Virus record (IMG/VR): IMGVR_UViG_3300045988_183652
Coordinates: 1-64,000 of that record
Source of the DNA: a virus
DNA: 64,000 nt
Reading direction: 5' to 3' (one strand)
Shown here: in pieces, positions 1 to 64,000 of the stretch
Numbering within the stretch: position 1 is the stretch's first letter
Layout: every line of letters begins with the position of its first letter
Made by a program: the position numbers and the translations under genes
Notes under the pieces: model-generated
What the model saw: only the letters and a program-made list of their open reading frames with translations
What the model was told of the DNA's origin: nothing
Database searches by the model: none

Positions 1-1
1 C

Positions 2-280
2 TACGGTCGCGGAGGACGCCTCAGGAACGCCTACGACGGCGCGGAAGCGGCAGAGAAGGGTGGATACACCCGTAAGGGCGACGAAGCCTATGAGGAGGCT
101 CCCAGAGCCATTCAGGGCTTTATCCGAAAGGTGGGCGAGGGGAGAACGCCGTCCCGTGAGGCGGTGGAGTACGCGGAGGCTCTTGGGTACTCCCTCGCGC
201 CTGACGAAACCTATGTAAAACCATTCATCCGCAGAGTTCTTCGCTTGAAGCAAAAGGAAGCCGAGAACACAAATGGATAA
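2..280 (+). CDS. hypothetical protein, 5'-truncated by window edge
   Basis: Open frame from window edge to TAA at 278-280 (93 codons, no stops), followed by a rho-independent terminator; not in ORF track because it lacks a start in the window. Confidence 0.4.
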   Translation, partial: YGRGGRLRNAYDGAEAAEKGGYTRKGDEAYEEAPRAIQGFIRKVGEGRTPSREAVEYAEALGYSLAPDETYVKPFIRRVLRLKQKEAENTNG

Positions 281-286
281 GCGAAA

Positions 287-322
287 AAGACCGGTGGTGA
301 GCCCATCGGTCTTTTTTTCAAA
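287..322 (+). terminator. rho-independent terminator
   Basis: GACCGGTGG-N-CCATCGGTC hairpin followed by T7 run. Confidence 0.6.
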
Positions 323-391
323 AAAGGAAGCAACCCTTGGGCTGCTTCCTGAGAAATTTTAATTTTGAAATGTATTTGTCTTTGCAGGTTG

Positions 392-958
392 CTATGCGTC
401 CAGCTCGTACACGATAAGCCCAATACTATCAATAAACTGATAGTGGTTCGCATATTCACGCTGGATGAATTCCTCTCCCTTTGCCCTGCCCCACTTATTC
501 TCATCACAGATATCCGTAATCATGTCGGACATGGATTCGTAGATACTGGCAATAGGGGTAACAATGACATTTTCGCGCCTAAACAACCACATCCGCAGCA
601 CCTCGCGGGGAGAGAAAGCCCGACAGAGACTCTGCTCTTCGGGGACAAGGTCGTGCGGCGCACGGGTGCCGTAAATTTCGTGCTGCTTCACAAGGGTCTT
701 GAGGCGAAGCTCTGCCATGTCGAGAAGCCGCTTCGCTGTTTCGGGGTCGTCCCCTCCAAACTCCATAATGGATATCATCACATCCATAAGGGAAAGAGGG
801 TCGTTGACTGCCATTTCTACAGACTTCCGGACAGCGTCGCTTGTGCTGCCTGTGAATTGGCAAACGTCATCAATGAGGTCGTCATTATCTTTCTTGTTCT
901 GTTTTTCTTCGTTGCTGGTTCCGTGCTCATAGATTCTACTGTTCTGTTTTCGCTGCAT
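392..958 (-). CDS. hypothetical acidic protein
   Basis: 188-aa ORF; GGAGG RBS 10 nt upstream of ATG on minus strand; terminator hairpin (GGAAGCAGCccaaGGGTTGCTTCC + T-run) downstream at 319-360. The overlapping + strand ORF 365..967 looks like a low-complexity antisense artefact. Confidence 0.55.
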   Translation of the reverse strand: MQRKQNSRIYEHGTSNEEKQNKKDNDDLIDDVCQFTGSTSDAVRKSVEMAVNDPLSLMDVMISIMEFGGDDPETAKRLLDMAELRLKTLVKQHEIYGTRAPHDLVPEEQSLCRAFSPREVLRMWLFRRENVIVTPIASIYESMSDMITDICDENKWGRAKGEEFIQREYANHYQFIDSIGLIVYELDA

Positions 959-1464
959 TTCCCGTGACCTCCTTCTACGCTGCTACTTTTTCCTTTCTTC
1001 CTTTGAAAACGATGACGGTGGCGTGTTTTGTTCGCCATTCGAGATATTGCTCCCGCGTATTGGGCTGGCAAGAGTACATGGAAATAGCGCTGACAAGCCG
1101 CTGCTTCTATGCCGCAAAAGTGGAGTAAGTGCTTCCTGCGGCAGTGAAAGTCGTCTGCCAGCGCTTATGTTCCATATTCAATATCACTCTACCACGATTA
1201 CACAATTTTGTCAAGTTTACGACTTGTGAAAATTGGAACAATCATGTCTTTCGTGTTGACATTATTCCTAATATAAGCTGTGTTAATTTGTGGGATGTTA
1301 CAGTTTCGTGTAACATCTTTTAATCATTTGTTAAAGGATTCTGCTCGTTTTTGTACTAAATGTAGATATTCTTACCAAATTTTACGTTTTTAGACGTTTT
1401 GCTTTTCTCCCTTACGACTTAAATGATTTTGGCACATGAGCCACCCTTTTTACGCTCCGTGTAC

Positions 1465-1493
1465 TTGACATTATTTTATGTTCGTGCTAATAT
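1465..1493 (+). promoter_or_regulatory. sigma-A-like promoter, family-2 (TTGACA-ttattttatgttcgtgc-TAATAT)
   Basis: Perfect -35 TTGACA, 17-nt spacer, TAATAT -10; same 16-17 nt spacer sequence recurs at 9882, 40621 (+) and 9862, 40458 (-). Confidence 0.55.
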
Positions 1494-1515
1494 GAAATCG
1501 AAGAAATAAGCCCTT

Positions 1516-3828
1516 TTGGGAGCTTTTAACACCTGCTGTGAAAGGTCGTGTTTCCACATTAAACTAATACTGGCTGAAAAGAAACAGCTTGGCGACTTGA
1601 TTGCCCAAGCTATTCCCGGTACAGCACATTATGACCGTGGTGCAACCGTGAAAGGTGAATATGTAATCGTCTGTTCGCAAGGACATCTTCTTTCTCTGAA
1701 GGAGCCTGAGGACTATGATGTCGCGTTTGGGAAATGGGAGTTGTCTGCCTTGCCGATTTATTTCCCGAACTGGCAAACAAAGGTGAAAGAGTATAACGGG
1801 AGAGGCGTGAATCCCAACGAGCGCGTTTCGCGCATTGGGGAGCTTTTGAAGCAGTGTTCCTGTGTAATCCACGCAGGAGACCCTGATGAAGAGGGGCAGC
1901 TTCTTATTGACGAGCTGCTTCGCTGGCACGGTTATCGTGGCCCCGTTTACCGTTTGGCGACGGGCGACACCTCTATCCCTGCGCTGCAGCGTGCGCTCAA
2001 CAACCTCAAGGATAACCGTCTCTTTGAGAACATGGGGTGGTCTGCTTACGCACGGAGCGTTGCCGACCTTATGGTTGGTGTGAATATGAGCCGGTATTAT
2101 TCGCTGGTCAACAATGCTTCGCTGACAGTTGGACGTGTGCAGTCTCCTACCCTTGGGCTTGTGGTCGAGCGTGATATGCTTATCGAAAACCACGTAAAAA
2201 CTAAATACTATGAGGTCTCAGCGAAGACTTCTGTTGAGGGTAAGGTCGTTGAGACGAAGTACAGGCCGAAGAAAGATGACCCTCATCTGACTGACGGGCT
2301 TATCTTGGAAAGACCTTACGCGGAGAGCAAGTCTGCGATGATTTCCGGAAAACAGTTCTCTGGGGCTGCCGTTACAAAAAAGATTTCCAAAGAACAACCG
2401 CCTTTGCCGTTTGATATGCTGGAATTGCAGGGTTACTGTTTGAAGAGTTTCGGCTACAAGCTGGACGACACCATGGAAATCACGCAGTCTTTACGCGATA
2501 ACTACAACGCCATTACATATAACCGTACTCAGGTGCGATATCTCCCCGAAAACTACTTTGCGGAAGCTCCCGCCACCTCCCGTACCGTTATCGCAAACAT
2601 AAACACGGTAGGAAAGGGAAATTTCAACCCTATTCTTGGTATGGACTTCAAGACGAAGGGGCGGTGCTTCGACGATTCTAAAATTGAAGCGCATTTTGGT
2701 ATCATTCCTCAAAATGTGAATCTCGACCTCAACAAGATGACGGAGCGGGAACGAAACGTATATCTTGCCATTTGTAAGTATTATCTTATCCAGTTCTTTC
2801 CGCCCGCTGAGAAGGAAACAACAAAGCTGGTCGTCCCGCTACCGGACGGCGCCACTTTAGAGGCGTCCAGCACTGGTGTGCTGAAACCTGGTTATCTCGT
2901 GATGATGCGCGAAGGTGTAGATACGCCCACAGCGTTGAGTATGATACCCGCCGGCAGTTACGATGCTTTTATTTCCGACGCTCAGGTCTTAGAGAAGGAA
3001 ACAAATCCCCCTCCTCGTTACACACAGTACACGCTGGCGAAGGATATGAGCCGTATTGCCAAGTATGTTACAGACCCATTCATCAAGAGCACTCTGCTGA
3101 AGAAAGATGCCGACGTGGAGGAGAATAACGGGGCTATCGGCACCAGCGCAACACGGGACCAGATAATCTCCGGTCTCATTTCAAGAGGGTTCTTGCAGGA
3201 AAAGGGGAAGTCCCTTATTTCCACTCCGCTTGGACGCGAGTTGTATCGCATTCTCCCCGATTCCCTTCGTGGACCGGACCTCACCGCCTTGTGGTGGGTC
3301 ATCCAAGAGGAGATACATGAGGGAAAGGCGACGCCGGAGAAGCTGGAACAAAATGTTCTGGCTATGCTCAAAGATTTCCTGCAGCAACCGCATCCTAAAG
3401 TGGACCCCAACATTGTCCCGACAAGGAAGGGATTCACGCCGATAGGAGTCTGTCCTCGCTGTGGTGGGAACATCATAGAGGGGAAAATGGGCTTTGGTTG
3501 TTCCAACTGGAAGAGTGGATGTAAGTTTACAATCTGGAAAAAGCCAAAACCAACCCTGTTCCAGCACATCACATTCACAGAGAAGGATGTCAAAAACTTC
3601 CTCGCCGGAAAACCTGTCCATAAGACGAAGCTGACCAAGAAGGACGGCGGTACATTTGCGGCAGACCTTGTGATGGATGACAGTCAGCGCAGTGATTGGG
3701 GCCCGAACTTTACGCTTCAGTTCAACAGCACCAAACCCGCAGGAGCCTCCTCGCGCTCTGGTGGTCGTTCCGGTAGTCGCAGTACGTCGCGTGGTTCTTC
3801 GCGGAGTCGGCGCTCTGGACATCGGTGA
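1516..3828 (+). CDS. topB: DNA topoisomerase III (type IA) with C-terminal zinc ribbon and RGG/SR-rich tail
   Basis: N-terminal Toprim-like motif (ILAEKKQLGDLIAQAI), a long type IA topoisomerase core, a C-terminal CPRCGG...GFGCSNWKSGC zinc ribbon and an SRSGGRSGSRS tail. No canonical start codon lies in frame between 1516 and the conserved ILAEK motif, so the true start is uncertain. Confidence 0.8.
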   Translation: MGAFNTCCERSCFHIKLILAEKKQLGDLIAQAIPGTAHYDRGATVKGEYVIVCSQGHLLSLKEPEDYDVAFGKWELSALPIYFPNWQTKVKEYNGRGVNPNERVSRIGELLKQCSCVIHAGDPDEEGQLLIDELLRWHGYRGPVYRLATGDTSIPALQRALNNLKDNRLFENMGWSAYARSVADLMVGVNMSRYYSLVNNASLTVGRVQSPTLGLVVERDMLIENHVKTKYYEVSAKTSVEGKVVETKYRPKKDDPHLTDGLILERPYAESKSAMISGKQFSGAAVTKKISKEQPPLPFDMLELQGYCLKSFGYKLDDTMEITQSLRDNYNAITYNRTQVRYLPENYFAEAPATSRTVIANINTVGKGNFNPILGMDFKTKGRCFDDSKIEAHFGIIPQNVNLDLNKMTERERNVYLAICKYYLIQFFPPAEKETTKLVVPLPDGATLEASSTGVLKPGYLVMMREGVDTPTALSMIPAGSYDAFISDAQVLEKETNPPPRYTQYTLAKDMSRIAKYVTDPFIKSTLLKKDADVEENNGAIGTSATRDQIISGLISRGFLQEKGKSLISTPLGRELYRILPDSLRGPDLTALWWVIQEEIHEGKATPEKLEQNVLAMLKDFLQQPHPKVDPNIVPTRKGFTPIGVCPRCGGNIIEGKMGFGCSNWKSGCKFTIWKKPKPTLFQHITFTEKDVKNFLAGKPVHKTKLTKKDGGTFAADLVMDDSQRSDWGPNFTLQFNSTKPAGASSRSGGRSGSRSTSRGSSRSRRSGHR

Positions 3829-3921
3829 TGCTGCATCATAGTTGACATTTTAACATAGTCTATGGTATAGTACAAGTGTTCTATTCTACAAAGATGTACC
3901 AGAACATTTGTTCAAGATGCT

Positions 3922-3969
3922 TGTTATTTACCTGTGATTTCCGATATAAATAACAAGAATCTTGTTATT
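3922..3969 (+). promoter_or_regulatory. promoter with 21-bp perfect palindromic operator
   Basis: TTGTTA (-35, 3922) - 18 nt - TATAAA (-10, 3946) overlapping the perfect inverted repeat AATAACAAGA-a-TCTTGTTATT (3949-3969). A half-site copy GCTTGTTATTT lies at 3920. Confidence 0.5.
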
Positions 3970-4006
3970 GTGCTATACCCCGTTCAAAACATTAGGAGGT
4001 GAACCA

Positions 4007-4555
4007 TTGGACGGGCGAACCCATACTTTTGCCGGATACACGGCAGGATTACTTCTTGTGCAGGCACAAATCTTCGGAGCATTTGGACTTCCGGCGCCGG
4101 ACGGCATTCTTCCGTGTGTCGGAATGGTTGGACTGTCCATGGCGGGCTCCCTCGCGCCTGACATAGACCTTCCGCGTAGCAGAGCAGGACGACGCAATAG
4201 ACCCGTGTCCGCTGCCGTAAATGCTCTTTTTGGGCATAGGGGTATTACCCATGCGCCCTTCATTTGGGCGGCGCTGTACGCGGCCTTGAAGCTGCTCTTG
4301 GGTGCTGAATGGTTGACCTATATCCTTGCGTTTGTTATTGGTGGAGCAACTCATATTTTGCTCGACCTTTTCAATAAAGCCGGCGTTCCTTTGCTTTGGC
4401 CGATATCCCATCGCTTCTGGATATTCGGTATAAAGACGGACAGTGCTGCTGGTCACGCATTTTCTTTTGTATTGGCGTGTGTCGCAGTTCTTTGTACCAT
4501 CAATTTCTTCTACGAAGCCGGCGACTACTTAAAGGAGGCGATTTGGTTTGTTTGA
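4007..4555 (+). CDS. DUF457 / YdjM-like membrane-bound metal-dependent hydrolase
   Basis: TTG start at 4007 with AGGAGGT RBS 7 nt upstream (ORF track start 3962 is upstream of the RBS); polytopic hydrophobic protein with a THILLDLFNKAGVPLLWP motif typical of DUF457. Confidence 0.6.
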   Translation: MDGRTHTFAGYTAGLLLVQAQIFGAFGLPAPDGILPCVGMVGLSMAGSLAPDIDLPRSRAGRRNRPVSAAVNALFGHRGITHAPFIWAALYAALKLLLGAEWLTYILAFVIGGATHILLDLFNKAGVPLLWPISHRFWIFGIKTDSAAGHAFSFVLACVAVLCTINFFYEAGDYLKEAIWFV

Positions 4556-5258
4556 CGCTACAACAACAAAGTCTGAAAACGCACAATGGGGTGAGCGCAT
4601 GGCGACGTATATTGCGCTGATGCGGTGGAACGGCTACTCTGTGCAGGAAATTGCTGATACCTTTGGCATTTCCCGGCAGCAGGTGTATCTGCATCTGCAG
4701 AAGATTCCTTTTCCTAATGATAAGGCCAAAAGGTATCCCCGTCCCGCACTGAATGAAGAGCAGGTAAGGTCTGTGGTCGGTTTTTTTGTCGCGAATAAGG
4801 ACGCGCCCATATCCGCCGCTTCAGAGACAACGGGTATTCCTGTTGCGGATGTTGTGATGCTTTGCAACAATATCCGTGGCGCTCATTCGTGGTATTTCAG
4901 CGAGGGTTATCCTCTCATTGCGGATTATCTGAACAGGGAGGGAGTTACGCTTGATTATCTGGAACAGATGGCTGGCGTTCAGGGACTCGCACAGTATGTT
5001 TTTTCCACATACCCTTACAAGGAGATGCCGAAGGCTCGTGCTGCTGCGGTAGCCGCAGTAATTGACGTTCCCGCAGACAAGCTGATGGAGGTGGCTGTTG
5101 CGTCCGGAAATATGGCCACAGGTGTGGCAACATCGGATGAAATGGCATTGGTCATCGGCTCAGTAACCGGACGCGAAGCGAACTCGCGGCTCTTTTTCCG
5201 TGGACGCCGTATCAAACCTTCTTTCTCTGCAACTGGAGGTGGTTCTTGTGGTGAATAA
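4548..5258 (+). CDS. hypothetical protein with putative HTH (YSVQEIADTFGISRQQVYLHL)
   Basis: TTG start with AAAGGAGG RBS 9 nt upstream; overlaps the stop of the upstream gene by 8 nt (operon). Confidence 0.5.
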   Translation: MFDATTTKSENAQWGERMATYIALMRWNGYSVQEIADTFGISRQQVYLHLQKIPFPNDKAKRYPRPALNEEQVRSVVGFFVANKDAPISAASETTGIPVADVVMLCNNIRGAHSWYFSEGYPLIADYLNREGVTLDYLEQMAGVQGLAQYVFSTYPYKEMPKARAAAVAAVIDVPADKLMEVAVASGNMATGVATSDEMALVIGSVTGREANSRLFFRGRRIKPSFSATGGGSCGE

Positions 5259-5781
5259 ATCTGAGCCTGACCTCCAGAGCGATATCGTCGCCGATACTCG
5301 CGATTATCCTGAAGCTCTGCAGCGCCTCACGATGAAGGGAATCTTGATGGCCGGTGCCATTGTGGTTATCCTCATTGCAACGCTTTGCCTGCAGAAGTCC
5401 GAATTGAAGGCAATGCTTCCCTTTGCCGGCGTTATCCTCTTGCTGGCAGGATATGTTGTCTATTCTGCCCTACACTTGCGAACAGAATGGCAGAATGGGG
5501 ACATCGTGTGTCATATTGCTTTGTGCCGCTCTGTGCGGTCTCGGTCATGGCCACGGGACAGCAAAGAGGTTGTTTTTGTAACAGGGGAAGACGAAGGTCA
5601 AGAGGCCCATGTGTTTAATCTTCCTGACCGCAAGAACAAAGACCTGTATCCCGGCTTTAAGTACACCATCTATGTTCGTGCAAGAGATAATACGCATCTC
5701 TTGGCCTACAAAGAAATCTATGTGCCTTCCGATGCGAAGGACACAGAAGAAGTCAAGTCGGAGCTTTCTTCAGAAAAGTGA
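5200..5781 (+). CDS. hypothetical membrane protein
   Basis: ORF with two predicted TM helices. The true start is probably downstream, at GTG ~5250 or ATG 5332, because the 5' end overlaps the previous gene. Followed by a terminator. Confidence 0.4.
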   Translation: MDAVSNLLSLQLEVVLVVNKSEPDLQSDIVADTRDYPEALQRLTMKGILMAGAIVVILIATLCLQKSELKAMLPFAGVILLLAGYVVYSALHLRTEWQNGDIVCHIALCRSVRSRSWPRDSKEVVFVTGEDEGQEAHVFNLPDRKNKDLYPGFKYTIYVRARDNTHLLAYKEIYVPSDAKDTEEVKSELSSEK

Positions 5782-5782
5782 A

Positions 5783-5850
5783 AAAAGCCGGCCTACGGGC
5801 CGGTTTTTTGCGTTTAGAAGAGGCCTTGCCTTGTGGCAAGACCTCTTTCG
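5783..5850. terminator. two back-to-back terminator hairpins between convergent genes
   Basis: AAAAAAGCCGGCC-tacg-GGCCGGTTTTTT (5783-5812) and GAGGCCTTGCC-ttgt-GGCAAGACCTC (5817-5848). Confidence 0.6.
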
Positions 5851-5861
5851 TGTTGTGAAAG

Positions 5862-6308
5862 TTAATTGAAAAAGAAGGGCCTTCCGATTTCTGCATCCTC
5901 CTGAGGTTCAGACTCTTCCGGAGTAAAGGCGTTTTCCGGCGTATTGGCCTCGTTCACAAGGCCATCATCGCTGTCCTCGTCTTCTGTGGCTTCCGCTGCA
6001 ACAGGGGTCACGCCCCAGTTGAGAATAGCCTCATCCTCCTCGGACAGTGCAATACGCTGCCTTTCAGCGGTATCGCGGATTTTCTTGACCATTTTTTCGC
6101 GGAAGTTTTTCATGGCGGACTGGATACGTGTCGCGGCCTGTTCATCTACAACGATAGCAGGCTTTTTACGGCTTTTTGCCGATACCGTAAAGGCGTTATC
6201 CTTTGCAGCGATATCTAACATCGTATTGATGTCTGCGACTGCTTTTAGTCCGTCTGAGACCTGCTGGAGTGCCTGCTGCTGCTTGGAATCACTGATAATT
6301 GCGGGCAT
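5862..6308 (-). CDS. hypothetical acidic protein
   Basis: 148-aa ORF, last gene of the minus-strand operon 9853->5862. Confidence 0.45.
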   Translation of the reverse strand: MPAIISDSKQQQALQQVSDGLKAVADINTMLDIAAKDNAFTVSAKSRKKPAIVVDEQAATRIQSAMKNFREKMVKKIRDTAERQRIALSEEDEAILNWGVTPVAAEATEDEDSDDGLVNEANTPENAFTPEESEPQEDAEIGRPFFFN

Positions 6309-6331
6309 GATTTATCTCTCCTTTTCTTTTT

Positions 6332-7018
6332 TTAGTTAGCGAGTGCGGTATCTGTCTCAGTATCGGCGCCTTCAATGACCGCGCTCATATCTGCGAGGTA
6401 GTAAACATCCGCTGCCTTGTCGTAGTTGATGTGTGCGATAAAGCTGCCAAGGTCTTCGCCCGTAGCCTTATCACATACGCGGATTGTCAGCGTTTCATTG
6501 CCGTTATATCCATCCACAAGAATGGAGTCCTGCCACGCAACACCGAATTTGTTTACATCGCGGTAGGTCGCGTCAATTCCCAGCACATCGTCATACCAAG
6601 TAAAGGCTGCAATACTGTTGGTATCCATTGTGTAAAAATCTTGCCGCTTGACCGTTGCGTATTCTTCCGGCATAAAGTATAGGGGATATGTCGTACGCTC
6701 GCACTTGATATAGAACGCCGCACCGTTGGGGTCGTTGCAGGTGGGATTCAAGTAGATGGCGTTGACGCCGGCATCCTTGTCGCCCATACCCAGCGTGACC
6801 TCATAGCCGGATTCCAGCGTACAGCTCAACTTGATGTCGTTGCGGTACTTGCCATCCCCGATATATCCTTGGGAGTCCTCTTCACCGTCGGGGATGGGTT
6901 CGGGATTTTCGAGGTTGTACTGAGGTTCGCCGGTGTCCTCATCTTTATCTTTCTTTCCACAGCCCACAATGGTCAGAGCCATAAGCACGGCCAGAGTCAA
7001 TGCGATGAACTTCTTCAT
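6332..7018 (-). CDS. lipoprotein
   Basis: Signal peptide MKKFIALTLAVLMALTIVGC with lipobox (IVGC) then a K/D/E-rich linker. Confidence 0.6.
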   Translation of the reverse strand: MKKFIALTLAVLMALTIVGCGKKDKDEDTGEPQYNLENPEPIPDGEEDSQGYIGDGKYRNDIKLSCTLESGYEVTLGMGDKDAGVNAIYLNPTCNDPNGAAFYIKCERTTYPLYFMPEEYATVKRQDFYTMDTNSIAAFTWYDDVLGIDATYRDVNKFGVAWQDSILVDGYNGNETLTIRVCDKATGEDLGSFIAHINYDKAADVYYLADMSAVIEGADTETDTALAN

Positions 7019-7041
7019 ATAGGATTCCTCCTTACGGATTT

Positions 7042-8535
7042 TTACTGTACGGGGTTCGTGTTCTGAGGTGCGGTATCACCGCAGAGCACGCGGTCTACAA
7101 ATTGGCAGATGTTGAGCTGTGCGGCGCGTTCGGGAGTGTTTGCTTCCAGCTCCTCCAGTAGCTCCACGGTCGTAACCGTACCGCTGGTAAGTGTTGCATC
7201 TGCACCAGTGACCATGGCTGCGTCATACACGGTTGCAGCCTTTTCTGTCATACGGAATCTTACGATGGAGGGAACCATTTTTGCGATGCTAACATGGTTT
7301 TTCACATACTGTGTCAACTCGCCCTGCGGGATTGCTCCCAGCTTGGCATAGACATCAAACAGCAGCGTTCCGTCGGCGTTCAGGAGGTCGCTTACCACCG
7401 CATTCAGCTTAATGGTTTCATGCCTCCGGTTATGCTCGTCCTTATCGCTGATGGTGTACTCGATAGTGGGGTCATCCGCATAGAGTTCCTCGCGCAACGC
7501 GGGGTTGTTGTCGTCCACTGTGCGATTGATGGTAATGACAGCCTCGCGTCCAAACATGAGGAAGCTGGTATCCGTTTCCCACAGATAATCTCGCACATCT
7601 TCCTCATCAGTGGCCAGCCAAGGGTTGACGGCAACTGATGTTCCTCCTGTGCTGTTTACACTGAACTGGTCGATGCGGAGAATTTGACCGGCGCCGATAT
7701 ATTCAGTCGCGTATTTTCCCACCACAGTGGATGCCATGTCCACATTACACAGCTTGGAGCCAATGGCCACAGCGCAGTTGTAGACGTCGGCAGGAATGGT
7801 TGCTACGGCAAGATTATCCTTAGAGAACTGCGTTCCCGGCAGTATATCGTCTGTGACCTGAATCACCTGCACGCTATCTCCATGAACGTAGGACGTGGAA
7901 ACTGTCGTTCCATCAGAACGCTGGAGCGTCGTGGGGTACTGAAACCCGATAGGTGCAGAGCGGTTGGCCAGCGTGGTGTAGACGCAGAAGACAATAGCGG
8001 CACCGGCAATGATAGCTGCAGCAGGATAAACGACCTTTTTCAGAAACCGCTTCCCTTTACTTACAGGGACCATGCTCGTTCCTGCCGCATCACTTGCGGA
8101 TACGTTCTTTTCCGCCGGTTTGCGCTTCTGCTGCTTTTTCTGCTCCTTTTCCCGCAGTCTCTCGGCCTTCAGCCGTTCTTCCTCCTGCCGCTTGAGCTCG
8201 CGCCAGTCGGGGGTTTCTGCCGTGCCTGAGCTGGGCGTGTCGGTGCTGTGAGTGGGGGATTCCGTGCTCCGAGAGGCTTCCTTTTTCTCAGGTGCGGAAG
8301 GGGGCGCGTCGTCGCCGCCGTTTGCAGCGGGAACAACGATAGTCGTCTGCTTCTTTGCGCTACCAACGCGGCCAGTCAGCTCTCCGTCCTCCCTGCACTC
8401 GTAGAAGCGACTATTGGCGTCATCGAAATATCCGGTACAGATATTCCCAGCACCCAGCTTAAACTGGCGCTTAGGCAGCTTTTTGATTTGTGCGACTTCC
8501 TCAGCAGTGAAAGTCCATGTGTTATCTCTCGCCAT
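7042..8535 (-). CDS. membrane-anchored hypothetical protein (single mid-protein TM, K/E-rich charged region)
   Basis: 497-aa ORF in operon; coiled-coil-like KRQEEERLKAERLREKEQKK segment then TM helix AAAIIAGAAIVFCVY. Confidence 0.5.
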   Translation of the reverse strand: MARDNTWTFTAEEVAQIKKLPKRQFKLGAGNICTGYFDDANSRFYECREDGELTGRVGSAKKQTTIVVPAANGGDDAPPSAPEKKEASRSTESPTHSTDTPSSGTAETPDWRELKRQEEERLKAERLREKEQKKQQKRKPAEKNVSASDAAGTSMVPVSKGKRFLKKVVYPAAAIIAGAAIVFCVYTTLANRSAPIGFQYPTTLQRSDGTTVSTSYVHGDSVQVIQVTDDILPGTQFSKDNLAVATIPADVYNCAVAIGSKLCNVDMASTVVGKYATEYIGAGQILRIDQFSVNSTGGTSVAVNPWLATDEEDVRDYLWETDTSFLMFGREAVITINRTVDDNNPALREELYADDPTIEYTISDKDEHNRRHETIKLNAVVSDLLNADGTLLFDVYAKLGAIPQGELTQYVKNHVSIAKMVPSIVRFRMTEKAATVYDAAMVTGADATLTSGTVTTVELLEELEANTPERAAQLNICQFVDRVLCGDTAPQNTNPVQ

Positions 8536-8559
8536 ATGGCATCATCTTCCTTTCTCTGT

Positions 8560-9015
8560 TTAGCCCTCAAATCCCAATGCTTTCATCACCGCTATTGCAG
8601 CGATAATTGGGATAATATACATAAGAAGTTTTGATGGGCTTGAACTTACATCAGCTTCTGAAAAGACTTTGCCGTTATCGTAGTAGAGAGTAATTTTCAA
8701 AGGCGGCATACTATTTGAAGTCACAACCGTTTTTGTGTGCAAGCCATCAAGCTCATATTCGTATGTGGCTACATAATTTCTTGCACCAGAGCTCTTTTCG
8801 TGATAACGACATTTTACCTGTGTTGCAGAAAGCATATGCCCGCTTTCTTTTGCCTTCGCTATTTTTTTCTCGCCTCTCGAAAAAATGATTCCTTTTTTGT
8901 ATAAAACGATTTCAATAGCAAAAACAACGATAGCAGTAAAAACTCCTATCCAGACAGCAGGGTCATACGCCAGCAACTGTTCCCACGCTTCTTTGAGTCC
9001 AATTTGATTGTTCAT
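8560..9015 (-). CDS. small membrane protein
   Basis: 151-aa ORF with an N-proximal TM helix; in operon. Confidence 0.45.
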   Translation of the reverse strand: MNNQIGLKEAWEQLLAYDPAVWIGVFTAIVVFAIEIVLYKKGIIFSRGEKKIAKAKESGHMLSATQVKCRYHEKSSGARNYVATYEYELDGLHTKTVVTSNSMPPLKITLYYDNGKVFSEADVSSSPSKLLMYIIPIIAAIAVMKALGFEG

Positions 9016-9033
9016 ACAACTCTCCCAATTCTA

Positions 9034-9465
9034 TCAACCTACAGTCTCATCAGCCTTGGCTGAAACAGGTTTTTTTAAGAATGGGTTCGGTCCGGGGAAT
9101 TCGCCCTTGTACTCTGTGGCGTCAAAAGCAAGAATTGCAAGGACGATGAGCTGGAAGAAAATCATCCAAATAAAAAGTTTAGGGGTGTGGTAGCTGGTGC
9201 GACCTTGATATTCGACGCCAAGCATAGGTATGAACTTCACCCATATGATAATCCACATGATGAGGTTTACACCCGGTATGAGCATCAGCCATATATAGCG
9301 AAGGTTCCCAAAAACGGAATAGAATAGGCAAATGATGTTATACACGGGGATAAGCCCCGCCCAAATGGGATACTTGGCCTTTTTAAGAATAAAGGCAAGA
9401 AATATGCAGGTGGCAACGGTTCGGCCTACAATCCAAAGCAGGCGAAGAGTTTCATAGTGATTCAT
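9034..9465 (-). CDS. polytopic membrane protein
   Basis: 143-aa ORF with ~4 hydrophobic helices. Confidence 0.45.
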   Translation of the reverse strand: MNHYETLRLLWIVGRTVATCIFLAFILKKAKYPIWAGLIPVYNIICLFYSVFGNLRYIWLMLIPGVNLIMWIIIWVKFIPMLGVEYQGRTSYHTPKLFIWMIFFQLIVLAILAFDATEYKGEFPGPNPFLKKPVSAKADETVG

Positions 9466-9520
9466 AGTTTTGTCCTTTCAGTGTGGAGGCGTAGTTGACA
9501 GCCTCAGTGGGTTTAGTAGG

Positions 9521-9853
9521 TTAAATGATGCTCGTGAGCCAACCGAGAACAGTGTAGAAGATGCTCGGTACGAGGAAATAGAGTCCGGCCAGAACAGCCA
9601 GAATGGTCAATACAACAGACAGTCCCTTTTTCACTACTTTCCGCGCCGCATACAGTGCGGCAATGAGAATCAGCAGACTCGCGATTTGTGCGGGGGTAAG
9701 GGTCAATACCCAAACTTTGATACGTTCAAAAATATTGACAAGTTTTTCAAGCATAAAATACCTCCGTTGGCAGGTTCCCGCCACAGCCACATTCCCTAAA
9801 GACCGTGGCGGGACTTGCTTTTCTACATTTTCTATATTACCATATTCGAACAT
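9521..9853 (-). CDS. small membrane protein
   Basis: 110-aa ORF with two TM helices; first gene downstream of the minus-strand promoter at 9833-9862. Confidence 0.4.
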   Translation of the reverse strand: MFEYGNIENVEKQVPPRSLGNVAVAGTCQRRYFMLEKLVNIFERIKVWVLTLTPAQIASLLILIAALYAARKVVKKGLSVVLTILAVLAGLYFLVPSIFYTVLGWLTSII

Positions 9854-9910
9854 AATGTCAAGCGAAAAGCACCATGTAGACTTGACATTATTTTATATTC
9901 GTGTTATAGT
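9833..9910. promoter_or_regulatory. divergent family-2 promoter pair
   Basis: Minus strand: TTGACA-ttatgttcgaatatgg-TAATAT (reads toward 9853). Plus strand: TTGACA (9882) - ttattttatattcgtgt - TATAGT (9905), reads toward the nuclease/flotillin operon. Confidence 0.5.
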
Positions 9911-9952
9911 AAAATTGCGATAGAAACATAAAAGACTCGAAAGGAAAGCGTT

Positions 9953-10741
9953 ATGGTAAAGAATAATAACAAGAAAAACAACGGCACGAATGCCTTGCGA
10001 GGGCTCCTCGCTTTCCTTGTTGCCCTTGCTGTGTTTCTCGGAGTGGAACTCATTCCGCAGCTCACAGAGAACCTTGGCTCCGACAACCATCTGTCGTATA
10101 CAGAAGCGTCTGATATCTACGAGGGGAGTTATAAGAGCCGGCTTTCGTTAGACGACATTGCTCCATTTGACGGGGAGCCATATATCGTTGTAAACGGTAA
10201 TGTTCCATTTTTTACAGAAGCTGATATAACCACAGAGCCGTTCGAATTGTTTTCCGAGTTGGACGACCTTGGCCGCTGCGGGACTGCCTACGCAAACGTG
10301 TGTCAAGAGTTGATGCCCACGGAAAATCGAGGGTCTATCGGCATGGTAAAGCCATCTGGCTGGCAGCTTGCCAAATATGATTTTGTGGACGGCAAGTATC
10401 TTTATAACCGCTGCCATCTGCTGGGCTACCAACTCACAGGCGAGAATGCCAACGTCAAAAACCTCATCACCGGAACCCGTTACCTCAATGTAACTGGTAT
10501 GCTTCCGTTTGAAAATGAAATTGCTGATTACGTTCACGAGACAAACAACCATGTGCTTTATCGTGTGACTCCTGTTTTTGAAGGAGATAACCTTGTGGCG
10601 AACGGCGTCCTGATGGAAGCTCTCTCCGTAGAGGATGATACCATTGAGTTCTGTGTGTTTTGCTATAATGTGCAGCCCGGTGTCAAGATTGATTACGGCA
10701 CCGGCCTCAACTGGGCGGATGCGGACTACTCCGCTGATTAA
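9953..10741 (+). CDS. EndA-like DNA-entry / DNA-RNA non-specific endonuclease (Endonuclease_NS_2-type), membrane-anchored
   Basis: N-terminal TM anchor, then NRCHLLGYQLTGENANVKNLITGTRYLNV...VLYRVTPVFEG. This matches the DRGH...N.xP.T..LN...YRVTPVY signature of EndA-family nucleases. Confidence 0.65.
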   Translation: MVKNNNKKNNGTNALRGLLAFLVALAVFLGVELIPQLTENLGSDNHLSYTEASDIYEGSYKSRLSLDDIAPFDGEPYIVVNGNVPFFTEADITTEPFELFSELDDLGRCGTAYANVCQELMPTENRGSIGMVKPSGWQLAKYDFVDGKYLYNRCHLLGYQLTGENANVKNLITGTRYLNVTGMLPFENEIADYVHETNNHVLYRVTPVFEGDNLVANGVLMEALSVEDDTIEFCVFCYNVQPGVKIDYGTGLNWADADYSAD

Positions 10742-10764
10742 ATAGAACAAAAGGAGAAAGAACT

Positions 10765-12201
10765 ATGTTTGACCTGCTCTTTGGGAACAAGGCTGTTCTC
10801 ATTCCCGCAATTATCGTGATTGCGGTCCTCATCATCTGTATTCTGGGGTACATTAAGGCGCCGCCCGATATGGCATATATCGTCTCAGGTCTCCGTAAGA
10901 AGCCCAAAATCCTTATCGGTCGTGCCGGCGTTCGCGTTCCGTTTCTGGAGCGCGTCGATAAGCTAATTGTCCGTCAGATTTCCGTGGACATCAAATCCGA
11001 TGGCTACATTCCCACACTGGACTTCATCGGCGTTGATGTGGATGCTGTCGCTAAGGTCCGTGTTCGGACGGATGATGAGGGCATTAAGCTGGCTATGCGG
11101 AACTTTCTGAACATCACCGATGCCCGTGGCTTCGAGCAGGCGATTTCGGACTCTCTGCAGGGAAACATGAGAGAGATTATCGGTACTATAACGCTCAAGG
11201 AAATCTGCAATGACCGTAAGAAATTCGGTGATGAAATCCAGTCAAAGGCGCAGGTTGACATGAATGCGTTGGGTATCGAGATTATCTCCTGTAATATCCA
11301 GCGCGTGACCGACGAGAAGGGCCTTATCAATGCTCTGGGTCAGGATAATATGAGTCAAATCCAGAAAAATGCTTCTATCGCCAAGGCCGAAGCGGAGCGC
11401 GATATCCAGATTGCTCAGGCGGAGGCGGCTCGTCAGGCGAACGAGGCTCAGGTCGCATCCGATACACAGATTTCTATTCGTAAGACCGAACTGGCCGTGA
11501 AGCAGGCCGAGCTGAAGGAGACCTCCGACATCAAGAAGGCTGCTGCCGATGCTGCCTATAAGATTGAGGAACAGAAGCAGCGCCGGAGCCTCGATATTGC
11601 ATCTACCGATGCCGACATTGCGAAGCGCGAGAAGGAAGCAGAACTGGCCGAGCGTGAAATTACGCTGCAGGAGCGTCGGTTGGATGCTGATATTCGCAAG
11701 AAGGCAGATGCCGATAAGTACGCTGCCGAAAAGAAGGCCGAAGCAGAGCTGTACGCCCGCAAGCAGGAAGCCGAGGCCAAGCGCTTCGAGCAGGAGCAGA
11801 TTGCCGAAGGTATCAAGGCCGTCGGTGCCGCAGAAGCCGAGGCTATCAAGGCCAAGGCTCTGGCCGAAGCGGAAGGTATCGACCGTAAGGCTGAGGCCAT
11901 GAAGAAGTACGGTGAAGCCGCAGTGGTCGAGATGATTATGAACGCACTGCCCGAAATTGCCAAGAACGTGGCCGCGCCTCTCACTAATGTGGATTCCATC
12001 ACCATGTACGGCGAGGGTAACAGTACGAAGCTGATTGAGGACATCGTTTCCTCTACCACTCAGGTCTCCAACGGTATGCTGAACGGTCTGGGTATCGACC
12101 TGCGGAGCCTGCTGGCAGGTTTTGTCGGTGGTAAGGTTGCAGTTCCCGCATCTGCTTCCGGTGTTGAGCCTACCGCTACCGCTGAGGGCGATGCCGAGTA
12201 A
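10765..12201 (+). CDS. flotillin-like SPFH/band-7 protein
   Basis: AAGGAG RBS; N-terminal TM hairpin + SPFH domain + long EA-rich coiled coil ([22 protein letters not shown]...) + C-terminal flotillin domain, like Bacillus FloT/YuaG. Confidence 0.8.
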
Positions 12202-12242
12202 AAACAATATCCCGCCGTAGGCACTCCCTGCGGCGGGTATAC

Positions 12243-12327
12243 GGAGAGGTGGCCGAGCGGTTGAAGGCACCGGTCTTGAAAACCGGCGATGCGAAAGCAT
12301 CCGTGGGTTCGAATCCCACTCTCTCCG
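12243..12327 (+). tRNA. tRNA-Ser (anticodon TGA), CCA encoded (12328-12330)
   Basis: Cloverleaf with long variable arm (GGCGATGCGAAAGCATCC), anticodon loop cTTGAAa, T-arm GTGGGTTCGAATCCCAC. Confidence 0.85.
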
Positions 12328-12343
12328 CCAAAAGTAAAAAATA

Positions 12344-12477
12344 AGTACGGACGGTATAACCGGAATTAACGCCTGTGGAGATGCATGGTCATCGTGGAAG
12401 CAGGAATACTCTGTTAGCTGGTCATTCATGTGAGAGATGATGTCAGCACTTTTAGGGAACTGAATATGCCTGTGTCG
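12344..12477 (+). ncRNA. conserved ~135-nt array-leader / putative scaffold RNA element, copy A
   Basis: AGTACGGACGGTATAACCGGAATTAACGCCTGTGGAGATGCATGG...GGAATACTCTGTT..GCTGG..GTGAGAG...GGGAACTGAATA, shared at ~85% with copies at 43010, 44159, 45545 and more divergently 12711. Starts immediately 3' of tRNA-Ser. Confidence 0.5.
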
Positions 12478-12635
12478 GGTGTATGAAACCCTGAAAAAGC
12501 AGTGGTGTATACCATCAACGCAGTCCCATTAGAGTGCCGGAGAGGTATATAAAGCCCCGAAATAGCAGGGTTGTATACCATGTTGACTACGGGAATCACA
12601 GTATACAGGGCCTTAAAACAATAGGGTTATACACC
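12478..12635 (+). CRISPR. CRISPR-like mini-array A (3 degenerate 36-nt repeats, spacers 30 and 21 nt)
   Basis: Repeats at 12478-12513, 12544-12579 and 12601-12635, consensus GGTATAyAnnnCCCnGAAAnAnCAGGGTTGTATACC. Each repeat is an imperfect hairpin (GGTATACA...TGTATACC). Confidence 0.45.
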
Positions 12636-12685
12636 ACTCACGCATTCCTGTTGCTTGTGAGCACAAGATGCCAAATTTTGAAAAA

Positions 12686-12704
12686 GTGTGCAATGATTGC
12701 ATAC
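12686..12704. promoter_or_regulatory. palindrome GTGTGCAATgATTGCAtAC upstream of leader copy B
   Basis: A perfect version, GTGTGCAATGATTGCACAC, sits at 42971-42989, ~20 nt upstream of leader copy C. Confidence 0.35.
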
Positions 12705-12710
12705 TTAAAA

Positions 12711-12850
12711 AGTACGGATGGTATAACCGGAATTAACGCCTGTGGAGACGAACTCCGTCGCTAAAGCAGGAACTTGCCATGAGCTGAATTCTGCGTGAGA
12801 GGCGGTGCAACGCCGAGGTGGGAGTACCTTGGGGGAACATTAGCAAGCGC
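12711..12850 (+). ncRNA. conserved array-leader element, divergent solo copy B (no array)
   Basis: AGTACGGATGGTATAACCGGAATTAACGCCTGTGGAGACGAACTCCGTCGC...GTGAGAGGCGGTGCAACGCC...GGGGGAAC. It has the same architecture as the other copies but different internal hairpins. Confidence 0.4.
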
Positions 12851-12899
12851 ACAAAAATCAAAAATCGGTGGAATGGCATGGAAGGCAGGTGACTTGTAA

Positions 12900-13298
12900 A
12901 TGGCAGACTATTTCAAAGTTGTTTACTCGCGGGAGCTTTCCGCTGAATATAACCCTCGCTACATCGTGATACAGCCCAAGACTGGCGCGGTTTTAGATGA
13001 TGCCCAAGGCTTCGGCTATACAAGCCGCGAGAAGGCGGCAAAGGCATACACCTACAAGAAGATGCCGCATCCCGAACAGCGGTCTCTGGCGGCCCGCAAA
13101 CGCCGCGTAGAGAAGTGGTGTCTGGAACACCTTGATGTGGTAGATGGTTATGCTGACATCTGCTTACAGCATATGAAGGCATCGGGAGATGGACGTATCA
13201 GTATGAGTTCTGCTGTTGTCTCCCGTTATCTGAAGGACTGCGGATACGATAATCTGCCGTTCTCGGCACAGGACTTTATCCGCTACTGTAAAACTTAA
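12900..13298 (+). CDS. hypothetical protein
   Basis: 132-aa ORF, first gene after leader copy B. Confidence 0.4.
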   Translation: MADYFKVVYSRELSAEYNPRYIVIQPKTGAVLDDAQGFGYTSREKAAKAYTYKKMPHPEQRSLAARKRRVEKWCLEHLDVVDGYADICLQHMKASGDGRISMSSAVVSRYLKDCGYDNLPFSAQDFIRYCKT

Positions 13299-13320
13299 AT
13301 TTGGGGTGAGGTGAAAGGAC

Positions 13321-15501
13321 ATGAAAAACACCATATTGGGGACGGTGCGCTTTAATGACATCGGGGCGTACAAGAATGAGTGGGCGGCGAGAAGCCGTGA
13401 ATGGCGCTTTGAAAAGGCCCGACAGGAGGAAACCCACATTATCAGAGAGAATGACAGAGACGATGCAACGCTCTTTTCTGGACTCACAGACCTGTCCAGT
13501 CTCTCGCGAGATAATAGTGACACCAATGAGAGATGGTGGCGGAAACGCATTGAGGACTACCTCAAGAACCTTTCTGAGTTCATCGACTACTGTAAGACCT
13601 ATGAGCAGCCTGCCAACATATATAGCATTTATGAGGGCATTGGTATGGTCGTCGGCCTCGGCAGTCGTAGGTTCTTTCTCTACCAGCCGGACTCTCTGGT
13701 GGCGGAGTATGTGCCGGTCAAGGACTATTCCGCAATGTCCGTGAGCGAGATGCGAGCCCTCGCAACGCACGGCGCTTCATCGACGCTGCCGGCATCCGTG
13801 CCTGAGTCTCTTTCGGTCTCTCAGGTGCGTGAAGGCCTGTCCGACCGTGAGGCGGAGCTGAACGCTCTCAAAGCCAATATCGAAGATACCAAGAACGGAA
13901 CCAGTGATGAACTCCGCGCCCTCAAGGAAGAGGTCGAGCGTGCCATGGCCGCCTTGGAGCAGAAAAAGGAAAAACTGATGGCAGAGCTGTCCGCCAAACG
14001 CGAGGCTCTGGAGGAACAGGTAGAAATGATGAACAATCAGATTTACCTGTTGGAATCTCAGATTTATGCTATCCGCTGCTACATGGGTGAGACAATCAAC
14101 TTTACCCGTATCCGCACTGGCCGGAACGCACCGGAAAAGGAGCCGGTCGTCCTGTTCCAGAAGCTCCGTTTTCTCGATGAAGAGATGGGGCGTCTTGCTT
14201 CCATTTACAACATGAAAGAAAGCAAGCTGAAGTATTTCGAGGAGTTTCTCGCAGCGTCTCCTGTTGCGCTGGATACCTTTGCTCCCAGTGAGAAGTGCGT
14301 GGCACTGGTTCGTCTCAGCAAGACCGGCAAGCATTTCTTTGGACATGAGGCGTGGAGCAATATGCTGGATAGCTATAATATCTACCACGGGAACACCATC
14401 GGTATCACTATCCGAAACGGAGAAAATGTCTATATCGGTTGGACTGACCCGGAGGAAGTCCATGTGACAGATGACTTCATTATGGAAGTAAATCCAAAAG
14501 ATTTCCGCGTCAATACGGAGTATATCGGGCAGGAGGATGAATACCAGCGGAAGCAGCGTGTCAAAGAGGAACGTTCACAGGCACGAAGTATGGTCGTGGA
14601 AATGGTTTCCAGAATTTTCCTGTTCAATATCCTACAGGGTGTGGTGGATAGCTCCAACATCCTTTCTCTGCCGGCTGGCGTCAAAATCTCCAAGTCCTCC
14701 GAGTATGTCGTGTTTTCCATGGCTGACCGCTGGTTGACCGACAACCGCTACGGCAGCTTTGTGGACATTGTGGAGCGATGCAACAAGCCTGACGCAAAGA
14801 AGGGTGATAGTATCTTGACCGTTCTTTCTTTGACTCCGGAGAGAGAATACAGGTATAGGCCTTACTGGAATGACCGTGGCAGGGGAGACCGCAACCGTAC
14901 CCACGACTGTTCCGTTGATGACTGCGCCATCTATCCCATCAATCTGGTGGAGTATGACGCACCGGAGCAGCGCACCTATTATCTCTTTAATGGCATTCGC
15001 TACTCCACATATGGCGATGGCAGTAATCTCACAGATGACGCTGAAATCATCGAAACTGTCATGGAGCCTAAGCCGCATTTCTTCGTATCTGTGGAGAAGG
15101 GCGAGTCCATAAACCGCCGTTGGTATGATGACGAGGGCAAGAAACGCGCCCGTTCCAATTTTGAGGTATTCCGCGACGAATACATCAACCTCACTTTTAT
15201 GAACTCCGAGTGGCTGACTTACGCCATCAACACCAAGAACCTTGGTGGATGGATTATCGGAGGTAAGTGCGTGGATTACGCCTATGGTATCAAGTACCTG
15301 AACGTGGCCCTGCAATACATCCGCCAGCGCGAGGCATCCGAGAAAGAGCACATCGACCGCGCTTGCCCCTGCTTTACGGAGAAGCACCCTTCTTGGATGG
15401 TAGACCTGTCCGAGTGGAAGCTCGCCAAAGATGTCCATAGTCTTCATTCCCGCAACGTATCGAAATTTGTGAGCTGGTATGCTCAGAAGGAGGCGTCCTA
15501 A
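13321..15501 (+). CDS. large hypothetical protein with central coiled coil
   Basis: 726-aa ORF; RBS GGTGAGGTGAAAGGAC upstream; coiled-coil segment (ELNALKANIEDTKNGTSDELRALKEEVERAMAALEQKKEKLMAELSAKREALEEQVEMMNNQIYLLESQIYAIRCYM). Confidence 0.5.
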   Translation: MKNTILGTVRFNDIGAYKNEWAARSREWRFEKARQEETHIIRENDRDDATLFSGLTDLSSLSRDNSDTNERWWRKRIEDYLKNLSEFIDYCKTYEQPANIYSIYEGIGMVVGLGSRRFFLYQPDSLVAEYVPVKDYSAMSVSEMRALATHGASSTLPASVPESLSVSQVREGLSDREAELNALKANIEDTKNGTSDELRALKEEVERAMAALEQKKEKLMAELSAKREALEEQVEMMNNQIYLLESQIYAIRCYMGETINFTRIRTGRNAPEKEPVVLFQKLRFLDEEMGRLASIYNMKESKLKYFEEFLAASPVALDTFAPSEKCVALVRLSKTGKHFFGHEAWSNMLDSYNIYHGNTIGITIRNGENVYIGWTDPEEVHVTDDFIMEVNPKDFRVNTEYIGQEDEYQRKQRVKEERSQARSMVVEMVSRIFLFNILQGVVDSSNILSLPAGVKISKSSEYVVFSMADRWLTDNRYGSFVDIVERCNKPDAKKGDSILTVLSLTPEREYRYRPYWNDRGRGDRNRTHDCSVDDCAIYPINLVEYDAPEQRTYYLFNGIRYSTYGDGSNLTDDAEIIETVMEPKPHFFVSVEKGESINRRWYDDEGKKRARSNFEVFRDEYINLTFMNSEWLTYAINTKNLGGWIIGGKCVDYAYGIKYLNVALQYIRQREASEKEHIDRACPCFTEKHPSWMVDLSEWKLAKDVHSLHSRNVSKFVSWYAQKEAS

Positions 15502-15720
15502 ATGGAAGCTACACCTACCATAACCTCGCGGTTGCCTTATAGACATTGTGCCAAGTGCTTCAACCGTATCGTACTTCACGCATTCTCCGAAAGCCATTGT
15601 CTCGAATGCGGCAAAGTCATCATCTGCTTTAATACCCCGGCAGATTCGCTCTGCCCTGAATGTGCCATCAAACTGAACCGCTGCATCCATTGCGGCGTTG
15701 AACTGGATAAGGAGAATTAA
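15502..15720 (+). CDS. small zinc-ribbon protein (4 CxxC pairs)
   Basis: 72-aa ORF, ATG overlaps the upstream stop (TAAATG); CAKC...CLEC...CPEC...CIHC. Confidence 0.45.
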   Translation: MEATPTITSRLPYRHCAKCFNRIVLHAFSESHCLECGKVIICFNTPADSLCPECAIKLNRCIHCGVELDKEN

Positions 15721-15723
15721 ATC

Positions 15724-15996
15724 ATGCGTAACATTGTCATCATCAAGCACCCCAAATGCCCGCAGACCTTCCTGTTCTCCGTCCCTGACGGTTGTGCGCT
15801 CCATACCGGCGATTTCGTGACGGTGGACACAAAGAAGGGCAAGACCGTTGGCATCTGTGCCTCGGACAGCTTCTCCGTTCCTGAGAGTGCTTTGAAGCAC
15901 ATCGTTACTGCTTTTGGCGGTTCTGAGCCCCTGCGTACAGTTGTCGGTATGTTGGAGGAGCGCCCGCTGGTCAGCGCTGTTAAGGAGGCATCTTAA
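15724..15996 (+). CDS. hypothetical protein
   Basis: 90-aa ORF, translationally coupled in operon. Confidence 0.4.
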   Translation: MRNIVIIKHPKCPQTFLFSVPDGCALHTGDFVTVDTKKGKTVGICASDSFSVPESALKHIVTAFGGSEPLRTVVGMLEERPLVSAVKEAS

Positions 15997-16205
15997 TGGC
16001 CGCCGGCAAACAGCGTGCAGGCGCCGACCGACGCTATATCGTCTTCTGTACCGCTTGCGGGCAGGTTGCCCCACTGACCGATAAGGTGGATGTGGATGGA
16101 CACCTCATGTACGACTGGCACCGCCCTTGCCCGCGCTGCGGTAAGGAGGACTGGGCAACTCGCTTCATTGAGCCTCTCGGAGCTGCAAAGAAAACGCAAA
16201 GTTGA
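15996..16205 (+). CDS. small zinc-ribbon protein
   Basis: 69-aa ORF, CTACGQ...CPRCGKED; ATG overlaps the upstream stop. Confidence 0.4.
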   Translation: MAAGKQRAGADRRYIVFCTACGQVAPLTDKVDVDGHLMYDWHRPCPRCGKEDWATRFIEPLGAAKKTQS

Positions 16206-16304
16206 GTTTGAGTTTCTCTTTGCTTATTTACCCAATCTCTTAGCTTTTTCCTTGGAATTTAGTTTGATTTGTCGCAAGTTGGTTGCAACCTTGAAAAATA
16301 AGCA

Positions 16305-16340
16305 AAAAGCACCTCTCAAAAGAGAGGTGCTTTTGTGTTT
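16305..16340. terminator. bidirectional terminator between convergent operons
   Basis: AAGCACCTCTC-aaaag-AGAGGTGCTT flanked by A-run and T-run. Confidence 0.6.
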
Positions 16341-17712
16341 AGAATTTGAGTTGCTCTTCAGTTATTTTTGCGATTTGCGGCAACTTGCGAGCTTCTTCGG
16401 TACGGAGCTGGAACATATCCAGCTCATAATTGCCGAGCCGGACGCGGTCAAGCCCATCAGCGTCTTTGAAAATATCAAAGAGTGTTTTGACGCGCAGCGC
16501 ATCCTGCCTATCCCTCCAGTGTTCCGAGATGAAGTCGTAGCCTTCCTTATCGGGGCGGCAGTGATACTCCATCAGAAACAGTGTGATGGGGTCCGTATCA
16601 GGATATGCTTCCTGCAGCATCCTTGCGCTCTCGCCACCGTGGGTATTATCCTCGGAATCGCTACGTCTGCCTGTGTCGTGATACAGTGCAGCCTCAATCA
16701 GAATTTCCTTGTCTTCCAAGTCCAGACCCTTCATATACGCCAGCAGCATACACATGAATAGGACACGGCCAGCGTGAGCCTTTCCATGCAGTTTGCCTGC
16801 CATCTGGAATGGAACGGCGTCATAGTCAGCAGTCTTCTGATAGAGCCAGAAGTCGTCTATTGCACCGTCATCCGCTGCCTCGTTGAGCCAGTCGATACCA
16901 TAGAAGGGGAAGTCTTCAACCTCCTTGATGTCATCAGGAGATACAATAACTTCAGCCTCCACACCTTCGAAATACTCAATGACAGAGGCTTTTTCGACTG
17001 TAGCCCGATATACCTTTGCATGGTCAGACGGAAAGCGCGTGGCGAAGAACACGGCTACGGCAGGGTCCAGCGTCCAAGAGAACGCTTCCTCCAGACTTGC
17101 GCTTTCATCGCCGGCGCCACGGTAAACCGTCAGCGTGTCAGGATACTTCTTGAGCCCCTTCTCCGTTGCCTGAACCTGTTCCGGCGTTTTCATGCTTTTG
17201 AGCTTCAGTATACCATCCCGTCTGAGTGCGGAGCATCCGTAATCGGAAAAAGGGTAGACATCGCAGAACAGTTTGTAAGCACCATCAAAGCCCTCATCAA
17301 CGAGTTTCTTCAGATACTCTATCCGCATCCGGTCGTTGAGTGCCGTGATGATGAAGTTACAGTTGCCGGAAGCAATTTTCTCCTTCAGTTGCTCAACAGC
17401 CCCTCGGATTTCAGGCGTTTTATCTTCACCGTCGGCTGCCATTGTAAGACTGTTGCAGGGGAATATGACCTTATCCTTATCCCAGTAATAAAACGGGGTA
17501 AAGCCGCAGCCGTAGTAGAGGTTCTCAATGATGTCGTCGGTTAGATGAAACTTCTTCCGCAGTTCATCGGCTGTATAGGGCGCCATATATCCGTTCCGAC
17601 TGGCAACTGCCTTTGATTTCTCTGATGTGACAGATGTAACAGGGAGGAGGTTGTTGAACGATTCAACATTGCGGGACTTCATCACCACATCAGTGATGTT
17701 CATACTTCTCAA
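16339..17712 (-). CDS. HD-domain phosphohydrolase with large N-terminal domain of unknown function
   Basis: C-terminal H..H...YHDTGR...DADGLDRVR HD motifs; 457 aa. Confidence 0.55.
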   Translation of the reverse strand: MRSMNITDVVMKSRNVESFNNLLPVTSVTSEKSKAVASRNGYMAPYTADELRKKFHLTDDIIENLYYGCGFTPFYYWDKDKVIFPCNSLTMAADGEDKTPEIRGAVEQLKEKIASGNCNFIITALNDRMRIEYLKKLVDEGFDGAYKLFCDVYPFSDYGCSALRRDGILKLKSMKTPEQVQATEKGLKKYPDTLTVYRGAGDESASLEEAFSWTLDPAVAVFFATRFPSDHAKVYRATVEKASVIEYFEGVEAEVIVSPDDIKEVEDFPFYGIDWLNEAADDGAIDDFWLYQKTADYDAVPFQMAGKLHGKAHAGRVLFMCMLLAYMKGLDLEDKEILIEAALYHDTGRRSDSEDNTHGGESARMLQEAYPDTDPITLFLMEYHCRPDKEGYDFISEHWRDRQDALRVKTLFDIFKDADGLDRVRLGNYELDMFQLRTEEARKLPQIAKITEEQLKF

Positions 17713-17899
17713 TCTCCTTCAATAATTTTTCTATCACATCGGCAGCATCCGCTTCAATGTCGTTGATGTTACAGGCACCGTCCACATCGCGGTACTTGCA
17801 CCGCTTATCGCCGCAGCCGAGGTTGTCTTCAGCGTCCGTGCCGTAGCAGCGGAGCTTCTTGATAACTCTCAGCGCATCGCTTTTCAGCTTTGCAGTCAT
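17690..17899 (-). CDS. small hypothetical protein
   Basis: 69-aa ORF overlapping the downstream gene start by 23 nt. Confidence 0.35.
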   Translation of the reverse strand: MTAKLKSDALRVIKKLRCYGTDAEDNLGCGDKRCKYRDVDGACNINDIEADAADVIEKLLKEIEKYEHH

Positions 17900-17992
17900 T
17901 ATGCTTTCTCCTTTCTACAATACCGGCTTCTTTTGCATATCATTATATATTCTTATATGCAGAAACTCAACTCCTTTCTGTAGCAAACAGAA

Positions 17993-18229
17993 TCAAAGGG
18001 TCTCATCGGCAATGACTTCCTTTGAAACCGTGTTATTCCACATCCGCACACTCTTCCTGATACTGCTGGCATAGATTTTTGTGCCGGCATAGGTCTTCAG
18101 GCTTGCGTGGAACGGAAACCCCTTTTTGCAACTCTGACATACAGCCTTACAATCGGGCTTGCCACAGTGGGAATACAGCTTGATTTTGCCACCACACACG
18201 GGGCAGGGAGCAATGTAACCTAAATCCAT
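17993..18229 (-). CDS. small zinc-ribbon protein
   Basis: CPVCGGKIKLYSHCGKPDCKAVCQSCKK; 78 aa. Confidence 0.4.
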   Translation of the reverse strand: MDLGYIAPCPVCGGKIKLYSHCGKPDCKAVCQSCKKGFPFHASLKTYAGTKIYASSIRKSVRMWNNTVSKEVIADETL

Positions 18230-18283
18230 AGCATTATCTCCTTTCGAAGAGAGCCACCCCGAAAGGTGGCTCTTTAGTTGTAG

Positions 18284-20509
18284 TTAGACCTTCAGCCGTT
18301 TCTTGACGATTTTGACCATTGCCTTGGGGAAGGTGGACAGGTCAGTAATGTCAAGGAACTGGTCGCCGTAAATCTTCTTGAGGTACGCTTTGTCGTCGCC
18401 AATAGCTGCTGCAACAATCTCAACACCGCGCCGGCGATTGCGGGCTACGATGTCCTTGATATCCTTCGCCGCAGAATCTCCACCATAGGAATCGTCGTTC
18501 GGCTTACCGTCCGAGATGATAATGAGGAGCTTCGTGCGCTCAGGTCTCGCATTCAGCAGATTCGCAACGACCTCCAGTGCTGCACCGTCGCGGTTACAGC
18601 CTCCAGTGGAGAGCTTGGCAAGGCGATACTTGTCACGCTTACCGGCCTTCAGGAAGTCTGTGTAGACGAACAGGTTGACCCTACCATGCATGGTCACATT
18701 GTGACCGTACACAGCGACAGGAACATGAACACGCTCTGCAAAGTCATGCAGGAGCATGGTAGCCTTCATAGCGGCGCCCATGCGCTGTCCGTACATCGAG
18801 CCAGACTGGTCAACCAGCACGGAAACTGCCATATCGGGCAGGTCCTGCGGCAACTTTGTGTCGCTGAAGAACCGGCAATCCGGACGCCACATTTCACTTG
18901 CAACGATATCTCTACCGTACATTCGGTTTCTGCGGACATCGCCGTCCTGCAGGTCCTTCAACTCCTGCTGCATCAGCTTTGCCAGACGCTTGGAATACTG
19001 CGACACATCCTCCATCATTTCACCGTAGAGCTTGATGTTGGAAGGTGTTACTTCAACCTCGCGTTTGACGTCGATGCTATGGCCCTTGTGCGTAGAGCTA
19101 CGGTCCATGATGTCAACATCAGCGATGATTTGAGACTTCAAATCCTGCTCCATCTGTGCTTCGGCCATGTTTCCGGCAACGGAGGAAATAATGGTCTGCA
19201 GGACATTCGCCAACATACTGTCGGCTTGCGCCTGCTTTCCGTTTTTATCCTGTCCATCGCCGCTCTTGCCGGCCACAGCAGCGGGGACGTTGCCCTTATT
19301 GGCATCATTCCCGCCGGAACCACTACCGCTGTCGTTTTTCTTGCCCTTCTTCTTGTCGGCAGACTGGGCATCCTTGGTAGCTTGCTTGGCTACGTTGGAC
19401 GCCTTCTGGTTCTGAGGCATCTGAGAACCACCGCCATTCTGTGCGCCCTGAGCAATTTGCTGGAGCACCTGCTGAATGGCATTGGTGCTGGGCTGGGAGA
19501 TGCCTCCGCCGCCCTGCTGCTGGTTCTGACTGCCTTGACCACCGCCGGAAGAGGACTGGCCCTGCTGCCCACCCTGACCGTTCTGGTCGGAGCCGGACTG
19601 CTGACCTTGCCCCTGCTGGCCTTGGCCTGCCTGAGCATTCTGCTGCTTGTCACACTTATCTATTGCATCCTTGATGTAAGGCCACATAAAGAGAAGCATC
19701 ACATTGATTTGAGCATACAGCTCTTTCGGGTTATCCGTGTTGGTGGCAAGCTCAATGGCCTGTGAGATGTCTGTCAGCTTCTTGGCGTACTCATTGGTAT
19801 AGAGCGTCTGCTCATCCGCAACGAGGATTTCACCAAACCGTGCAAACTGAAGTACAAGGCTTGTCATAATGGACAAAGGCTCTTTCTTGTTGTTCACATA
19901 GCCCTCAAGCGTCTTGAGTTGACCCTGAATGGAAGATGCCACCATCTCAATGCTGCGAGAGACGATGCCACCATAGTAATCGCTCATGCGTTCCTCATCG
20001 TGTGCGTCGATGATACAGTTGATGAGTTCATCTCGCAGCGTCTTGAACACCTCTCGGTATTCAGGGTGCTTTAGAGCTTCCTTCATCTCATCCAGCTCTG
20101 TTTCATCGTCCGGCTCAGGCATTCGTCCGTAAAGTGTGCCGTTTTCCTTCAACTCCCTGTCTGCCAGCACGTCGGCGCGGAAGTCATGGAATCGAATGTG
20201 AGCCAACTCGTGATAGACGTTACCCATGACCGTTGCGAAACGGGAGGAGGGGAGCTTATACCACCTTATGACGCCATTCGCCGTATTCTGATAAAGATTG
20301 TTCCCATCAGTTAAGGCGGTGATGTCAGATTTCGGGTCATGCATCAGGGAGACAGAAATGTGTTTATCGAGGTCTTTTGTCATCGAATCGACCGTGGCCT
20401 GTACGTGGCTCCGAAATGCTTCGCTGGTGTAAATGTCAGCATCTGTGAGTTTTTCGCTCATTTCCTTGGCGCCTACGCGGATTTGCCTCCAGATAGATTT
20501 CTGGTTCAT
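18284..20509 (-). CDS. HExxH metallopeptidase-like + Q/G-rich linker + C-terminal von Willebrand factor A domain protein (CobT/CoxE-like)
   Basis: VYHELAH motif at ~aa 100. Low-complexity QGQQGQGQQSGSDQNGQGGQQGQSSSGGGQG linker. vWA MIDAS-like DQSGSM...TGG at the C-terminus. Confidence 0.6.
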   Translation of the reverse strand: MNQKSIWRQIRVGAKEMSEKLTDADIYTSEAFRSHVQATVDSMTKDLDKHISVSLMHDPKSDITALTDGNNLYQNTANGVIRWYKLPSSRFATVMGNVYHELAHIRFHDFRADVLADRELKENGTLYGRMPEPDDETELDEMKEALKHPEYREVFKTLRDELINCIIDAHDEERMSDYYGGIVSRSIEMVASSIQGQLKTLEGYVNNKKEPLSIMTSLVLQFARFGEILVADEQTLYTNEYAKKLTDISQAIELATNTDNPKELYAQINVMLLFMWPYIKDAIDKCDKQQNAQAGQGQQGQGQQSGSDQNGQGGQQGQSSSGGGQGSQNQQQGGGGISQPSTNAIQQVLQQIAQGAQNGGGSQMPQNQKASNVAKQATKDAQSADKKKGKKNDSGSGSGGNDANKGNVPAAVAGKSGDGQDKNGKQAQADSMLANVLQTIISSVAGNMAEAQMEQDLKSQIIADVDIMDRSSTHKGHSIDVKREVEVTPSNIKLYGEMMEDVSQYSKRLAKLMQQELKDLQDGDVRRNRMYGRDIVASEMWRPDCRFFSDTKLPQDLPDMAVSVLVDQSGSMYGQRMGAAMKATMLLHDFAERVHVPVAVYGHNVTMHGRVNLFVYTDFLKAGKRDKYRLAKLSTGGCNRDGAALEVVANLLNARPERTKLLIIISDGKPNDDSYGGDSAAKDIKDIVARNRRRGVEIVAAAIGDDKAYLKKIYGDQFLDITDLSTFPKAMVKIVKKRLKV

Positions 20510-20526
20510 GCGTCAACTCTCCTTTC

Positions 20527-20949
20527 TTACTTTTTCCGGTTCTTGAAAATTTCAACGGTAAATTCGAGGCAGAAGTCTGCCACCTGCAGGCGGTCGGTGG
20601 AATCTCCGGTAAAAACAGGTCCGATTCCATTTGCTGCCGCCATCCGGTTAATGATATTGCAGCTATCGCAAGCAGCGTCATGGTAGCATTTACGGAGCCT
20701 GTCGATGGTCTGCAATGCGTCGCGGAGGTCTTCGCCCTCAAGACGGTTGTGAGCAATGATGATGCGGGTCTCACCCATATCAACTGTGTTCACATAGTCG
20801 AGGAAGGCAGCGCATCGCCCTTCAAGGCTCTCAAGCAGCTTATCTGCATTGGGAATACCCTTCTTGACGCATTCGCCGACCTTGGCGCAGAGCGCGTTGT
20901 AATTTTCACGATTGAAAAAGTTGATGTTGTTATAGTTCTTAGTCATGGT
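20527..20949 (-). CDS. hypothetical protein
   Basis: Start reassigned to ATG 20949 (MTKNYNN...) with AAAGGAG RBS. The longer track ORF to 21252 would overlap the ATPase gene by 230 nt. Confidence 0.45.
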   Translation of the reverse strand, partial: TMTKNYNNINFFNRENYNALCAKVGECVKKGIPNADKLLESLEGRCAAFLDYVNTVDMGETRIIIAHNRLEGEDLRDALQTIDRLRKCYHDAACDSCNIINRMAAANGIGPVFTGDSTDRLQVADFCLEFTVEIFKNRKK

Positions 20950-21022
20950 GCTTTTTTCTCCTTTCTTTCTTATCCGAAAAGAAAGAAAAGAGGCACCATG
21001 CCTCTTTTCTCCTTTCGGACCC

Positions 21023-22888
21023 TTATGCCACCTTGCTGATGACTTGTGCTGCGTTGGAACGAATTTCGTTCTGTTCAACGGGGTCGTTCGTGCATTTCGA
21101 GATGAGGCACGTGTCAATATACTTTTCAAGATTTGCCAGATAGCGGTCATCACACTGCACGCAGCACACGAGGGATTCGAGCTCGCAGATGGTGCAAGAA
21201 CCCTCAGTGATTTCCTTGTCTGCACAGTAGCTGCGAATCTGCTCGTACACATCGTAGAGCGCGTACAATGTTCTGTCGTCGCGGCTCCAGCCGGTGTTGT
21301 ACTTGATGCGCTCCAGCATGGCTTTCTTCTCGATTTCCGTACTGTCGAAAATCATACGGCAGCGACGGAGAACCGACTGGTCAATGGGGCGGCAGGAAGC
21401 ATATCCGACGTTATCTGTGAATACCACAACGGCGTCCTTCTGGCGATAGGTAAATCCACCATCTACCAGAGGAATCATAGCTCCCGGCAAATCGTACTGG
21501 TTCAGCGCGACCATAACACCGGAATCCTTGATTCGGCTGACCTCCTGAATCTCGCAGATGTATCCGCGAGAAACGGCCTTCACAAAAGCGGATTCAACCA
21601 CCTTCACGGGGGAAGTGCAGCCGGCACGTGCAACCAACAGCTCGGAATACTTTGCAAAGCACTCCTCGGAGGTAATGCCCGTGCCATCTTCTCCTGTCAT
21701 GTTGTTCCACGCAGATTCGGGGTCGAAGGAAATCTCCTCAAAGGAGGGGAGTTCTCCTCGTACCGCATCCACAGGATTGCAGGGAACGAACTCGGAAATC
21801 AAGTCCTTTGCCAACATATCAGTATGACAGGTCAGCTCCAAACGGGGGGTGTGCAGGATGCACGCCAACACCTTCGTACCGGTAGACTTGCCGTAACCGG
21901 TGATACCGCGCCACAGGAAGTTGCGGAACGGAACGCGCATATTAGACGTTGCGACGATTTTATCTGCGATTTCGATTACCTCCGGCTGGACCTTGAAGTC
22001 GTCGTCAAAGGTGGGAATCAGCAGTTCTTCGTCTTGCGTCCACGTATGTGTGTTTGTCCATGCAGCATATCTGAGCTTGGCATCCTTCACGGTCATGCTC
22101 TTTTCAGACGAGCCGGCGTTTGAGGCCATGGTGCCACCGATAATGGTCGGGGAGCCAACGATGACGGTGCCGTTAAAGGCTCCGCTGTTTACCTTCTGCC
22201 GGGTCAGAATGTTCATATTGCCGTTCTGGATATTGAGAGGGATTTTTCCGTCTTCACAACCGTAGTAGAACATATCACTGAATGTGTAGAGAAAGTCTCT
22301 CGCATCAGGAATCTCATCCATATGGTTGCCCCAGTCGGCGGGGTACTTGGTGCTCAGGTCAAGGATGTCCGTCTGTACCTGCTTGAGCTCCACATTGTTT
22401 GCGACAACAGCCAGTTCAGGTGCGCCGTAATACGTTGCGAGGGTGAACGGGGTCATCGCAAGGAAAGCACCGCTCAGGTCGAGAGTGTCCGACTCCGAGC
22501 CAATAGACGGGGTTCCCGCCCACTGTCCGGAAGGTGCCGCTGACGCAGCCGCCAGCTTACCTACTGCCGGCGCATTCGTTTGAATGACCGTCTTGTAGGT
22601 GAAAAGATACGTCCTCGATTCCGTGGCGTCTCGATATTCCGCGCTCCACAGGTTATCAGAAACCTGCAAAAGAGCGTAGTCATCGACAAAATTGGGAATT
22701 CCCAGATACGCCAAAAGAGCTCTGGTCGCATAGTTGTGAAGGGTAGAATACCCCTTTGCAGAGGGGCGCTTGGGAGCACTCCATTTGGACACCGTACTTG
22801 TGTTTCTATTGGGAAGCGAGTTCAGCCCGTACGGAAGGGTACTGATATCGAACCCTTTCTTCCCTCGGAAGAGTACACAGTTTGCCAT
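21023..22888 (-). CDS. AAA+ ATPase (AAA_5 / MoxR-CobS-like)
   Basis: Walker A GITGYGKSTGTK; sensor region CRPIDQSVLRRC; 621 aa; directly upstream of the vWA gene in the same operon. Confidence 0.6.
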   Translation of the reverse strand: MANCVLFRGKKGFDISTLPYGLNSLPNRNTSTVSKWSAPKRPSAKGYSTLHNYATRALLAYLGIPNFVDDYALLQVSDNLWSAEYRDATESRTYLFTYKTVIQTNAPAVGKLAAASAAPSGQWAGTPSIGSESDTLDLSGAFLAMTPFTLATYYGAPELAVVANNVELKQVQTDILDLSTKYPADWGNHMDEIPDARDFLYTFSDMFYYGCEDGKIPLNIQNGNMNILTRQKVNSGAFNGTVIVGSPTIIGGTMASNAGSSEKSMTVKDAKLRYAAWTNTHTWTQDEELLIPTFDDDFKVQPEVIEIADKIVATSNMRVPFRNFLWRGITGYGKSTGTKVLACILHTPRLELTCHTDMLAKDLISEFVPCNPVDAVRGELPSFEEISFDPESAWNNMTGEDGTGITSEECFAKYSELLVARAGCTSPVKVVESAFVKAVSRGYICEIQEVSRIKDSGVMVALNQYDLPGAMIPLVDGGFTYRQKDAVVVFTDNVGYASCRPIDQSVLRRCRMIFDSTEIEKKAMLERIKYNTGWSRDDRTLYALYDVYEQIRSYCADKEITEGSCTICELESLVCCVQCDDRYLANLEKYIDTCLISKCTNDPVEQNEIRSNAAQVISKVA

Positions 22889-22959
22889 GATGTTTTCTCC
22901 TTTCTCCCAGCCTGTGATAAGGACTTACGGGAAACCAAAATAAAATGTATATATAGAAA

Positions 22960-23095
22960 AAGACAATCACTGCCCGAAAAGGGAAGTGATTGTCTGAATT
23001 TGTGATGTGACTTGAAAAACGGAGATAAAACTCCTTATAAAAATATCTTCGTAATTATACTATTATACTACCACGTTTCGCTATTTTGTCAACAG
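22960..23095 (-). promoter_or_regulatory. promoter + leader-hairpin cassette M1 (family-1)
   Basis: Minus strand: TTGACA-N16-TAGTATAATAGTATAAT, then GGAGTTTTATCTCC hairpin, then the hairpin GACAATCACTTCCC-ttttc-GGGCAGTGATTGTC + U-rich tract before the RBS. Homologous cassettes are M2-M6. Confidence 0.55.
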
Positions 23096-23107
23096 CAGCA
23101 ACGTAAA

Positions 23108-23140
23108 AAAAGAAGCTCCCGAAGGAGCTTCTTTTGAAAT
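23108..23140 (-). terminator. terminator of operon 2
   Basis: GAAGCTCC-cgaa-GGAGCTTC hairpin with T7 on minus strand. Confidence 0.6.
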
Positions 23141-23159
23141 TTAGTTTTTTATCTTGCTT

Positions 23160-23801
23160 TTAGCATTCCCTTTTAACCATGCGCTCCTGATACTCCTTCA
23201 GAACCCTTTGGCCGTACCCATCAGCGTCGTTGCGATAATCCAAGGAAAACGCTGCGAAGGCGTCTCGCAGTACGGCGGCGCTTCTGGAAATGGTCAGGAG
23301 CAGTTCATCTTCCTGATGGCTCATTGCGGAGAGCGTGTTGTCGAAATCATCATGGTACTGAGCCGTCCAAGCGGTCGTAAATGTACCATCATCATCCCAA
23401 ATCCACAAAGGGTCATTATGCTGCCCTTTTGCCTTGTAGAGTATATCCGTGCAATGCGACACATGGACGATATACTCGCACAGCGCAAAGTACAACTCGT
23501 GGTAGGCTTTGATGGATTTCTGCTTGCTCTCACAGTCGCTGCGGAACAAAATACCGGAAATCAGGAGATGGGCGTAGTTCTGTTCGACGAAGCCGTATAA
23601 CTCAGCCAGTTCGCGCTTCCGCAGAACCAGTTCCGCCGCGTCTTGCGGCAGGTCAGACAGCTTCGGACGAACCTGTAAGGACGCACCCATCCCGACGATT
23701 GCGGCAATGGCTTCAGCCGCTTTCTCATAGCGGTTGATATACAGAATGGTCTCTCTTATCTTCGGTATAACAAAATGGCGAATGTCGGAAGTATCCAGCA
23801 T
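23160..23801 (-). CDS. hypothetical protein
   Basis: Start moved to ATG 23801 (MLDTSD...) with AAAGGAGGG RBS; the track start at 24002 overlaps the upstream gene. Confidence 0.45.
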   Translation of the reverse strand: MLDTSDIRHFVIPKIRETILYINRYEKAAEAIAAIVGMGASLQVRPKLSDLPQDAAELVLRKRELAELYGFVEQNYAHLLISGILFRSDCESKQKSIKAYHELYFALCEYIVHVSHCTDILYKAKGQHNDPLWIWDDDGTFTTAWTAQYHDDFDNTLSAMSHQEDELLLTISRSAAVLRDAFAAFSLDYRNDADGYGQRVLKEYQERMVKREC

Positions 23802-23826
23802 TTTCGTTTGTCCCTCCTTTCGTGGC

Positions 23827-24888
23827 TTAAATGGAGCAAGTAAATGTGTCATTGCAGCCAGACTTTTCCGTCTCTTTTTCCCATGCCTCAGTAATCTTGT
23901 TGCTGGGAGCGCCGGATGCCTTCTTCCATACAATAGTATCACCGCTGACTTCCAGCGCATCATCGCAAAAGACAAGCGAATTAAAGGTATGCTCGTCTTC
24001 ATAGAGTGCCAGATGCATCGGGTTCAGCATGACTGCGCCTTCCGTCAGCAGCATACGGGCCCAGAGCTGGTATTCAAGAGACCAGCGGGACGTTTCCGTC
24101 GGCAGGTCGCCATACAGCTCGTCCAGCTTTCGCAGGATGGAGGCGCAAATCACGCAGCCTGCGGGAGTTCCGTGATGCGTACCGAGATACGGCAGCTTGG
24201 CGAAGAATAGGGGACTCTCAGCATACTCGTCTTCCGCATAGGCGTAAAACGTTAGCTCCATGTCCGCTGCTGCGAAGAACCGGTCGGGAAGGATATCCTT
24301 CACTTTGCAGTTGCTCCAGACAACATCATCCGAAAGGAATCTGAAGCCAAGAGGCTCCGTCCTATCAGGTGTGAGGTACTTCCGTGCCATATGTCGGACG
24401 AGGGCAACGAAACCCAGCTCATGCCGCAGCGTCGGCACATCGTCAAAGATTCTGTGAATGTTTGCCCACAGCTTCTCTTCGCTTCGTTCCACGCACTCGA
24501 AAAAGAGTTTGCAGGACGACCCGTGTGTGAACACGACACTCAGGGTCACGAGCCAAGGTGCGAAATCATCAGGCTTCAGAACATACTCTTTCTGCCCAGT
24601 ACAGGCGACCGGCACAAACCAACCACCCGCACGAGCTTCGCTATACGAAGCGTCCTCCGCAGCATAGGCGGTTGTTCTGAAGGCATCGTCGGTGTCCTTA
24701 TCGGGAATTTCAATGGCATCGCCCTTGCAGATACACTTGAAGGGGACATACATTTCCACCTCTCTAATGCCGTCGCCATCTGTATCATCCGTATCACGGC
24801 AGTAACGCACGATATGGACTAATACGTTCTCGTCGCAATGCAGCTTTCGCTTGTTCGAAATTAGATTATCCATGTTTTCTCCTTTCAA
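23827..24888 (-). CDS. hypothetical protein, paralog 1 of tandem pair
   Basis: 353 aa; shares ELTFYAYAEDEYAESPLFFAKLP...LEYQLWARMLLTEGAVMLNP with the adjacent 344-aa gene. Confidence 0.5.
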   Translation of the reverse strand: MKGENMDNLISNKRKLHCDENVLVHIVRYCRDTDDTDGDGIREVEMYVPFKCICKGDAIEIPDKDTDDAFRTTAYAAEDASYSEARAGGWFVPVACTGQKEYVLKPDDFAPWLVTLSVVFTHGSSCKLFFECVERSEEKLWANIHRIFDDVPTLRHELGFVALVRHMARKYLTPDRTEPLGFRFLSDDVVWSNCKVKDILPDRFFAAADMELTFYAYAEDEYAESPLFFAKLPYLGTHHGTPAGCVICASILRKLDELYGDLPTETSRWSLEYQLWARMLLTEGAVMLNPMHLALYEDEHTFNSLVFCDDALEVSGDTIVWKKASGAPSNKITEAWEKETEKSGCNDTFTCSI

Positions 24889-24890
24889 CG

Positions 24891-25925
24891 TCAGCCAGTT
24901 ACGATGCAGGTAAAAGCCTCATCGCCGGACTCACTCATGTCATTCTCCCACGCCTCGGCGATTACGCTGATAGGTGTTTTGACAGCCTTTGTCCACGCAA
25001 TACCGTCACCGCTGTCTTCCAGCATTTTATTACCGAAAGCCAGCGTTTTGAATTCGTAGGCGCAGTCGGGGAGGTCGAGGTGCTTCGGATTCAGCATGAC
25101 CGCACCTTCTGCCAGCAGCATACGAGCCCAAAGCTGATATTCCAGAGCCCATTTTGTTGTGTCTTCAGGCAGGTCGCCGTACATCTCATCCAGCTTCTGC
25201 AGCAGTTCTGCGATTGCAGCACGTCCCTCAGGCTCGTTGTACCGTTCGCCCAAATCGGGCAGTTTGGCAAAGAACAGAGGAGACGCTGCATACTCGCCGT
25301 CGGAATAGGCGAAGAACGTCAGCTCTATCCCAGAAGAGGCAAGGACCTTTTCTGGAAGGATATCCTTTACATCGCACTTTGCGTGGTTCACACTGTCCGA
25401 GATGAGACGGTATCCGAACTGTTCCGTCCATTCACGGGAGAGTTCCTGCACTGCCATGTCTGCGGCGATAACGGGACGACGCCCACTGTACGTATTTACC
25501 CCATCCTCGAATCTTGTTCGCATATTGCTGATGATGTCTTTGGTGTCGCTGAGAACGCTTTCGATAAGAAGCCGACAGCCGCGCCAATCCTCTTCTTCAG
25601 TGATGAGGAGGGATGTGATATATGGTGCAAAATCGGTGGGATAGAGAATCAGCTCAGTCTCATCACCGTCCGCTGTAGCCTTCACAATCCAACCGCACTC
25701 GTTCTCTTCTCGGCATCTTTCCTCGAAATAAGCGTTTGTGAGGGCGGAAAAGTGCAGCTCGCATCCGTCGTCGCCAAAGACACTCACAGAATCGCCATTA
25801 CGGATTTCCTTGAAAGGAACGAATGTGTCCTCGAAACGGTCGTGCTTGGGGTTTTTGCGGGAGACCTTAACCAGCGTGTTCTCGTCGCAGAAAGCTGCGG
25901 CGGCTCTGATAGATGCATTGTTCAT
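24891..25925 (-). CDS. hypothetical protein, paralog 2 of tandem pair
   Basis: 344 aa; ELTFFAYSDGEYAASPLFFAKLP...LEYQLWARMLLAEGAVMLNP. Confidence 0.5.
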   Translation of the reverse strand: MNNASIRAAAAFCDENTLVKVSRKNPKHDRFEDTFVPFKEIRNGDSVSVFGDDGCELHFSALTNAYFEERCREENECGWIVKATADGDETELILYPTDFAPYITSLLITEEEDWRGCRLLIESVLSDTKDIISNMRTRFEDGVNTYSGRRPVIAADMAVQELSREWTEQFGYRLISDSVNHAKCDVKDILPEKVLASSGIELTFFAYSDGEYAASPLFFAKLPDLGERYNEPEGRAAIAELLQKLDEMYGDLPEDTTKWALEYQLWARMLLAEGAVMLNPKHLDLPDCAYEFKTLAFGNKMLEDSGDGIAWTKAVKTPISVIAEAWENDMSESGDEAFTCIVTG

Positions 25926-25989
25926 AGTTTTCTCCTTTCTTTTTGTGAAAGCAGGGGAGAGGCAGAGTGCCTCTCCCGCTGTCTTTGAT

Positions 25990-26199
25990 TTAACCGGTTA
26001 TGACCGCTACAATAACCAAAACAATGGTGAGCGCAATAGTGCCAAAGGCAGCCGGAAGCATTTCTGGCTGGTCTGATTTTTTTGCGGCTATGACTGAGAC
26101 GACCATTGCGGCGATGATGAGAACGACATAGGCTATAAACAAGGGGTTCGTCAGCATTTTGAACACGTCTTTCTCACCTCCGTTAATACCACCGAACAA
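25990..26199 (-). CDS. small 2-TM membrane protein
   Basis: 69 aa, hydrophobic. Confidence 0.35.
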   Translation of the reverse strand: MFGGINGGEKDVFKMLTNPLFIAYVVLIIAAMVVSVIAAKKSDQPEMLPAAFGTIALTIVLVIVAVITG

Positions 26200-26392
26200 G
26201 TGCGAACAGTTCCACCATAATAACGCCCACAGAAACGCTGCAGACGATTGGCGGCAAGAGGTCCTGTGTGTCCAGTCTCCTTATGCCAAGGAATATGCCG
26301 CACATCACGAGAATGGTCAGAGCGAAGTAAAGAATAATCGACATTAGAGTTACTCCACCTCGCTCTTTTCCAGCTCGGAAAGGTTGTAGCAT
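26183..26392 (-). CDS. small 2-TM membrane protein
   Basis: 69 aa, hydrophobic; overlaps its neighbour by 17 nt. Confidence 0.35.
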   Translation of the reverse strand: MLQPFRAGKERGGVTLMSIILYFALTILVMCGIFLGIRRLDTQDLLPPIVCSVSVGVIMVELFALVRWY

Positions 26393-26991
26393 TCAAATCC
26401 GCAGGTCATGCAGTGATACGGACCGTAGGGGTCAGACGACTCGTAAATGTTAGATTCGATTTCGTCGTTGATATTTCCGAGGAAATCTCCCGTTTCGATG
26501 TCAACCAACACATCAATGTGGAGAACCTGATGACCAGAGAAAGATACGCCACCACAGTTGGGGCAGCAGCGGGTATACACCTTCTGCTCCCGCTCTGATG
26601 TACCAGATTCGATGTCTTCAAACGCTTCGGCGAGTGTGAGAAGCATCTCGTTGATTTCCTTGGCGTCCTCGACAAGCACTGACAGCTTCGGAACGCCTGA
26701 CGTGCCCTTTACGGAAGCCTCCGCAAACAGAGCGACGTGCTCGTCAACGTCGAAGTCCTCGTAGACGCGGCGCACAGCAGCGGCCACTCCATCGCCGAAA
26801 TCATCATCGGCGTACAGGTCAAAGGAGTAGTCCTCGCCGGCAGGCGACCCCTGTCTGAACGTGAACACACCACAGACCTTGTCTTCGTCGATGACCCAGC
26901 CCAAATCTTCTGCCTTTTCGCGGTAGTTGACCGGAATCAGGTCAGGAACGCTGGTCTGGACCTCCGCAGCGTTTTTTTGGATATTCTCCAT
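26350..26991 (-). CDS. hypothetical protein with C-terminal zinc ribbon (CCPNCGG...CMTCGF)
   Basis: 213-aa ORF. Confidence 0.45.
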   Translation of the reverse strand: MENIQKNAAEVQTSVPDLIPVNYREKAEDLGWVIDEDKVCGVFTFRQGSPAGEDYSFDLYADDDFGDGVAAAVRRVYEDFDVDEHVALFAEASVKGTSGVPKLSVLVEDAKEINEMLLTLAEAFEDIESGTSEREQKVYTRCCPNCGGVSFSGHQVLHIDVLVDIETGDFLGNINDEIESNIYESSDPYGPYHCMTCGFECYNLSELEKSEVE

Positions 26992-27015
26992 GATTTTTCT
27001 CCTTTCTTTTTTCGT

Positions 27016-27885
27016 TTAGGCCTCGGTGCCGAACACCTTTTTGCAGATAGAGTGGATAGCCACGAACTGTTCCTGAAGCTGTGCCGGCACGAGAGAGAAG
27101 GAGAGTCCTGCGTCGCGCCATACACTATGTCCCGCAAAGGCTTTGTCCCACAGTTCTCCGCGTTCATGCTGTGCCTCCATCAGCCGTTCGTTCTGCTCTT
27201 CCTCTGTGCGCCCAGAAACAATATATTCCTGTGTGAACGCATCAAAAGACGAAGTGCTCATTTCCGTCTGGTCGGTGTACTCAAAGCGGGGATATGTGGA
27301 GTCGATGAAACGGGCTGTCTCTCTGGTGAGATTGAACCCTTTCATGTAGGTACTGCCATTATCGCCCTTGAGGAACAGCAATGATGTCTGCCAATCACGG
27401 GAGACAATTTCGTAGACCTCAGTGATGACGGCAAGCAGATTTTTCTCCTGCTCTACTGTCAATGAAATCTTCCGTTTCTGTGCCTCATTCTGCAGAAGCT
27501 CTTCCGCAGAGCTTCTGACGCTATCCGTCATCGTGAAAGACGGAATCCACTCGTACATCAAAACGCACTTGTGAACGACGTTCGCGGCGATTGACGCAAA
27601 AACAGGCCTGAGTTCCTCGACATTCTCTACAGACTTTTTGGCGAAGATAATGGCGAGCTGGCAGAAGTCAAGTGAGCTGTAGACGGCATCCACGAAGGAT
27701 TTTTTCTGTACTCCTCGAATCTCGTTGCCGAGGTTGACCAACTCTCCAATGTCGGTAGAATTGATGCGCCAAGCGTCAAAGATTTTCGTGCTCATTTCAA
27801 ACACCCGCTTTCTTTCAGCATATCCATGACCTTCTCCAGCACAGGCAGGGGGGCGTTGAAGTTGAAGTTTCTCACCGCCCTGCAA
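27016..27885 (-). CDS. hypothetical protein
   Basis: 289-aa ORF. Confidence 0.45.
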   Translation of the reverse strand: MQGGEKLQLQRPPACAGEGHGYAERKRVFEMSTKIFDAWRINSTDIGELVNLGNEIRGVQKKSFVDAVYSSLDFCQLAIIFAKKSVENVEELRPVFASIAANVVHKCVLMYEWIPSFTMTDSVRSSAEELLQNEAQKRKISLTVEQEKNLLAVITEVYEIVSRDWQTSLLFLKGDNGSTYMKGFNLTRETARFIDSTYPRFEYTDQTEMSTSSFDAFTQEYIVSGRTEEEQNERLMEAQHERGELWDKAFAGHSVWRDAGLSFSLVPAQLQEQFVAIHSICKKVFGTEA

Positions 27886-28157
27886 AGCGTCACACGCAGT
27901 TCCGCTTGCCGAAGGTAATCCTTGGCGGCCTGCTCTGTCTGATACAGCCGGTAGTCCATGCAGTACGTGGTGTTGAGCTGGAAGTAGAGGTTTCGGTTTG
28001 CGTCCTCAAGCGGTGCCTTGTAGTAACGCCGACCGTTATCGTCCGTCAGCCACTTGGTTCCGACCTTGACTGTGACCTCATCCACCACTTTTCCACGCTG
28101 CCTCTCGGCATTGCTGCCGATAACCGTTACGCGGTAAAGTCTCATTTCAGCGGCCAT
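27792..28157 (-). CDS. hypothetical protein
   Basis: 121-aa ORF; the 5' end may be shorter because it overlaps the upstream gene. Confidence 0.35.
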   Translation of the reverse strand: MAAEMRLYRVTVIGSNAERQRGKVVDEVTVKVGTKWLTDDNGRRYYKAPLEDANRNLYFQLNTTYCMDYRLYQTEQAAKDYLRQAELRVTLCRAVRNFNFNAPLPVLEKVMDMLKESGCLK

Positions 28158-28356
28158 TGTTCTTACTCCTTTCTTCGTCTGTCAGCCCGCCATCCACAGC
28201 CATGTCCATCAGTGTATTGATGACGCTGGTGAGACGCTGTGCGAACGGGGTGTAGGGATTCGACAACTCACTGCGGCGCTCCATCAGAATCGCCATAGCA
28301 AACTTAGCGTCATTGACGCTCTTCAGCTCTTCGATTGTCCAGCGATGCTTACTCAT
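28147..28356 (-). CDS. small hypothetical protein
   Basis: 69 aa. Confidence 0.35.
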   Translation of the reverse strand: MSKHRWTIEELKSVNDAKFAMAILMERRSELSNPYTPFAQRLTSVINTLMDMAVDGGLTDEERSKNNGR

Positions 28357-28661
28357 GCTCTTGCACCCCCTTCCATAACAGGCTGGTCGGCATAAACCGA
28401 CTGCAACGCGAATTCCATAGCGGAGATGACCTGTGCGATTGAGGGCGTAGGCTTACTCAAATCGCGGGCATATCCGCACCTGTCGTTCAGGTGGGTAGTC
28501 AGGGTGTCCCTGACCTTTCCCTGTACTCCCGTTATTTCCAGCAGCCGCCTCAGAGCGTCGTTGACGTCTTTTGCGGGCAACTTCTTGCGGGGGTGGAACA
28601 ACAACTCGTTCCGATACTGAGACAATGTGCTGTCAACAAAGTGCAGCGAAGATGTATCCAT
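28353..28661 (-). CDS. hypothetical protein
   Basis: 102 aa; first gene after cassette M2. Confidence 0.4.
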   Translation of the reverse strand: MDTSSLHFVDSTLSQYRNELLFHPRKKLPAKDVNDALRRLLEITGVQGKVRDTLTTHLNDRCGYARDLSKPTPSIAQVISAMEFALQSVYADQPVMEGGARA

Positions 28662-28889
28662 TTTATTCTCCTTTCTCTAAATCTGCTTGTAAGGCCCAAG
28701 TGTGATAGACAGGTTGTAGATATAATTACCACAACGCACACATTCGTCGTTCTTTCCCCACAAGCCGCTTGCTTTCATACCGCGCACGCTGCCTGTATAA
28801 TGGATAGACGGGTGTGTATCGCACTCGTGCTGGGTAAGCTCCTTTTGTTTCATGCGTTTTCTCCTTTCGTTTTTATTTGTTCTGAATAT

Positions 28890-29030
28890 ATAAAAAGACA
28901 GTCGTTCCCAAATGAGAACAACTGTCTTGAATATGATGATGTGACTGAAAACGGAGATAAATCTCCTTATAAAAATATCTTCGTAATTATACTACTATAC
29001 TACCACAATTCTTTATAATGTCAACGGAAA
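28890..29030 (-). promoter_or_regulatory. promoter + leader-hairpin cassette M2
   Basis: Minus strand: TTGACATTATAAAGAATTGTGGTAGTATAGTAGTATAATTACG; GGAGATTTATCTCC; AAGACAGTTGTTCTC-atttg-GGAACGACTGTCTT + UUUUUAUAUAU. Confidence 0.55.
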
Positions 29031-29039
29031 CGGTACAAA

Positions 29040-29075
29040 AAAAAGAAGCCCCCGAAAGAGCTTCTTTTTAAGTTA
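29040..29075. terminator. bidirectional terminator
   Basis: GAAGCCCCC-gaaa-GAGCTTC hairpin flanked by A8/T5. Confidence 0.55.
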
Positions 29076-29078
29076 AGG

Positions 29079-29582
29079 TTATTCGTTCTTTGCAGTCTTA
29101 TCGGCGATACCATCGAAGATGTTGCCAACAACACGGATTTCGGTGCCGAGCAGCTTACAAAACGGAACAAAATGTCCGTTGTCGTAAGCCTCGTCCATCA
29201 GCTCTGCTGCCGTTTTTGTTTTCAAAGACTCACTAACCAGCAGGCCAAAGGAACCATTTCGGAACACAACCGTGTTCTCGTTGAAGAGAGGAGTGGGGCG
29301 GAATCCTTCAAAGGTCTCCACGATGTCTCCTTCGAACACCTTTGCGCCGTCCTTGTCGATGATGCCGGTGTATTGTGTTACGGTATCCGCGTAGACGCCG
29401 CAAACATCGCGGCTTTCAGCCGTGTCGGACAAGTACGTGTAGATGATGGCGAAGTCCTTCGGGCTATTATGGGGACGTGCGGCGCCCCCGTAGACCCAAA
29501 TTCCCGGCAGGGGTGCTCCGGTTGCCATGCGAACTTTCTCGCCATGCCGACGGACCTGACCACGAAACAGGATTTCTTTCAT
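29079..29582 (-). CDS. hypothetical protein
   Basis: 167 aa. Confidence 0.45.
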   Translation of the reverse strand: MKEILFRGQVRRHGEKVRMATGAPLPGIWVYGGAARPHNSPKDFAIIYTYLSDTAESRDVCGVYADTVTQYTGIIDKDGAKVFEGDIVETFEGFRPTPLFNENTVVFRNGSFGLLVSESLKTKTAAELMDEAYDNGHFVPFCKLLGTEIRVVGNIFDGIADKTAKNE

Positions 29583-29594
29583 TTTTTTCTCCTT

Positions 29595-29903
29595 TCAAAG
29601 CTGAGGTACTCCGTGAAGTTTGTTCCACGTGGCTTTTTCCATCCACGGACCGTCAAAGCTGTCGTCAACGCACTCAATTCTGAGGCAATTTGGACAAACA
29701 AGACAGTCAACTGCTCGCTTCACGCGACCCGTCTTGAACCGCATCCCGTTCTGCACAATCTCCTCTTCCATCACAAAGTAGTTTGGTTCGAGGGCACATT
29801 CACAGGTGGGACAAACGCCGAATGGGTTTGGGGCCGGTTTGTAGGTGCCGTTGTACTTCTGGATGTTTTCTTGAATCATCACACGATAATCTATCTCTGC
29901 CAT
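29595..29903 (-). CDS. small zinc-finger protein
   Basis: CPTCEC...CLVCPNCLRIEC; 102 aa. Confidence 0.4.
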   Translation of the reverse strand: MAEIDYRVMIQENIQKYNGTYKPAPNPFGVCPTCECALEPNYFVMEEEIVQNGMRFKTGRVKRAVDCLVCPNCLRIECVDDSFDGPWMEKATWNKLHGVPQL

Positions 29904-30640
29904 CAGAACCGCACCTCCTCAAATTCAATGACCCATACCCACGGGTTTCCTGCCCACTTCGAGAGAGCCTTATGCTTCGGAATAGTGCCGTCCCACAGCT
30001 TAGTGAACTTATCCTGAAGGGACATGATGTTCTTGGAGGAATCCTCATCGCGAGTGACACCCTCCTTTATGAAGTCCTCTTCGCTCATGTCATTAAGCCG
30101 GTCCAACCGAACATCCGTCACACGCAGAAAAATGCGTGCAGCCTCCTTGGGCATATGGATAGATGGCGTCCAGCGAATGAGAGAGCTTACCTCAGGGGAG
30201 TTTTTCAGGTCCTCGTCAGTGTAGTCGGCCTTATAGAGCCAGCGGTTCTCGGCGCAGGCACAGGTCGTTTCGCGAACATACAGGATGTCTCCCTTGTCAA
30301 ACGGAGCACAGAAGCTGCGAATGACGGTGTTCTCATCAGCGAAAGCGGCCACGAGACGTCCGTCTCCGTCGCGATACAGTCCATCCGCTCTCTTTCCCGC
30401 GAAGTGGAATGCACCACGGCGAGTCACTGTCTTGCGACCCTCCCGGATGGCTCGAACCATCTCTCCGTTGAAGATAATGGGCTTGGGATTTTTGCCCTTA
30501 AAAGCATCAGGGTCAAAGTGGACACCGGCTTTCTCGCGCAGTTCCTTGCAACGAGAGCCACGATAGATGTCCGTGTCACACTCTTTGACAGGACAATGTG
30601 AGAGGCAGATTCGCCGCTCATAAGGTTCCTTTCTGGGCAT
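29903..30640 (-). CDS. ASCH-domain protein
   Basis: FNGEMVRAIREGRKTVTRR motif typical of ASCH; 245 aa. Confidence 0.5.
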   Translation of the reverse strand: MPRKEPYERRICLSHCPVKECDTDIYRGSRCKELREKAGVHFDPDAFKGKNPKPIIFNGEMVRAIREGRKTVTRRGAFHFAGKRADGLYRDGDGRLVAAFADENTVIRSFCAPFDKGDILYVRETTCACAENRWLYKADYTDEDLKNSPEVSSLIRWTPSIHMPKEAARIFLRVTDVRLDRLNDMSEEDFIKEGVTRDEDSSKNIMSLQDKFTKLWDGTIPKHKALSKWAGNPWVWVIEFEEVRF

Positions 30641-30670
30641 ATATTTTCTCCTTTCTTTTCCTCGGCGGGG

Positions 30671-31123
30671 TCATTCATATTCTTGACAGCAAAGGTCGTA
30701 GACCTTATGCAGCGCAGCCAGCGCCGCCTCAGGAATATCCTGAGTGTCCATATCAAACCATTCGCCGAGCAATCCGGTAACATCTCCAAGGAACAGGAAC
30801 TCGTCGAACACCTCTGACGGTGTATTGGTGCCTTCTACGCTTACCTTGCGCCTCTTATGTGGTGCAGTTCCGCGACAGGCATCCAGCGCGTCCTGCAGGA
30901 GCGATATCGCACCCTTGGGAATTTCGCTGGTATCCATTTTCAACCAATTCGCCAGAGTCTCGATGACATCATCGATGAACACATAATTGCACTCGCAGAT
31001 AATTCTTGCCATCTGCAAATGTCGAATTGCGTCCGTTGGGATGTCGTCAATGTCGTACTCGGTGAGCTGCCTCTTCAGGCTCTTTACGACCTCATCGCGG
31101 GACAAAATCTTGTTTCTTCCCAT
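30671..31123 (-). CDS. hypothetical protein with internal duplication
   Basis: 150 aa; two similar halves (DTSEIPKGAISLLQDALDAC / DTQDIPEAALAALHKVYDLC). Confidence 0.4.
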   Translation of the reverse strand: MGRNKILSRDEVVKSLKRQLTEYDIDDIPTDAIRHLQMARIICECNYVFIDDVIETLANWLKMDTSEIPKGAISLLQDALDACRGTAPHKRRKVSVEGTNTPSEVFDEFLFLGDVTGLLGEWFDMDTQDIPEAALAALHKVYDLCCQEYE

Positions 31124-31151
31124 GTTGTTCTCCTTTCTTTTTTTGCGGATT

Positions 31152-31703
31152 TCAACTGCTCTGCCTCAACGTATCAGGCACGGCACCGTAGCTCTGTGCG
31201 GCTGGGTAGGCGGGAGGGAAGGGGATAGCCCCTCCTCTCGCTACCTGAGCCACCACGAGGGTGCTAATGCCGCCAGAGGGCGTTCTGTATTGCTGAACGC
31301 TTGGCGTGTAGAGAAACCCATCTACCGCTTGTCTCACGGTCATTGTGGGGTATTTTGGTGCCCGCCAACGATGCTCCTTGGAATAGTAGATTTCCCTAAC
31401 CCGACACGTTGCAACTGTGACGGGAATGAGGGGATTGTCTACCGTATGTTCACACACGATGGCGATAGATGTCTTTCCAATTCTGGAAGCATCCTCCACC
31501 ATGCGCTGGAGCGCGAGTCTCTGACCATAAGGCATTGCGGCATTACGATGCTTTACCTCAAAGAAAACATACCCCTTGTCGTGATACTCAATGAGTCCGT
31601 CGATGTCGGTAGGATAACAGTTACCCTTGTTTTCAATAGTCATGCCCGTGAAGCTGACGAGCTGTTTCATCCTTGCGGGAAATCTAATGTAGTCCTTCCT
31701 CAC
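31152..31703 (-). CDS. hypothetical protein
   Basis: 183 aa. Confidence 0.4.
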   Translation of the reverse strand: MRKDYIRFPARMKQLVSFTGMTIENKGNCYPTDIDGLIEYHDKGYVFFEVKHRNAAMPYGQRLALQRMVEDASRIGKTSIAIVCEHTVDNPLIPVTVATCRVREIYYSKEHRWRAPKYPTMTVRQAVDGFLYTPSVQQYRTPSGGISTLVVAQVARGGAIPFPPAYPAAQSYGAVPDTLRQSS

Positions 31704-31733
31704 GGGAGCCTCCTTTCTCTGCAGGCATCCCCC

Positions 31734-32066
31734 TCAGCGGGGGATGCCTTTGCCGTTTTTGAGCATGGAAATGACTTTTGCGGCCAAGAAATCGTCGGCC
31801 ACAAACTGGTTATAGCCGTTTTTCAGACCGTTGCTGGAGAAATCCTCTGTGTTCTTGGCATAGCGGCACATAGACTGGCTGGAAATCGGGCCGTAGATGG
31901 AGTGCTCGGTATTTACGTAGACGCAGCTATCGCCGCAGGTCACGAAACCGGAGCATCCGCGCCGCTGCCCATTGACAGCGATGTTTTTCAGCTCGACCTT
32001 GATTTCCATACCGTGCTGCTCTGCCAGCTTGGTGAGACTGTTCTTCAGCTTAGTTGCAAACAACAT
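31734..32066 (-). CDS. hypothetical protein
   Basis: 110 aa. Confidence 0.4.
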   Translation of the reverse strand: MLFATKLKNSLTKLAEQHGMEIKVELKNIAVNGQRRGCSGFVTCGDSCVYVNTEHSIYGPISSQSMCRYAKNTEDFSSNGLKNGYNQFVADDFLAAKVISMLKNGKGIPR

Positions 32067-32069
32067 AGT

Positions 32070-32822
32070 TCACACCGCCTTTCTTTCCACCCATACGTCG
32101 CCCAGCTTTGCACACTCATAGTGGTAGGGGCAGTCGTGATAGGTTTCACAACCCTCATCAACGAAGGTCTGGCAGGTGCCACAGTCCAAATTGTGATGCA
32201 GAAGACGCCGGATAACATCCCGCGCATTTTCGGTTTCTACCGCAAGGTAGGAAAAGGCTCTCGCCTTGACGCTTGCATCGTACTCATCCGTGTAGTAGAG
32301 GGAATACGCACAGAGAACCTTTGCGCCGAACACACGGCGGCACTCCTCATCGGAGAGCATTTCACCGGCAAACGGGAAAAGACCGCGTCTGCCTCTGAAC
32401 TGGTTGCTGACGTGTGTGTGCGCGTTCTTTACCAACTCAACGCCCACGCGAGTCTCATCCAGTGTGTCGAAGGACAACGCACACACATCCACAAGAGAAC
32501 CTTCGCCGATAGGGGAGTGGTTCACAAAAAGCATCGCGTATCTTCTGCTGGGAAGGGTTGCAGTTCTCGCTGCATCCTCGCCTTCGAGACACACGTAACG
32601 CGCCACTTTGTCGTCCCACACATACTTCTCACAGGAGGTGCAGGTGTTCTCTGCCTTATCACATCCGGATTTCGACGCAACGACCTTCAGCTCGGCTGCT
32701 TTTTTTTCTGCCTCACACTTATCCACAGCGGCAAAGCACACTTTTCGTCCCTTTTCCTCATCGAAACGATAGTGCTCACATAACGCACAGGAACCAGCAG
32801 GCTTTTCACAGATATATGCCAT
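32070..32822 (-). CDS. Cys-rich hypothetical protein
   Basis: Start set to ATG 32822 (MAYICEKPAGSCALCEHY...) with AAAGGAG RBS; many CxxC pairs. Confidence 0.45.
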   Translation of the reverse strand: MAYICEKPAGSCALCEHYRFDEEKGRKVCFAAVDKCEAEKKAAELKVVASKSGCDKAENTCTSCEKYVWDDKVARYVCLEGEDAARTATLPSRRYAMLFVNHSPIGEGSLVDVCALSFDTLDETRVGVELVKNAHTHVSNQFRGRRGLFPFAGEMLSDEECRRVFGAKVLCAYSLYYTDEYDASVKARAFSYLAVETENARDVIRRLLHHNLDCGTCQTFVDEGCETYHDCPYHYECAKLGDVWVERKAV

Positions 32823-32884
32823 ATTTTTCTCCTTTCTCCCAGCCTGTGATAAGGTCTTACGGGAACAAAAATGTAGTGAATATA

Positions 32885-33025
32885 TAAAAAGACAGTCGCT
32901 CTCAAAAGAGAACAACTGTCTTGAATGTGATGATGTGACTGAAAACGGAGACAAAGCTCCTTATAAAAATATCTTCGTAATTATACTACTATACTACCAC
33001 ATTTCCTTATAATGTCAACGGTTTC
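32885..33025 (-). promoter_or_regulatory. promoter + leader-hairpin cassette M3
   Basis: TTGACA...TAGTATAGTAGTATAATTACG; GGAGCTTTGTCTCC; AAGACAGTTGTTCTC-ttttg-AGAGCGACTGTCTT + U-tract. Confidence 0.55.
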
Positions 33026-33036
33026 GACGCAAAAGA

Positions 33037-33068
33037 AAAGAGCCGCATAGCGGCTCTTTTTTTTAGGC
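33037..33068. terminator. bidirectional terminator
   Basis: AGAGCCGC-ata-GCGGCTCT + T8. Confidence 0.6.
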
Positions 33069-33075
33069 TTGTTGT

Positions 33076-34035
33076 TCACGCTTCTACGTAAACTGGTTTG
33101 AGATACTGTGCGCTGAGAAATTTGCCTCGCAAGGAAGAAATCTTTGCCTCAGCGTCTTTCTCACTGATAAACCTCTGAGCATCATCCACGGAGGACGTGT
33201 ACTGGAGGTTGTTCTTCACGGATTTCTTCACATACTTCCCTGCGTATGCCTTTTCCGTACACATAACGACATAGGGCCGAGGCGCCGTCATCTTGCGCGT
33301 TACGGTCTTGAACTCAAGTCCCATTACGCTGATAACCTCTCCCATTGCTGCCGTAGCTGCTTCCGCAGACGGGTAGTGAATGGCATCTCTGACATCCTTT
33401 GTGAAATGCACAGTTATTCTTCCATTCACATTATCAAACGCACGCACATAGCCCGCGTTGCGCTTTTGAACTACAAGCGGACCCTTTACATCCCGCGCTC
33501 TGGCAGGTCGCAGGCGCTCGCCGCGCTGTGTTCCGCTGAACGACATGAAGATGTAGTGGTCCTTGTGTTCTTTTACCAGTTCCCGTGCCTCATCCAGCCA
33601 GACTTCCAGCTCATCCGTTGTTCTGACATACCTCCACAGCAGATGGTCGCCGGACGTATAGGGCATCAGCCCTACATTCAGGTCGTTGACGCCGGGATTG
33701 GCGGCGAGGATGTCCTCCAGCGTGGCGGCATCCTTTGCGGCGCGAGCAAACCATTTCCGTGCCTGAGAGCAAGTGACCCACTTGCTGTTCATCTTCCAGC
33801 ACTCATCATCGGTGTCGGGGAAGGTGGTATTCACCTTCGCCACAAATTCGTCCTCAGGAAGTTCCAGAAGATTGATTCCTCCCAGCAAGAACCAGTGGCG
33901 CTCGCGAACCTCTCGCGGCTTGAAATTCCTGTCGTAGATAAACTCGGAGCAGTTGTTGCTGCCACCCAAGGCAAGGGGAATGATACCACGAGTTGTCTTG
34001 ATGAAAGAGCGGGCATCAATGATAGTGTATCCCAT
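33076..34035 (-). CDS. hypothetical protein
   Basis: 319 aa. Confidence 0.45.
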   Translation of the reverse strand: MGYTIIDARSFIKTTRGIIPLALGGSNNCSEFIYDRNFKPREVRERHWFLLGGINLLELPEDEFVAKVNTTFPDTDDECWKMNSKWVTCSQARKWFARAAKDAATLEDILAANPGVNDLNVGLMPYTSGDHLLWRYVRTTDELEVWLDEARELVKEHKDHYIFMSFSGTQRGERLRPARARDVKGPLVVQKRNAGYVRAFDNVNGRITVHFTKDVRDAIHYPSAEAATAAMGEVISVMGLEFKTVTRKMTAPRPYVVMCTEKAYAGKYVKKSVKNNLQYTSSVDDAQRFISEKDAEAKISSLRGKFLSAQYLKPVYVEA

Positions 34036-34056
34036 TTTTACATCTCCTTTCTTCCG

Positions 34057-34326
34057 TTACATCTCGCCATCCTCGGCAGCGGTTATAATGCCGAATCTGA
34101 GGTTGTTGTTGATGTCGTAGATACTTAATCCGCTATCAAAGTCCTTGCGGAGCTGCGTCGCAGCGGCCTCTACGGAGTCTTCGCCGTACTCAAACGTCTC
34201 GGACTCGACGCAGGCCGCCACGAGTTCCTTCAGCTTTTCGCGGGAAGTCGTCGCAGAAACCAGACGCATGGAGTCTGTTGCTTTCCAAGCGTCACAGGCA
34301 AACACGATGAAGATAGGATTACTCAT
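34057..34326 (-). CDS. small hypothetical protein
   Basis: Start set to ATG 34326 (MSNPIFIVFACDAW...) with AAAGGAG RBS. Confidence 0.4.
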   Translation of the reverse strand: MSNPIFIVFACDAWKATDSMRLVSATTSREKLKELVAACVESETFEYGEDSVEAAATQLRKDFDSGLSIYDINNNLRFGIITAAEDGEM

Positions 34327-34897
34327 TTTCGGCTTGCTCCTTTCTTCTTCCAACGGTGGCTGCGGGGTACGGTGTGGCCCGCTTGTTGTTGCTGTCCATG
34401 ATTCGCATAACATGGACAAGCATCTCGGAATATGCCCTGTGCATGGTTTCATACCGCGCACGCCATGTATTATCATCATTGTCGTTCACGCGAGCACTCA
34501 GCCCCATGCTGTAGTACAGCGCGGCGTCGATGTCTACCAGCTCCGCTTCAGTCAGGTGGCAGATATAGGCTCCCAGCTCATTGACAGAAACTGCCATCGG
34601 CTGCTCGCACAGTGCTGTGCTTGGGCGGCTCGTGCTCGTGATGAGTACATGGGAGGGCTGCTGCATCTTTGGAGATGATGTCGTAAATACGACCTCCACT
34701 ACACTGCTGTAGCGGTTCAGGTCATCCGAAGATACAACGATTGCGGGACGATGCCCTCTGATAACAGAGCTATTGGAAGGATGTCCGTCTTTATCGCGGA
34801 ACTGACTTCCTTCCGGGGCCCAAGGGGAAAAGATTTCGATTTCTTTCGCATTGACCCAAAATACATCGCCCCTGCGGATATTTCCATTTCTACCCAT
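34319..34897 (-). CDS. MazF/PemK-like endoribonuclease toxin with ~75-aa C-terminal extension
   Basis: RRGDVFWVN...GHRPAIVVSSDDLNRYSSVVEVVFTTS matches the PemK/MazF fold signature. Confidence 0.5.
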   Translation of the reverse strand: MGRNGNIRRGDVFWVNAKEIEIFSPWAPEGSQFRDKDGHPSNSSVIRGHRPAIVVSSDDLNRYSSVVEVVFTTSSPKMQQPSHVLITSTSRPSTALCEQPMAVSVNELGAYICHLTEAELVDIDAALYYSMGLSARVNDNDDNTWRARYETMHRAYSEMLVHVMRIMDSNNKRATPYPAATVGRRKEQAENE

Positions 34898-35105
34898 AGA
34901 TTCTTGTCTCCTTTCCTTCAGAATTGGTTACACACGACGGAATGCCGAAAAAAGACAGAACCGCTTTAAGCGGCTCTGTCTCCATGCAGTCGATATGACA
35001 CTGCTTGTTTTCGTAGGGTGCCTCGACATATTCTTCGCCAACCTCAATGGGTTCGTGGCAAATGCAGCATTCGCCGGCGTAACGAATTTTCTTTTTTACT
35101 TTCAC
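34890..35105 (-). CDS. small zinc-ribbon protein (candidate cognate antitoxin/partner)
   Basis: 71 aa, CCICHEP...CHIDC; overlaps the MazF-like start by 8 nt. Confidence 0.35.
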   Translation of the reverse strand: MKVKKKIRYAGECCICHEPIEVGEEYVEAPYENKQCHIDCMETEPLKAVLSFFGIPSCVTNSEGKETRIYG

Positions 35106-35323
35106 AATGAATTTACTCCTTTCTGCCGTTGGCCTATTGTTGCGATTGCTTGCCGGCGCCGTCTTTCACAGAGTTTTCGCTGCTCTTCGATAGCTTCGCG
35201 AGCCTCCGCAATACACTGCTTCGCACGCCTATCCTGTTCAGAAGAGAAGGAAGCGTAGCGTTCGGAGTAGACGGAATCCATACGCTCGGCTCTCTCAATT
35301 AACTCATACAGCGGTGTAGACAT
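35102..35323 (-). CDS. small hypothetical protein
   Basis: 73 aa, coiled-coil-like. Confidence 0.35.
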   Translation of the reverse strand: MSTPLYELIERAERMDSVYSERYASFSSEQDRRAKQCIAEAREAIEEQRKLCERRRRQAIATIGQRQKGVNSL

Positions 35324-35339
35324 AGCTTCTCCTCCTCGT

Positions 35340-35612
35340 TTATTGAATGTTCATGCCTACGGCGCGAGGACCTTCTTTGGACCAAGTTTCCTTGAGCCAG
35401 TGATAGGTGATTGTGCTATCTTCGGGACTCTTGTCTGGATAGCAGGGGAGGTATGCTGCGGAGTACAAATCTCTGCACTGACTGAAATACACATGATTCC
35501 AGTCAGCCCACACATCGCCAAGAGAACGGATAGCTCGCTTGAACGACCGAAAGCTCTGCGGCGTGTGAACTACGATGGCATTTGCTCCGTTCCACTTTCC
35601 ATTCCACATCAT
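35340..35612 (-). CDS. small hypothetical protein
   Basis: 90 aa. Confidence 0.35.
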   Translation of the reverse strand: MMWNGKWNGANAIVVHTPQSFRSFKRAIRSLGDVWADWNHVYFSQCRDLYSAAYLPCYPDKSPEDSTITYHWLKETWSKEGPRAVGMNIQ

Positions 35613-35875
35613 TGCGCTTCACCTCCGCGATACGAAGGCCTCCGCTTGGACCTGAACGGCGGCATTATCGGTGCGTTGTAGCTTGTCAACTCACCCGTCA
35701 TTTTGACAGGCACACACTGGAGCAATCCGCGCTGTTTTCGATACTGGTGAGCCAAGTTGTTGCGAGCCTGTTTCTCAGAAACCGCCATAGTCGTCCCGCC
35801 CCACTTATTTGTGGTAATGTCGTCATAGACACGAACGGGGCCGAGATAGCTGAAAACCATTTTTGCCTGTGCCAT
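35609..35875 (-). CDS. small hypothetical protein
   Basis: 88 aa; first gene after cassette M4. Confidence 0.4.
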   Translation of the reverse strand: MAQAKMVFSYLGPVRVYDDITTNKWGGTTMAVSEKQARNNLAHQYRKQRGLLQCVPVKMTGELTSYNAPIMPPFRSKRRPSYRGGEAQ

Positions 35876-35919
35876 TATGTTTTCTCCTTTCTTATTGTGT
35901 TTGTAATGTAAAAAAATAT

Positions 35920-36058
35920 ATAAAAAGACAGCTATCCCTGTTTTGGGATAACTGTCTTGAATACTTGGTGTGACTGGAAGCGGAGATAAGTCTCCTTATA
36001 AAAATATCTTCGTAATTATACTATTATACTACCACAATTATTTATAATGTCAACAATA
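35920..36058 (-). promoter_or_regulatory. promoter + leader-hairpin cassette M4
   Basis: TTGACATTATAAATAATTGTGGTAGTATAATAGTATAATTACG; GGAGACTTATCTCC; AAGACAGTTATCCC-aaaac-AGGGATAGCTGTCTT + U-tract. Confidence 0.55.
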
Positions 36059-36062
36059 GCAG

Positions 36063-36095
36063 AGAAAAAAGAGGCGGCTTTCGCCTGCCTCTTTT
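36063..36095. terminator. bidirectional terminator
   Basis: AGAGGCGG-ctttcgcc-TGCCTCT + T7. Confidence 0.55.
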
Positions 36096-36096
36096 T

Positions 36097-37269
36097 TTAC
36101 CTTATTTCCTCGGAGTATTGTGCCATCCAGCAGTCGCAAAGGGCTTCCGCTACGACCTCACTTCTATCGTTATCGTCAGAAATCATCAGGATTGAAGAAA
36201 GGGCTGACCGCATACCTTCATCAAGCGTGAACTCCCTCTCGTTTCCACTTTTATCTGGGACATTTGTTCGAGCAAGCAGCGTCGAATATTTCGTATAATC
36301 AGGGGAAATGAAATAGTCCACAGCCGTGTCAAGGCCAATACTCAGCATCATAAGATTGCCGGTCGTTCCCATTGGTTCTTTCTTTCCGGACTTCTTCTCC
36401 GGTCTCATAAGAGTTCCGTTCTTGTCAAAGAATATTGCCCTATCTGACTTTTCAAATGTGTCTACAGGAACGCTAAAGCATCTGATTGCCATGTTCTTAA
36501 AAGGAGCACTGGCGTCTTCGCCGAACAGTGAGGAAGCATTACAGCAGTCATTTTCCATCTTCTCGTTAAGCCGCTTTATATAAAGCTCCTGAAAATCAAT
36601 GGGAGCACCTGCGCTGTCCGCGTATACGTAGTTTTCTGGCTTTTTGCCGTCTGCCGTTTCCCTTACCATGTACTGCTCGTACTGCTTGCACATTTCTTTA
36701 ATCTTAACTTGTATCCGCAAGGAATCGGAAAACGGAACTGCTGAGATTTGGGAGAAAAGGGAGGAGTAGTTATGAGGGAGGTGGATGGGCGCACACTCAT
36801 CTCCGAATAAGACTTTTTCGCAGGACTTGTCAAGGAAAAAGTATGAGGTTTTGTAAAGACCTTCAACAGACGCATAAAACCCTTCAGGCAGCCGTCGCGT
36901 CTGCTTGCCGTCTGCTGGAGGCGAAATGCGTAACTCAAACGGTCCCACAGAGGTAAGCGCACCGTCCTCAGGCTCCTTGAGGCGCGACATTTTAGTTGCG
37001 TCCATGCCGATTTCTGCACCAATTTGCTTCACATTCCATTCTCCATAGACACGTGGCATTTTGGTAATGGCAAACAGCTCTTCGTACACTCTCGCGGAAA
37101 CAAGCCTGCGTACCAAAGTAAGCTCATCGCTGAATTCGGCATATATTCCGAGCATTTCCTTGTAATTCAATTTTTCCGACTTCTCGGCGGAAGAGAACCG
37201 CGTATTGAGTTTTGTCGCCCATTTATTGCAGTCGATATATGCGTTGACTGCACTATCCTTTTTTCTCAT
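36097..37269 (-). CDS. hypothetical protein
   Basis: 390 aa, last gene of the RecG operon. Confidence 0.45.
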   Translation of the reverse strand: MRKKDSAVNAYIDCNKWATKLNTRFSSAEKSEKLNYKEMLGIYAEFSDELTLVRRLVSARVYEELFAITKMPRVYGEWNVKQIGAEIGMDATKMSRLKEPEDGALTSVGPFELRISPPADGKQTRRLPEGFYASVEGLYKTSYFFLDKSCEKVLFGDECAPIHLPHNYSSLFSQISAVPFSDSLRIQVKIKEMCKQYEQYMVRETADGKKPENYVYADSAGAPIDFQELYIKRLNEKMENDCCNASSLFGEDASAPFKNMAIRCFSVPVDTFEKSDRAIFFDKNGTLMRPEKKSGKKEPMGTTGNLMMLSIGLDTAVDYFISPDYTKYSTLLARTNVPDKSGNEREFTLDEGMRSALSSILMISDDNDRSEVVAEALCDCWMAQYSEEIR

Positions 37270-38234
37270 TTGTTTTCCTCCTTAAAGTGTTCAAGTCTTT
37301 CGGAAAACTTTTGCAGCGCTTTTCTAAACTCAATTTTGCAGGTGGTTGACATGAAATAATAGGCGGAAACAATATCTTCTGTCGTAGAGTTTTTCGCATA
37401 AAGTCGCATTGTGCTTGGCATCCCCATGAGCCAGTGTAAAGAGACGCCAAAGGCAGCCGCTATATGCGGCAGAATTCTTTCGTTGCTTGTGGAGCAGGAG
37501 GGTCTCACCAACATGATATTCGCCAACTCGTGAATGACATCCTTTTGTTTATCATCTAATTCAAAATTGCCTTTTCCGGACTGAATCAATTCATCCAAAT
37601 CGAGAATATCCTGTCGCTTAAATGAACATCTATGGGAAAAAACGTACTGTACTCGCGCAGAAGGGCGCAGCAATAAGCTGCGTTTTTTATCATCCCAGAA
37701 TTGATGTATCCACATCGTATCAATCATGCCGAGAGCTGACTCTCTTATGCATCCGTCTCTTATCGTTTCTGGAAAGCTATCTACAAGATTATAGACTTCT
37801 TGAACATCTGGCGGCAGGCTGCTGAAAGCTGGAAAGTTTTTATCTCCGAATCGAATCATTTCCTCGTAAGATATGTCCAACTCGGCAAGAATCCGAAAAA
37901 CGATTTGCCAGTTAAATCCCTGCCAGCCTATAAATCGCTGTGTTTCTCCGTTTGTAATGGGAGTTTTATCAAATAAAAGGGCTGGCAGCTTTTCTTCTGG
38001 ACAATTAAGCTGTTCGGCTAACCGCAGCTTTTTCATTTCTGCCCTGTATGGCGTGGTGTCTGTGATAATGTTGTTTACTCTTGCCATGTTGCCTGCATCC
38101 TCCGCAATTCTTAATTTGCGGAGGAGCAGGACTATAGAGGTATAGACAGTTGTTGAGACGTTTTCTCCGTACCTTATATCGTCTCCAGCTCGTGCCGGCT
38201 TTGTAGGATTTGTTCTTTTATAAATAGCACTCAT
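37266..38234 (-). CDS. hypothetical protein with C-terminal XRE-type HTH
   Basis: VIHELANIML...ERILPHIAAAFGVSLHWLMG resembles a Cro/C1 HTH; 322 aa. Confidence 0.45.
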   Translation of the reverse strand: MSAIYKRTNPTKPARAGDDIRYGENVSTTVYTSIVLLLRKLRIAEDAGNMARVNNIITDTTPYRAEMKKLRLAEQLNCPEEKLPALLFDKTPITNGETQRFIGWQGFNWQIVFRILAELDISYEEMIRFGDKNFPAFSSLPPDVQEVYNLVDSFPETIRDGCIRESALGMIDTMWIHQFWDDKKRSLLLRPSARVQYVFSHRCSFKRQDILDLDELIQSGKGNFELDDKQKDVIHELANIMLVRPSCSTSNERILPHIAAAFGVSLHWLMGMPSTMRLYAKNSTTEDIVSAYYFMSTTCKIEFRKALQKFSERLEHFKEENK

Positions 38235-40306
38235 TTTCTTGATGCCTCCTTTGCGGTATTGTCGGTCTCCTGACCTCCCGCGATTATGGAATCGACCATT
38301 TTGCAGGAACCTTTTCCTCTGTTCAAAAGTGTCTTTGCGTCCTCCTTTGCCTGTTCGTACTCAGCGGGGTATGCCATCATAAGGGTCATATATCGGTTCC
38401 ATCCGGATTGTTCTGTGCCGAGAAAATCTCCGGCACCTCTAATGCGGAGGTCCGCCTCTGCAATTTCAAACCCGTTATTGGTCTGTACCATGGCGTTCAG
38501 TCTCTCCATCGCAGCCGGCGTGGGCGCCGCGCCTGCTTCCAGCACACAATAGGACTGTACGCTGCTCCGCCCTACACGCCCTCTCAACTGGTGCAGACTG
38601 GAAAGCCCGAAACGGTCCGCGTTTACAATGACCATCATTGTCGCGGTAGGGACATTTACGCCAACCTCCACAACGGTTGTACTGACAAGCACATCTACTT
38701 GACCATCCTTGAAGCGCGAGAGAATGTCCTCCGTTTCTGTCTTTCCCATCTTGCCTGTTACTGTTTCGATGCGGACGCCATACGGTTCCAGAACAGAACG
38801 GTATTCTGCGCTGACTTCCTCGACAGACTGTACGCCTTCCAGCTTCTCGCTTCTATCAATAAGCGGACAGACAACATAGGTTTGATACCCCTTTTGTTTC
38901 TGCAGCAGAATGAAACGAAAGATTTTTTCTTTACTTGTGGCAATACCGGTAATAACCGGAAGACGTCCGTCCGGCATCGTTTTAATGGTGTGGAGTTGTA
39001 CGGTATCCCCATAAATTACCTGAGCCAAACTGCGGGGGATGGGGGTGGCAGACATAGTAATAGAATGAACACCGCCTGAAGCCTTTTCGATGAGCGCTGT
39101 ACGCTGGTCAACGCCAAACTTGTGTTCCTCATCCGTTACGGTTAAGGCGAGATTTTTATACTCCACATCTTCTCCAATGATGGACTGTGTTCCAACAATG
39201 AGTTGTGCCTTGCCTTCCTTGATGACGGCCAAGGCTTTTTTCTTTTCGCTCGTCTTCAAATCGCTGCCAAGCCAAACAACACTTACGCCAAACGGTTCCG
39301 CCAGAGCAGAGAGGTCCTCGTAGTGCTGACGCGCCAACACCAGCGTTGGGGCCATCACCGCTGCCTGATACCCATTCTCAGCCATGGTCATCATAAGGCA
39401 GAAGGCGACGATACTCTTTCCACAACCGACATCACCCTGCACAAGCGCGTTGATGCGATGCCCGTCTGCTGCAAATTGAGTCATGCTCTCAATCGCGTCC
39501 ATCTGGTCTTTTGTGAGAGAATAGGGCAGGGACTTCTTAATCTTTTCAATCCAACCGTTTGTTTTGACGGAGAATTGGCTACCTTTAGAAATCTTTCGTG
39601 CGGCCCATTCGTTAGCCATAGCAAAATATACGAGGTCTTCCTGAAGGAGTCGGGATTGCCCGTCCTTAATATCCTGCTCGGAAACGGGGAAGTGCAGCTT
39701 CTTGAGTGAAGTCCAAAGGCTTGAAAGACCTTTTTTGTCGAGGAAATCATTGGGAAGCGTTTCAATAAGTCCGATAGTTCTGTCGGAAGCCTCCTGAATC
39801 TTTTCTCTCAGGTAGGCATCGCTCACGCCTCCGATTTGAGCGTACACAGGACGAATGCCCGGTGCCTGCCCATAGGCAGGCTCGAAAATCTCCGGTGCCG
39901 TCATGGTGTAGTTGTTGTATTTCTCGCTGTATCCGACCTTTCCGGCCACATAAACCTCCTGCCCTGTGCAAGTGGAAATCTTGCGGAAAAGGTAGTTTTG
40001 CCGGAACCATGTAATAACGAGTTTTTCTCCGCTCGGAAGCACCGTGCAGTGTGCGATAATCATAGGGACATGGGAGGAAGTCTGCACATAAGAACCCTTA
40101 TAGCGCAGTTCTTGGCCGAAGGACTTCACTTCGTCTACGCGCACAAGACAAGCCTGCTCCGCACCATCTATGAGATGCGTTGCAAGCTGCCGGTAGTCCT
40201 TATAGCTTTTTGGGATATAACGCAGAAGGTCTTCTGCTGAGTGGATACCTTTTTTCTCGAAACGCTTTTCCTTTTGTGCGTTTACTCCAATGACGGATAG
40301 CTTCAT
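38231..40306 (-). CDS. recG: ATP-dependent DNA helicase RecG
   Basis: Start set to ATG 40306 (MKLSVIGVNAQKEKRFEKKGIHSAEDLL...) with GGAGGTGA RBS. Wedge/OB N-terminus, Walker A GDVGCGKS, DEEH box, helicase C motifs. Confidence 0.8.
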   Translation of the reverse strand: MKLSVIGVNAQKEKRFEKKGIHSAEDLLRYIPKSYKDYRQLATHLIDGAEQACLVRVDEVKSFGQELRYKGSYVQTSSHVPMIIAHCTVLPSGEKLVITWFRQNYLFRKISTCTGQEVYVAGKVGYSEKYNNYTMTAPEIFEPAYGQAPGIRPVYAQIGGVSDAYLREKIQEASDRTIGLIETLPNDFLDKKGLSSLWTSLKKLHFPVSEQDIKDGQSRLLQEDLVYFAMANEWAARKISKGSQFSVKTNGWIEKIKKSLPYSLTKDQMDAIESMTQFAADGHRINALVQGDVGCGKSIVAFCLMMTMAENGYQAAVMAPTLVLARQHYEDLSALAEPFGVSVVWLGSDLKTSEKKKALAVIKEGKAQLIVGTQSIIGEDVEYKNLALTVTDEEHKFGVDQRTALIEKASGGVHSITMSATPIPRSLAQVIYGDTVQLHTIKTMPDGRLPVITGIATSKEKIFRFILLQKQKGYQTYVVCPLIDRSEKLEGVQSVEEVSAEYRSVLEPYGVRIETVTGKMGKTETEDILSRFKDGQVDVLVSTTVVEVGVNVPTATMMVIVNADRFGLSSLHQLRGRVGRSSVQSYCVLEAGAAPTPAAMERLNAMVQTNNGFEIAEADLRIRGAGDFLGTEQSGWNRYMTLMMAYPAEYEQAKEDAKTLLNRGKGSCKMVDSIIAGGQETDNTAKEASRK

Positions 40307-40428
40307 ATATGTTCTCACCTCCGTATGGTGGGAAAATGTCAGGGTGTCGGGGTGCTTTTCGTGAACTACTCGGCAATAAATCACCGAGGATTCTTGCTTA
40401 CTTCTTATAAAGAGGGCTTACACACCCT

Positions 40429-40458
40429 TATTATAAACACGAACATAAAATTTTGTCA
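40429..40458 (-). promoter_or_regulatory. family-2 promoter driving recG operon
   Basis: Minus strand: TTGACA-aaattttatgttcgtgt-TTATAAT. Confidence 0.5.
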
Positions 40459-40620
40459 AGTGCGTTAGAGAGAAAATTTACTGGATGTCAACCTTTATTC
40501 TTTTGCATATTCGTTATTATTGCCAACTATTTTTTCGTAAAATACAGCTTGCTTTAGTTTGCGCGGCACGCTTTGCGGCGTATAAACTCGCGGTATAGCT
40601 TTTTTTACTGATAATTAGAC

Positions 40621-40649
40621 TTGACATTTTTATATGTTCGTGTTAGTAT
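40621..40649 (+). promoter_or_regulatory. family-2 promoter driving the long leader + tRNA cluster
   Basis: TTGACA-tttttatatgttcgtgt-TAGTAT. Confidence 0.5.
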
Positions 40650-41144
40650 AACAGCGTGGACAGGGCAAGAAAGGCTCGTTCGAAGGGCTTGTACCTAAAA
40701 TGACAATATTCTTGCGATTGTAAGAATAAGCGCCTAAGTTGCCCGTCCCGTTTTCTTCTTTCTTTATTTACACTCATAAGCACAATAAAGTCAGCTCCCT
40801 GAGGGAAGTGTGCGGGAGCTGCTTCGACTTTCGCGTTGTTCTCCATGCGGGGAGGTTCTGGCGGTTCGAGTCCGCACGGCGCGCCTTCTGTTTTCGCTGC
40901 TTCTATCTTCGCCTCCGTCTTTTTTAACGAGCAGCGGACACGGAAACATCTCTCAATATGATAGCGTAGCATAACTGGTAATGCCGTACCTCTCTCACAG
41001 GTAACGATATGTTGGTTCAACTCCAGCCGCTATTGCCAGCCGGCGTTCTACCCACCCCGCCGACATCAACTCTCTTCGGCGCTGGCGGCCTCCGTGCAGA
41101 CGGGATTACACGTGATAAGCGGAGGCTGCCAGCACCACCAAAAT

Positions 41145-41217
41145 GCTGGTGTAGCTCAGTAGGCAGAGCGGCGCATTCGTAACGCGCAGGTCGTGGGTTC
41201 GACCCCCACCGTCAGCT
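41145..41217 (+). tRNA. tRNA-Thr (anticodon CGT), CCA encoded
   Basis: 73-nt cloverleaf GCTGGTG/TAGCTCAGTAGGCAGAGC/anticodon loop tTCGTAa/GTGGGTTCGACCCCCAC; A31:C39 mismatch. Confidence 0.75.
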
Positions 41218-41302
41218 CCATTCCATACTCATTCTCCTTCAAGTGAAGCCCCCGTGTAACAGGTCTTTTGAAAAGTGCTTTCAGCCTCGTTGTGCGGGGG
41301 CT

Positions 41303-41375
41303 TCACGACTATGCTGATGTAGCTCAGTTGGCAGAGCGGCGGATTTGTAAACCGCAGGTCGGGGGTTCAAGGCCC
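41303..41375 (+). tRNA. tRNA-Thr (anticodon TGT), CCA encoded
   Basis: GCTGATGTAGCTCAGTTGGCAGAGC...anticodon loop tTTGTAa...GGGGGTTCAAGGCCCCC. Confidence 0.75.
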
Positions 41376-41423
41376 CCCATCAGCTCCATTAAAACCATGT
41401 GCTTTTGTGGTGTTTTTATATGC

Positions 41424-41497
41424 GCGGATGTCGTCTAATTTGGTGAGACACCAGCCTTCCAAGCTGGTCATTGCGGGTTCGAGTCCCGTCGTCCGCT
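41424..41497 (+). tRNA. tRNA-Gly (anticodon TCC), CCA encoded
   Basis: GCGGATG..anticodon arm CCAGC-cTTCCaa-GCTGG..GCGGGTTCGAGTCCCGT. Confidence 0.75.
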
Positions 41498-41500
41498 CCA

Positions 41501-41532
41501 AGGACACCGTAAAGTGTGTCCTTTTTTCTTTA
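41501..41532 (+). terminator. terminator after tRNA cluster
   Basis: AGGACAC-cgtaaagtgt-GTCCT + T6. Confidence 0.6.
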
Positions 41533-41889
41533 TCTGCTTGTTTGTCCTGTGTTTTTCGGACAACATCGGCGAGCGCAAAAGTCGCCTGAAGCGTGAGAAG
41601 CGAGCTGCCTGCACCTGTTTTGCGGGCGGTGGCGTGATAAGGGTGAAACTCTGCGCTTTCAGTAGCCGAAAGCAGATGAGCAAAAGTCTCCGCGAACGCC
41701 TGCATGGTTCGCGGGACAAGGGAAGCCGGAAAAATAAGTAAACGCGGACCGTGCGCAGAGGTTGGTGGCGTATTCCAGACGTGGGTGCTGCCTTTTATGC
41801 TGTGCTTGTTTGCGTGGGGTCCGGTGTTCTCGCAGTCTGGATGGTTGCTGCGAGAGGTGCCAAAACTTATTGCGAAAGGACGGAGTTCT

Positions 41890-42948
41890 ATGCCAACTAC
41901 ATTTCAAGCGTTTAAGTATCGCATTTACCCGACTGATGAGCAGGTCGAAATCATTGAAAAGACATTCAAGTGCTGCCGGTTTGTGTGGAACCATTTCCTT
42001 GAGCGAACCTCCAAAATCTATGACCGTCGGCAGGAAAAGATGACGACCTTCGACTGTATGAAGGTTCTCACGGAGATGCGGGAGCGCTGGCCTTGGCTTG
42101 CGGACTGCGGCTGTACGGCAGAGAGATATGCCATCATTGATTTGTTTGAGGCGCGAAAAGCGTTCTTCCGCCGCATTAAAGCGGGGGAGAAGCCCGGTTA
42201 TCCCAAATTTAAGGGCGCGTCCCATCCGACACAGAGTTTTACGACCGCTGGTACTATCTATGTGACGGACGATTACATTCAGGTTCCGTTTGGAGGACAG
42301 TATCAGAAAATCAACAAGCTCAGGCGAGGGACGGGGCGCCCCATCGAAGGGTCTCCCCGCGAGGTCACTATTTCTCGGTCTGCTACCGGAAAATACTGGG
42401 CATCTGTCTGCTGTAAAGTAGAGCGAGACACGCTGCCTATTGTGGACGGCGAGGTGGGAATCAGTCTCGGACTGAAGGAGTTGGCTATTGACAGCAACGG
42501 CGTTCACTATGAGAACCCGAAGCATCTGAGCAAGTCTGCAAAGCGGCTGGCCCGTGAGCAGCGGCGTCTATCCCGCAAGAAGAAGGGCTCTGTCAACTAC
42601 GAGAAGCAGCGGCGCAAGGTAGCCGGCGTCCATGAGCATATTGCCAATCAGCGCAATGACTACCGGCATAAAATCAGCCGTGAACTTGTCAACGCAAACC
42701 AGCTTATTGCCGTTGAGAAGGTGGCCGTTAAGCCCTTAGTTGAGGGCAATGAGCAGGCTAAAAGCATCCTCGATGCCGGCTGGTCTGAACTTACCGGTAT
42801 GATAAAGTATAAGGCGGACTGGGCTGGACGCACTCTGGTGGACGTAGATACCGCCACCGTAGCACCGGAAGCCAAGCATGATGAGGCACTGGCACAGGTC
42901 GTGCTGTCCGAAGGTCAGCGCAAGGCATCCGAGCAGAATCCTGCCTAA
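41890..42948 (+). CDS. TnpB-like protein, nuclease-dead and C-terminally truncated (TldR-like candidate)
   Basis: Start at ATG 41890 (MPTTFQAFKYRIYPTDEQ, classic TnpB/OrfB N-terminus; GGAG RBS). RuvC-I motif GxDxG reads GISLG (Asp->Ser). The RuvC-II Glu is retained (IAVEKV). The protein stops just after the YKADWAGR motif, with no zinc finger or RuvC-III. There is no tnpA nearby. Confidence 0.7.
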   Translation: MPTTFQAFKYRIYPTDEQVEIIEKTFKCCRFVWNHFLERTSKIYDRRQEKMTTFDCMKVLTEMRERWPWLADCGCTAERYAIIDLFEARKAFFRRIKAGEKPGYPKFKGASHPTQSFTTAGTIYVTDDYIQVPFGGQYQKINKLRRGTGRPIEGSPREVTISRSATGKYWASVCCKVERDTLPIVDGEVGISLGLKELAIDSNGVHYENPKHLSKSAKRLAREQRRLSRKKKGSVNYEKQRRKVAGVHEHIANQRNDYRHKISRELVNANQLIAVEKVAVKPLVEGNEQAKSILDAGWSELTGMIKYKADWAGRTLVDVDTATVAPEAKHDEALAQVVLSEGQRKASEQNPA

Positions 42949-42970
42949 AGCCCTATGGCGAGCAAATAAA

Positions 42971-42989
42971 GTGTGCAATGATTGCACAC
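42971..42989. promoter_or_regulatory. perfect palindrome GTGTGCAATgATTGCACAC
   Basis: 9+1+9 inverted repeat 22 nt after the TnpB-like stop and 20 nt before leader copy C; a homolog sits at 12686. Confidence 0.4.
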
Positions 42990-43009
42990 ATTGCCAAGGA
43001 AATAAAAAC

Positions 43010-43143
43010 GAGTACGGACGGTATAGCCGGAATTAACGCCTGTGGAGATGCATGGTCGTCGTGGAAGCAGGAATACTCTGTTGGCTGGTTTGTTATGTGA
43101 GAGGTGGCGACCAGCACTTTCGGGGAACTGAATACCTGTGCTT
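43010..43143 (+). ncRNA. conserved array-leader / putative guide-scaffold element, copy C
   Basis: GAGTACGGACGGTATAGCCGGAATTAACGCCTGTGGAGATGCATGGTCGTCGTGGAAGCAGGAATACTCTGTTGGCTGG...GTGAGAGGTGGCGACCAGCACTTTCGGGGAACTGAATACC. Confidence 0.5.
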
Positions 43144-43177
43144 GGTATACACCACCCGGAAATAACAGGGTTTTACC
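43144..43177 (+). CRISPR. single CRISPR-like repeat (array C, degenerate 3' end)
   Basis: GGTATACACCACCCGGAAATAACAGGGTTTTACC directly abutting leader copy C. Confidence 0.35.
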
Positions 43178-43277
43178 ATTCGTAATTATAGTTCTTCCCT
43201 CCGCTGTGTGGAGCGTTTTGTCGAAATGACAAAACATTCCTCTTAAATTCTTAAAAACAAGAAAGGAAATAAAGAAT

Positions 43278-43853
43278 ATGGAACCTTCTATCAACAGAAC
43301 TCTCACCGTCAGCGTCGTCAGCTATGGCGTCGTATCTGTCGTCAATGGAGTCATCAACGTTGACAACCAGAACCCCATCGAGTTTCCCGCCGTGCTGGAC
43401 GAGGCATCCGCTGCCAAACTGCTGAAGAGCAGATACGGCGGCAAGCTGTTCCCCGTGGACGCAAACATTGTCGTGTCTTCCATCCGGCATGAGAAATGGA
43501 AGTTCTCTATGGACCTGAGCCAGTTCGTTGCTACCGCTGCCCGCAGCCGCGTGGATGGAACCGAGTCCGGTGCTGATGATACCCCCGCAGAGGACGTTCC
43601 CGCCACTGAGCCGGCTGTTCCTGCGCCTGAGGGGACACCCGTTGCTTCTTCTATTCCCATGCCTCTGACGTCTGAGCCTGAGGAGAGTTTTACACCTACG
43701 CCCCCCGAAGTGCCTGCTTCAGCCGGCGGCTTCGCCCCTGAGTCTCCCACTGCTGCGCCTGCCGCTCCCGCAAAGGAAGTTCCCTACGGCGGCAACTTCA
43801 ATTTCCCCTCCGAATTTGGCGGAGACTTCGGTTCCGGCTTCTTTGGCGGATAA
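43278..43853 (+). CDS. hypothetical protein with Pro/Ala/Glu-rich C-terminal half
   Basis: AAAGGAAATAAAG RBS; 191 aa. Confidence 0.45.
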   Translation: MEPSINRTLTVSVVSYGVVSVVNGVINVDNQNPIEFPAVLDEASAAKLLKSRYGGKLFPVDANIVVSSIRHEKWKFSMDLSQFVATAARSRVDGTESGADDTPAEDVPATEPAVPAPEGTPVASSIPMPLTSEPEESFTPTPPEVPASAGGFAPESPTAAPAAPAKEVPYGGNFNFPSEFGGDFGSGFFGG

Positions 43854-43860
43854 TGGGCCG

Positions 43861-44028
43861 ATGGACATTGTGAACGTTGGCCGGGGGTGTCTTGATTGCA
43901 TCAACAAGGAGAATCCTACGACCAAAGAGCCGTGCAAGAGCTGTTCGCGCTGGAGCAGGTGGGAGCCGGATGATAAGTCCAAAGAAAAGGTGACGGTACA
44001 GGACGCAAGGAAAAGGGCGAAGAAATAA
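43861..44028 (+). CDS. small CxxC...CxxC protein
   Basis: MDIVNVGRGCLDCINKENPTTKEPCKSCSRW; start chosen downstream of the track start; weak RBS. Confidence 0.3.
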   Translation: MDIVNVGRGCLDCINKENPTTKEPCKSCSRWSRWEPDDKSKEKVTVQDARKRAKK

Positions 44029-44100
44029 TACGGCTCAAAAATGATGATGAGCACCTGCGGCGCAAGCTCGAAATCGTTGCTGTCTTTGGCGACAAACATA

Positions 44101-44140
44101 CAGCGGCGCAGGCCCTTATCCGGCGCCTGCGCCGCTTTTC
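44101..44140 (+). terminator. terminator
   Basis: GGCGCAGGC-ccttatccg-GCGCCTGCGCC + GCTTTTC. Confidence 0.5.
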
Positions 44141-44158
44141 ACTGAAAATCTCAAAAAC

Positions 44159-44290
44159 GAGTACGGACGGTATAACCGGAATTAACGCCTGTGGAGATGC
44201 ATGGTCGTCGTGGAAGCAGGAATACTCTGTTGGCTGGTCTTCACGTGAGAGGTGATACCGGCACTTTCGGGGAATTGAATACCTATGCTG
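44159..44290 (+). ncRNA. conserved array-leader element, copy D
   Basis: Near-identical to copy C. Confidence 0.5.
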
Positions 44291-44457
44291 GGTATACACC
44301 ACCCGGAAATAACAGGGTTGTATACCACTCGACCGCCCCACTAACCCCGTGGGGGAGGTATACACCCCCAGAAATAACAGGGTTGTATACCATTGCAAAT
44401 GAGCTCTTTTGCGGTCTTGAGGGTATATACCACCCGGAAATAACACCGTTGCATACC
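44291..44457 (+). CRISPR. CRISPR-like array D (3 repeats of 35-36 nt, 2 spacers of 30 nt)
   Basis: Repeats at 44291-44326, 44357-44391 and 44422-44457. Spacers are actcgaccgccccactaaccccgtggggga and attgcaaatgagctcttttgcggtcttgag. Confidence 0.5.
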
Positions 44458-44494
44458 ATATAAATAAGATAGTCTACAGGGAGGAGGGAGCTTA

Positions 44495-45016
44495 ATGGCC
44501 TCGAAAAAGATATATAGTTCCCCTGAGCTCTATGAAGATAAGCTGGTGCGCGTGATGGCGCGTCTTGGTATTGAAGTTGGTGACTACAACTACGACTGGA
44601 GTCGTCAGGAATGTTGGGTCGAGTTCAGATACAAGGGGGAATATTATCGCTTTTCTCACAGTGTAAAGAACGCTCAAGAGCACGGCATCTCCCTGCAGTA
44701 CGGCTCCGATGCCTTTGCACAGGTCGTGCTCTCTTTGGAAGACCTCGCCCGTATGGTCGAACGAGGCATCTACGACCTGTCTACATGGGTGGCCGGCATG
44801 AAAGCCCTGCCGAAGCGCTCCGAGTCATTAGATGCCTGCTTTATTGCTCTCGGTTTCGTAGAGCCGCCAACATCCAAGGAAGAAATCACACTCCACTATC
44901 GGCGGCTGGCAAAGGTATATCACCCTGATGCCGGCGGCGATAGCTGCTCATTTGATGCGCTATCTAACAACTACACAAAATGCATGGAGATGTTCGAGGA
45001 GGCTGCCGAGAAGTAA
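44495..45016 (+). CDS. J-domain (DnaJ-like) protein
   Basis: C-terminal ITLHYRRLAKVYHPDAGGD (HPD motif); GGAGGGAG RBS. Confidence 0.5.
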   Translation: MASKKIYSSPELYEDKLVRVMARLGIEVGDYNYDWSRQECWVEFRYKGEYYRFSHSVKNAQEHGISLQYGSDAFAQVVLSLEDLARMVERGIYDLSTWVAGMKALPKRSESLDACFIALGFVEPPTSKEEITLHYRRLAKVYHPDAGGDSCSFDALSNNYTKCMEMFEEAAEK

Positions 45017-45522
45017 TGTATATGTCTCAGAAAGAGTTCAATGCAATGATGAAGAAAAACCCCCGCCTCCGTGTTCACGGTGCAAACAACACACGCGAAC
45101 ATCGTTCCAAGGCGAACAAGGCGGCAAAATATAGAAACGTAAAGGTCTACGAGTACGCCGATGGGCTGTCCTTTTTCGGTAAGCCCCGCAATAGTGGTGA
45201 ACTCCCTATCGCTGTCTATGACAGTAAGAAGGAGTACCACCGCTGGAAAGAGCTTCAGATTCTGGAGCGCGGCGGACATATCCACGACCTTCGCCGGCAG
45301 GTGCCTTTGACCATCATTACCGAGTTCGAGTATCGTGGTCAGAAGGTCTCCGGTATTACTTACAAAGCCGACGCCGTCTATGTGCGCGACGGCAAGTGTG
45401 TGGTAGAGGACGTGAAGCCCTTCGATACCACAACGCAGAAGTATCGAACTACAAAGGATTTCAACCTCAAGTGGAAGCTGCTCAAGGCTGAATATCCTGA
45501 GTGGAGCTTCGAAATTTTTTAG
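45016..45522 (+). CDS. hypothetical protein
   Basis: Start at TAATG overlap (MYMSQKEFNAMMKKNP...); GAGGAGG upstream. Confidence 0.45.
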   Translation: MYMSQKEFNAMMKKNPRLRVHGANNTREHRSKANKAAKYRNVKVYEYADGLSFFGKPRNSGELPIAVYDSKKEYHRWKELQILERGGHIHDLRRQVPLTIITEFEYRGQKVSGITYKADAVYVRDGKCVVEDVKPFDTTTQKYRTTKDFNLKWKLLKAEYPEWSFEIF

Positions 45523-45544
45523 CGTAACAGGTTTCAAGAACAAC

Positions 45545-45678
45545 GAGTACGGACGGTATAACCGGAATTAACGCCTGTGGAGATGCATTGTCGTCGCGGA
45601 AGCAGGAATACTCTGTTGGCTGGTAGTCACGTGAGAGGTGGCACCAGCGCTTTGGGGAACTGAATATATCCTGTGCCG
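45545..45678 (+). ncRNA. conserved array-leader element, copy E
   Basis: GAGTACGGACGGTATAACCGGAATTAACGCCTGTGGAGATGCATTGTCGTCGCGGAAGCAGGAATACTCTGTTGGCTGG... Confidence 0.5.
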
Positions 45679-46118
45679 GGTGTATGAGGGCCTGAAATGA
45701 CAGGGGGTATACCCTAACAGCGCAGTAACGTTTAGTGAAGTACGGGTGTATAGAGTCCTGAAACAGCAGGGTTGTATACCATGGAAATGTTCGGCTGACG
45801 GTGCAACACAAGACCACGTGTATACACCACCCAGAAATAACAGGGTTGTATACCCCTTGTTATATGAAAACACCATGGAAAACAGGTATACACCACCCCG
45901 GAATAACAGGGTTGTATACCATGGAGGATGGGCGCTTCACCTTGCAGGTGGGCGTATAAAGCCCTGAAATATCAGGGTTGTATACCTGACTCGTGATGAT
46001 ATTCTCACCGCAGTACGGTATATAGAACCCCGAAATAGCATGGTTGTATACCCTCTCGACTGCAATGAAAAAGCACTACAAAGGTATATAGAGCCCTGAA
46101 ATAACAGTGTTGTATACC
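45679..46118 (+). CRISPR. CRISPR-like array E (7 degenerate 33-37-nt repeats, 6 spacers of 30-38 nt)
   Basis: Repeats start at ~45679, 45745, 45818, 45885, 45954, 46017 and 46083. All end in GTTGTATACC (or GGGTATACCC) and begin with GGTrTAyA. Spacers are unique. Confidence 0.5.
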
Positions 46119-46238
46119 CGCAATACGCCACAGTCCATGTAATACAGGAGGCGGTATTTTCCTCGCTTACTTCGACCTTGTGCAGTAAGAGATTGCACCG
46201 GTCGCTTGCTTGCTCCGCAAATTTGTTCGCTCGAAGAA

Positions 46239-46318
46239 CTTGACAAAATATCGAAATATAGTAGTATAGAATTATAAGGAAGGACAGTCTAACACAGACT
46301 GTCCTTCCGCTTTTTTAT
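46239..46318 (+). promoter_or_regulatory. promoter + leader-hairpin cassette M6 (plus-strand version)
   Basis: TTGACA-aaatatcgaaatatag-TAGTATAGAATTATAA, then GGAAGGACAGTCT-aacac-AGACTGTCCTTCC + GCTTTTTT, an intrinsic-terminator-like hairpin a few nt after the predicted TSS. Confidence 0.55.
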
Positions 46319-46341
46319 GCTCTGAAAGGGGATGACAATTT

Positions 46342-47139
46342 TTGGAAAGCACAAGCAAAAAACAAGTAAAATGGGGGATTTTCAAGACTGCACTCTTTAC
46401 GTTCCTGTTCGTCGCCGTATCCGCTTTCTACTTTCTCTCCGCCAACGTGACACTCGCACAGGCCGAAGAGCACTCAAACCACGAGGTGCCTCCTGCTGGA
46501 GCAGCGGTTGCCACCCAGATGGACGACACCAAGCTGTCGGAAAAAGCGCAGCAAGATGTTCTGGAACTGAAGGAAGGAGTTCTCGACCCTCTTTCCGACA
46601 TCACAGAAGCAGAGAACTCTGAAGATGACCCCGACGCCGTGGAGGAAGTACAGGAAGTCGTTCCGACAGTCTGTTCCTACTGCGGCTCTGAGAACCATAG
46701 TTCCTCAATCTGTGCAAAGAGGTCTATCGCCAATGGTGCCTATGGGCGCTGGGCGATTCCGTCTGTTGGCTGTAATGTAGCGGCCTACTCGTGTAACTGG
46801 GATGCAGACCAATCCTATATTCAGGAAATTACTGACAGCTCCGACAGTGCAGCTTTTTTGACTTGCGGCGGCGTTGGTGTTCTTGCAGACCACAATAACC
46901 AAGGTTTCTTGGGACTTTCCAATGTTTCTGTTGGCACGAAAGCCTACATGGACTTTGGTGATGGCGCAACTTACTACGAGTGCTATCAGGTTGAATACGG
47001 ACACAATACCGGCGAAAAGATGCTCGATGGAAATGGAAACATAATGAGCTACAGTAACTATTCTTCCGGCACTGTGATTTGTTACACCTGCCTTGACCAC
47101 TGGACCAACATTTACATCACTTACTGGACGCCGGTATAA
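46342..47139 (+). CDS. secreted/membrane-anchored CCHC zinc-knuckle protein, paralog 1
   Basis: TTG start with GAAAGGGGA RBS. N-terminal signal/TM segment, acidic linker, CSYCGSENHSSSIC (CX2CX4HX4C), then a conserved C-terminal domain (ADHNNQGF...YxCxxxxYGHN...YTCxDHW). Confidence 0.55.
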   Translation: MESTSKKQVKWGIFKTALFTFLFVAVSAFYFLSANVTLAQAEEHSNHEVPPAGAAVATQMDDTKLSEKAQQDVLELKEGVLDPLSDITEAENSEDDPDAVEEVQEVVPTVCSYCGSENHSSSICAKRSIANGAYGRWAIPSVGCNVAAYSCNWDADQSYIQEITDSSDSAAFLTCGGVGVLADHNNQGFLGLSNVSVGTKAYMDFGDGATYYECYQVEYGHNTGEKMLDGNGNIMSYSNYSSGTVICYTCLDHWTNIYITYWTPV

Positions 47140-47180
47140 GTGCCAGACACCCACTCTCTACTCTAAGAAAGGACGAAACC

Positions 47181-47981
47181 ATGAAAACGAAATTCAAAAT
47201 CCCTCGGTGGGCACTCTTCACCGTTATCATTCTGGCCTTTATCGGTGGTCTCTTTGCCATCTCCATGCTGCCTGCTTTCGCATCACGTGAAAGCTCTCCG
47301 CCTTTGGCAGTAGCAGAAGCCGCGCAGAACGAGGAAAAGGACGCAAATTCTGATGCTCAGACTCCCGAAGCAGACAAGACGACAGATGAACAGGGAAGTG
47401 CTGAAGCCCCCGCAGAGGCCGCGTCTCAGGCAGACGACGCCGTCGTTGTCGAAGAGACTCCCGCCGAAGCGCCTGTTCAGGAAACCCCGACTACCTGTTC
47501 CTACTGCGGCAGTGCAGAACACACCAGAGACTACTGCGCCGTTCGTGCCGTTGACAATGGTGCCGTTGGCCGGCTCCGGATTCCCTCTGTCGGTGTTGAC
47601 GTGGCTGTCTACGACGTTACTTGGTACTCTCTGCAGCATACCACCGAGAGTGACAACTACACGCAGGCCGTTACAGATGCATGGGACAGCGCAGCACAAA
47701 TCGTCTATCTCGGCCAGACCGTTATTGGCGACCATAATAATCAGGGCTTCTCCACCATCAACAACTGCTCCGAAGGCACCTACGCTTACATCGACATGGG
47801 CGACTCTGTCCTGACCTATGTTTGCACCGGCATCCAGCATGGTCGTAACCCCGGTGGCTATCTCACCGGTGCCGATGGCGATAGCATCTATACCTCTTAC
47901 TTCAATCCCAACGGTCTGACGCTGTATACCTGTCTCGACCACAACTTCAATGTTGCCCTCGTGACATTCCAGCCTGCTTAA
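47181..47981 (+). CDS. secreted CCHC zinc-knuckle protein, paralog 2
   Basis: Signal/TM anchor, A/E-rich linker, CSYCGSAEHTRDYC, GDHNNQGF...YTCLDHN. Confidence 0.55.
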   Translation: MKTKFKIPRWALFTVIILAFIGGLFAISMLPAFASRESSPPLAVAEAAQNEEKDANSDAQTPEADKTTDEQGSAEAPAEAASQADDAVVVEETPAEAPVQETPTTCSYCGSAEHTRDYCAVRAVDNGAVGRLRIPSVGVDVAVYDVTWYSLQHTTESDNYTQAVTDAWDSAAQIVYLGQTVIGDHNNQGFSTINNCSEGTYAYIDMGDSVLTYVCTGIQHGRNPGGYLTGADGDSIYTSYFNPNGLTLYTCLDHNFNVALVTFQPA

Positions 47982-47997
47982 AGGGGGTGCAGCTTTA

Positions 47998-48771
47998 ATG
48001 AAAACAAAGAAGATTTCCCGCCGCGCTGTTACGCTGGCTGCCTTTTTGCTGGTAAGCGCATCATCTTTACATATGGCTTGTGCAGAGGCTGCGGTGCCGT
48101 TCGATTACTTTACTGATGACCTCTCTGTGTCCGCTGCCGCCGTTGCTGAGGAAGATAAATACCTGCCTCCTGAGTGGTTCACAAAAGAAAATGCTGTAAG
48201 TGAAGTAGACTCAGACACGCCTCCGGTGGAGACTCCTACCCCTGCGGGCGAATCCTCTGTGGCGACCCCCGTGCCTGAGCCCGCACCGGAAACCGCAGCA
48301 GCCTGCAGCTATTGCGGCAGCGCAGGGCACTCGCAGAATAGGTGTGCCGTTTACGCTGTCGAACAGCGAGGTGCCGTTGGGCGTTGGTCTATCCCTTCTA
48401 TTGGAATAGATGTCGCTTGCTTCACCTATGTGCTTGGAAGCGATTCCTTCGAGTACGGACAGGCAATTTGTGACGCTGCCGATAGTGCCGGCTACAGTGC
48501 GTATGGGAGCCAGTATCTCATTGCAGACCACAACTATCAGGGCTTTTCTGCCATAGCCAACTGCGCGGTCGGTGCGGTGGGATATATGGATTACGGAAAC
48601 AGTCGAACAGAATATGTTTGTACTGGGGTGGAGTATGGGCACAATGAAGGCACGGAACTGACTGATAATGACGGAAACGATGTTGCGTACAACAACAGTG
48701 GAGGAATTACCCTTTACACCTGTTACAACGGCTGGCAAAACGTCGTCATAGCGTATTTTACTCCGGTTTAA
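47998..48771 (+). CDS. secreted CCHC zinc-knuckle protein, paralog 3
   Basis: Signal peptide, CSYCGSAGHSQNRC, ADHNYQGF...YTCYNGW. Confidence 0.55.
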   Translation: MKTKKISRRAVTLAAFLLVSASSLHMACAEAAVPFDYFTDDLSVSAAAVAEEDKYLPPEWFTKENAVSEVDSDTPPVETPTPAGESSVATPVPEPAPETAAACSYCGSAGHSQNRCAVYAVEQRGAVGRWSIPSIGIDVACFTYVLGSDSFEYGQAICDAADSAGYSAYGSQYLIADHNYQGFSAIANCAVGAVGYMDYGNSRTEYVCTGVEYGHNEGTELTDNDGNDVAYNNSGGITLYTCYNGWQNVVIAYFTPV

Positions 48772-48855
48772 CCGCTGGCCGCTGATGCTGAAGGATATTT
48801 GAGGTTGGTTGTGCGGCGGCGCATCCAATCTTACATATCCCAGTTCTGAAAGGAA

Positions 48856-49053
48856 ATGATAAAAATGGCACGTCCCGTTGAAACCATAGACCCCAAGTTA
48901 GAAACGAGCAGATATATAACTGTTGATGGGGAGTATGAAGAACGAGAATCCTTTGCCGGAATGGTTTACAGCGACTCTTTACTGCAATCATTCTTCAGGA
49001 GGACTTGGAAGCGGCTTGAAGATGCCGCGAACGCCCATCAGGATACTCCCTGA
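48856..49053 (+). CDS. small hypothetical protein
   Basis: 65-aa ORF with AAAGGAAATGA upstream; weak support. Confidence 0.3.
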   Translation: MIKMARPVETIDPKLETSRYITVDGEYEERESFAGMVYSDSLLQSFFRRTWKRLEDAANAHQDTP

Positions 49054-49157
49054 TGGGCATTTTTCCCAAGAACTTACGACTTGTCATTTTTTTATGTGGG
49101 TTGTATAATATAGGTGAACGTCTTTGCAGAGGGCGTAACTTATAGGAAAGGGGACTT

Positions 49158-50735
49158 ATGCCTACAGAAAGAAAGAAGAAAACAACAAAAGAAGAAAACG
49201 CAAAAAATAACTCAACAAAAAACACAATAAAAAAACCAAGAAACTCAACAAGTAACGCGAAAAGCAAGAAAGAAAGCAAGTCTCTTTTGGGGTTAAAGGA
49301 CCTGATGGAAGATACGTCTCCGGAAAAGGTCGTCGGCTGTTATGTTCGCGTGTCTACCGATGCACAGGCGGAGCAGGGATATTCTATACCTGACCAAACA
49401 GCCAAATTGCAGGCCTTTTGCACCGTAAAAGGCTGGGAGAACGCGAAATTCTACACGGACCCCGGATTCAGCGGCAGCAACTTAAATCGACCGGCAATGC
49501 AGGAAATGATATCCGATGCGATGGAAGGGAAGCTGAAGGCGGTTGTCGTCTTCAAGCTGGACCGCCTCTCCAGAAGTCAGAAGGATACTCTTTATTTAAT
49601 AGAAGATGTATTTCTTCCGAACGAGGTGGATTTTGTAAGCATTTCCGAGGCCCTCGACACTACCACTCCTTATGGACGAGCGATGATAGGCATTTTGAGC
49701 GTCTTCGCCCAGTTGGAACGCGAGAATATCTATATGCGAACCCGTATTGGAATGATGGGTCGTGTAAGTGCGGGGTATTGGCGTGGCGGTGGAAAAGTTC
49801 CGTTTGGCTATGATTATGATAAGGAAAGCAAATCCCTTATCCCAAACGCTGACGCACCAAAAGTGCCGCAGGCTTACGACCTCTACATCAAGGGCTATAG
49901 TTGCCAGAAAATTGCGGATATGCTCGGACTAAGTTGCGAACAGCTCGTGAGGAATATTCTCACCAAGCGCACATATTGCGGCTACATCAACTACAAAGGT
50001 AAAGACTATAAGGGTTTCCACGAGCCTTTGATTGATGAAGAGCGGTTCATGCTCGTGGCCGCAGAAATGGAACGCCGTGGGAAGGAAAATCTCGCAGTAT
50101 GCGGCAACAATAAATATTATCTTCTTACCGGGCTTGTTTTCTGCGGAGATTGTGGAGCCAGAATGCGGTACATGAAGTGGGGGAAGTATATCCGTATCGT
50201 CTGCTACTCGCACACGTGTAAAAAGAACATGGTTAAGGACCCCGATTGTCCGAACAAGGGAGTTCGCGCAGAAGAACTTGAGAAGGTTGTTGTCTCAAAA
50301 CTTTTTGACATTGGTACTGACATTTCTCTCGACGATTTTGACGACACCCACGTGCCTGCAAGTGCAGCAGAAATCCTGACGAACCGGATAGATGAGCTGA
50401 AGGAGTCTCTCAGGCGCCTATATGGGCTCTATGCCGACATCGGAGACCCCATGGTGTACGAGCGCATTGAGGATGTGCGAGGACAGCTCCACGTATTGCA
50501 GAGACAGCTTGCAAGCGAGGAAACGCAGAAACTCAAGGAAGAGCACATCAACTACGTCCGTGAGAAAATTCAGACTATTGGAGACCTCTGGCCCCATCTT
50601 ACTCCTATGGAGCGCCAAACTCTTGTTCGTGATTGTGTTGAGAAGGTTATTTTGCATCACAACGGACGTGTTGAGGTTTACTACACTTTCCATACTGAGA
50701 AAGATAGTAAAATTCTCAAAAGGAAAGGCGCATAA
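49158..50735 (+). CDS. large serine recombinase (integrase/resolvase family) with Lys-rich N-terminal extension
   Basis: Catalytic domain VGCYVRVSTDAQAEQGYSIPDQ (Ser nucleophile), recombinase and zinc-ribbon domains (CGDCGARMRY...C...C), coiled-coil C-terminus; GGAAAGGGGA RBS. Confidence 0.8.
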   Translation: MPTERKKKTTKEENAKNNSTKNTIKKPRNSTSNAKSKKESKSLLGLKDLMEDTSPEKVVGCYVRVSTDAQAEQGYSIPDQTAKLQAFCTVKGWENAKFYTDPGFSGSNLNRPAMQEMISDAMEGKLKAVVVFKLDRLSRSQKDTLYLIEDVFLPNEVDFVSISEALDTTTPYGRAMIGILSVFAQLERENIYMRTRIGMMGRVSAGYWRGGGKVPFGYDYDKESKSLIPNADAPKVPQAYDLYIKGYSCQKIADMLGLSCEQLVRNILTKRTYCGYINYKGKDYKGFHEPLIDEERFMLVAAEMERRGKENLAVCGNNKYYLLTGLVFCGDCGARMRYMKWGKYIRIVCYSHTCKKNMVKDPDCPNKGVRAEELEKVVVSKLFDIGTDISLDDFDDTHVPASAAEILTNRIDELKESLRRLYGLYADIGDPMVYERIEDVRGQLHVLQRQLASEETQKLKEEHINYVREKIQTIGDLWPHLTPMERQTLVRDCVEKVILHHNGRVEVYYTFHTEKDSKILKRKGA

Positions 50736-50894
50736 AAATTAGAAACGCGCCTCTTCTGAGGCGCGTTTGCTTTTCAAAAAAACTTAAAACCAATTCCAGC
50801 AAAAGGGTCGTTTTTTTCTCCTTTCCAACACCATGCCGATGGTGTTGTGAAGATGAAAAAACTCTGAGGCTGGTATTCCGAGGAGCGTGTTTTC

Positions 50895-51986
50895 GTGAAA
50901 ACCAAACTCTACCTCCTACAAAACGAAGCATTTGACGTAATTCTTGATTATTTCAAGAACAATTCTAACTCATGTTCTATGAGCGACGACCTCTGCCTTG
51001 CTTTGAAAAAATTGGAGGAAATCAAGCAAAATAACCAGTCCCTTACGTGGAAGCAGCTCGGTATAATTGCTTCTGTTGAGAGCTACCTCGCAAACAGTGA
51101 GGGTAAACCTCTAACGAGACAAAGTTTCCTTGAAAACCATTCACTTCCGTCTGCGGACGTTTTTAAGAACTCGTTTGGTAAGACATCTTTCAAATGGCTA
51201 TTGGAAAGATATCCTTGTCATACAAAAAAATCTTCCACAGATTTAATTTATGGTGGAAAGGCGTATGATGATGTGGATGAAGTAAAGGATGCTTTTATAA
51301 AAGAGTATTACAGAATAAGGCCTGCAACGCAGCACGAGTTCAACTCAAAGAAAAGTAAAACTATCCCATACTGGGAGTCCTTAGCCGCACGATTTGGCAT
51401 TGCGTCATGGATAGCCCTTATCGACCTCTTGGAGCTGCCGAGGTACAACAAGCGTGGTGACAATCCGCTGAGAGTTATAGAAACTAATTTGTGCATAACG
51501 GACGATAGGGTGTCCTTCGCAGGGAGGAAAAGACCTCATGTGTTTAGACGAACATTTTGGACAAAAGAGCTTATTCGTCAGCGTGTCGAAGGTTTCATTA
51601 TTCAAAATGGACGTACCCCAAGCAGGGAAGACCTCCTTGGCATCCCTGAGTTGCCTTCGCCGGAGACATTCAATAATGTGGTGAAGATGAATTGGCGGCT
51701 TTGGATTAAAGAAACATTTCCTGACTGTATTCCCGATAACTGGCGGTATGACCTATTATCCAGCAAGAAAATAGACAAAAAGAAGTGGCTGGAACTATTC
51801 AAAAAGGAATACAAGAGAATTAAGCCGGCAACGGGCAATCAGTACAATCAGCAACGCACTCAAGGAACGCCTACATGGAACACAATCGCAAAACTCATAG
51901 GAGAAAGCGAACACAAATGGAGCAACATGAAAAAGGTTGCAGGGGTAGAGGATGTTCCCATTTCCACCAATAAGCCGTCCACGTAA
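50895..51986 (+). CDS. hypothetical protein with internal duplicated motif, AT-rich
   Basis: 363 aa. The motif (F)IKEYYRIRPATQHEFN..K..TIPYWESLA recurs as FKKEYKRIKPATGNQYN..RTQGTPTWNTIA. Local GC is lower than the surroundings. Confidence 0.5.
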   Translation: MKTKLYLLQNEAFDVILDYFKNNSNSCSMSDDLCLALKKLEEIKQNNQSLTWKQLGIIASVESYLANSEGKPLTRQSFLENHSLPSADVFKNSFGKTSFKWLLERYPCHTKKSSTDLIYGGKAYDDVDEVKDAFIKEYYRIRPATQHEFNSKKSKTIPYWESLAARFGIASWIALIDLLELPRYNKRGDNPLRVIETNLCITDDRVSFAGRKRPHVFRRTFWTKELIRQRVEGFIIQNGRTPSREDLLGIPELPSPETFNNVVKMNWRLWIKETFPDCIPDNWRYDLLSSKKIDKKKWLELFKKEYKRIKPATGNQYNQQRTQGTPTWNTIAKLIGESEHKWSNMKKVAGVEDVPISTNKPST

Positions 51987-51987
51987 A

Positions 51988-52017
51988 AAAAGACCACCGT
52001 AAGGTGGTCTTTTTTTT
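51988..52017. terminator. bidirectional terminator
   Basis: AAAAAAAGACCACC-gtaa-GGTGGTCTTTTTTTT. Confidence 0.65.
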
Positions 52018-52030
52018 GTATTTTGTGGTT

Positions 52031-52582
52031 CTAAATTGACTCGTCCTCCGTCTCATCCAAACGTTTGATGCGTTGAAAGCCATTTGCAGAGACCTTCTTT
52101 CGACTGCCATCTGCTCTATGGAAAAAATCGCCGATAATAATGCCTTCTTCAACGTATCGTTTTGAACTCGGATGGTTTCGAGTTCCGCCCCACACCAAGA
52201 AAGAACAAAGCCATCTTTCAGGAACGGTTCGGTGGTTCTTCGCCTGAGACTGTTCTTTCCTGCATCTTTCAACGTCTTCATTGATTCTCTTGTCTGTAAG
52301 AGAAGCAAGATAATCAGTATCTAAAGAGTAGAAGTCGGTTCCGTTGAAATACTTGCTCGTATGGTGCCATGACGCATACTGCAGAACCTTTGTCCGCAAG
52401 AAAGAAAGCGGGGCTTGCTTGAGCTTTTCAATGTTGCATTGAAGAGACAGCGTTCCGTTCAAAACCTCGGCCTCGATTGCGTTCAGTATGGCTGCTTTGG
52501 TCCACTTGGAACGCGGTTTTTCGCCGGATTCATAAGCATCCACAGCGTTGTTGCTCATCGAGTAGCCGGAATACCCGGCCAT
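52031..52582 (-). CDS. hypothetical protein
   Basis: 183 aa, last gene of operon 6. Confidence 0.45.
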   Translation of the reverse strand: MAGYSGYSMSNNAVDAYESGEKPRSKWTKAAILNAIEAEVLNGTLSLQCNIEKLKQAPLSFLRTKVLQYASWHHTSKYFNGTDFYSLDTDYLASLTDKRINEDVERCRKEQSQAKNHRTVPERWLCSFLVWGGTRNHPSSKRYVEEGIIIGDFFHRADGSRKKVSANGFQRIKRLDETEDESI

Positions 52583-53517
52583 TACACATTCCCTCCGTCA
52601 TCGGAGATACCCTGCAGAAGCAGGTTCTCGTCGATATATGTAGCTGTTTCATCTGCGCGATGCAGAAGAAAAGCCAGAGGATAGCGCGTAAAGGCCGCTG
52701 AGGTATTCTTATCTGTGGAATACTCTCCCATGTGGAAACGGATTGCAAAAGCCTCCGGCATCGTCAGGCGAATATAGCGTTCTGCAAGAAACACAGATTT
52801 ATCGCCGTGGCTGCCGAACGGGAGCTTCTCGTCATAGGAAATCCAAGGCACCTTCTTCCACTGTCCGGTTTTGGGGTCCTTCACATTTCTGCTGTCCCAT
52901 TTATAGAAATCGGCCTTGCAGATATCGTGAAGAAGTGCGGAGATGGCAATGCTATCATTGACCATCTTCCTCTCCCCCTCGGAAAGCGTCTTTCCATTCC
53001 GCTCAATTTCCGTGAAGTATGTGTCGTTCAGACGCATAAATACGTTGACTGAGTGGTCCAGAAGCCCGCCGCAGTAGCTTGAGTGATACTTAGCACTTGC
53101 GGGCGCCGTGAAGAAATCCGTCTTCTCCAGCAGCCACAGCACAAGGTCTCTGATGCCTTTGCGTCCCGTACTGACAAGTGCGCCAATGAACGCGATGGCC
53201 TTAGACTCATACTCCTTATCGGGAGTTGTGCCGGCAGGGTCCTCTACCGTAGGGCGGTAGTCCCCGCCGTGCGCCGTGTACTTTGCGAGCGCCTGAGCTG
53301 CTGCCCATTTAATGAAGTCTTCCAATCTGTCGGGGTCGCCATTGTTAGACTGCTCGACAGTGCGGGAGAAGGCGTCATAGTCATCGAGGGCAGCTTGGCA
53401 GACGTCATCGTGACAAGCTCCCTTTTCAAACTGTCCGGAAATAGCTATCAACGCAGCTTCAGCACGCTCGTGCAGCTTTTGAATCCTCTCGAATTCAGGG
53501 GGGTAGTTGTAACCCAT
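52582..53517 (-). CDS. HD-domain phosphohydrolase
   Basis: SAKYHSSYCGGLLDHSVNV...ALLHDICK motifs; 311 aa. Confidence 0.55.
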   Translation of the reverse strand: MGYNYPPEFERIQKLHERAEAALIAISGQFEKGACHDDVCQAALDDYDAFSRTVEQSNNGDPDRLEDFIKWAAAQALAKYTAHGGDYRPTVEDPAGTTPDKEYESKAIAFIGALVSTGRKGIRDLVLWLLEKTDFFTAPASAKYHSSYCGGLLDHSVNVFMRLNDTYFTEIERNGKTLSEGERKMVNDSIAISALLHDICKADFYKWDSRNVKDPKTGQWKKVPWISYDEKLPFGSHGDKSVFLAERYIRLTMPEAFAIRFHMGEYSTDKNTSAAFTRYPLAFLLHRADETATYIDENLLLQGISDDGGNV

Positions 53518-53519
53518 AG

Positions 53520-54059
53520 TTATTCTCCTTTCTTGATGAAGTCCTCAGCCCTGATAGTACCGGAAGTCCATGCGCTTGTCGGGAAGCTGATTTCGGGGAC
53601 TCTCTCCAGCATAGCATCCCTCAAAGCGTCTCTATAACGCTCGAAATGCCGTTTCTGGAAGCCGAGAATTCTTTCGTCATACTTTACTTCCTTCTGAAGA
53701 AGTTCAACGGCAAGAGAGTTCTCGTTGTCCTCGACCGCGATGGCAAAAAGCTCGTTTTCCATAATCACCCGCTGTGTTCTGGAAACCCACTTTTCGCCCA
53801 ACACAGGCGTCATGCTGCGGAAGCGGTGTCCCAGTGTATCAACGATACACTCCAACACATCGGCCTCCTCGTTCATAGAGCCCTCCTCATCGAACAGCCA
53901 CCGGCAGGTGTCCAGTTCACAGCAGGGGATATCATTCAGCAGACGAACTTCCGGTTCCTCTTTATAGGGCTCATCCTCTCGATAGACATGAAGGAAGCTG
54001 TTGGAAATGTAGTAGACGGCCTCATAAGGACCATGAACAGAAACATTACCATTGCCCAT
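53520..54059 (-). CDS. hypothetical protein
   Basis: 179 aa. Confidence 0.4.
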   Translation of the reverse strand: MGNGNVSVHGPYEAVYYISNSFLHVYREDEPYKEEPEVRLLNDIPCCELDTCRWLFDEEGSMNEEADVLECIVDTLGHRFRSMTPVLGEKWVSRTQRVIMENELFAIAVEDNENSLAVELLQKEVKYDERILGFQKRHFERYRDALRDAMLERVPEISFPTSAWTSGTIRAEDFIKKGE

Positions 54060-54091
54060 GATTCGTTTCTCCTTTCTTTTTTTGCGACCTT

Positions 54092-54283
54092 TCAGGTGCG
54101 GCTGACGGTGTGGAGCTTCTGCTCCAGCAGCTCTGCCTTCTCACGGGTCGCTCCACAGGTACACATCTGCGGACAAACAAGAGGGTCGTAGTAGTCCTCG
54201 TTCTTCTCAGGGAAGAATGGCTTTCCGCCCTCATTTACACGCACCACATTAGGGCGCGGGCAGTTGTGACAGGGGTTATACAT
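54092..54283 (-). CDS. small Cys-rich protein
   Basis: 63 aa, CHNCPRP...CPQMCTCG. Confidence 0.35.
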   Translation of the reverse strand: MYNPCHNCPRPNVVRVNEGGKPFFPEKNEDYYDPLVCPQMCTCGATREKAELLEQKLHTVSRT

Positions 54284-54298
54284 CTGTAGGTTCTCCTT

Positions 54299-54589
54299 TC
54301 AAATGAGCGTTTTGTGGCGTTCTGTTTCTTTGCGAAAGCGCAGAATACTGAAGTATGCGTCAGCAGGGTGCTGTGGCAAATCAGCAACTGCCTTAAACAC
54401 CTCATCAATGCAATGTACGGCGAGTTCACGCTCACGAAGCAGGGAAGAAAGCATCTCCGCTGCGGCCAGCAGTTCAGTGCTGCCGGAGGCAGCACCGGAC
54501 CGCTGAAGGCGGACGACCATTGATTTTACTTCTTCGCTTGGAATGTAGGTCTTTTCCATGTCGTCCTCCACCGCAATTACGGTCTCCAC
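54299..54589 (-). CDS. hypothetical protein
   Basis: 96 aa. Confidence 0.35.
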   Translation of the reverse strand: METVIAVEDDMEKTYIPSEEVKSMVVRLQRSGAASGSTELLAAAEMLSSLLRERELAVHCIDEVFKAVADLPQHPADAYFSILRFRKETERHKTLI

Positions 54590-54831
54590 GGTGAATTGTG
54601 GAGTTCTTCATTGATTTGCTTTATTGTTTTTTCCTGCCACCGGTTGACGTGCTTCGTCCTTGTGAGATTAAGCTCACCAACCTTGTGAAGAGTGATACCA
54701 ACTGAGCCAAAGTGCAGCCACGTACCCTCGGAAACGGATACTGTGCAGCCTTTTTTCGCACCCTTCAGCCGCTTCTTCACCGACGTGACCATTGCTTGCG
54801 TGACAATGCTCTTAGGACGTCCGGCCATCAT
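54577..54831 (-). CDS. small basic hypothetical protein
   Basis: 84 aa. Confidence 0.35.
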   Translation of the reverse strand: MMAGRPKSIVTQAMVTSVKKRLKGAKKGCTVSVSEGTWLHFGSVGITLHKVGELNLTRTKHVNRWQEKTIKQINEELHNSPWRP

Positions 54832-55382
54832 ACATACCTCGGACGGTACTCGCAGAGTCCCTGTTCAGGGTCCCATTTACTCGGAGGAAGTTCCTCATAG
54901 CAAATACCTGTCTTCTTGCTGGTAATCTTGATGGGATAGGGGAGAGATGCGTTATCCTCGTCATAGCACGCAATGTCAATGCCGATGCTGCGGATTTCCG
55001 TTCTGTAGGGCGCGAACTTATCGCCAAGCTCCTTCTTGAGATGTGCAATGAGCGCATCATGCAGGTCTTCGAAGGGAATCGACAGGTCGGCGACGACAGG
55101 ATACCATGGGAAATCCTTCAGCCGATAGGTCGTTCTTACCAAAGCACCATCTTTCGTCCAGCAGTGGACGTGGGGAAGCAGGTGGTCAGGGTTTTCGGCG
55201 ATAAACTTACGGTTCCAATCTACGACCAAGTCGTAGATATCCTTGCCATCGAAGATACCGTAGGTTTCATAGCATGGTTCGCAGATGAATGTCCCGTCGG
55301 GACACGCAACGTAACCCCTGCGGGATGCGCGGAGGTTTTTGGTGTTGTTCGTGTCGGCAAACAGCCAAGAGAAACTGCCCAT
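54828..55382 (-). CDS. hypothetical protein
   Basis: 184 aa. Confidence 0.4.
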   Translation of the reverse strand: MGSFSWLFADTNNTKNLRASRRGYVACPDGTFICEPCYETYGIFDGKDIYDLVVDWNRKFIAENPDHLLPHVHCWTKDGALVRTTYRLKDFPWYPVVADLSIPFEDLHDALIAHLKKELGDKFAPYRTEIRSIGIDIACYDEDNASLPYPIKITSKKTGICYEELPPSKWDPEQGLCEYRPRYV

Positions 55383-55385
55383 GCC

Positions 55386-55832
55386 TCACACCCCCTCCAT
55401 CTCGATACATGGCGTCGGGTACTTTACCGTCATGCCACAGTTCGGACAAAGAGAGGGCATTTCGCCGGCATCGTTACACACCAGCTCCTCTCCGCAGATA
55501 CAGCAACGGAAAACGCCATCGTCGCTGAGGTCAGCGACGGAAGGCCCCTTGAAGAAAACCGTCTTCAGTGCCTCCATCAGCTCTTCGAAGGTCAGCTCAA
55601 TGTTATCTACCAGATAGACCTTGCCGTCGGGCGTGCCGATGGTGACACCGTGGACATACTCTCCGTTCTCAGGGCACATCCTGCAGTCGGAGAACCGGTT
55701 CTTATAGAGTGCCTTGGCATCCGCCGTGACAGTGGCGTAGGAGTTGTCCATGCGCTCAAAAGTGAAGCGCACGTCAACACATTCAGCGGGCCAGTCACGC
55801 TTAACTGTAGCAAGTGCAAATTTCAGGTCCAT
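55386..55832 (-). CDS. hypothetical protein with C-terminal zinc ribbon
   Basis: CCICGEELVC...CPNCG; 148 aa. Confidence 0.4.
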   Translation of the reverse strand: MDLKFALATVKRDWPAECVDVRFTFERMDNSYATVTADAKALYKNRFSDCRMCPENGEYVHGVTIGTPDGKVYLVDNIELTFEELMEALKTVFFKGPSVADLSDDGVFRCCICGEELVCNDAGEMPSLCPNCGMTVKYPTPCIEMEGV

Positions 55833-55851
55833 ACCTTAAAACTCCTTTCCT

Positions 55852-56304
55852 TCAAACGGCGAATGTGTCGAGAACGCTTTTGTTCAAGCTAACCTTGACA
55901 AGATGCGCTCGCAGTGCCTCCTTAATGCGCGGCCACTCACGCAGCAGCGCCATACCCGCTTCAACGTAGGTATCGAAAGAGGAGCCGCTGTCGTTGTCCT
56001 TTTTGACAATGGCGAGCCCAAGGTATCCGGTTCGACCACTGACGGATTTATCCGTGACCGTGATATGGTATTTGTTCTCAATCCCATTTTTATCACCGTA
56101 GTACATCTTCTCTTCGCCGAAATCTACCGTCACGCTTGTGCCGCACATATGGGGGCAAATCTCAGACACAATGTAGTCTTCGATTTTTTGAAGATTACTT
56201 CTCAGTTTCTGATGTTCTTCACTTGTAAGTCTCATATCCATTTCTCCTTTCTTAAAAAAGCATTTAGGCGAAAAGTGGGGTCTCGATACGATTCGAGACC
56301 TCAC
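55852..56304 (-). CDS. hypothetical protein
   Basis: 150 aa. Confidence 0.4.
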   Translation of the reverse strand: MRSRIVSRPHFSPKCFFKKGEMDMRLTSEEHQKLRSNLQKIEDYIVSEICPHMCGTSVTVDFGEEKMYYGDKNGIENKYHITVTDKSVSGRTGYLGLAIVKKDNDSGSSFDTYVEAGMALLREWPRIKEALRAHLVKVSLNKSVLDTFAV

Positions 56305-56347
56305 CCTTCTCTTGCCTTACAGAAATTTTGCGGGGAAATCAGATGGC

Positions 56348-57331
56348 TTAGAACGGCAGGTCGCTGTCATCCACATCGTTCAGCTCATAGAAGCCGTTGG
56401 GAGCGGGCTGGCCGTAGGTCATGTTCGGCTGACCCTGCTGCTGAGGCATGGGGGCGGGCTGACCCTGCTGAGGCATAGCCTGCTGGGGGGGATAGCCGCC
56501 CTGAGGAGCCTGCTGCGGCGCGGACTGCGGATACGCAGGGGCACCATTGGCAGCGGGGGCGCCGAAGGAAGACTGGTAGCCCTGAGGAGCCTGCTGCTGG
56601 GCATTGGGGTCCATGCAGGAGCCGCTCCGGTTGCGGATGAAGTGGAAGTCGCTGACAGAGATGCTCAGGCTTGTGCCGGGAGTACCATCCTTGCGCGTAT
56701 ACTGCTGAATCTTCGCGGAACCGGACAGCCACAGCACAGGATTGGCGTAGTTGCCGTTTTCCGCCGTCACCATACGCATGAACCGCTCGGCGGTCTTCTC
56801 CCACATGGTGCAGTTGGCCCACACGACGTTCTTCTCGTTCTCCACGAGAGTCCCCTCGCCAAACGTATAGTCCAGATTGCTCTTCCTGTTCTGGATGGGG
56901 ATGGAGAAGTTGACGTAGGCCTTGCCCTCCGCCGTGTGCTTCAGACCGGAGCAGCGAGTGACAGCACCCTCAATATCGGTATAGATATAGGGCTCGCCGT
57001 TGCTGTTCATGGCATTGATGAAGTGAGCGGTCGTGTAGAACTTCCGGCCCTGCTGCTGACCGTTCTGCGGTGCAGCCGGCTGCTGAGGCGCAGGAACGGG
57101 CTGACCCTGCTGCTGGGGATAGACTCCCTGCTGGTGATAACCCTGCATCTGCTGCTGAGGGTAGCCATAGGCGGGCTGACCCTGAGGCGCACCGTACTGG
57201 GGCTGTGCCGGAGGGTACTGGCCCTGCGCCTGAGGATACCCATACTGAGGAGCCTGCTGCATACCACCGTTGTTGTTCTGATAAGACATAATTTTCTCCT
57301 TTCTTCCGCACGAAGGCGGACCAAATCCCAA
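56348..57331 (-). CDS. ssb: single-stranded DNA-binding protein with Q/P/G/Y-rich low-complexity N- and C-terminal regions
   Basis: Central OB-fold-like core and a C-terminal acidic tail ...DVDDSDLPF (the SSB DDDIPF-type tip). The N-terminal ~90 aa and a ~70-aa pre-tail region are Q/P/G/Y repeats. First gene after cassette M5. Confidence 0.6.
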   Translation of the reverse strand: MGFGPPSCGRKEKIMSYQNNNGGMQQAPQYGYPQAQGQYPPAQPQYGAPQGQPAYGYPQQQMQGYHQQGVYPQQQGQPVPAPQQPAAPQNGQQQGRKFYTTAHFINAMNSNGEPYIYTDIEGAVTRCSGLKHTAEGKAYVNFSIPIQNRKSNLDYTFGEGTLVENEKNVVWANCTMWEKTAERFMRMVTAENGNYANPVLWLSGSAKIQQYTRKDGTPGTSLSISVSDFHFIRNRSGSCMDPNAQQQAPQGYQSSFGAPAANGAPAYPQSAPQQAPQGGYPPQQAMPQQGQPAPMPQQQGQPNMTYGQPAPNGFYELNDVDDSDLPF

Positions 57332-57389
57332 AAATGTTTTGTTTTTTGTGAGGTTGAGATTTGGTTATTGATGTAGTTTTTTTATATTA

Positions 57390-57527
57390 AAAAAGACAGC
57401 TATCCTTCAAAAAGGATAACTGTCTTTGATAAATGATGGTGTCTTGAAACGGAGATAAATCTCCTTATAAAAATATCTTCGTAATTATACTACTATACTA
57501 CCACGTTTCATTATTTTGTCAACAGGA
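57390..57527 (-). promoter_or_regulatory. promoter + leader-hairpin cassette M5
   Basis: TTGACAAAATAATGAAACGTGGTAGTATAGTAGTATAATTACG; GGAGATTTATCTCC; AAGACAGTTATCC-tttttgaa-GGATAGCTGTCTT + UUUUUAAUAUA. Confidence 0.55.
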
Positions 57528-57621
57528 CAAGGCGAGAAAAAATGAGGTTTTTCCCTGTGGTTATTGCACGTGTGAAATTCTTCTGATATACTTTATAGCA
57601 CGATAGAGAGGGGGCTTTTGT

Positions 57622-58173
57622 ATGGGCCATTATGAGCGTATTTCGGTTGGCGATAAGATAAAAGAGCTCGCCACCAACGAGATTATGATTCGGATGTCCT
57701 TTGATTCCTCGGTAGGATGGAAGCTCGTTGTCGGCTTCCCTGAAATGAGAAAGGAAGAGAACGACGCCTTTATATACGGAGATTTACTGGCGGCTTTCAC
57801 TGTGGTCATGGATACACCATTCTTCTTGTTCTCCTTCGGAGGCGGGCCGTGGATGGATACGCCATTTGAGCCGCGTATTGATGCCTCGCTGCCCTCCTTT
57901 GACATACAACTCGATGACGGTGACGGACTTGGCCTTCTCGTCATGTCTGTTGACACGAAGTATGGTGAGGTAAAGGGCTTCAGGCAGGTGGGGCTTGGGC
58001 ATGGACTCAGCATGAAGATACTCTCCGTTATGCGAGAGCTTCAGCAGCGTCCGCCCATAACACAAGAGGAACACAGGAGAAACATCGAGCGAGCCTATCG
58101 TACATACGGGCTGCCGGAAGATATGCTTCGCACGGTGAAACCCGATGAGGTGTTTGCCATCATTAACACCTAA
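57622..58173 (+). CDS. hypothetical protein
   Basis: 183 aa; GAGAGGGGG RBS; lone plus-strand gene between two minus operons. Confidence 0.45.
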   Translation: MGHYERISVGDKIKELATNEIMIRMSFDSSVGWKLVVGFPEMRKEENDAFIYGDLLAAFTVVMDTPFFLFSFGGGPWMDTPFEPRIDASLPSFDIQLDDGDGLGLLVMSVDTKYGEVKGFRQVGLGHGLSMKILSVMRELQQRPPITQEEHRRNIERAYRTYGLPEDMLRTVKPDEVFAIINT

Positions 58174-58187
58174 ATAATTGCAAATAA

Positions 58188-58215
58188 GAAAAAGCAGGGT
58201 GCTATGCACCCTGCT
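58188..58215. terminator. bidirectional terminator
   Basis: AAAAAGCAGGGTGC-tat-GCACCCTGCTTTTT. Confidence 0.65.
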
Positions 58216-60523
58216 TTTTGTTTGTGTCGGCGTCAGACTCGTGCAACTCAGTGTAGAGCCAGTCGCCAAGCAGCGTATAACGCTTGTCGGTTTTGTTGTT
58301 CAGGATAGCCTTTTTTAAGGCTTCGGCTTTTCCGACCATGATAACACAGTCCTTTGCGCGGGTAATGCCAGTATATACCAGATTCCGACGCAGCATGGCT
58401 TTGTGTTCGGGAGATACGACCATGATAACGATGGAATATTCACTTCCTTGGCTCTTGTGTACTGTAGTACAGTAGGCCAAGTCAATGTTTTCCATTTGCT
58501 CTGCATCGTAACGGAGCTGATGTCCGTCGTCGTTAAACTCAATCGTCACGACGTCTACCTTTTTTGTCGGGTCGTCCTTGGCGGATTCAAAGGAGATGGA
58601 GTGAATCACGCCGATGTCGCCATTCTTGGCAAAATCGGTATTTTTCGTCTGCATCACTCTGTCGCCCTCACGGAACAACTTGTTATTGAAGATTGCAAAG
58701 TTCTTTGTAGGACTTTGGGGATTGATACGTTCCTGCAGCAGCTTGTTGAATCGGTTCACATTCAATGCACTCTTGTGCCGATAGGGGCAAAGAAGGGCTA
58801 CATTGGAAGCACCTTTTGACAGAATAGCCCGCTGGTAGAGTTCGCATACAGCGTTCTCAATAACGGCGGGGTCTCCGGTGTTATCTTCCATGAACATAAA
58901 CTGTTTTCTCGCAAAACGCAGGTTCACATCCCCCATTTGCATCTTCTGTGCGTTCTCCACGATGGGGTTTCCTTTGGCCTGACGATAGATAACGTCCAGC
59001 TTTGTGATAGGCACCACGCCGCTGCGAATCATTTCGTACAGGACATTACCGGCGCCGACGGAGGGCAACTGCTCAGGGTCTCCAACAAAGACAACCTGTG
59101 TTCTGCCCGGAATCTTCTGCAGCAGGTTATATGCTACAAAAGAATCCATCATGGAACACTCGTCAATGATAAAGATGTTCCCAAACAGTGGTCCGTCACA
59201 ATCTGTGCCGCCCACACAGTCATCGCCACGCAACCCAATAGCAGAGTGAATGGTAGATGCCTCTACGCCGGTCTGCTCCGTCATACGGCGTGCAGCGCGG
59301 CCTGTGGGTGCCAGCAGACAGGGGAGGGAGTTATCCTCTCCGTAAATAGCCTTATGCACATACAAAACAGCTTTTGTAACAGTCGTTTTGCCTGTACCCG
59401 GTCCACCGGTAATGATGCTCACAGGGTTCTGGAAACAGCTTATCACGGCCTCTTTCTGCTTTTCAGCGAGGGTGATGTCGTTGTCCTCCTGATACTCCTT
59501 CAGTGCCCTGTTGATGCGCTCCGTGGAGATGGGCTTATGACTCCGCATGAGCCGTTTGATGTGGCGGCTGATGCCGTATTCCTGCTCAAATCGGCTGGCG
59601 GAGTAGAGCATGGGTCCGGCCATGCGAATGTCCCTGCGCTGGCATCCACTGTTGATGGCCTTTTTACAGACCTCCTCAGTGATGCCTTTGCTTCGAACAT
59701 TTTTATTGGCCACCCTTGCCATCAAGGAAGGCAATTCAGACACTGGGACACACATATGACCGGCGGAAGCCGCCAAGTCCAAAGTGTATCGCAGTGCCTC
59801 CCGTAGACGAGCCGGATTGTCGATAGCGACGCCCTGTTCCAGAGCGAAGCTGTCTACCATATCGAAGGAAAACCCCTTTACCTCGCAGACACGGTAAGTG
59901 TCGTGCTTCAGGATTTCCACCACATCCTCGTCTGGGAATGCCTTGAGTAGTGTTTGTACCTTCCGAAGAGAGAGGTTCGCATTGCGAAGAAGCCTTGTGA
60001 CCTCGCGCTCTTTCTTCGTCTCGCTCAGAGCCACCTTCAGTCTGTTGACCATCTTCTTGGATACAGTGCGCCGTCCATACTTTACACCAATCAGCCGTTC
60101 AGGTTGGGTGTCCAGTATATCCCACGTCATATCCCCGAAGGTCTTCCATACTGCCTCGGAAGCAGCGGGACCGAACCCGCAGCGCAGGCTCGATAGGTAC
60201 GATATTGTGGCGTCCTTGGTTTTCTTGAACTGGTACTCAAAGGATTCGACCTTGAAGGATGAGCCGTACTTACTTCCTACAGACCAGTATCCGGTCATTG
60301 TAATGACCGTGTTCCGGTTTACGTTACGGTCCTCCGCATAGGGCAGACCATCGCCGGTGGCGACAAATGTAACGTCTGTTTGTGTGTTCTGGCACTTAAT
60401 GACCTTCCAGCCATCCTTTTCGTACAGTCGATAGATAGGAACGCAGGTGATTGTTTCAAGATTCTTGCTCATCACGCACGCGCTCCCTTCAGGGGAGGCG
60501 GCGAATGGGATTATAGTTGCCAT
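58202..60523 (-). CDS. RecD2-like SF1 ATP-dependent DNA helicase (RecD/TraA family)
   Basis: Walker A GGPGTGKTT, motif DECSMMD, C-terminal SH3-like region YTGITRAKDCVIMVG; 773 aa. Confidence 0.7.
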   Translation of the reverse strand: MATIIPFAASPEGSACVMSKNLETITCVPIYRLYEKDGWKVIKCQNTQTDVTFVATGDGLPYAEDRNVNRNTVITMTGYWSVGSKYGSSFKVESFEYQFKKTKDATISYLSSLRCGFGPAASEAVWKTFGDMTWDILDTQPERLIGVKYGRRTVSKKMVNRLKVALSETKKEREVTRLLRNANLSLRKVQTLLKAFPDEDVVEILKHDTYRVCEVKGFSFDMVDSFALEQGVAIDNPARLREALRYTLDLAASAGHMCVPVSELPSLMARVANKNVRSKGITEEVCKKAINSGCQRRDIRMAGPMLYSASRFEQEYGISRHIKRLMRSHKPISTERINRALKEYQEDNDITLAEKQKEAVISCFQNPVSIITGGPGTGKTTVTKAVLYVHKAIYGEDNSLPCLLAPTGRAARRMTEQTGVEASTIHSAIGLRGDDCVGGTDCDGPLFGNIFIIDECSMMDSFVAYNLLQKIPGRTQVVFVGDPEQLPSVGAGNVLYEMIRSGVVPITKLDVIYRQAKGNPIVENAQKMQMGDVNLRFARKQFMFMEDNTGDPAVIENAVCELYQRAILSKGASNVALLCPYRHKSALNVNRFNKLLQERINPQSPTKNFAIFNNKLFREGDRVMQTKNTDFAKNGDIGVIHSISFESAKDDPTKKVDVVTIEFNDDGHQLRYDAEQMENIDLAYCTTVHKSQGSEYSIVIMVVSPEHKAMLRRNLVYTGITRAKDCVIMVGKAEALKKAILNNKTDKRYTLLGDWLYTELHESDADTNKKQGA

Positions 60524-60583
60524 GTCGCCGGCCTCCTTTATAATTTATTTTTTTTTTGAAAAAACTACTTTACCTGAATGGGA

Positions 60584-61996
60584 TTATGCGGGCTTCATCT
60601 TGCTCTTCTTAATGCTGAACGTCCGCGTTTTACACGGGATGTCCACGATACAGTCGCGGAACTTTTCTGCCAAATCGGGGTTTGTTCCGTAGAGCGTGTC
60701 AATGAGCAAATCCAGAACATCACGCTTAATCTCCGTGCCCTTACGAGGACTGTTCTTGACCTCGTAGGTCTCGTCGTTGATGGTGATGAGTCCTGTATCC
60801 ATGTCGGGACCCAGCGCCTCAATAAGAGGCAAGGACGCTGACTTTCGCTTTTCGTCAAGAGCCTTTTTCTGCTTATCCAGCAGGGAAGACTGCTCAGACA
60901 GCTCCAGCCATTCAGAGACCTTACCGGCGAGGTCATCGGGAAGCGTGCGCGTAACGGCGGCCTTTCCAACAGTGGAAGCCAGTCCGTTGAGCACCTGAAT
61001 TTCCTTCTCCATGTCACCGGTATACTGGGGAACGCTGTTGTTCTCAACGTAAGTTTCCCACCAGTCTGCCTCAGCCTCAAGCTGGTCGTGCTCTGCTTCC
61101 GCATCACGGGGCATAAACCGCCGCTTGAACTCAGACAGGTCATAGGAGGAGCCCATATACAGGTCTCCAGCCTCGTAATCGTGCGTCAGGATGGCGCCGA
61201 TAAACGTACCCTTGATGCGCTCGTCGTTCAAAACAGCGGGATACTGCCGCATCTGGGGGATATACTGGGGAGGGACTTTGTTGTTGACCCACGCCGCGAA
61301 GTTCTGCTCCTTGGTCGTTTTCGCTTCGAAGACGAACAACTCGTTGTTCAGCTCCACGATGGCGTCAATGTTCGCCGTAACACAAGGAAACTCCTTACTG
61401 CGGAACATTCTGTATTCGGGGATGCGCTTGGCGCCGGTAAGCGCACAAAACGTATTCACGACTACATCTTCCAAGAAGTGACCACGAACAAACACGGAGC
61501 TGTTGCTATCCTCCCGTTTCAGGTTGGGATTTCCAACCTTGTCATGGTACAACTCCGTCTGCGTGCGATAGTGGGACGAGCCCATAATCACAGCCGCATC
61601 AGAACCGCCAATGCCGAGATGACGGATAGCCTCCCATTCATGGGTGGAAACAAAGCGGCAGTCAACGACGGTCTCCGCGTTGGGCCACTCCATACGGGGC
61701 TGGGGCAGAGGCTTCGTTTTGCCGTAGAGATTGCTCTCGAAGAGAACGGCATCGCGCAGCTCCTCCGGCGTCAAAGCGTCAAAGTCGCCATTCTCTGCCT
61801 GCATCCTCTTGAACACATCCGCTGCGGTTTCCGCGAACGACTCAACCGGCAACAGAGCAGCGACGCAGAGGTCCTTCGCCGCCTCCAATACCTCCATGCG
61901 CTGCCGAATGGCAGCCATGGTGTTGATGAACGGGATTGCAGCACGCGGGTCCATCCACATGGGAACCGCTGTGGGGAGATTGCACTCAAAATACAT
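60584..61996 (-). CDS. YqaJ-like (lambda-exonuclease-type PD-(D/E)xK) recombination exonuclease domain protein
   Basis: Start set to ATG 61996 (MYFECNLP...) with AAAGGAG RBS. GIGGSDAAVIMGSSHYRTQTELYHDKVG matches the YqaJ N-terminal signature. Long C-terminal extension. Confidence 0.55.
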   Translation of the reverse strand: MYFECNLPTAVPMWMDPRAAIPFINTMAAIRQRMEVLEAAKDLCVAALLPVESFAETAADVFKRMQAENGDFDALTPEELRDAVLFESNLYGKTKPLPQPRMEWPNAETVVDCRFVSTHEWEAIRHLGIGGSDAAVIMGSSHYRTQTELYHDKVGNPNLKREDSNSSVFVRGHFLEDVVVNTFCALTGAKRIPEYRMFRSKEFPCVTANIDAIVELNNELFVFEAKTTKEQNFAAWVNNKVPPQYIPQMRQYPAVLNDERIKGTFIGAILTHDYEAGDLYMGSSYDLSEFKRRFMPRDAEAEHDQLEAEADWWETYVENNSVPQYTGDMEKEIQVLNGLASTVGKAAVTRTLPDDLAGKVSEWLELSEQSSLLDKQKKALDEKRKSASLPLIEALGPDMDTGLITINDETYEVKNSPRKGTEIKRDVLDLLIDTLYGTNPDLAEKFRDCIVDIPCKTRTFSIKKSKMKPA

Positions 61997-62036
61997 TTTT
62001 CGTTTTCTCCTTTCTATGTGTGAGGGTAGGGTGCGG

Positions 62037-62294
62037 CTAACGCCGCACCGCACCCTCCATATACGCTTCAATGCTCCACTTGTTCTTAAACCGCTTATTT
62101 ACGGTACTGATGGGGTCGGTGCTCATAAAATCATCGCGGAGGCGACGGATTTGTGCCGCTTTGGTGCCTGCACAGTATTCCATAGAGCCCGTGCGAATCA
62201 TCTTTGTGATATGACGCTTCATGCCGTTGGGAGTGAAGGAAACCATTGTGGGACGTTTACTGTCCTTATGAAACAGTAAATATACGACTTTCAC
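62037..62294 (-). CDS. small hypothetical protein
   Basis: 85 aa. Confidence 0.35.
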   Translation of the reverse strand: MKVVYLLFHKDSKRPTMVSFTPNGMKRHITKMIRTGSMEYCAGTKAAQIRRLRDDFMSTDPISTVNKRFKNKWSIEAYMEGAVRR

Positions 62295-62905
62295 TGGCCA
62301 TCACCGTCCTCATCGTCCTCGTCGGCGTCATAGACGTCGTCGGAAAAGACCAGCGTGGTATTGAAGTCAACGACTTCAGACACGCCATACGTGAAGCTCA
62401 TCAGCTCGAAGCCGTGCCTCGTGCAGATTTCGTCGGGGACGTTGAGGAAGTCGCCGTAGTTGAATTCTCCACAGTTGTGCTCGTACATATCCAAGCCGTC
62501 CTTCGTGTGGCAGAATTCGACAGCGGCGTCACGAATGGCCCTTTCGAGGTCGAAATCCTCGTAGGGGATGGAAAACACCATTGTGGTGATATCCACATTC
62601 AGCCCATCTCGGTCCACCGCGTTGATGACCTTCGTGACTCTCGTAATCATATCCGCGTAGTATCCATCACCATTTTCGTCATAGACAACATACAGCTCCT
62701 CGCCATTGTCAGTATCGTCGCAGAGATGTGCGTCACCATCTACATCAACAGTGAAAGACATCTCGCGCTTATCGGGAAGACGGTGGCAAACCTTGTCACC
62801 GCCCCTCAGCTCGCGGAACGGAACGTAAAGCATAACACCATCGCGCTCGACGCGGACGGGGGTGTCCCCGTTCCCGAAAGTTTCAAAAACTGAAGCCATA
62901 TTCAT
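62291..62905 (-). CDS. acidic hypothetical protein
   Basis: Start set to ATG 62905 (MNMASVFETF...) with AAAGGAG RBS; D/E-rich C-terminus. Confidence 0.45.
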   Translation of the reverse strand: MNMASVFETFGNGDTPVRVERDGVMLYVPFRELRGGDKVCHRLPDKREMSFTVDVDGDAHLCDDTDNGEELYVVYDENGDGYYADMITRVTKVINAVDRDGLNVDITTMVFSIPYEDFDLERAIRDAAVEFCHTKDGLDMYEHNCGEFNYGDFLNVPDEICTRHGFELMSFTYGVSEVVDFNTTLVFSDDVYDADEDDEDGDGQ

Positions 62906-62918
62906 TTTTCTCCTTTCT

Positions 62919-63422
62919 TTACTTGGTGGTGGGCACAGGCTTAAAATCCACAGGCTTAAACAGCCTTGCAACCTCGTCAATCTCATCAGGGAGCCTTTTG
63001 GTGACGCGATTCAGTCCGTTATAAGCACCGAGGGAACCCTCAGGATAGGTGGTATCCACCTCGCCAGTCTCATAGCGAAGATACGTCGCAATGAGTCCGT
63101 CCTCAATGGAATCGAACTCCGGCTCGACCGTGAGTGTCTCCGCTTCAGAGAAATCGTACAATCGGCAACTCTCGTCGTCGAAGGGACTATGAAGGGTGAT
63201 ATACACTTTAGCACCGAGCCCGCAAGGGCCGATGATATAAGGCTTTTTGCCCTTCATAGTGGCGATGCTTTCCACCATGGGAACGACAACCTCATCATAC
63301 CAGAACGGCATTTTGATGTTGTCTGCTTCCTTTTTTCTGCCCTCAGCGAGAAACCGCTTACGTTCGGCATCAGCCGCCGCGTACTTCTCGTCAAAAGCAG
63401 CGGTATATTCGCTCACTTTCAT
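62919..63422 (-). CDS. hypothetical protein
   Basis: 167 aa; AAAGGAG RBS. Confidence 0.45.
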   Translation of the reverse strand: MKVSEYTAAFDEKYAAADAERKRFLAEGRKKEADNIKMPFWYDEVVVPMVESIATMKGKKPYIIGPCGLGAKVYITLHSPFDDESCRLYDFSEAETLTVEPEFDSIEDGLIATYLRYETGEVDTTYPEGSLGAYNGLNRVTKRLPDEIDEVARLFKPVDFKPVPTTK

Positions 63423-63443
63423 GTGTTTCTCCTTTCTTATGTC

Positions 63444-63806
63444 TTATGCAATACAGACAGCACGGTCATCCCAGTATTCGTCCGCACCGATTTTACGTCC
63501 GTCGCCGCCAAAGAAGGCGACTCGGAGAGGCTCTGCCTCGTTGACGTAATCGAAACTAAGGCCTACTTCCGCGCAGGCGCGGAGAGCATCCTCAAGATGC
63601 TCTCCGTGCCGGCAGGTCCATAGAATGAGGACAGTACCCTTAGCCTGCTCTGCCTTGGCGCGGTTGATAACGTCCCACTTCGGCTCGACGATGTGAGGGA
63701 AGTCCGTGACGAACAACGTACCATCAAAATCGACGGCGATGCAGCGGGGGTATGGTGGAGTGGCTGCTGCCTGAGCCACATTGCTTGTGGTCAGGTCAGT
63801 TGCCAT
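63444..63806 (-). CDS. small HAD-like phosphatase
   Basis: CIAVDFDGTLF (DxDGT motif I); GGAGGG RBS; 120 aa. Confidence 0.45.
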   Translation of the reverse strand: MATDLTTSNVAQAAATPPYPRCIAVDFDGTLFVTDFPHIVEPKWDVINRAKAEQAKGTVLILWTCRHGEHLEDALRACAEVGLSFDYVNEAEPLRVAFFGGDGRKIGADEYWDDRAVCIA

Positions 63807-63817
63807 ACAGTTCCCTC

Positions 63818-64000
63818 CTCACTTCGCTTTACGAGCTTCATAGTGCCACGTGTGCAGGGCTTGGTAAGTTTACCATCCTCCCAACGCACATTGGCGCAAG
63901 GACTGACGCGCCCACACGCAGCACAATAGCGGACAGAAAGCCCAACTACGGTCCCTTTTGCGCTCCCGTCTCTGCTCAGAACGGCGTCGCCAAAGCAAAT
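63818..64000 (-). CDS. hypothetical protein, 5' end beyond window
   Basis: Open minus-strand frame running to the window edge, ending at TGA ~63818, Cys-rich; weak support because there is no start in the window. Confidence 0.25.

Follow-up and report, generated by a model that had tools for sequence, protein, structure and literature searches.

Motifs that recur within the core promoters of a mobile element are familiar from phages and plasmids, where the arrangement is well precedented. One such motif is SPBRE, a 15-bp sequence in the promoter regions of ~10 operons of the Bacillus subtilis prophage SPbeta, which was found in silico as a promoter-region repeat and proved 24 years later to be the site of the master repressor MrpR (YopR), whose binding was established by ChAP-seq and EMSA (PMC10516654). 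The spacer box analysed here is similarly a short repeat at the promoters of a large Gram-positive mobile element, but it is known from sequence alone, is fixed inside the promoter spacer, forms in part an extended -10 and bears no sequence resemblance to SPBRE. On IncP (RK2) plasmids, many operons carry operators of KorA and KorB within their core promoters, by which replication, maintenance and transfer genes are co-repressed; dimers bind these operators, which are palindromic. The layout, with a putative operator inside the core promoters of several operons on the same element, is common to both cases, whereas here the box lacks symmetry, the element has a Gram-positive host and no homolog of Kor was seen.

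Two further parallels concern the polymerase itself. Voskuil and Chambliss reportedly described in 1998 a Gram-positive '-16 region', or extended -10, of the form TRTGn-TATAAT. The present promoters resemble it in carrying CGTGn before the -10, with TG at -15/-14 in the copies at 1465, 9882 and 40621, and TGTGG stands at the same place in a second promoter class of the element (family 1) and in Pusillibacter promoters. However, the '-16 region' accounts for only the last 4-5 spacer bases, and its first base is here C and not T. In phages T4 and T5, early promoters form families of host-polymerase promoters that are alike outside the hexamers, and in the T4 PeSL units a stem-loop terminator is joined to a promoter. 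The spacer-box promoters (family 2) resemble the early promoters in that strong promoters of one mobile genome are alike beyond the hexamers, but they have no shared upstream stem-loop of the PeSL kind, which family 1 does have.

The element and its promoter classes

The window, as the whole 64,000-nt stretch of DNA is called here, is part of an undescribed mobile element of ~181 kb from gut Clostridia, the host group probably being Oscillospiraceae. Independent samples yielded contigs of 77-182 kb on which the topB, recG, nuclease-flotillin and tRNA genes keep the same order with 99.9-100% identity; the full-length contigs are ERZ27245012 k141_144192 (180.5 kb), ERZ15610057 NODE_95 (181.9 kb) and ERZ28617253 scaffold_38 (181.2 kb). 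The genes thus belong to the element, as the first-pass annotation had suspected for the seemingly host-derived topB, recG and flotillin genes. A public-assembly collection lists one element protein in 1,116 of its index blocks, and no relatives of the element were found in PLSDB, INPHARED, IMG/VR or the GTDB species genomes: the INPHARED DNA search gave a tRNA match only, the DNA and protein searches of PLSDB a tRNA match or nothing, and a GTDB search with an alignment of the 322-aa recG neighbour no relatives. Rfam returned only tRNAs. Family 1 promoters combine yG before the -35 with a spacer of 16 nt and TGTGG-TAGTAT, their leader is conserved, and a shared stem-loop terminator lies immediately upstream of the repeated promoter, while family 2 promoters have AC before the -35, a 17-nt spacer and TCGTGy.

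A family of spacer-box promoters

Searching the window for TTGACANNATTTTATGTTCGTG with up to three mismatches yielded exactly four sites, 1465(+), 9882(+), 40459(-) and 40621(+), compared to a chance expectation of 0.01, and none of 100 shuffles gave four; chance was accordingly discarded as the source of the family. All four copies are intergenic and upstream of genes in the same orientation, the next ones being topB, a nuclease gene, recG and a tRNA array, and their consensus is ACTTGACA-wwwTTTTATrTTCGTGy-TAnnAT. The -35 is a perfect TTGACA in all four, in agreement with the first-pass annotation, and the -10 reads TAATAT (1465), TATAGT (9882), TATAAT (40459) or TAGTAT (40621). The claim of an invariant spacer of 16-17 nt had to be given up, since the lengths are, in the same order, 17, 17, 18 and 17 nt and 11 of the 17 columns are identical across all four. 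The box TATRTTCGTGy lies in a fixed register 7 nt after the -35 and is preceded by a T-rich run, and every strict member (four in the window, one outside and the orthologs) displays ACTTGACA, the T-rich run, the box and a variable -10 TAnnAT. In a profile search built from the four copies, the true window members scored 33-36 bits; the profile also recovered, at 24.7-33.3 bits, the orthologs in the relatives L014 and L006 together with a promoter of an adhesin operon beyond the window, and none of the family 1 promoters. Besides the promoters of the four window operons, a strong member is located 9 kb left of the window. The spacer-box promoter family is thus real, and the four copies look like genuine sigma-A-type promoters.

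The likeness among the copies starts sharply at -38 and ends sharply at -7, with unrelated flanks; what is repeated is not a larger duplicated segment. The same edges bear on the reading that the promoters share no function and merely retain the traces of recent copying or gene conversion. The copies do sit on one recombination-proficient element (YqaJ, RecD2, SSB), and two of them form inverted repeats just 161 bp apart, but conversion tracts would not stop exactly at promoter edges. Moreover, there is no lineage-specific homogenisation, as the R position varies without pattern between copies and orthologs. Together with the conservation described below, this makes the reading an unlikely one.

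The topB promoter occupies 1463..1493 on the plus strand, with AC, the -35 at 1465-1470, the 17-nt spacer TTATTTTATGTTCGTGC and the -10 TAATAT at 1488-1493 (35.7 bits), and is unchanged in the ~96-98% variants L011 and L016-L018. The promoter at 9880..9910 (+; -35 at 9882-9887, spacer TTATTTTATATTCGTGT, -10 TATAGT, 33.6 bits) precedes the nuclease (9953-10741) and flotillin (10765-12201) genes and a tRNA-Ser. On the minus strand, the promoter at 40430..40461 (-35 at 40459-40454, 18-nt spacer AAATTTTATGTTCGTGTT, -10 TATAAT at 40435-40430, 32.8 bits) precedes recG (38231-40384) and two genes of unknown function (37266-38234 and 36097-37269); this copy had been placed at 40458, and its membership stands while the coordinate is 40459. 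Its box keeps a constant distance to the -35 and not to the -10. The fourth member, at 40619..40649 (+; -35 at 40621-40626, spacer TTTTTATATGTTCGTGT, -10 TAGTAT, 35.0 bits), is followed by a leader of ~310 nt and the plus-strand tRNA array at 40960-41500. The predicted transcription starts, ~7 nt beyond the -10, lie near 1500, 9917, 40423 and 40656. Further ATRTTCG heptamers stand at 9842/9853 and 40507, within intergenic regions that also carry family members.

A fifth copy, for which 9862(-) had been given, begins at 9861 and proved to be a different promoter. The claimed near-identity of spacers holds for the four sites above and not for this one. The promoter, at 9834..9861 on the minus strand, reads TTGACA-TTATGTTCGAATATGG-TAATAT with a 16-nt spacer and serves a membrane-protein operon. 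It was rejected as a family member because the profile from the four copies did not match it even at E<=10; it has only ATGTTCG in common with the family, and the heptamer is 5 nt out of register. It holds a 12-bp near-palindrome, ATATTCGAACAT, and its own spacer retained 14 of 16 bases in L014. Consequently, of the two divergent pairs that had been proposed, 40459(-)/40621(+) consists of two members, while 9861(-)/9882(+) combines a member with a different promoter.

Six copies had been claimed and five listed, and the profile scores give no clear sixth. A weak relative lies at 1186..1214 (-), ACTTGACA-AAATTGTGTAATCGTGG-TAGAGT (16 bits, E=0.003), and is divergent from the topB promoter, upstream of a 188-aa gene at 392-958. 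The promoter of the serine recombinase gene (49158-50735) at 49079..49109 (+), ACTTGTCA-TTTTTTTATGTGGGTTG-TATAAT, can be called a half-member, since the copy at 49081 has the 5' half of the box only (13 bits). An exact internal copy, TATGTTCGTGC at 5671, was set aside: it lies inside a gene and is taken as coincidence because it encodes I-Y-V-R-A, with one of three third-codon positions changed in L014. No k-mer enrichment outside promoter cores survived multiple testing.

Conservation of the spacer

The comparison with related genomes that the first-pass annotation had proposed showed strong retention of the spacers. The 9882(+) ortholog in L014, where the nuclease is 80% identical, kept 15 of 17 spacer bases between diverged flanks. 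Similarly, the 40459(-) ortholog in L006 (RecG ~85-87% identical) kept 16 of 18, with the rest of the intergenic region unalignable, and the 40621(+) ortholog in L006 kept 13 of 17, the first ~22 transcribed bases being conserved too. Pooled over L014 and L006, 44 of 52 orthologous spacer bases were identical to the window (85%), compared to 37-60% at four-fold degenerate sites in the same relatives (binomial p = 1e-4 to 2e-7). At the same distances, the element's control promoters retained 62% of their spacer bases (21 of 34; Fisher p=0.016). The suspicion that the spacer is unusually conserved was hence borne out against chance, neutral expectation and same-element controls alike, and the comparison indicates that the box is under purifying selection in the window clade. 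The search for TopB homologs gave none between 99% and 56% identity and hence yielded no intermediate ortholog of the topB promoter. Conservation of the orthologs despite near-saturated synonymous divergence also speaks against mere traces of copying, as does the observation that, even in the present small sample, the central spacer already evolves more slowly than four-fold sites.

Outside the window clade the picture differs. The sister clade L015/L023/L026 kept ACTTGACA, the T-run and the -10, and its central spacer is free, with 7 of 17 positions in common with the window and 9 of 17 among the clade's own members; the box is not present in its orthologous promoters. Database searches used a degenerate pattern broad enough for all four copies, TTGACAWWWTTTWTATRTTCGTG, and gave no matches in the GTDB species genomes (185,579 reference genomes), IMG/VR or the JGI metagenomes. 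In 40 kb of a megaplasmid of Pusillibacter faecalis (Oscillospiraceae), the promoter spacers are heterogeneous. The motif is therefore not a promoter flavour common to the lineage, and the outcome that the first-pass annotation had named as refuting its idea did not occur.

Polymerase contacts or a possible bound regulator

The CGTGn just before the -10 fits the Gram-positive '-16 region', an extended -10 (TRTGn), and part of the spacer conservation is due to it. When element-wide promoter features (wwAT/T-run after the -35; yGTGn before the -10) are removed, a family-specific part of ~7-9 nt is left. A polymerase-only origin would hold that several operons acquired copies of one strong ancestral promoter, made up of AC, the -35, a T-tract spacer and an extended -10, with spacer shape and sigma/beta-prime contacts setting strength or kinetics and no extra factor involved. 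This is the main rival, and we consider it a serious possibility, though one that is probably not correct. It is consistent with the combination, seen at 1465, 9882 and 40621, of a perfect TTGACA, a 17-nt spacer and TG at -15/-14, with the fixed register and orientation in every member, with the generality of CGTGn and of the T-run after the -35 among the element's promoters, those of the sister clade included, and with the likeness beyond the hexamers of strong T4/T5 early promoters. However, the -10 hexamers are unoptimised and vary by copy while the central spacer is kept, whereas selection acting only on polymerase contacts would produce the reverse. Where control promoters have hexamers of the same quality, their spacers drift (62% versus 85%), the sister clade functions with unrelated central spacers, and the box of 40459(-) stays with the -35 of an 18-nt spacer, which puts its TG one base away from the extended -10 position.

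The best reading, to which we give slightly less than an even chance, is that the spacer box is a putative binding site of an element-specific regulator. The host's housekeeping RNA polymerase, of the sigma-A type, would transcribe from the family promoters, and the centre of the spacer, approximately TTTTATRTT (-26 to -18), may bind an element-specific protein; polymerase does not normally read the central spacer base by base. A protein seated between the -35 and the -10 would block polymerase and thereby switch topB, the nuclease-flotillin-tRNA-Ser genes, the recG operon, the tRNA array and the adhesin operon together, in a mode of action like that of MrpR at SPBRE in prophage SPbeta or of KorA on IncP plasmids. 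The first-pass annotation had likewise suggested an embedded operator; the conservation is as it supposed, while the box is asymmetric and keeps a single register to the -35, and no cognate protein was found in the part of the element inspected. Within the family promoters there is no dyad, direct-repeat partner or second half-site, and the box is AT-rich. Every member has the box in one orientation and one register to the -35, which would also be expected of a polymerase-contact element and so counts against an operator. The tRNA promoter of L006 has four core changes, yet the promoter is intact, and the genes downstream of the family are functionally mixed. A more specific version, in which an element protein reads the asymmetric box of ~13 nt, TTTTATRTTCGTG, co-regulates the topB, recG, nuclease, tRNA and adhesin genes of a widespread extrachromosomal element of human-gut Oscillospiraceae and arose with the box in one clade only, is conceivable, but we would sooner doubt it than accept it.

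Other known promoter arrangements were also compared. A LexA/SOS (Cheo) box was rejected, as TATGTTCG is one half-site of CGAAC-N4-GTTCG (core GAAC-N4-GTTC), and a LexA-box search with up to two mismatches gave 28 matches against 30 expected by chance, none of them in a family promoter. A MerR-type operator, which combines a spacer of 19-20 bp with a palindrome, does not agree with spacers of 17-18 nt that have no dyad. Finally, a PeSL-like terminator-promoter cassette was discarded given the unrelated upstream flanks of family 2, which have no shared stem-loop.

Candidate regulators

No regulator for the box was found in the ~84 of ~181 kb of the element that were inspected. Besides the serine recombinase and TnpB, the only HTH protein among ~70 window ORFs scanned is a 236-aa protein encoded at 4548..5258 (+), whose N-terminal HTH resembles sigma region 4 (HTH_23, 26.2 bits versus a cut-off of 24.6). 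The ORF lies within the topB-ydjM operon, is conserved in L014 and gives weak YlxM-like matches; that its product reads the box is speculative, and it is a candidate only.

The alternative that an element-encoded sigma factor, or a protein remodelling sigma, requires the box besides the hexamers appears very improbable. The relative L010 does have, near recG, a gene for a protein of 161 aa that contains sigma-70 regions 3 and 4, and the element has two distinct promoter classes. On the other hand, both hexamers of the family match the housekeeping consensus, a scan of ~70 window ORFs revealed no sigma gene, and the sister clade has the hexamers without the box. The sigma- or anti-sigma-specific element that had been put forward earlier is thus not borne out, as nothing in these promoters suggests a dedicated sigma factor.

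Implications for the element

The 'host-like' topB, recG, flotillin and tRNA genes are parts of the element. If the box merely tunes polymerase binding, the family would be a small addition to known spacer effects. If it is instead the site of a regulator, these promoters would make up a compact regulon, carried by a mobile element that is large and very common in the gut, and a 35-bp oligonucleotide would be a ready bait for the element's master regulator.

A promoter family with a conserved spacer

The first-pass annotation described six promoter copies with an invariant spacer of 16–17 nt, suggested to contain an embedded operator or a sigma/anti-sigma-specific element. A search of the window for TTGACANNATTTTATGTTCGTG, allowing up to three mismatches, returned four matches, at 1465(+), 9882(+), 40459(-) and 40621(+), against 0.01 expected, and none of 100 shuffles gave four. 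All four members of this family (family 2) carry the -35 region ACTTGACA, which is followed at 1465 by the spacer TTATTTTATGTTCGTGC (17 nt) and the -10 hexamer TAATAT, at 9882 by TTATTTTATATTCGTGT (17 nt) and TATAGT, at 40459 by AAATTTTATGTTCGTGTT (18 nt) and TATAAT, and at 40621 by TTTTTATATGTTCGTGT (17 nt) and TAGTAT. Upon alignment, 11 of 17 spacer columns were identical in all four. A profile built from these copies, using sequence only, scored them at 33–36 bits, compared to 16 bits for 1214(-) and 13 bits for 49081(+), 5' of the serine recombinase, and recovered none of the promoters of family 1, a separate family of the same element. It also missed TTGACA-TTATGTTCGAATATGG-TAATAT at 9861(-), previously listed as a fifth copy, which has a 16-nt spacer and only ATGTTCG in common with family 2, five bases out of register. 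The earlier description was mostly right; a four-copy family thus stands, though neither the count of six nor the membership of 9861(-) does. An additional strong member (TTGACA-TTTTTTTATAATCGTGC-TATTGT, 28 bits) precedes an adhesin operon 9.1 kb left of the window, while the 10 kb to the right held family-1 promoters only.

The likeness within family 2 spans -38 (AC) to -7, and the flanks outside are unrelated. In all strong intergenic promoters of the element, TTGACA is followed by wwAT or a T-run, and yGTGn precedes the -10. This yGTGn is the Gram-positive -16 (extended -10) element, which covers the final four to five bases of the spacer. Specific to family 2 are the centre, approximately TTTTATRTT (-26 to -18), the AC at -38/-37 and the 17-nt spacing. 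The -10 hexamers vary between copies, whereas the spacer does not. The box of 40459(-) lies at the usual distance from the -35, which leaves its TG displaced by one base relative to an extended -10.

In all four members, the seventh base 3' of the -10 hexamer is a G (1500, 9917, 40423 and 40656); if transcription starts there, GTP would be the initiating nucleotide, a feature that in Firmicutes ties promoter activity to the GTP level. The start codon of topB is uncertain, since only about 16 nt separate the predicted transcript start from the called TTG (1516), and the conserved N-terminal Toprim residues (KLILAEK) start at 1561, directly behind an in-frame ATT (1558). A palindrome (GATGTTAC-N8-GTAACATC, then TTTT; 1294–1317), flanked by the divergent promoters 1214(-) and 1465(+), has a half-site similar to the ATGTTCG core and may serve either as an operator or as a small terminator. 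Approximately 9 kb left of the window, on the related contig L018 (19928–19979), two facing, overlapping promoters lie in a near-palindrome of about 52 bp, TTGACATTATTTTTGATGTGCTTACAATAGCACGATTATAAAAAAATGTCAAG, one arm of which is the family-2-like adhesin-operon promoter.

Conservation of the spacer and its possible role

Graded relatives were obtained via RecG and nuclease homologs. In close variants (L011 and L016–L018, approximately 96–98% identity), substitutions surround the promoter cores and none fall within, a comparison with little power. In L014, whose nuclease is 80% identical, the promoter of that gene reads TTTTTTTATGTTCGTGT and matches the window at 15/17 positions, with one of the two changes going towards the family-2 consensus; the sequence separating the divergent promoters, like that 3' of the -10, is scrambled. 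L006 (RecG approximately 85–87% identical) keeps 16/18 spacer bases at the recG promoter and 13/17 at the tRNA promoter, the remaining intergenic region being unalignable. Over both relatives, family-2 spacers were identical to the window at 44/52 positions (85%), compared to 37–60% at four-fold degenerate sites of the same genome pairs (binomial probability 1e-4 to 2e-7) and 21/34 (62%) in control promoter spacers (ydjM promoter 3842 and family-1 promoter 36053; Fisher's test, p = 0.016). A sister clade (L015, L023 and L026, nuclease 68–79% identical) retains ACTTGACA along with the T-run and the -10 but has a different and variable spacer centre (7/17 compared to the window, 9/17 within the clade), and the box is absent from L007, a RecG relative (67%). 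Together, these comparisons indicate that the central spacer is constrained in one clade only.

Tentatively, we regard the box as a putative binding site for an element-specific regulator. A constant spacer beside a variable -10, constraint exceeding that in control promoters, gain or loss of the box by clade and further ATRTTCG heptamers close by all point this way, with SPBRE/MrpR as precedent, although the box is asymmetric and fixed in register, its genes are of mixed function, the L006 tRNA promoter carries four changes and no cognate protein was identified. The operator proposed earlier is plausible and has gained comparative support. The sole HTH protein besides the recombinase and TnpB among the window ORFs scanned, a 236-aa product (4548–5258) of the topB operon kept in L014, is only a candidate for this regulator. 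Maintenance of the spacer for the host polymerase alone, the main rival and in our view somewhat less likely, would fit the perfect hexamers, the fixed register and orientation and the general occurrence of CGTGn and the T-run, but it sits poorly with a variable, non-optimal -10, with drifting control spacers and with a sister clade that functions without the box. What probability remains falls to a special sigma factor or to no function.

A lineage-wide promoter flavour was ruled out by scans of IMG/VR, GTDB species genomes and JGI metagenomes, which gave no match, and by a Pusillibacter sample, in which spacers are heterogeneous. TATGTTCG matches one half of the Firmicutes SOS box perfectly, but the second half-site, and with it a full LexA box, is absent at family-2 promoters. 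Between ydjM, a LexA-regulated gene in E. coli, and the 3842 promoter there is a perfect GAAC-N4-GTTC core (AGAACATTTGTTCA, 3901–3914); boxes of this type occur in the window in chance number, so this position is the sole point of interest.

Family-1 promoters and leader cassettes

Family 1 is larger than family 2 and drives the long minus-strand gene block. In its promoters, yG precedes the -35, the 16-nt spacer ends in TGTGG, the -10 is TAGTAT and the leader, approximately 110 nt long, is conserved. The cassettes (-35 starts at 57522(-), 36053(-), 33018(-), 29024(-) and 23092(-) in the window, and at 2860 and 8139 in contig L019) run from a terminator hairpin with a T-run through TTGACA-N16-TAGTAT to the leader, AGTAGTATAATTACGAAGATATTTTTATAAGGAGAtttATCTCCGTTTT; a second hairpin comes next, its stem varying through compensatory changes. 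The position of a terminator-like hairpin so soon after the start suggests control by attenuation or antitermination.

The element carrying the promoters

The window encodes topoisomerase III, YdjM, a non-specific nuclease, flotillin, RecG, RecD2, a YqaJ-type exonuclease, SSB, a PemK-type toxin, two sortase-like proteins, a large serine recombinase, TnpB, five tRNAs and many proteins without known function. Exact-protein look-ups found the same genes on contigs assembled from unrelated metagenome samples, 99.9–100% identical at the DNA level, which bears out the earlier suggestion that the host-like genes belong to the element. Three independent contigs of 180.5, 181.2 and 181.9 kb suggest a complete size of approximately 181 kb. 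Giant SpaA/TED/TQ adhesins (thioester/isopeptide) adjoin the window on the left; the cargo includes a phage-like recombination module as well as sortase-like genes and tRNAs, and relatives encode PcfM, Fic, HicAB, HU, ClpP and a small sigma-like protein. Similar elements were absent from INPHARED, PLSDB, IMG/VR, GTDB species genomes and JGI metagenomes; one element protein was indexed in 1,116 blocks of a public-assembly collection. The host is probably an Oscillospiraceae, since the tRNA-Ser is 92% identical to a tRNA on a Pusillibacter faecalis megaplasmid and TopB relatives occur in Clostridia and Oscillospiraceae MAGs.

A repeat family of approximately 240 bp (81–87% identical) has one copy just 3' of tRNA-Ser (12337–12582) and three further along, past the tRNA array and TnpB (43004–43140, 44153–44393 and 45546–45783). 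ARAGORN predicted a 79-nt tRNA-Glu(CTC) at 40960–41038, at the end of a leader of approximately 310 nt, a call that Rfam did not confirm at the gathering threshold; L006 keeps the first 22 or so bases transcribed from the 40621 promoter.

Repeated motifs embedded in phage and plasmid core promoters are already well known, as in the Kor operators and the T4/T5 early promoters, and SPBRE/MrpR likewise involves a repeated motif within the core promoters of a phage. Family 2 is a new instance of such a motif, on an undescribed yet widespread gut element.

Follow-up and report, generated by a model that had tools for sequence, protein, structure and literature searches.

A serine tRNA gene followed, across a short gap, by a leader-like element that runs into a miniature repeat array, and then by a second copy of this element that has no array, raises the question of what such elements are and what they do beside a tRNA. 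The sequence-only reading of the 64,000-nucleotide stretch analyzed here (hereafter, the window) took them for leaders and placed the left border of an accessory region at the tRNA. Our analysis points in another direction: with a probability of about 0.72, we regard them as guide-RNA genes, two of a set of five, belonging to a nuclease-dead, TnpB-derived system of CRISPR-like character that resides on a large mobile element and would silence rival or hitch-hiking elements. The features next to the tRNA are the following.

12243-12330, plus strand: tRNA-Ser(TGA) with an encoded CCA (ARAGORN; Rfam tRNA model, 59.6 bits)
12343-12477, plus strand: scaffold A, 135 nt, omegaRNA-derived (the "leader" of the sequence-only reading)
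12478-12665, plus strand: mini-array A, with three repeats, two spacers, then a terminal guide or flank
12478-12513, 12544-12579 and 12600-12635, plus strand: array A repeats, 36 nt each, the distal one degenerate
12514-12543 (30 nt) and 12580-12599 (20 nt), plus strand: array A spacers
12636-12665, plus strand: terminal guide or flank of array A
12686-12704, no strand assigned: palindrome GTGTGCAATGATTGCAtAC, preceding copy B
12710-12836, plus strand: scaffold B, divergent and truncated, without an array, within the 5' UTR of ORF 12900-13298

tRNA-Ser(TGA) and the adjacent unit

The tRNA ends at 12330, as originally described, and the conserved copy A indeed runs into a three-repeat array; the A-rich gap between the tRNA and scaffold A, however, is 12 nt long rather than 13. 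Rfam searches of the region, at the gathering threshold and with E up to 10, returned the tRNA and chance matches, and nothing else. Array A is the same in the related contigs L028 and L057 and carries another spacer set in 9 further strains, and in all 12 of the related loci that cover the site, tRNA-Ser(TGA) lies directly 5' of a scaffold unit. The earlier suggestion that the tRNA and the leader RNA are co-transcribed, or that the leader RNA is processed from the tRNA transcript, is plausible: no terminator-like site was found between the tRNA and unit A, and co-transcription fits the conservation of the tRNA directly upstream in these 12 loci. Thus, tRNA-Ser is probably the partner of unit A in both transcription and 5' processing, such that processing of the tRNA would free the 5' end of the unit. 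To the left of the tRNA lie genes for a topoisomerase, a SAF-domain protein, a nuclease, and a flotillin.

A tRNA gene at such a position can also be read as an attL, with the block of scaffold, array and palindrome forming the edge of an inserted island. The common use of tRNA genes as integration sites, the serine recombinase at 49158-50735, and the mostly unknown functions of the genes to the right all speak for this possibility, but no signature of a border emerged. A direct repeat of the tRNA 3' end, the attR that had been proposed as a check, is absent from the window, although the far border could lie outside it; the GC profile is flat, without a step; and the comparison of strains turned up no relative with an empty site, all related contigs being collinear past the tRNA with 97% identity (L057 spans 5253-15432 and L063 spans 1978-12518). 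Nor do host-type genes end at the tRNA, as had been thought, given that the left-hand genes named above are likewise typical of mobile elements, and a promoter module of the same family is found far to the right, at 57478. All this makes an integration border at the tRNA very improbable indeed.

The scaffold family and its arrays

Further members of the scaffold family are clustered around a gene for a TnpB homologue in the right-hand part of the window, 30 kb from the unit beside the tRNA.

41890-42948, plus strand: gene for a TnpB homologue of 352 aa, predicted to be nuclease-dead (TldR-like; Pfam, alignment to ISDra2 TnpB)
42971-42989, no strand assigned: perfect palindrome GTGTGCAATGATTGCACAC, located 3' of the tldR stop codon and 5' of scaffold C
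43010-43197, plus strand: unit C, with scaffold at 43010-43143, a degenerate repeat at 43144-43177 and guide ATTCGTAATTATAGTTC from 43178
44159-44487, plus strand: unit D, scaffold and three repeats
45545-46148, plus strand: unit E, scaffold and seven repeats, a mosaic of two repeat subtypes

The window holds five copies of the 39-nt scaffold core, all of them on the plus strand (12343, 12710, 43010, 44159 and 45545), against none in shuffled sequences, and a profile search of the window recovers exactly these five copies together with 14 repeats. In a unit, a scaffold of about 135 nt, closed by a long-range helix (GUACGG...CCUGUG), is followed by a 36-nt hairpin repeat and this repeat by a guide; most units repeat the module of hairpin plus guide 1 to 7 times, the spacers being mostly 30 nt long. 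Each array is preceded by a scaffold copy, which continues directly into the first repeat, and the repeat pairs with itself. The initial impression that the elements are repeated and RNA-like holds, and the differences between the internal hairpins of copies A and B are real compensatory changes that form a series, with GAUG/CAUC in A, GAUG/CGUC in C-E, and GACG/CGUC in B. Covariation is sparse among the closely related scaffold copies (3 of 45 pairs), and single-sequence folding of A and B gave stabilities not above those of shuffled controls (z = -0.65 and -0.33).

The identity of the scaffold is revealed by comparison with mobile TnpB genes. A 22-nt core is located directly 3' of tnpB in IS copies of Methanosarcinales; the motifs ACGCCTGTGGAGA, GAAGCAGGAAT and GTGAGAGG are shared with the omegaRNA that belongs to the intact TnpB of L018, and the close variants GCCTGTGGAG, GAAGCAGGAAT and GTGAGAGG are found downstream of another intact TnpB, P0005. 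Judged by these shared elements, the scaffold and the omegaRNA scaffold of IS605-family TnpB are homologous, so that what was called a leader is an omegaRNA-type scaffold and not a CRISPR leader.

Copy B was correctly described as divergent and arrayless. It starts 74 nt past the last repeat of array A (about 75 in the first description), matches the scaffold profile at positions 3-115 only, without a repeat, and lacks both the 3' strand of the closing helix and the repeat hairpin. Kept at the same position in L028, L057, L044 and L063, copy B is a degenerated scaffold residing in a 5' UTR. The palindrome in front of it and the perfect form in front of copy C are both where they were first noticed, and these are the only two such sites in the window, with none in shuffles. 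The first, 12686-12704, is a hairpin (GTGTGCAATGATTGCATAC) with an 8-bp stem, a 3-nt loop and a T-run on the minus strand, and overlaps a weak promoter-like site, TTGAAA-16-CATACT (12678-12705); the second receives a terminator-like call on the minus strand. In about 28 loci, the palindrome lies 36-39 nt ahead of the scaffold core. An A-run and a T-run border it in at least 10 distinct contexts, and it is also found at gene ends with no scaffold close by. These flanks and the scaffold-free gene ends make a terminator or insulator hairpin more likely than the previously envisaged binding site for the TnpB-like protein. An operator, as the overlap with the promoter-like site at copy B might suggest, was set aside on the strength of the same flanks.

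Across the related contigs, we counted 115 arrays with 139 distinct spacers, and 113 of these arrays have a scaffold fused to them; the remaining two are at locus edges. There are 5-8 scaffold units per element (7-8 per related contig), each array is very short, and alignments of strains with 97-98% identity break exactly at the arrays; spacers turn over between strains while the scaffold is strongly conserved. Orthologous arrays have the distal unit in common and differ at the scaffold-proximal end, and the distal repeats are degenerate. Unit C is found 3' of tldR in every strain, its scaffold beginning 61 nt past the stop codon in the window, and in the clade with 87% identity, a partial scaffold is present in the tldR 5' UTR. 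Interleaved with the units are fast-evolving small proteins, namely, ORF191, a J-domain-like ORF, and DUF1064; searches with ORF191 and DUF1064 yielded no informative relatives of solved structure.

The TnpB homologue, its probable targets, and the weighing of explanations

The 352-aa protein, encoded by the sole TnpB-like gene of the window, matches Pfam OrfB_IS605 (4.5e-25) and HTH_OrfB_IS605 (2.2e-17) and aligns to residues 5-326 of ISDra2 TnpB (E = 2e-49); the PADLOC models of Cas12f and Cas12u match it as well. In place of the RuvC-I aspartate (D191 equivalent), it has a serine, GIDVG having become GISLG, and it stops about 50 residues early, without the zinc finger CxxC...CxxC and the RuvC-III aspartate. 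Clade members P0001-P0003, 348-352 aa long, have no precomputed match to the TNB domain, and the window protein covers only the first 24 of the 60 positions of the TNB profile, below the cut-off. By these substitutions and losses, the protein is RuvC-inactive and predicted to be unable to cut. It is 51% identical to the intact TnpB in L018 (2442-3560) and 51-56% identical to active IS-borne TnpBs of the same population, whereas in the phage and plasmid collections, no relative with at least 60% identity was found, the best among the matches listed being about 40%. Orthologues with 87% and 78% protein identity keep the length of 348-352 aa, and the former is only 81.5% identical at the DNA level, which points to purifying selection. 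The tldR neighbors, a tRNA cluster and a RecG-like gene, are constant in all strains, with no match to a Y1 transposase among the neighbors scanned. The link between the elements and a TnpB-like protein was correctly suspected at the outset. Some related strains also have an intact TnpB as an IS copy, and this IS-borne protein could in principle share the guide RNAs.

Spacer matches in two integrase-bearing elements define 16 protospacers. All 16 have a G at -1, and of the 15 inside transcribed regions, 14 are on the sense strand; hence, the TAM deduced from these alignments is a single G directly 5' of the protospacer, with a sense-strand bias. Fourteen spacers match L072 between 3537 and 6730, within a small integrative element that encodes a rep-like gene, an FtsK-like gene and a tyrosine integrase, with no match in the host flanks, and two match an xis-like gene beside the integrase in MT835962, where a scaffold-like sequence lies ahead of that gene. 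Guide C agrees with a promoter core of L072 at 15 of 17 positions, with a G at -1. The window itself has five paralogous promoter-core sites, one of which is the following; the other four are at 28980, 32974, 36009 and 57478.

23048-23059, minus strand: promoter-core site TATAATTACGAA

Guide C matches these five cores over 12 contiguous nucleotides (12 of the first 13 guide positions), which is not significant by count alone, and the TAM position holds a T. Self-repression of the five promoters by guide C was downgraded as a candidate because the sites lack the G and the L072 promoter matches better. For the 14 spacers of the window, there was no match of 14 nt or longer in the window; in related DNA, 590 kb in all, anchored 11-12-mers were as frequent as chance predicts (about 27 expected); PLSDB plasmids gave 0 matches; and six exact 20-24-mers searched in IMG/VR found the arrays themselves and nothing else. 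Thus, in the window, related DNA, PLSDB and IMG/VR, no targets were found for the spacers of the window's own arrays A, D and E.

In the mechanism that we envisage, the 352-aa TnpB homologue would bind the guide RNAs, a pairing that we infer, and would be directed to spacer-matching DNA with a G immediately 5'. Because the protein is predicted to be unable to cut, it would act by blocking, that is, by obstructing transcription and, possibly, replication once bound to DNA. The known targets are small integrase-bearing elements, hit in their promoter, leader, rep-like, FtsK-like and xis-like genes, and silencing of rival or hitch-hiking mobile elements appears to be the most likely function, with the element's own five homologous promoters, which lack the G, perhaps spared.

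Several other explanations could account for parts of these observations. Ordinary CRISPR arrays that have a true leader and rely on an active Cas nuclease and on Cas1-Cas2 from some other part of the element or from the host would be expected to show the polar turnover, the foreign protospacers with a PAM-like G, the repeats of 36 nt and the spacers of mostly 30 nt, the dead TnpB being incidental; moreover, the related contigs, of 130-190 kb, are covered in part. Nevertheless, this explanation is improbable: the supposed leader is homologous to TnpB omegaRNA scaffolds and precedes essentially every one of 7-8 units per contig, all with very short arrays, one unit is always 3' of tldR, and the sense-strand bias suits a transcription roadblock better than cleavage. 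No match to the adaptation genes cas1, cas2 or cas4 was found among the approximately 60 window ORFs scanned with Pfam or PADLOC; many small type V systems do without these genes. A more radical possibility, which we rate as unlikely but worth spelling out, is an independent, very recently born adaptive system in which the scaffold would serve both as the equivalent of a tracrRNA and as a "leader" for the insertion of 30-nt spacers without Cas1-Cas2, the inserter being the dead TnpB itself or ORF191, the J-domain-like ORF or DUF1064. If true, this would offer a living snapshot of the birth of a CRISPR array out of the guide RNA of a transposon, the effector being a DNA binder of 352 aa with a single-nucleotide TAM. 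A candidate relationship to Bacteroidetes Cas13b-like arrays was dropped given the TnpB gene, the sortases and the Firmicutes-like context.

Two further readings do without guides altogether. The scaffolds could be cis-acting 5'-UTR or leader RNAs that regulate downstream operons through protein binding or attenuation, as the location of copy B in the 5' UTR of ORF 12900, the partial scaffold ahead of tldR in the 87% clade and the scaffold-like sequence before the MT835962 xis-like gene might indicate; this is very unlikely as a general account, which would leave arrays, foreign protospacers and the TAM unexplained, and may hold for the arrayless copies only. Finally, active and intact IS copies from the same family are present in the population, copy B and the copies in 5' UTRs show clear degeneration, and folding energies are unremarkable, all of which is compatible with non-functional debris of IS200/IS605 right ends in which the terminal hairpin was tandemly duplicated. 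Debris, however, would hardly display a G at 16 of 16 protospacers, strand bias, spacers that cluster in one foreign element, a strongly conserved scaffold with spacers that turn over, and a truncated protein under purifying selection, and we judge this origin to be the most improbable one.

Relation to known systems and implications

Seen as a guide-directed silencing system, the locus is, by its predicted properties, a relative of TldR and of RuvC-inactive type V systems, with variant features. TldRs repress by blocking RNA polymerase (Wiegand et al.; fliC-, csrA- and oppF-associated clades), and RuvC-inactive type V systems silence by binding. The likeness to TldR extends to a TnpB homologue with a decayed RuvC site, a C-terminal truncation and no transposon context, an omegaRNA-like guide RNA (predicted here) encoded beside the gene, and putative TAM-flanked DNA targets that include a promoter, where, by analogy, a block of RNA polymerase would be expected. 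Known TldRs, however, have one fixed 9-16-nt guide, recognize a 5-nt TAM and target a single promoter, of the host or of a prophage, whereas here, there are 5-8 scaffold units, variable arrays with mostly 30-nt spacers, a single-G TAM and foreign integrative targets; the nearest single-guide dead relative, P0026, is without repeats.

With TranC and the small type V systems (V-U and Cas12f-like), array-acquiring TnpB lineages found in gut Firmicutes and their viruses, the locus shares the TnpB-sized effector, short arrays, 32-38-nt repeats, a compact PAM/TAM, a guide RNA derived from the right-end RNA and, for the approximately 60 ORFs scanned, the lack of adaptation-gene matches. TranC and Cas12f, however, are active nucleases with a separate, repeat-pairing tracrRNA, whereas the RuvC site here is inactive by sequence, the scaffold stands in cis with the first repeat before every array, and the repeat is a self-contained hairpin. 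The match between LaTranC and the 352-aa protein is weak (E = 2e-11 over 80 residues, against 2e-49 for ISDra2 TnpB). Like V-M Cas12m, V-C, the predicted V-O and V-P, Cas12b3 (on a conjugative plasmid) and plasmid-borne type IV systems, the system is mobile-borne and targets mobile elements, and RuvC-impaired type V and type IV systems also interfere without DNA cutting, via transcriptional silencing. The RuvC-impaired type V effectors, nevertheless, are much larger and evolutionarily older and have conventional single arrays, whereas the exaptation here appears to be very recent, since the effector is still 51-56% identical to active IS-borne TnpBs of the same population. Virus-borne mini-CRISPR arrays are comparable in being very short, carried by mobile elements and involved in inter-element conflict, but they borrow host Cas proteins and have no scaffold. 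In engineered tRNA-gRNA arrays, the guide is placed directly after a tRNA and is freed by tRNA processing; the tRNA-guide junction described here is natural and conserved in 12 loci, and would be the natural counterpart of such processing.

In the proposed system, two forms of TnpB domestication come together that were previously described apart: the TldR transcription factors, nuclease-dead and each with one fixed guide, and the array-acquiring, nuclease-active TranC and small Cas12. Because the protein remains so similar to the active IS copies, the steps from omegaRNA to array can be read directly: the terminal hairpin multiplies while the scaffold stays in cis. Should binding be confirmed, the small size of the protein (352 aa), its one-base TAM and its natural multiplex guide arrays would make it attractive as a compact programmable DNA binder. 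In the biology of these elements, RNA-guided silencing may be the weapon of a large element against small integrative elements that have the same promoter-leader module.

Scaffold units, the tRNA junction and the palindrome

Taken together, the scaffold units, a TnpB homologue and the spacer targets are most readily understood, with a probability of about 0.7, as a CRISPR-like system with which a large mobile element would silence small integrative elements, using a nuclease-dead derivative of TnpB. The 39-nt scaffold core occurs five times in the window, on the plus strand only, and a profile built from many copies recovered the same five and no more, with copy B spanning profile positions 3-115 only.

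Scaffold units A-E and the adjacent tRNA gene
12243-12330: tRNA-Ser(TGA), called by ARAGORN and Rfam
12343, plus strand: start of scaffold A, after a 12-nt A-rich gap from tRNA-Ser
12478-12513, 12544-12579, 12600-12635: the three 36-nt repeats of array A, with intervening spacers of 30 and 20 nt
12710, plus strand: start of scaffold B, truncated, array absent (0 repeats)
43010, plus strand: start of scaffold C, one degenerate repeat
44159, plus strand: start of scaffold D, 3 repeats
45545, plus strand: start of scaffold E, 7 repeats

The observations of the sequence-only reading are confirmed as a whole: the copy with a three-repeat array behind tRNA-Ser (the gap had been put at 13 nt), the divergent arrayless copy at 12710, which is truncated, the palindrome before it and its perfect form at 42971, and the compensatory hairpin differences between copies, which are genuine and form a series U:A to U:G to C:G at an internal hairpin pair. 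The interpretation fared less evenly. The RNA nature of the element, its linkage to the tRNA and its connection with a TnpB-like protein hold, whereas the terms leader, integration border and protein-binding palindrome give way to other explanations.

The supposed leader is, judging by homology, the omegaRNA guide-RNA scaffold of this TnpB family. The identification follows from the 22-nt core CCGGAATTAACGCCTGTGGAGA, whose matches in a genome collection were confined to multi-copy IS elements of Methanosarcinales/ANME-2 genomes, from the motifs ACGCCTGTGGAGA, GAAGCAGGAAT and GTGAGAGG directly after the intact 372-aa TnpB of some related strains, and from the close variants GCCTGTGGAG, GAAGCAGGAAT and GTGAGAGG that accompany P0005, the nearest intact TnpB in the protein database (56% identity). 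In all archaeal copies, conserved sequence extends for about 75 nt beyond the core and then gives way to unrelated flank, the position of a guide, and at the one archaeal locus with a detectable tnpB (L011), the core lies just 3' of that gene. The core is identical in the Methanosarcinales/ANME-2 MAG loci L003-L012, reflecting either cross-domain conservation of an omegaRNA motif or recent transfer. The consensus fold of 64 copies consists of a long-range closing helix (GUACGG/CCUGUG), four internal hairpins and the repeat as a separate hairpin; double changes affect 3 of its 45 pairs, a small number because the copies are closely related. No Rfam family was found for the scaffold. Single-sequence folding energies are no better than those of shuffles, and the case for an RNA is therefore one of homology and conservation, not thermodynamics.

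A hybrid unit in the related locus L023 (3327-3520), at the position of unit E, joins a canonical scaffold as its 5' half to the intact IS's right end as its 3' half. An array is absent there, and the unit directly abuts what lies behind array E in the window, which is evidence that scaffolds have recombined with IS right ends. Truncated scaffold-like sequences also lie directly upstream of the start of the TnpB homologue, in its 5' UTR, in the clade with 87% protein identity (L014 1149-1240, L022, L054), and before a targeted xis-like gene in MT835962 (2282-2360). They may be protein-binding elements, for autoregulation or as decoys, or remnants.

At each of the 12 related loci spanning this junction, tRNA-Ser directly precedes a scaffold unit, at a distance of 6-13 nt, and no terminator-like site was found between tRNA-Ser and scaffold A, which makes it plausible that the two are co-transcribed, with tRNA processing setting the 5' end of the guide RNA. 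No recognisable promoter for tRNA-Ser is present at 12202-12242; this interval contains, just after the flotillin stop, a GC-rich hairpin without a T-run (CCCGCCG...CGGCGGG, about 12211-12238), and the tRNA begins 4 nt later, an arrangement that suggests transcription by read-through of the flotillin operon.

No sign was found that the tRNA marks an integration border. The GC profile is flat, the relatives are all collinear across the junction, and no repeat of the tRNA-Ser 3' end (attR) was found within the window. Nor is mobile character confined to the right, where RecD2-like, YqaJ, SSB-like and serine recombinase genes are joined by weak relaxase-like TraI_2/HD (one) and sortase-like (two) matches: genes typical of mobile elements also lie on the left (topoisomerase, SAF-domain protein, nuclease, flotillin). 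A PemK/MazF-like toxin (34319-34897) in the operon of promoter module P4, and the weak TraI_2/HD relaxase-like match (52582-53517) and the SSB-like protein (56348-57331) in that of P5, support a plasmid or ICE nature of the whole window.

Copy B lacks the repeat and the 3' strand of the closing helix and lies in the 5' UTR of ORF 12900, where it is conserved in other strains; it is either a decaying copy or one reused as a cis element or trans scaffold. The palindrome GTGTGCAATGATTGCATAC, an 8-bp stem with a 3-nt loop, stands five nt before it and, in perfect form, at 42971-42989; these are the only two sites in the window (shuffled sequence, 0). Across strains, it precedes the scaffold core by 36-39 nt in about 28 loci at position C, and B copies by 22-23 nt. 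Further occurrences follow arrays or lie at gene ends distant from any scaffold. An A-run and a T-run nearly always flank it on opposite sides, and a terminator scan flagged the site at 42971 on the minus strand. From its flanks and its scaffold-free copies at gene ends, we read it as a probable terminator or insulator hairpin recurring in this element family, rather than as a protein-binding site; at B, where it also overlaps a weak promoter-like site, it might serve as an operator.

A truncated TnpB homologue and turnover of the arrays

Scaffold C begins 61 nt downstream of the stop (42948) of a TnpB-homologue ORF whose likely start codon is Met63 of the listed ORF, at 41890; this proximity, along with the scaffold homology, upholds the link to a TnpB-like protein. 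No further TnpB-like gene was found in the window. The 352-aa product carries OrfB_IS605 and HTH_OrfB_IS605 domains and aligns with residues 5-326 of ISDra2 TnpB (E = 2e-49). Alignments to ISDra2 TnpB and to an intact relative show that the first RuvC aspartate is replaced by serine (GIDVG to GISLG) and the RuvC glutamate retained; the chain ends too early to include the zinc finger or the third RuvC motif. The TNB profile matches the first 24 of its 60 positions only, under the Pfam cut-off, and the orthologues at 99%, 87% and 78% identity have no precomputed TNB match. These orthologues fall in the same length class (348-352 aa), and the 87% protein is encoded by DNA of just 81.5% identity, so that the truncated protein is evidently maintained by selection.

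Some related strains carry an intact IS605-family tnpB (L018 2373-3751, an insertion relative to window 40854-40861; also L049, L027 and L044), with 8 nt, GGTTCTGG, at both junctions. This IS copy, missing from the window, comes with its own omegaRNA and encodes a 372-aa TnpB with the DED residues and zinc finger that is 51% identical to the dead protein and likely represents its source lineage.

The core pattern retrieved 57 IMG/VR loci, most of them from a single sample; their contigs are 31-372 kb long, the larger ones with up to 7-8 scaffold units. A metagenome scan added ten further array-bearing loci. A repeat profile run over all collected sequence yielded 115 arrays with 139 distinct spacers, mostly of 30 nt; a scaffold directly precedes 113 of these arrays, the two exceptions being at locus edges. 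Arrays have 1-9 repeats (1-7, mode three, in the first 102), and the most degenerate repeats are the distal ones in arrays A, C and D. Identity between the window and related contigs is 97-98%, and the alignments break exactly at arrays (12518-12683, 43181-43243, 45705-46146). Orthologous arrays have the distal unit in common and differ in scaffold-proximal spacers, with about eleven spacer sets among strains at the tRNA-Ser position alone. Two repeat subtypes, GGTGTATGAGGCCCTGAAATGACAGGGGTGTATACC-like and GGTATACACCACCCGGAAATAACAGGGTTGTATACC-like, occur at 45678-46118, each usually tied to its own scaffold 3'-end variant. The mixture of both in array E and the reappearance of certain spacers in arrays at other positions point to probable exchange of repeat-spacer material between units. 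P0026, the nearest dead relative outside the clade, and P0005 each have a single scaffold and zero repeats, which identifies the arrays as an apparently derived feature of this small dead-TnpB clade.

Interleaved with units C-E (43143-45705) are ORF191, a 173-aa ORF with a J-domain fragment and DUF1064, which are 84-94% identical between strains with flanks at 97-98%; no informative homologues of these candidate accessory factors were found.

Spacer targets and guide C

A concatenate of 117 spacers matched one record in a phage collection, MT835962, from human faeces, where two spacers from different strains each match at 29/30 positions; the gene they hit is small and lies just ahead of a tyrosine integrase. 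The metagenome scan with the most recurrent spacer led to contig L072, where 14 distinct spacers, drawn from many strains, have matches within 3537-6730 (18-30 of about 30 positions). This stretch is a small integrative element located between the host genes SufBD and YchF; the host flanks have zero spacer matches. The window's own spacers in arrays A, D and E found no target in the window, the phage and plasmid collections or IMG/VR.

Elements matched by spacers or guide C
L072, 3537-6730: spacer-matched stretch of the small integrative element (promoter-leader module, 122-aa ORF, rep-like, FtsK/SpoIIIE-like, tyrosine integrase)
22950-23110, 28880-29040, 32880-33030, 35910-36070, 57380-57540, minus strand: five paralogous modules in the window (P1-P5)

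G stands immediately 5' of the protospacer in 16/16 cases, for which we calculate a chance probability of roughly 1e-9 at about 27% G. Within transcribed regions, 14 of 15 protospacers have sense-strand sequence; the guide would therefore pair with the template DNA strand and be unable to pair with mRNA. Roadblocks formed by dCas12a have their best effect on the template strand, and the bias would fit a Cas12/TnpB-type binder that blocks transcription.

The single guide behind scaffold C, ATTCGTAATTATAGTTC, is the conserved terminal unit of the C array at 11 loci; certain strains have one or two extra units between it and the scaffold. Its 12-nt matches in the window (23048, 28980, 32974, 36009, 57478), not significant by count alone, are the cores of the five minus-strand modules, each with promoter, leader and terminator-like hairpin. 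The order is an upstream terminator, GTTGACA-N16-TAGTAT, a conserved leader of about 100 nt with a GGAGAnnTAnCTCC hairpin, and the terminator-like hairpin AAGACAGTT...GACTGTCTTTTT ahead of the first gene; the modules look like operon starts under attenuator or antitermination control. A homologous module heads the L072 element (3500-3650; 72-78% identity over about 120 nt). Guide C matches it at 15/17 positions with G at -1, whereas T occupies -1 at all five window sites. From this single foreign example, we infer that guide C is directed against promoters of L072-type elements and that the large element's own promoters are spared because the TAM, G, is missing there. The module is the only similarity between the two elements, and its presence in both suggests that the small one is a hitch-hiker or satellite.

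Relation to TldR and array-bearing systems

TldRs, TnpB homologues that have lost their nuclease activity, repress promoters; each has a single guide of 9-16 nt next to its gene and uses a 5-nt TAM. Three clades (fliC, csrA, oppF) are characterised, and the accounts consulted mention no arrays. TnpB lineages have gained CRISPR arrays about 50 times. Arrays of TranC clades contain 3-20 repeats, each 32-38 nt long; these systems recognise compact PAMs and lack adaptation genes, but their proteins are active nucleases, and tracrRNA and crRNA are split. Several type V subtypes, some of them plasmid-borne, have lost RuvC activity and silence by binding. Those defining traits of TldRs that can be read from sequence are present in the window system, and it differs from TranC and type V in having neither an active nuclease nor a split tracrRNA. 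The RNA layout is unusual: every short array has its own scaffold in front, continuous with the first repeat, and one unit is joined to a tRNA. We found no description of such a system in the literature, and searches of annotated phage and plasmid collections gave no relative of at least 60% identity (the best among the matches listed has about 40%). Traits of TldR, array-bearing TnpB and RuvC-dead type V systems appear to be united here, with a 352-aa protein that is still similar in sequence to active IS copies.

Follow-up and report, generated by a model that had tools for sequence, protein, structure and literature searches.

A recurrent promoter-leader cassette at the head of accessory operons in an uncultured phage: candidate transcriptional gating, operon exchange and matches to guides of a nuclease-dead TnpB

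The window, that is, the whole 64,000-nt stretch of viral DNA that was analyzed, carries a repeated cassette on the minus strand together with a gene for a nuclease-dead TnpB-like (TldR-like) protein and units resembling guide-RNA arrays (Table 1). A 41-nt core of the cassette, GTAGTATARTAGTATAATTACGAAGATATTTTTATAAGGAG, was found in five copies with 0 mismatches (0 expected, 100 shuffles), and a repeat search placed the five minus-strand cassettes in one 173-nt family. Each copy directly heads an operon of the same orientation, with the RBS 30–100 nt past the U-run of the leader. The genes in these operons are early or accessory (SSB, AAA/VWA, MazF-like, ORFans), and they include no single late operon. 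A preliminary description of this DNA had counted six near-identical cassettes; the five on the minus strand lie where it had placed them, while the plus-strand copy turned out to be degenerate. This sixth copy has in common with the full cassettes only TTGACA-16-TAGTAT-AGAAT-TATAAG, shows more than 8 mismatches to the core, and lacks the leader part from ACGAAG to hairpin 1. Upstream, its flank matches the one beside a full cassette in related phages; the copy appears to be what a deletion between two TTATAA repeats left behind. A bidirectional terminator had also been reported before every cassette; we found it upstream of copies 1–4, but it was not evident before copies 5 and 6.

Table 1. 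Positions of the cassettes and associated features in the window
Feature	Position	Strand	−35	−10 (TAGTAT)	Second hexamer	Predicted +1	Hairpin 1	Hairpin 2, then U-run	First gene or remark
Cassette 1	22951–23092	−	23092–23087	23070–23065	23059–23054 (TATAAT)	near 23058	23034–23021	22995–22961	AAA protein, 22888–21023
Cassette 2	28885–29024	−	29024–29019	29002–28997	28991–28986	near 28990	28966–28953	28928–28895	28853–28677
Cassette 3	32879–33018	−	33018–33013	32996–32991	32985–32980		32960–32947	32922–32889	32822–32070
Cassette 4	35915–36053	−	36053–36048	36031–36026	36020–36015		35995–35982	35958–35925	35875–35609
Cassette 5	57383–57522	−	57522–57517	57500–57495	57489–57484		57464–57451	about 57427–57392	SSB, 57289–56348
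Degenerate cassette 6	46240–46316	+	46240–46245 (TTGACA)	46262–46267	46273–46278 (TATAAG)				13-bp hairpin directly after TATAAG, 46278–46308; T6, 46311–46316
Bidirectional operon-end terminator	23108–23135								upstream of cassette 1
Equivalent terminators	29037–29069, 33036–33060, 36064–36098								upstream of cassettes 2–4
Third conserved 5'-UTR element	22893–22933	−							between hairpin 2 and start codon
Third 5'-UTR element, second copy	32825–32865
Nuclease-dead TnpB-like (TldR-like) gene	41890–42948	+
Guide-RNA-like scaffold	43004–43143	+
Terminal degenerate hairpin repeat	43144–43177	+
Conserved terminal guide	43178–43195	+
Further scaffold-plus-array units (two)	44153–44460, 45539–46121	+
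Another scaffold-plus-array unit	12337–12650								after tRNA-Ser

Each cassette opens with what appears to be a strong host sigma-A-type promoter. As described before, TTGACA, a perfect −35, is followed by a 16-nt spacer; next comes a TRTG-extended TAGTAT, so that 10 of 12 positions agree with the consensus in addition to the TG extension. A second hexamer, TATAAT, lies 5 nt further downstream. The two hexamers had been read as a tandem TAGTATA motif, but the tandem is not what is conserved: the 5 nt between them vary in relatives (AGTAG, AATAG, ATTAG, AGAAT, AGAAG), and the second hexamer and its 5-nt spacing are fixed there. The predicted start is 7 nt past the TG-extended −10, and the leader would begin inside the second, −10-like hexamer. 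Both hairpins claimed for the leader are present in the five minus-strand copies, and both are downstream of the predicted start. By the type of its promoter and RBS, the phage would have a Firmicute and not a Gram-negative host.

The promoter is followed by a conserved non-coding leader of ~105 nt. Positions −12 to +40 are invariant and leader conservation reaches +60, while paralogues show stable differences in the −35/−10 spacer and in the upper stem of hairpin 2. The transcript would run through the invariant TTACGAAG..TATAAGGAG segment, form the short GGAG/CTCC hairpin 1, and end in the long hairpin 2 with its U-run, a putative intrinsic terminator in the sense direction only. Only the 4 GGAG..CTCC pairs of hairpin 1 are invariant; the two inner pairs are broken in 14/46 and 4/46 sequences, and the alignment of these 46 sequences revealed no covariation within a clade. 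The stem covariation that the preliminary description proposed to look for was seen in hairpin 2, where compensatory double changes affect 5 pairs and G·U pairs are frequent. Hairpin 2 consists of a 14–16-bp stem followed by U5–6 (MFE −26 to −29 kcal/mol, z = −4.7 to −5.9); 93% of its cells are paired as compared to 46–64% in a control with the partner slid, and RNAalifold recovered it independently. The covariation and the G·U pairs therefore mark it as a structure of the sense-strand RNA. Its scores are those of an intrinsic terminator, and the U-run always follows it, on the sense side only. With its A/U-rich base, hairpin 2 may terminate only partially and constitutively. RNAalifold detected no conserved alternative (antiterminator) helix, and no Rfam family matches the leader.

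Two clades of uncultured 105–192 kb phages carry the cassette, with 9–13 copies in each genome, all in the same orientation. Clade 1 has 9–11 copies per genome, all on the same strand; in the 715 kb of related loci, we found 114 exact copies of the core, three with 1–2 mismatches, and none with 3–8. Clade 2 has a fixed version of its own, represented by 87 copies taken from 66 loci, and each version is homogenized within its clade. In distant relatives (36–45% protein identity), the order of the elements is kept while the sequences are different. It was seen in a 144-kb AT-rich phage whose AAA protein is 37% identical (cassettes at L166 5437, 10949, and 13077). Two further relatives, L171 and L172, retain a promoter and two hairpins followed by U-runs; a GAAG/GAAT motif lies 14 nt (L171) or 9 nt (L172) past the −10, and no clear second hexamer is evident in them at the 5-nt spacing. 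Clade 3 has GGGGATC..GATACCC in place of the GGAG/CTCC hairpin. Distant relatives with unrelated leaders show at least one hairpin with a U-run between the consensus promoter and the first gene, and the U-run after the hairpin is kept in every clade, unrelated stems included.

The terminator-like RNA of hairpin 2, the distribution of the cassettes, and the element order kept in distant relatives make control by attenuation or antitermination plausible. Polymerases stopped at hairpin 2 would yield a short leader RNA, and expression of the operon would need read-through, which we infer to be conditional on a factor acting on the conserved transcript start or on promoter-proximal DNA. In that case, the 9–13 co-oriented early or accessory operons would form a single regulon. 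In this uncultured gut phage, cassettes heading many such operons probably gate their transcription and serve as crossovers for operon swapping. We give about even chances to this combined reading, in which a promoter and a terminated leader with conditional read-through also act as recombination sites and are matched by guides of a dead TnpB.

In lambda, PR' carries a −10-like pause element directly behind its −10, and Q binds in the −35/−10 spacer. The lambda pR'-tR'/Q architecture proposed earlier fits the cassettes in the promoter, the −10-like second hexamer, and the downstream terminator-like hairpin, but no Q-like protein was found among the scanned window ORFs and the cassettes do not head a single late operon. 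At PR', sigma-dependent pausing is known to serve Q loading (PMC9191641), and the likeness to lambdoid PR'/Q/tR' (PMC9191641, PMC9388147) extends to a strong promoter with the hexamer immediately after the −10 and, as we infer for the cassettes, to a short transcript ended by an intrinsic terminator as long as the polymerase stays unmodified. In contrast to the single lambdoid unit, which serves late genes, the cassettes are many per genome, drive early or accessory genes, and, in clade 1, vary precisely in the −35/−10 spacer; no Q homologue was found among the scanned window ORFs, and no Q-binding element is recognizable. Processive antitermination, also suggested before, agrees with hairpins located in the RNA downstream of the predicted start, but no antiterminator was found among the scanned window ORFs, nor an antiterminator helix by RNAalifold. 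As in lambda N/nut and HK022 put RNA, promoter-proximal transcribed elements of one or two hairpins stand ahead of terminators and are repeated at more than one operon; unlike those, the cassettes have no boxA/boxB-like sequence or Rfam match, and their second hairpin would itself be the terminator. Pfam and PHROGs matches of the scanned window ORFs included no Q-, N-, NusG/LoaP-, sigma-like, or RNA-binding antiterminator domain, which is weak evidence because most ORFs are unannotatable. The "XRE-HTH" protein at 37266–38234, put forward as a regulator, gave no HTH match.

The TldR-like protein has Ser at the ISDra2 D191 position, keeps E278, and lacks the C-terminal Zn-finger/RuvC-III part, in line with its diagnosis as nuclease-dead. 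The scaffold, repeat, and guide follow its gene in at least 10 related contigs. Within the terminal guide, ATTCGTAATTATAGTTCT, positions 43179–43190 form the exact reverse complement of −1 to +11 of the cassette, a 12/12 match in this phage; against clade 2, the guide matches 16/17 in the common cassette and 17/17 in the L193 variant. A second, independent spacer, from L123 of clade 2, matches the cassette leader 18/20 at at least 27 sites, and 0 of 300 shuffled controls reached the score of either guide. Moreover, a clade-2 spacer matches a promoter-like site of a clade-1 phage, 28/30. The array repeats are 36-nt hairpins with spacers of mostly about 30 nt, and the last array ends 118 nt upstream of cassette 6. 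TldRs are promoter-targeting repressors, some of them phage-encoded (Wiegand et al., bioRxiv 10.1101/2023.11.30.569447; Xiao et al. 2026), and Enterococcus TldRs work at promoters with 9–11-nt guides (bioRxiv 10.1101/2023.11.30.569447). As with the TldR target sites in the fliC and oppA promoters (same references), a nuclease-dead TnpB homologue is encoded by the phage, a scaffold RNA gene is adjacent, and a short guide is complementary to a promoter-proximal site. Here, however, the putative target is a phage promoter family of 9–13 copies instead of one host gene, and the scaffold is followed by CRISPR-like hairpin-repeat arrays, whose spacers differ between near-identical phages.

By matching the invariant promoter-proximal sequence, the guides could direct repression of the entire regulon, whether that of the phage itself or that of a competing phage. 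This might even be the main control: the dead TnpB with its terminal guide would bind −1 to +16 of every cassette for temporal shut-off, a carrier state, or silencing of a co-infecting relative, and recognition or escape would drive the invariance of the core and the clade-wide changes. Yet, roughly half of the clade-1 contigs have another array end (type Y) without a cassette-matching guide, the terminal spacers of clade 2 showed no cassette match, and only two spacer families among 142 unique spacers match the cassette. The phage's own cassettes match over only 12 nt, falling to 11 in the L188 and L190 variants, and the guide may have been left by an IS insertion beside a cassette. A 17-nt target also explains neither the leader conservation to +60 nor the conserved terminator. 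We therefore regard RNA-guided repression as the main control as possible, though somewhat unlikely.

Evidence for recombination came from the related phage L053, which aligns to 21385–29027 and 32877–39327 of the window. The two alignments overlap by ~145 bp inside a cassette, so this phage lacks the ~3.85 kb from cassette 2 to cassette 3; operon 3 is missing in its entirety, and the junction lies within a chimeric cassette. Cassette halves are likewise mosaic among paralogues. Because the cassettes are near-identical over ~140 bp, they would act as homologous-recombination sites at which whole operons are inserted, deleted, or swapped, and recombination among them would also homogenize the copies within a lineage. 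PeSLs of T4-type phages, ~100-bp composite motifs of a sigma-70 promoter and a stem-loop beside ORFans, recombine, and their stem-loops terminate transcription (PMC2839356). The cassettes resemble PeSLs (Arbiol et al. 2010, PMC2839356; Comeau et al. 2014, PMC4122927) in size (~100–140 bp), in joining a consensus host promoter to a stem-loop/terminator, in their many copies concentrated before ORFan or accessory genes, and in the deletion or insertion of flanked genes by recombination between copies. They differ in that their stem-loops lie downstream of the predicted start, in the transcribed leader, with a separate terminator upstream; identity is far higher (41–85 nt invariant), multi-gene operons follow, and the likely host is not Gram-negative. 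The loss of operon 3 is probably PeSL-like modular shuffling, with the cassettes as recombination modules. The preliminary description had mentioned neither a recombination role nor guide matches of the cassettes.

The operon-3 deletion with its chimeric junction, the mosaic halves, the clade-specific homogenized versions, and the PeSL precedent (PMC2839356) would also fit a constitutive attenuator and insulator on a mobile, PeSL-like cassette. A leaky terminator would scale down a very strong promoter with no dedicated factor, in keeping with the absence of antiterminator matches among the window ORFs scanned with Pfam and PHROGs, and would back up the upstream terminator; gene conversion would preserve the identity of the cassettes, since operons are shuffled by crossovers within them. 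However, gene conversion alone should homogenize the whole cassette, including the stably differing spacer and upper stem of hairpin 2, and distant relatives keep the second hexamer, YGAAG at a fixed distance, and two hairpins without keeping the sequence, which points to selection on function. We consider purely constitutive attenuation rather improbable.

Early RNAs of Bacillus phage SP82 have conserved RNase III sites and a polypurine 5' stabilizer. The leader could similarly be an RNA-stability or processing element, in which the AAGGAG, seemingly unpaired and lacking a start codon, acts as a 5' stabilizer that binds ribosomes (STAB-SD or SP82-type) and/or RNase III cuts the long hairpin to leave a protective end, the U-run being incidental. 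AAGGAG, a perfect Shine-Dalgarno, is indeed invariant near +22 and is not followed by ATG, GTG, or TTG, but its GGAG pairs with CUCC in hairpin 1, clade 3 has another sequence there, and the hairpin-then-U-run is conserved across all clades, all of which makes this reading unlikely. That the terminated leader is itself the product, a multi-copy small RNA abundant early (e.g., a decoy for a host RNA-binding protein or nuclease) with downstream genes expressed by leakage only, would agree with the strong promoter, the efficient-looking terminator, the invariant 5' half with a variable 3' hairpin, and the 9–13 gene copies per genome; this is still less likely, given that each copy stands directly before an operon, that the leader sequence is not conserved in distant relatives, and that Rfam families gave no match. 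Least probable is a DNA operator at which a conventional phage repressor blocks elongation or initiation, either at GGAGAT-TT-ATCTCC (+25 to +38) or at the invariant segment from +1 to +24. An HTH protein is encoded nearby (4548–5258), and only the palindrome center varies, as in dimer operators, but a single half-turn 4+4 bp palindrome is short for an operator, and relatives have a long equivalent hairpin with a U-run behind it, in favor of a role in RNA. Last, the third conserved 5'-UTR element, GTTCCCGTAAGNCCTTATCACAGGCTGGGAGAAAGGAGAAAA, is present in about half of the cassette types of related phages.

Five minus-strand copies of a promoter-leader cassette had been claimed in the window, and all five were confirmed (see table). 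The 41-mer GTAGTATARTAGTATAATTACGAAGATATTTTTATAAGGAG is present five times with no mismatches, as compared to none in 100 shuffles, and a repeat search of the window placed the five cassettes in a single 173-nt repeat family. Each copy also carries the promoter ascribed to it, with TTGACA, 16 nt ending in TRTG-G, and TAGTAT, which together match 10 of 12 consensus positions and include a TG extension. The -10 is followed by 5 nt, a perfect TATAAT, and then TTACGAAGATATTTTTATAAGGAG on the transcribed strand; this TAGTAT-5 nt-TATAAT arrangement is invariant both in the window's own group of phages (clade 1) and in a second group with its own cassette version (clade 2). The second hexamer was ruled out as the true -10, as the best -35 available to it matches only two or three of six positions. 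The leader contains two conserved hairpins at +25 to +100 of the sense RNA. Hairpin 1 is a small palindrome, GGAG-N6-CTCC, followed by GUUUUC and a spacer of ~25 nt, while hairpin 2 has 14-16 bp with a conserved AGACAG/CUGUCU base and is followed by U5-6 AUAUAU; the ribosome-binding site (RBS) and the first gene lie 30-100 nt beyond the U-run. The predicted transcripts fold at -26 to -29 kcal/mol (z = -4.7 to -5.9).

The sixth copy described, on the plus strand, is a cassette only in part: it keeps TTGACA-16-TAGTAT-AGAAT-TATAAG and then runs directly into a hairpin and T6, the rest of the cassette being gone. We read it as a probable deletion derivative, because its upstream flank matches that of a full cassette in related phages and the missing piece lies between two TTATAA repeats. 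The bidirectional terminators that had been placed ahead of every cassette were found ahead of copies 1-4 only; they are separate from the cassette and lie outside the conserved core. A 41-nt conserved element, GTTCCCGTAAGNCCTTATCACAGGCTGGGAGAAAGGAGAAAA, immediately precedes the start codon of the first gene behind cassettes 1 and 3, as well as behind many cassettes in related phages, and can fold as a small CCC..GGG / CCU..AGG hairpin beside the RBS.

Coordinates of the cassettes and other features in the window
Feature	Position (nt)	Strand	Content
Cassette 1	22951-23092	-	Operon: AAA (MoxR-like), VWA and HD proteins
Cassette 2	28885-29024	-	Operons 2-4: almost all ORFans, plus a MazF-like protein and a PHROG-874 protein
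Cassette 3	32879-33018	-	See cassette 2
Cassette 4	35915-36053	-	See cassette 2
Cassette 5	57383-57522	-	Operon: SSB, ORFans, HD phosphohydrolase
Cassette 6 (degenerate)	46240-46316	+	
GTTCCCGTAAGNCCTTATCACAGGCTGGGAGAAAGGAGAAAA element, cassette 1	22893-22933		
GTTCCCGTAAGNCCTTATCACAGGCTGGGAGAAAGGAGAAAA element, cassette 3	32825-32865		
Second promoter family	1463-1498	+	
Second promoter family	9880-9915	+	
Second promoter family	40432-40461	-	
Second promoter family	40619-40654	+	
Second promoter family	49079-49114	+	
tldR-like gene	41890-42948	+	TnpB homologue
Terminal guide	43178-43195		After degenerate last repeat
tRNA-Ser	12243-12330		
tRNA cluster	40960-41500		Glu-CTC, Thr-CGT, Thr-TGT, Gly-TCC
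Paralogous pair, operon 2	23827-25925		348 and 344 aa
Three tandem paralogues	46342-48771		After degenerate cassette 6
SSB	56348-57289		Behind cassette 5

Comparison of 46 distinct sequences showed that 93% of cells in hairpin 2 are paired, as compared to 46-64% with the partners slid, with compensatory double changes at five pairs and many G·U pairs. Because these G·U pairs are A·C mismatches on the other strand, the structure belongs to the sense RNA. RNAalifold recovered hairpin 2 independently, and the U-run follows it on the sense side only. Four pairs of hairpin 1 are invariant and its two inner pairs are frequently broken, and no covariation was seen in it within a clade, which counts neither for nor against the structure. 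Across clades its place is kept while its sequence changes: the equivalent is GGAGA-TTA-TCTCC in clade 2, GGGGATC-CATA-GATACCC in clade 3 (69% identity), and AGAGATA..TATCTCT with U4, AAGATAG..CTATCTT with U5, and a long AGAG..CTCT stem with U7 in the related loci L172, L171, and L166, respectively.

Other functions of the leader were considered and dropped. A leader peptide does not fit, since ATG, GTG, and TTG are all absent from clade-1 and clade-2 leaders; the ATGAAG of the L166 leader would start ORFs of 5-15 aa, which have no RBS and are not conserved. RNAalifold found no conserved antiterminator helix competing with hairpin 2. At gathering score, Rfam matched only tRNAs and no described leader or antitermination RNA (N/nut, put), and a permissive Rfam scan of cassette 2 gave nothing near any family threshold.

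Near matches to the window were absent from cultured phages, plasmids, and a set of one genome per species; the window thus corresponds to no known phage, plasmid, or reference prophage. A tblastn search with the VWA protein returned only distant fragments from uncultured faecal phages. An exact search with a clade-3 leader gave no match. A 32-nt core of the cassette is found in 82 IMG/VR loci, on contigs of 9-172 kb, the large ones carrying 9-11 copies each on one strand across ~65 kb. In 715 kb of core-bearing loci, there were 114 exact cores, three with one or two mismatches, and none with three to eight. In clade 2 (contigs of 105-192 kb), the AAA protein after cassette 1 is 85% identical, and 87 copies extracted from 66 loci, about 11-13 per genome, represent a fixed version with AGAAT or AGAAG between the hexamers, GAAGC for GAAGA, an extra A ahead of GGAG, and a loop 1 nt shorter. 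Such a clade-wide version indicates concerted evolution of the copies in each lineage. The clade-1 paralogues differ stably in the -35/-10 spacer, the flanks, and the upper stem of hairpin 2, but not from -12 to +40. This mosaic of stable differences around an invariant core argues for selection on the core and not gene conversion alone.

The order of the elements predates the cassette sequence. Relatives at 36-45% AAA-protein identity, including the AT-rich 144-kb phage L166, have no sequence similarity to the cassette. The three cassettes of L166 nevertheless have the same order. A TG-extended -10 lies 16 nt after a consensus -35, and a second -10-like hexamer comes 5 nt later (TATAAT, 5 nt, then TATAAG, TATAAA, or TAGATA); this is followed after 1-2 nt by AYGAAG, hairpin 1 with an (A/G)GAG..CTC(T/C) base and U-run, hairpin 2 with an ACAG..CTGT base, TATATA, and the RBS. 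In L171 and L172, the promoter and both hairpins are retained along with a GAAG or GAAT motif, while a clear second hexamer is absent. The distance from the -10 to the G of GAAG is 14-15 nt in clade 1, L166, and L171; in L172, it is 9 nt. Depending on the clade, the long, terminator-grade hairpin is either hairpin 1 or hairpin 2, and at least one hairpin with a U-run stands between promoter and gene in every clade compared. A homologue of the AAA-VWA operon on a Lachnospiraceae chromosome shares this promoter-hairpin-gene layout. The retention of a hairpin and U-run across clades is our strongest argument that promoter-proximal termination is likely to be functional. It would imply a system of elongation control in large Firmicute-type gut phages. 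The Lachnospiraceae homologue (L173 4770-5000, ~34% identity) has housekeeping genes on its flanks and reads TTGACG-17-TATAAT, a hairpin with U6, and then the gene.

The preliminary description had interpreted the cassettes as sites of Q-type or processive antitermination. The data bear this reading out in part, its structural half being well founded: a transcribed, conserved leader ending in a terminator lies behind a strong promoter. The hairpin and U-run shortly downstream of the promoter are terminator-like and covarying, and constitute a predicted terminator. Like Q-type sites, the cassettes also appear to combine a sigma-70/sigma-A promoter with a -10-like, putative pause element at the start of the transcribed region. 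Lambda PR' has a second -10-like hexamer, and the second hexamer of the cassette recalls this layout. Sigma-dependent pausing at lambda PR' is documented (PMC9191641). In contrast to a lambdoid Q-type site, which has a Q gene and a Q-binding DNA element, the window had no Q-family protein among the ORFs scanned. Searches of these ORFs against Pfam and PHROGs detected no Q-, N-, NusG-, sigma-like, or other antiterminator domains, although a novel family is possible, and the protein at 37266-38234, proposed as an XRE-HTH regulator, gave no HTH match. The antitermination factor, the polymerase pause, and the terminator read-through at the cassettes are the part of this reading that we infer.

The cassettes probably also act as recombination modules resembling the promoter-early stem-loop cassettes (PeSLs) of T4-type phages. 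Contig 182106 (L053) gives two successive alignments to the window, at 21385-29027 and at 32877-39327, with an overlap of ~145 bp that corresponds to one chimeric cassette, cassette-3 type in its 5' part and cassette-2 type in its 3' part. Since the alignments overlap within a single cassette, L053 lacks operon 3 in its entirety, the ~3.85 kb that separate cassettes 2 and 3. Swapped cassette halves were found in other paralogues too. Indels of flanked genes by recombination between copies have been described for PeSLs (PMC2839356), and the absence of operon 3 from L053 is an indel of this kind. The quoted defining description of PeSLs applies to the cassettes, the downstream genes being mostly without assigned function. 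However, the PeSL stem-loop is located at or upstream of the promoter and ends upstream transcription, whereas the cassette hairpins are at +25 to +100. The window would be a clear case, outside T4-like phages, of a genome built from exchangeable operons plugged into one promoter-leader module. As a compact, portable strong promoter with an attenuator, the cassette may also have practical use.

Most genes behind the cassettes have no Pfam or PHROG function. The cassette operons are early or accessory functions and not a late operon. Long Q/P/G-rich repeats flank the OB fold of the SSB on either side, and the protein ends in a canonical acidic DDSDLPF tail. The two adjacent paralogous genes of operon 2 are 71-77% identical at the DNA level and had no Pfam or PHROG match. 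Each of the three tandem paralogues encodes a signal or TM segment at the N-terminus, a CSYCGS..H motif, and, at the C-terminus, a TLYTC-like motif recalling the sortase active site; the first of these genes had no Pfam match. A second promoter family, ACTTGACAttATTTTATGTTCGTGyTAaTAT, occurs five times in the window, with a conserved spacer and no leader terminator, and heads topoisomerase, nuclease/flotillin, RecG, tRNA, and recombinase units. Its copies at 40461 (-) and 40619 (+) are divergent. Between these and the tldR-like gene lie four tRNA genes, including a duplicated tRNA-Thr pair with 83% identity.

The tldR-like gene encodes a protein aligned to ISDra2 TnpB residues 7-326, in which the D191 position is Ser, E278 is kept, and the Zn-finger/RuvC-III end is absent. 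The Ser and the missing end mark it as nuclease-dead, like the TnpB-like repressors (TldRs). The gene is followed 3' by a scaffold of ~130 nt and then by 36-nt hairpin repeats (GGTATACAccaCCCnGAAATAaCAGGGttGTATACC) with mostly ~30-nt spacers; the repeats inside the window are degenerate, with the hairpin kept. Similar scaffold-array units start at 12337, 44153, and 45539, giving four or five scaffold copies overall (41890-46121 and 12337-12830). Rfam has no family for this guide-RNA-like scaffold either, and the 36-nt repeat was found in the two phage clades only. Near-identical phages (tldR genes 98-99% identical) have different spacers and carry 0, 1, or 2 extra units ahead of the same terminal repeat. 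An exact search with one spacer gave no match.

We found that two spacer families among 142 unique spacers match the cassette above shuffled controls. The conserved terminal guide, shared by at least 10 contigs, matches cassette -1 to +11 as its reverse complement (12/12); toward clade-2 cassettes, it spans -1 to +16 and matches 16/17 in the common version and 17/17 in the L193 variant. The first spacer of the clade-2 array L123 matches the sense strand just past hairpin 1 (18/20). Read directly, the sequence ahead of these two independent, putative target sites is ATATC/ATAGC and ATCTC. Firmicute TldRs use 9-11-nt guides at promoters (bioRxiv 10.1101/2023.11.30.569447). A spacer of the clade-2 locus L176 matches, at 28/30, a non-array site of a clade-1 contig (L030 12112-12141) that overlaps, on the opposite strand, a promoter-like TTGACA-17-TGcTACCAT; this hints that the arrays may target promoters of related phages. 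General targeting of the cassette by the arrays was dropped, as only these two families match it. The clade-2 terminal spacers and the terminal spacer of the other array end (type Y, in about half of clade-1 contigs) matched the cassette at shuffle level, and the 10 nt that the latter has in common with the second promoter family are at chance level. No remnant of the other cassette half, the signature expected of an IS insertion, was seen upstream of tldR.

As far as could be seen, the cassettes are the only sequence in the phage matched by the dead-TnpB guides of its group. Tentatively, and with considerable doubt, we propose that the invariant core is the address of an RNA-guided switch. 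The conserved guide of the array-bearing dead TnpB would bind all 9-13 early-operon promoters at once, either in its own phage or in a relative infecting the same cell; the concerted clade-wide cassette changes would record a guide-target arms race, and the leader terminator would add another level of control, with read-through brought about by an as yet unrecognised antitermination factor. In such a switch, the spacers of the CRISPR-like arrays would turn over, with one conserved guide used for the cassettes. The guide link points to an ability of RNA-guided transcription factors to govern an entire viral regulon via a single repeated target or, alternatively, to sabotage the regulon of a rival.

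The tRNA-Ser gene is followed 7-15 nt on by a guide-RNA-like scaffold, which suggests co-transcription, with tRNA processing setting the scaffold 5' end. Ahead of the scaffold at 43004 is the palindrome GTGTGCAATGATTGCACAC; the partial scaffold at 12707 has a near-identical one, GTGTGCAATGATTGCATAC, in front of it. Related phages carry a 52%-identical paralogue of the dead TnpB (L055 7642-8577, L178 2451-3386, and L155 5782-6717), which is likely the ancestor or source of the tldR-like gene. By eye, the DNA just 3' of the paralogue match seems to encode an intact C-terminal Zn-finger and HDRDINAAINI RuvC-III motif, and the paralogue's scaffold has ACGCCTGTGGAGA..GAAGCAGGAAT in common with that of the dead copy.
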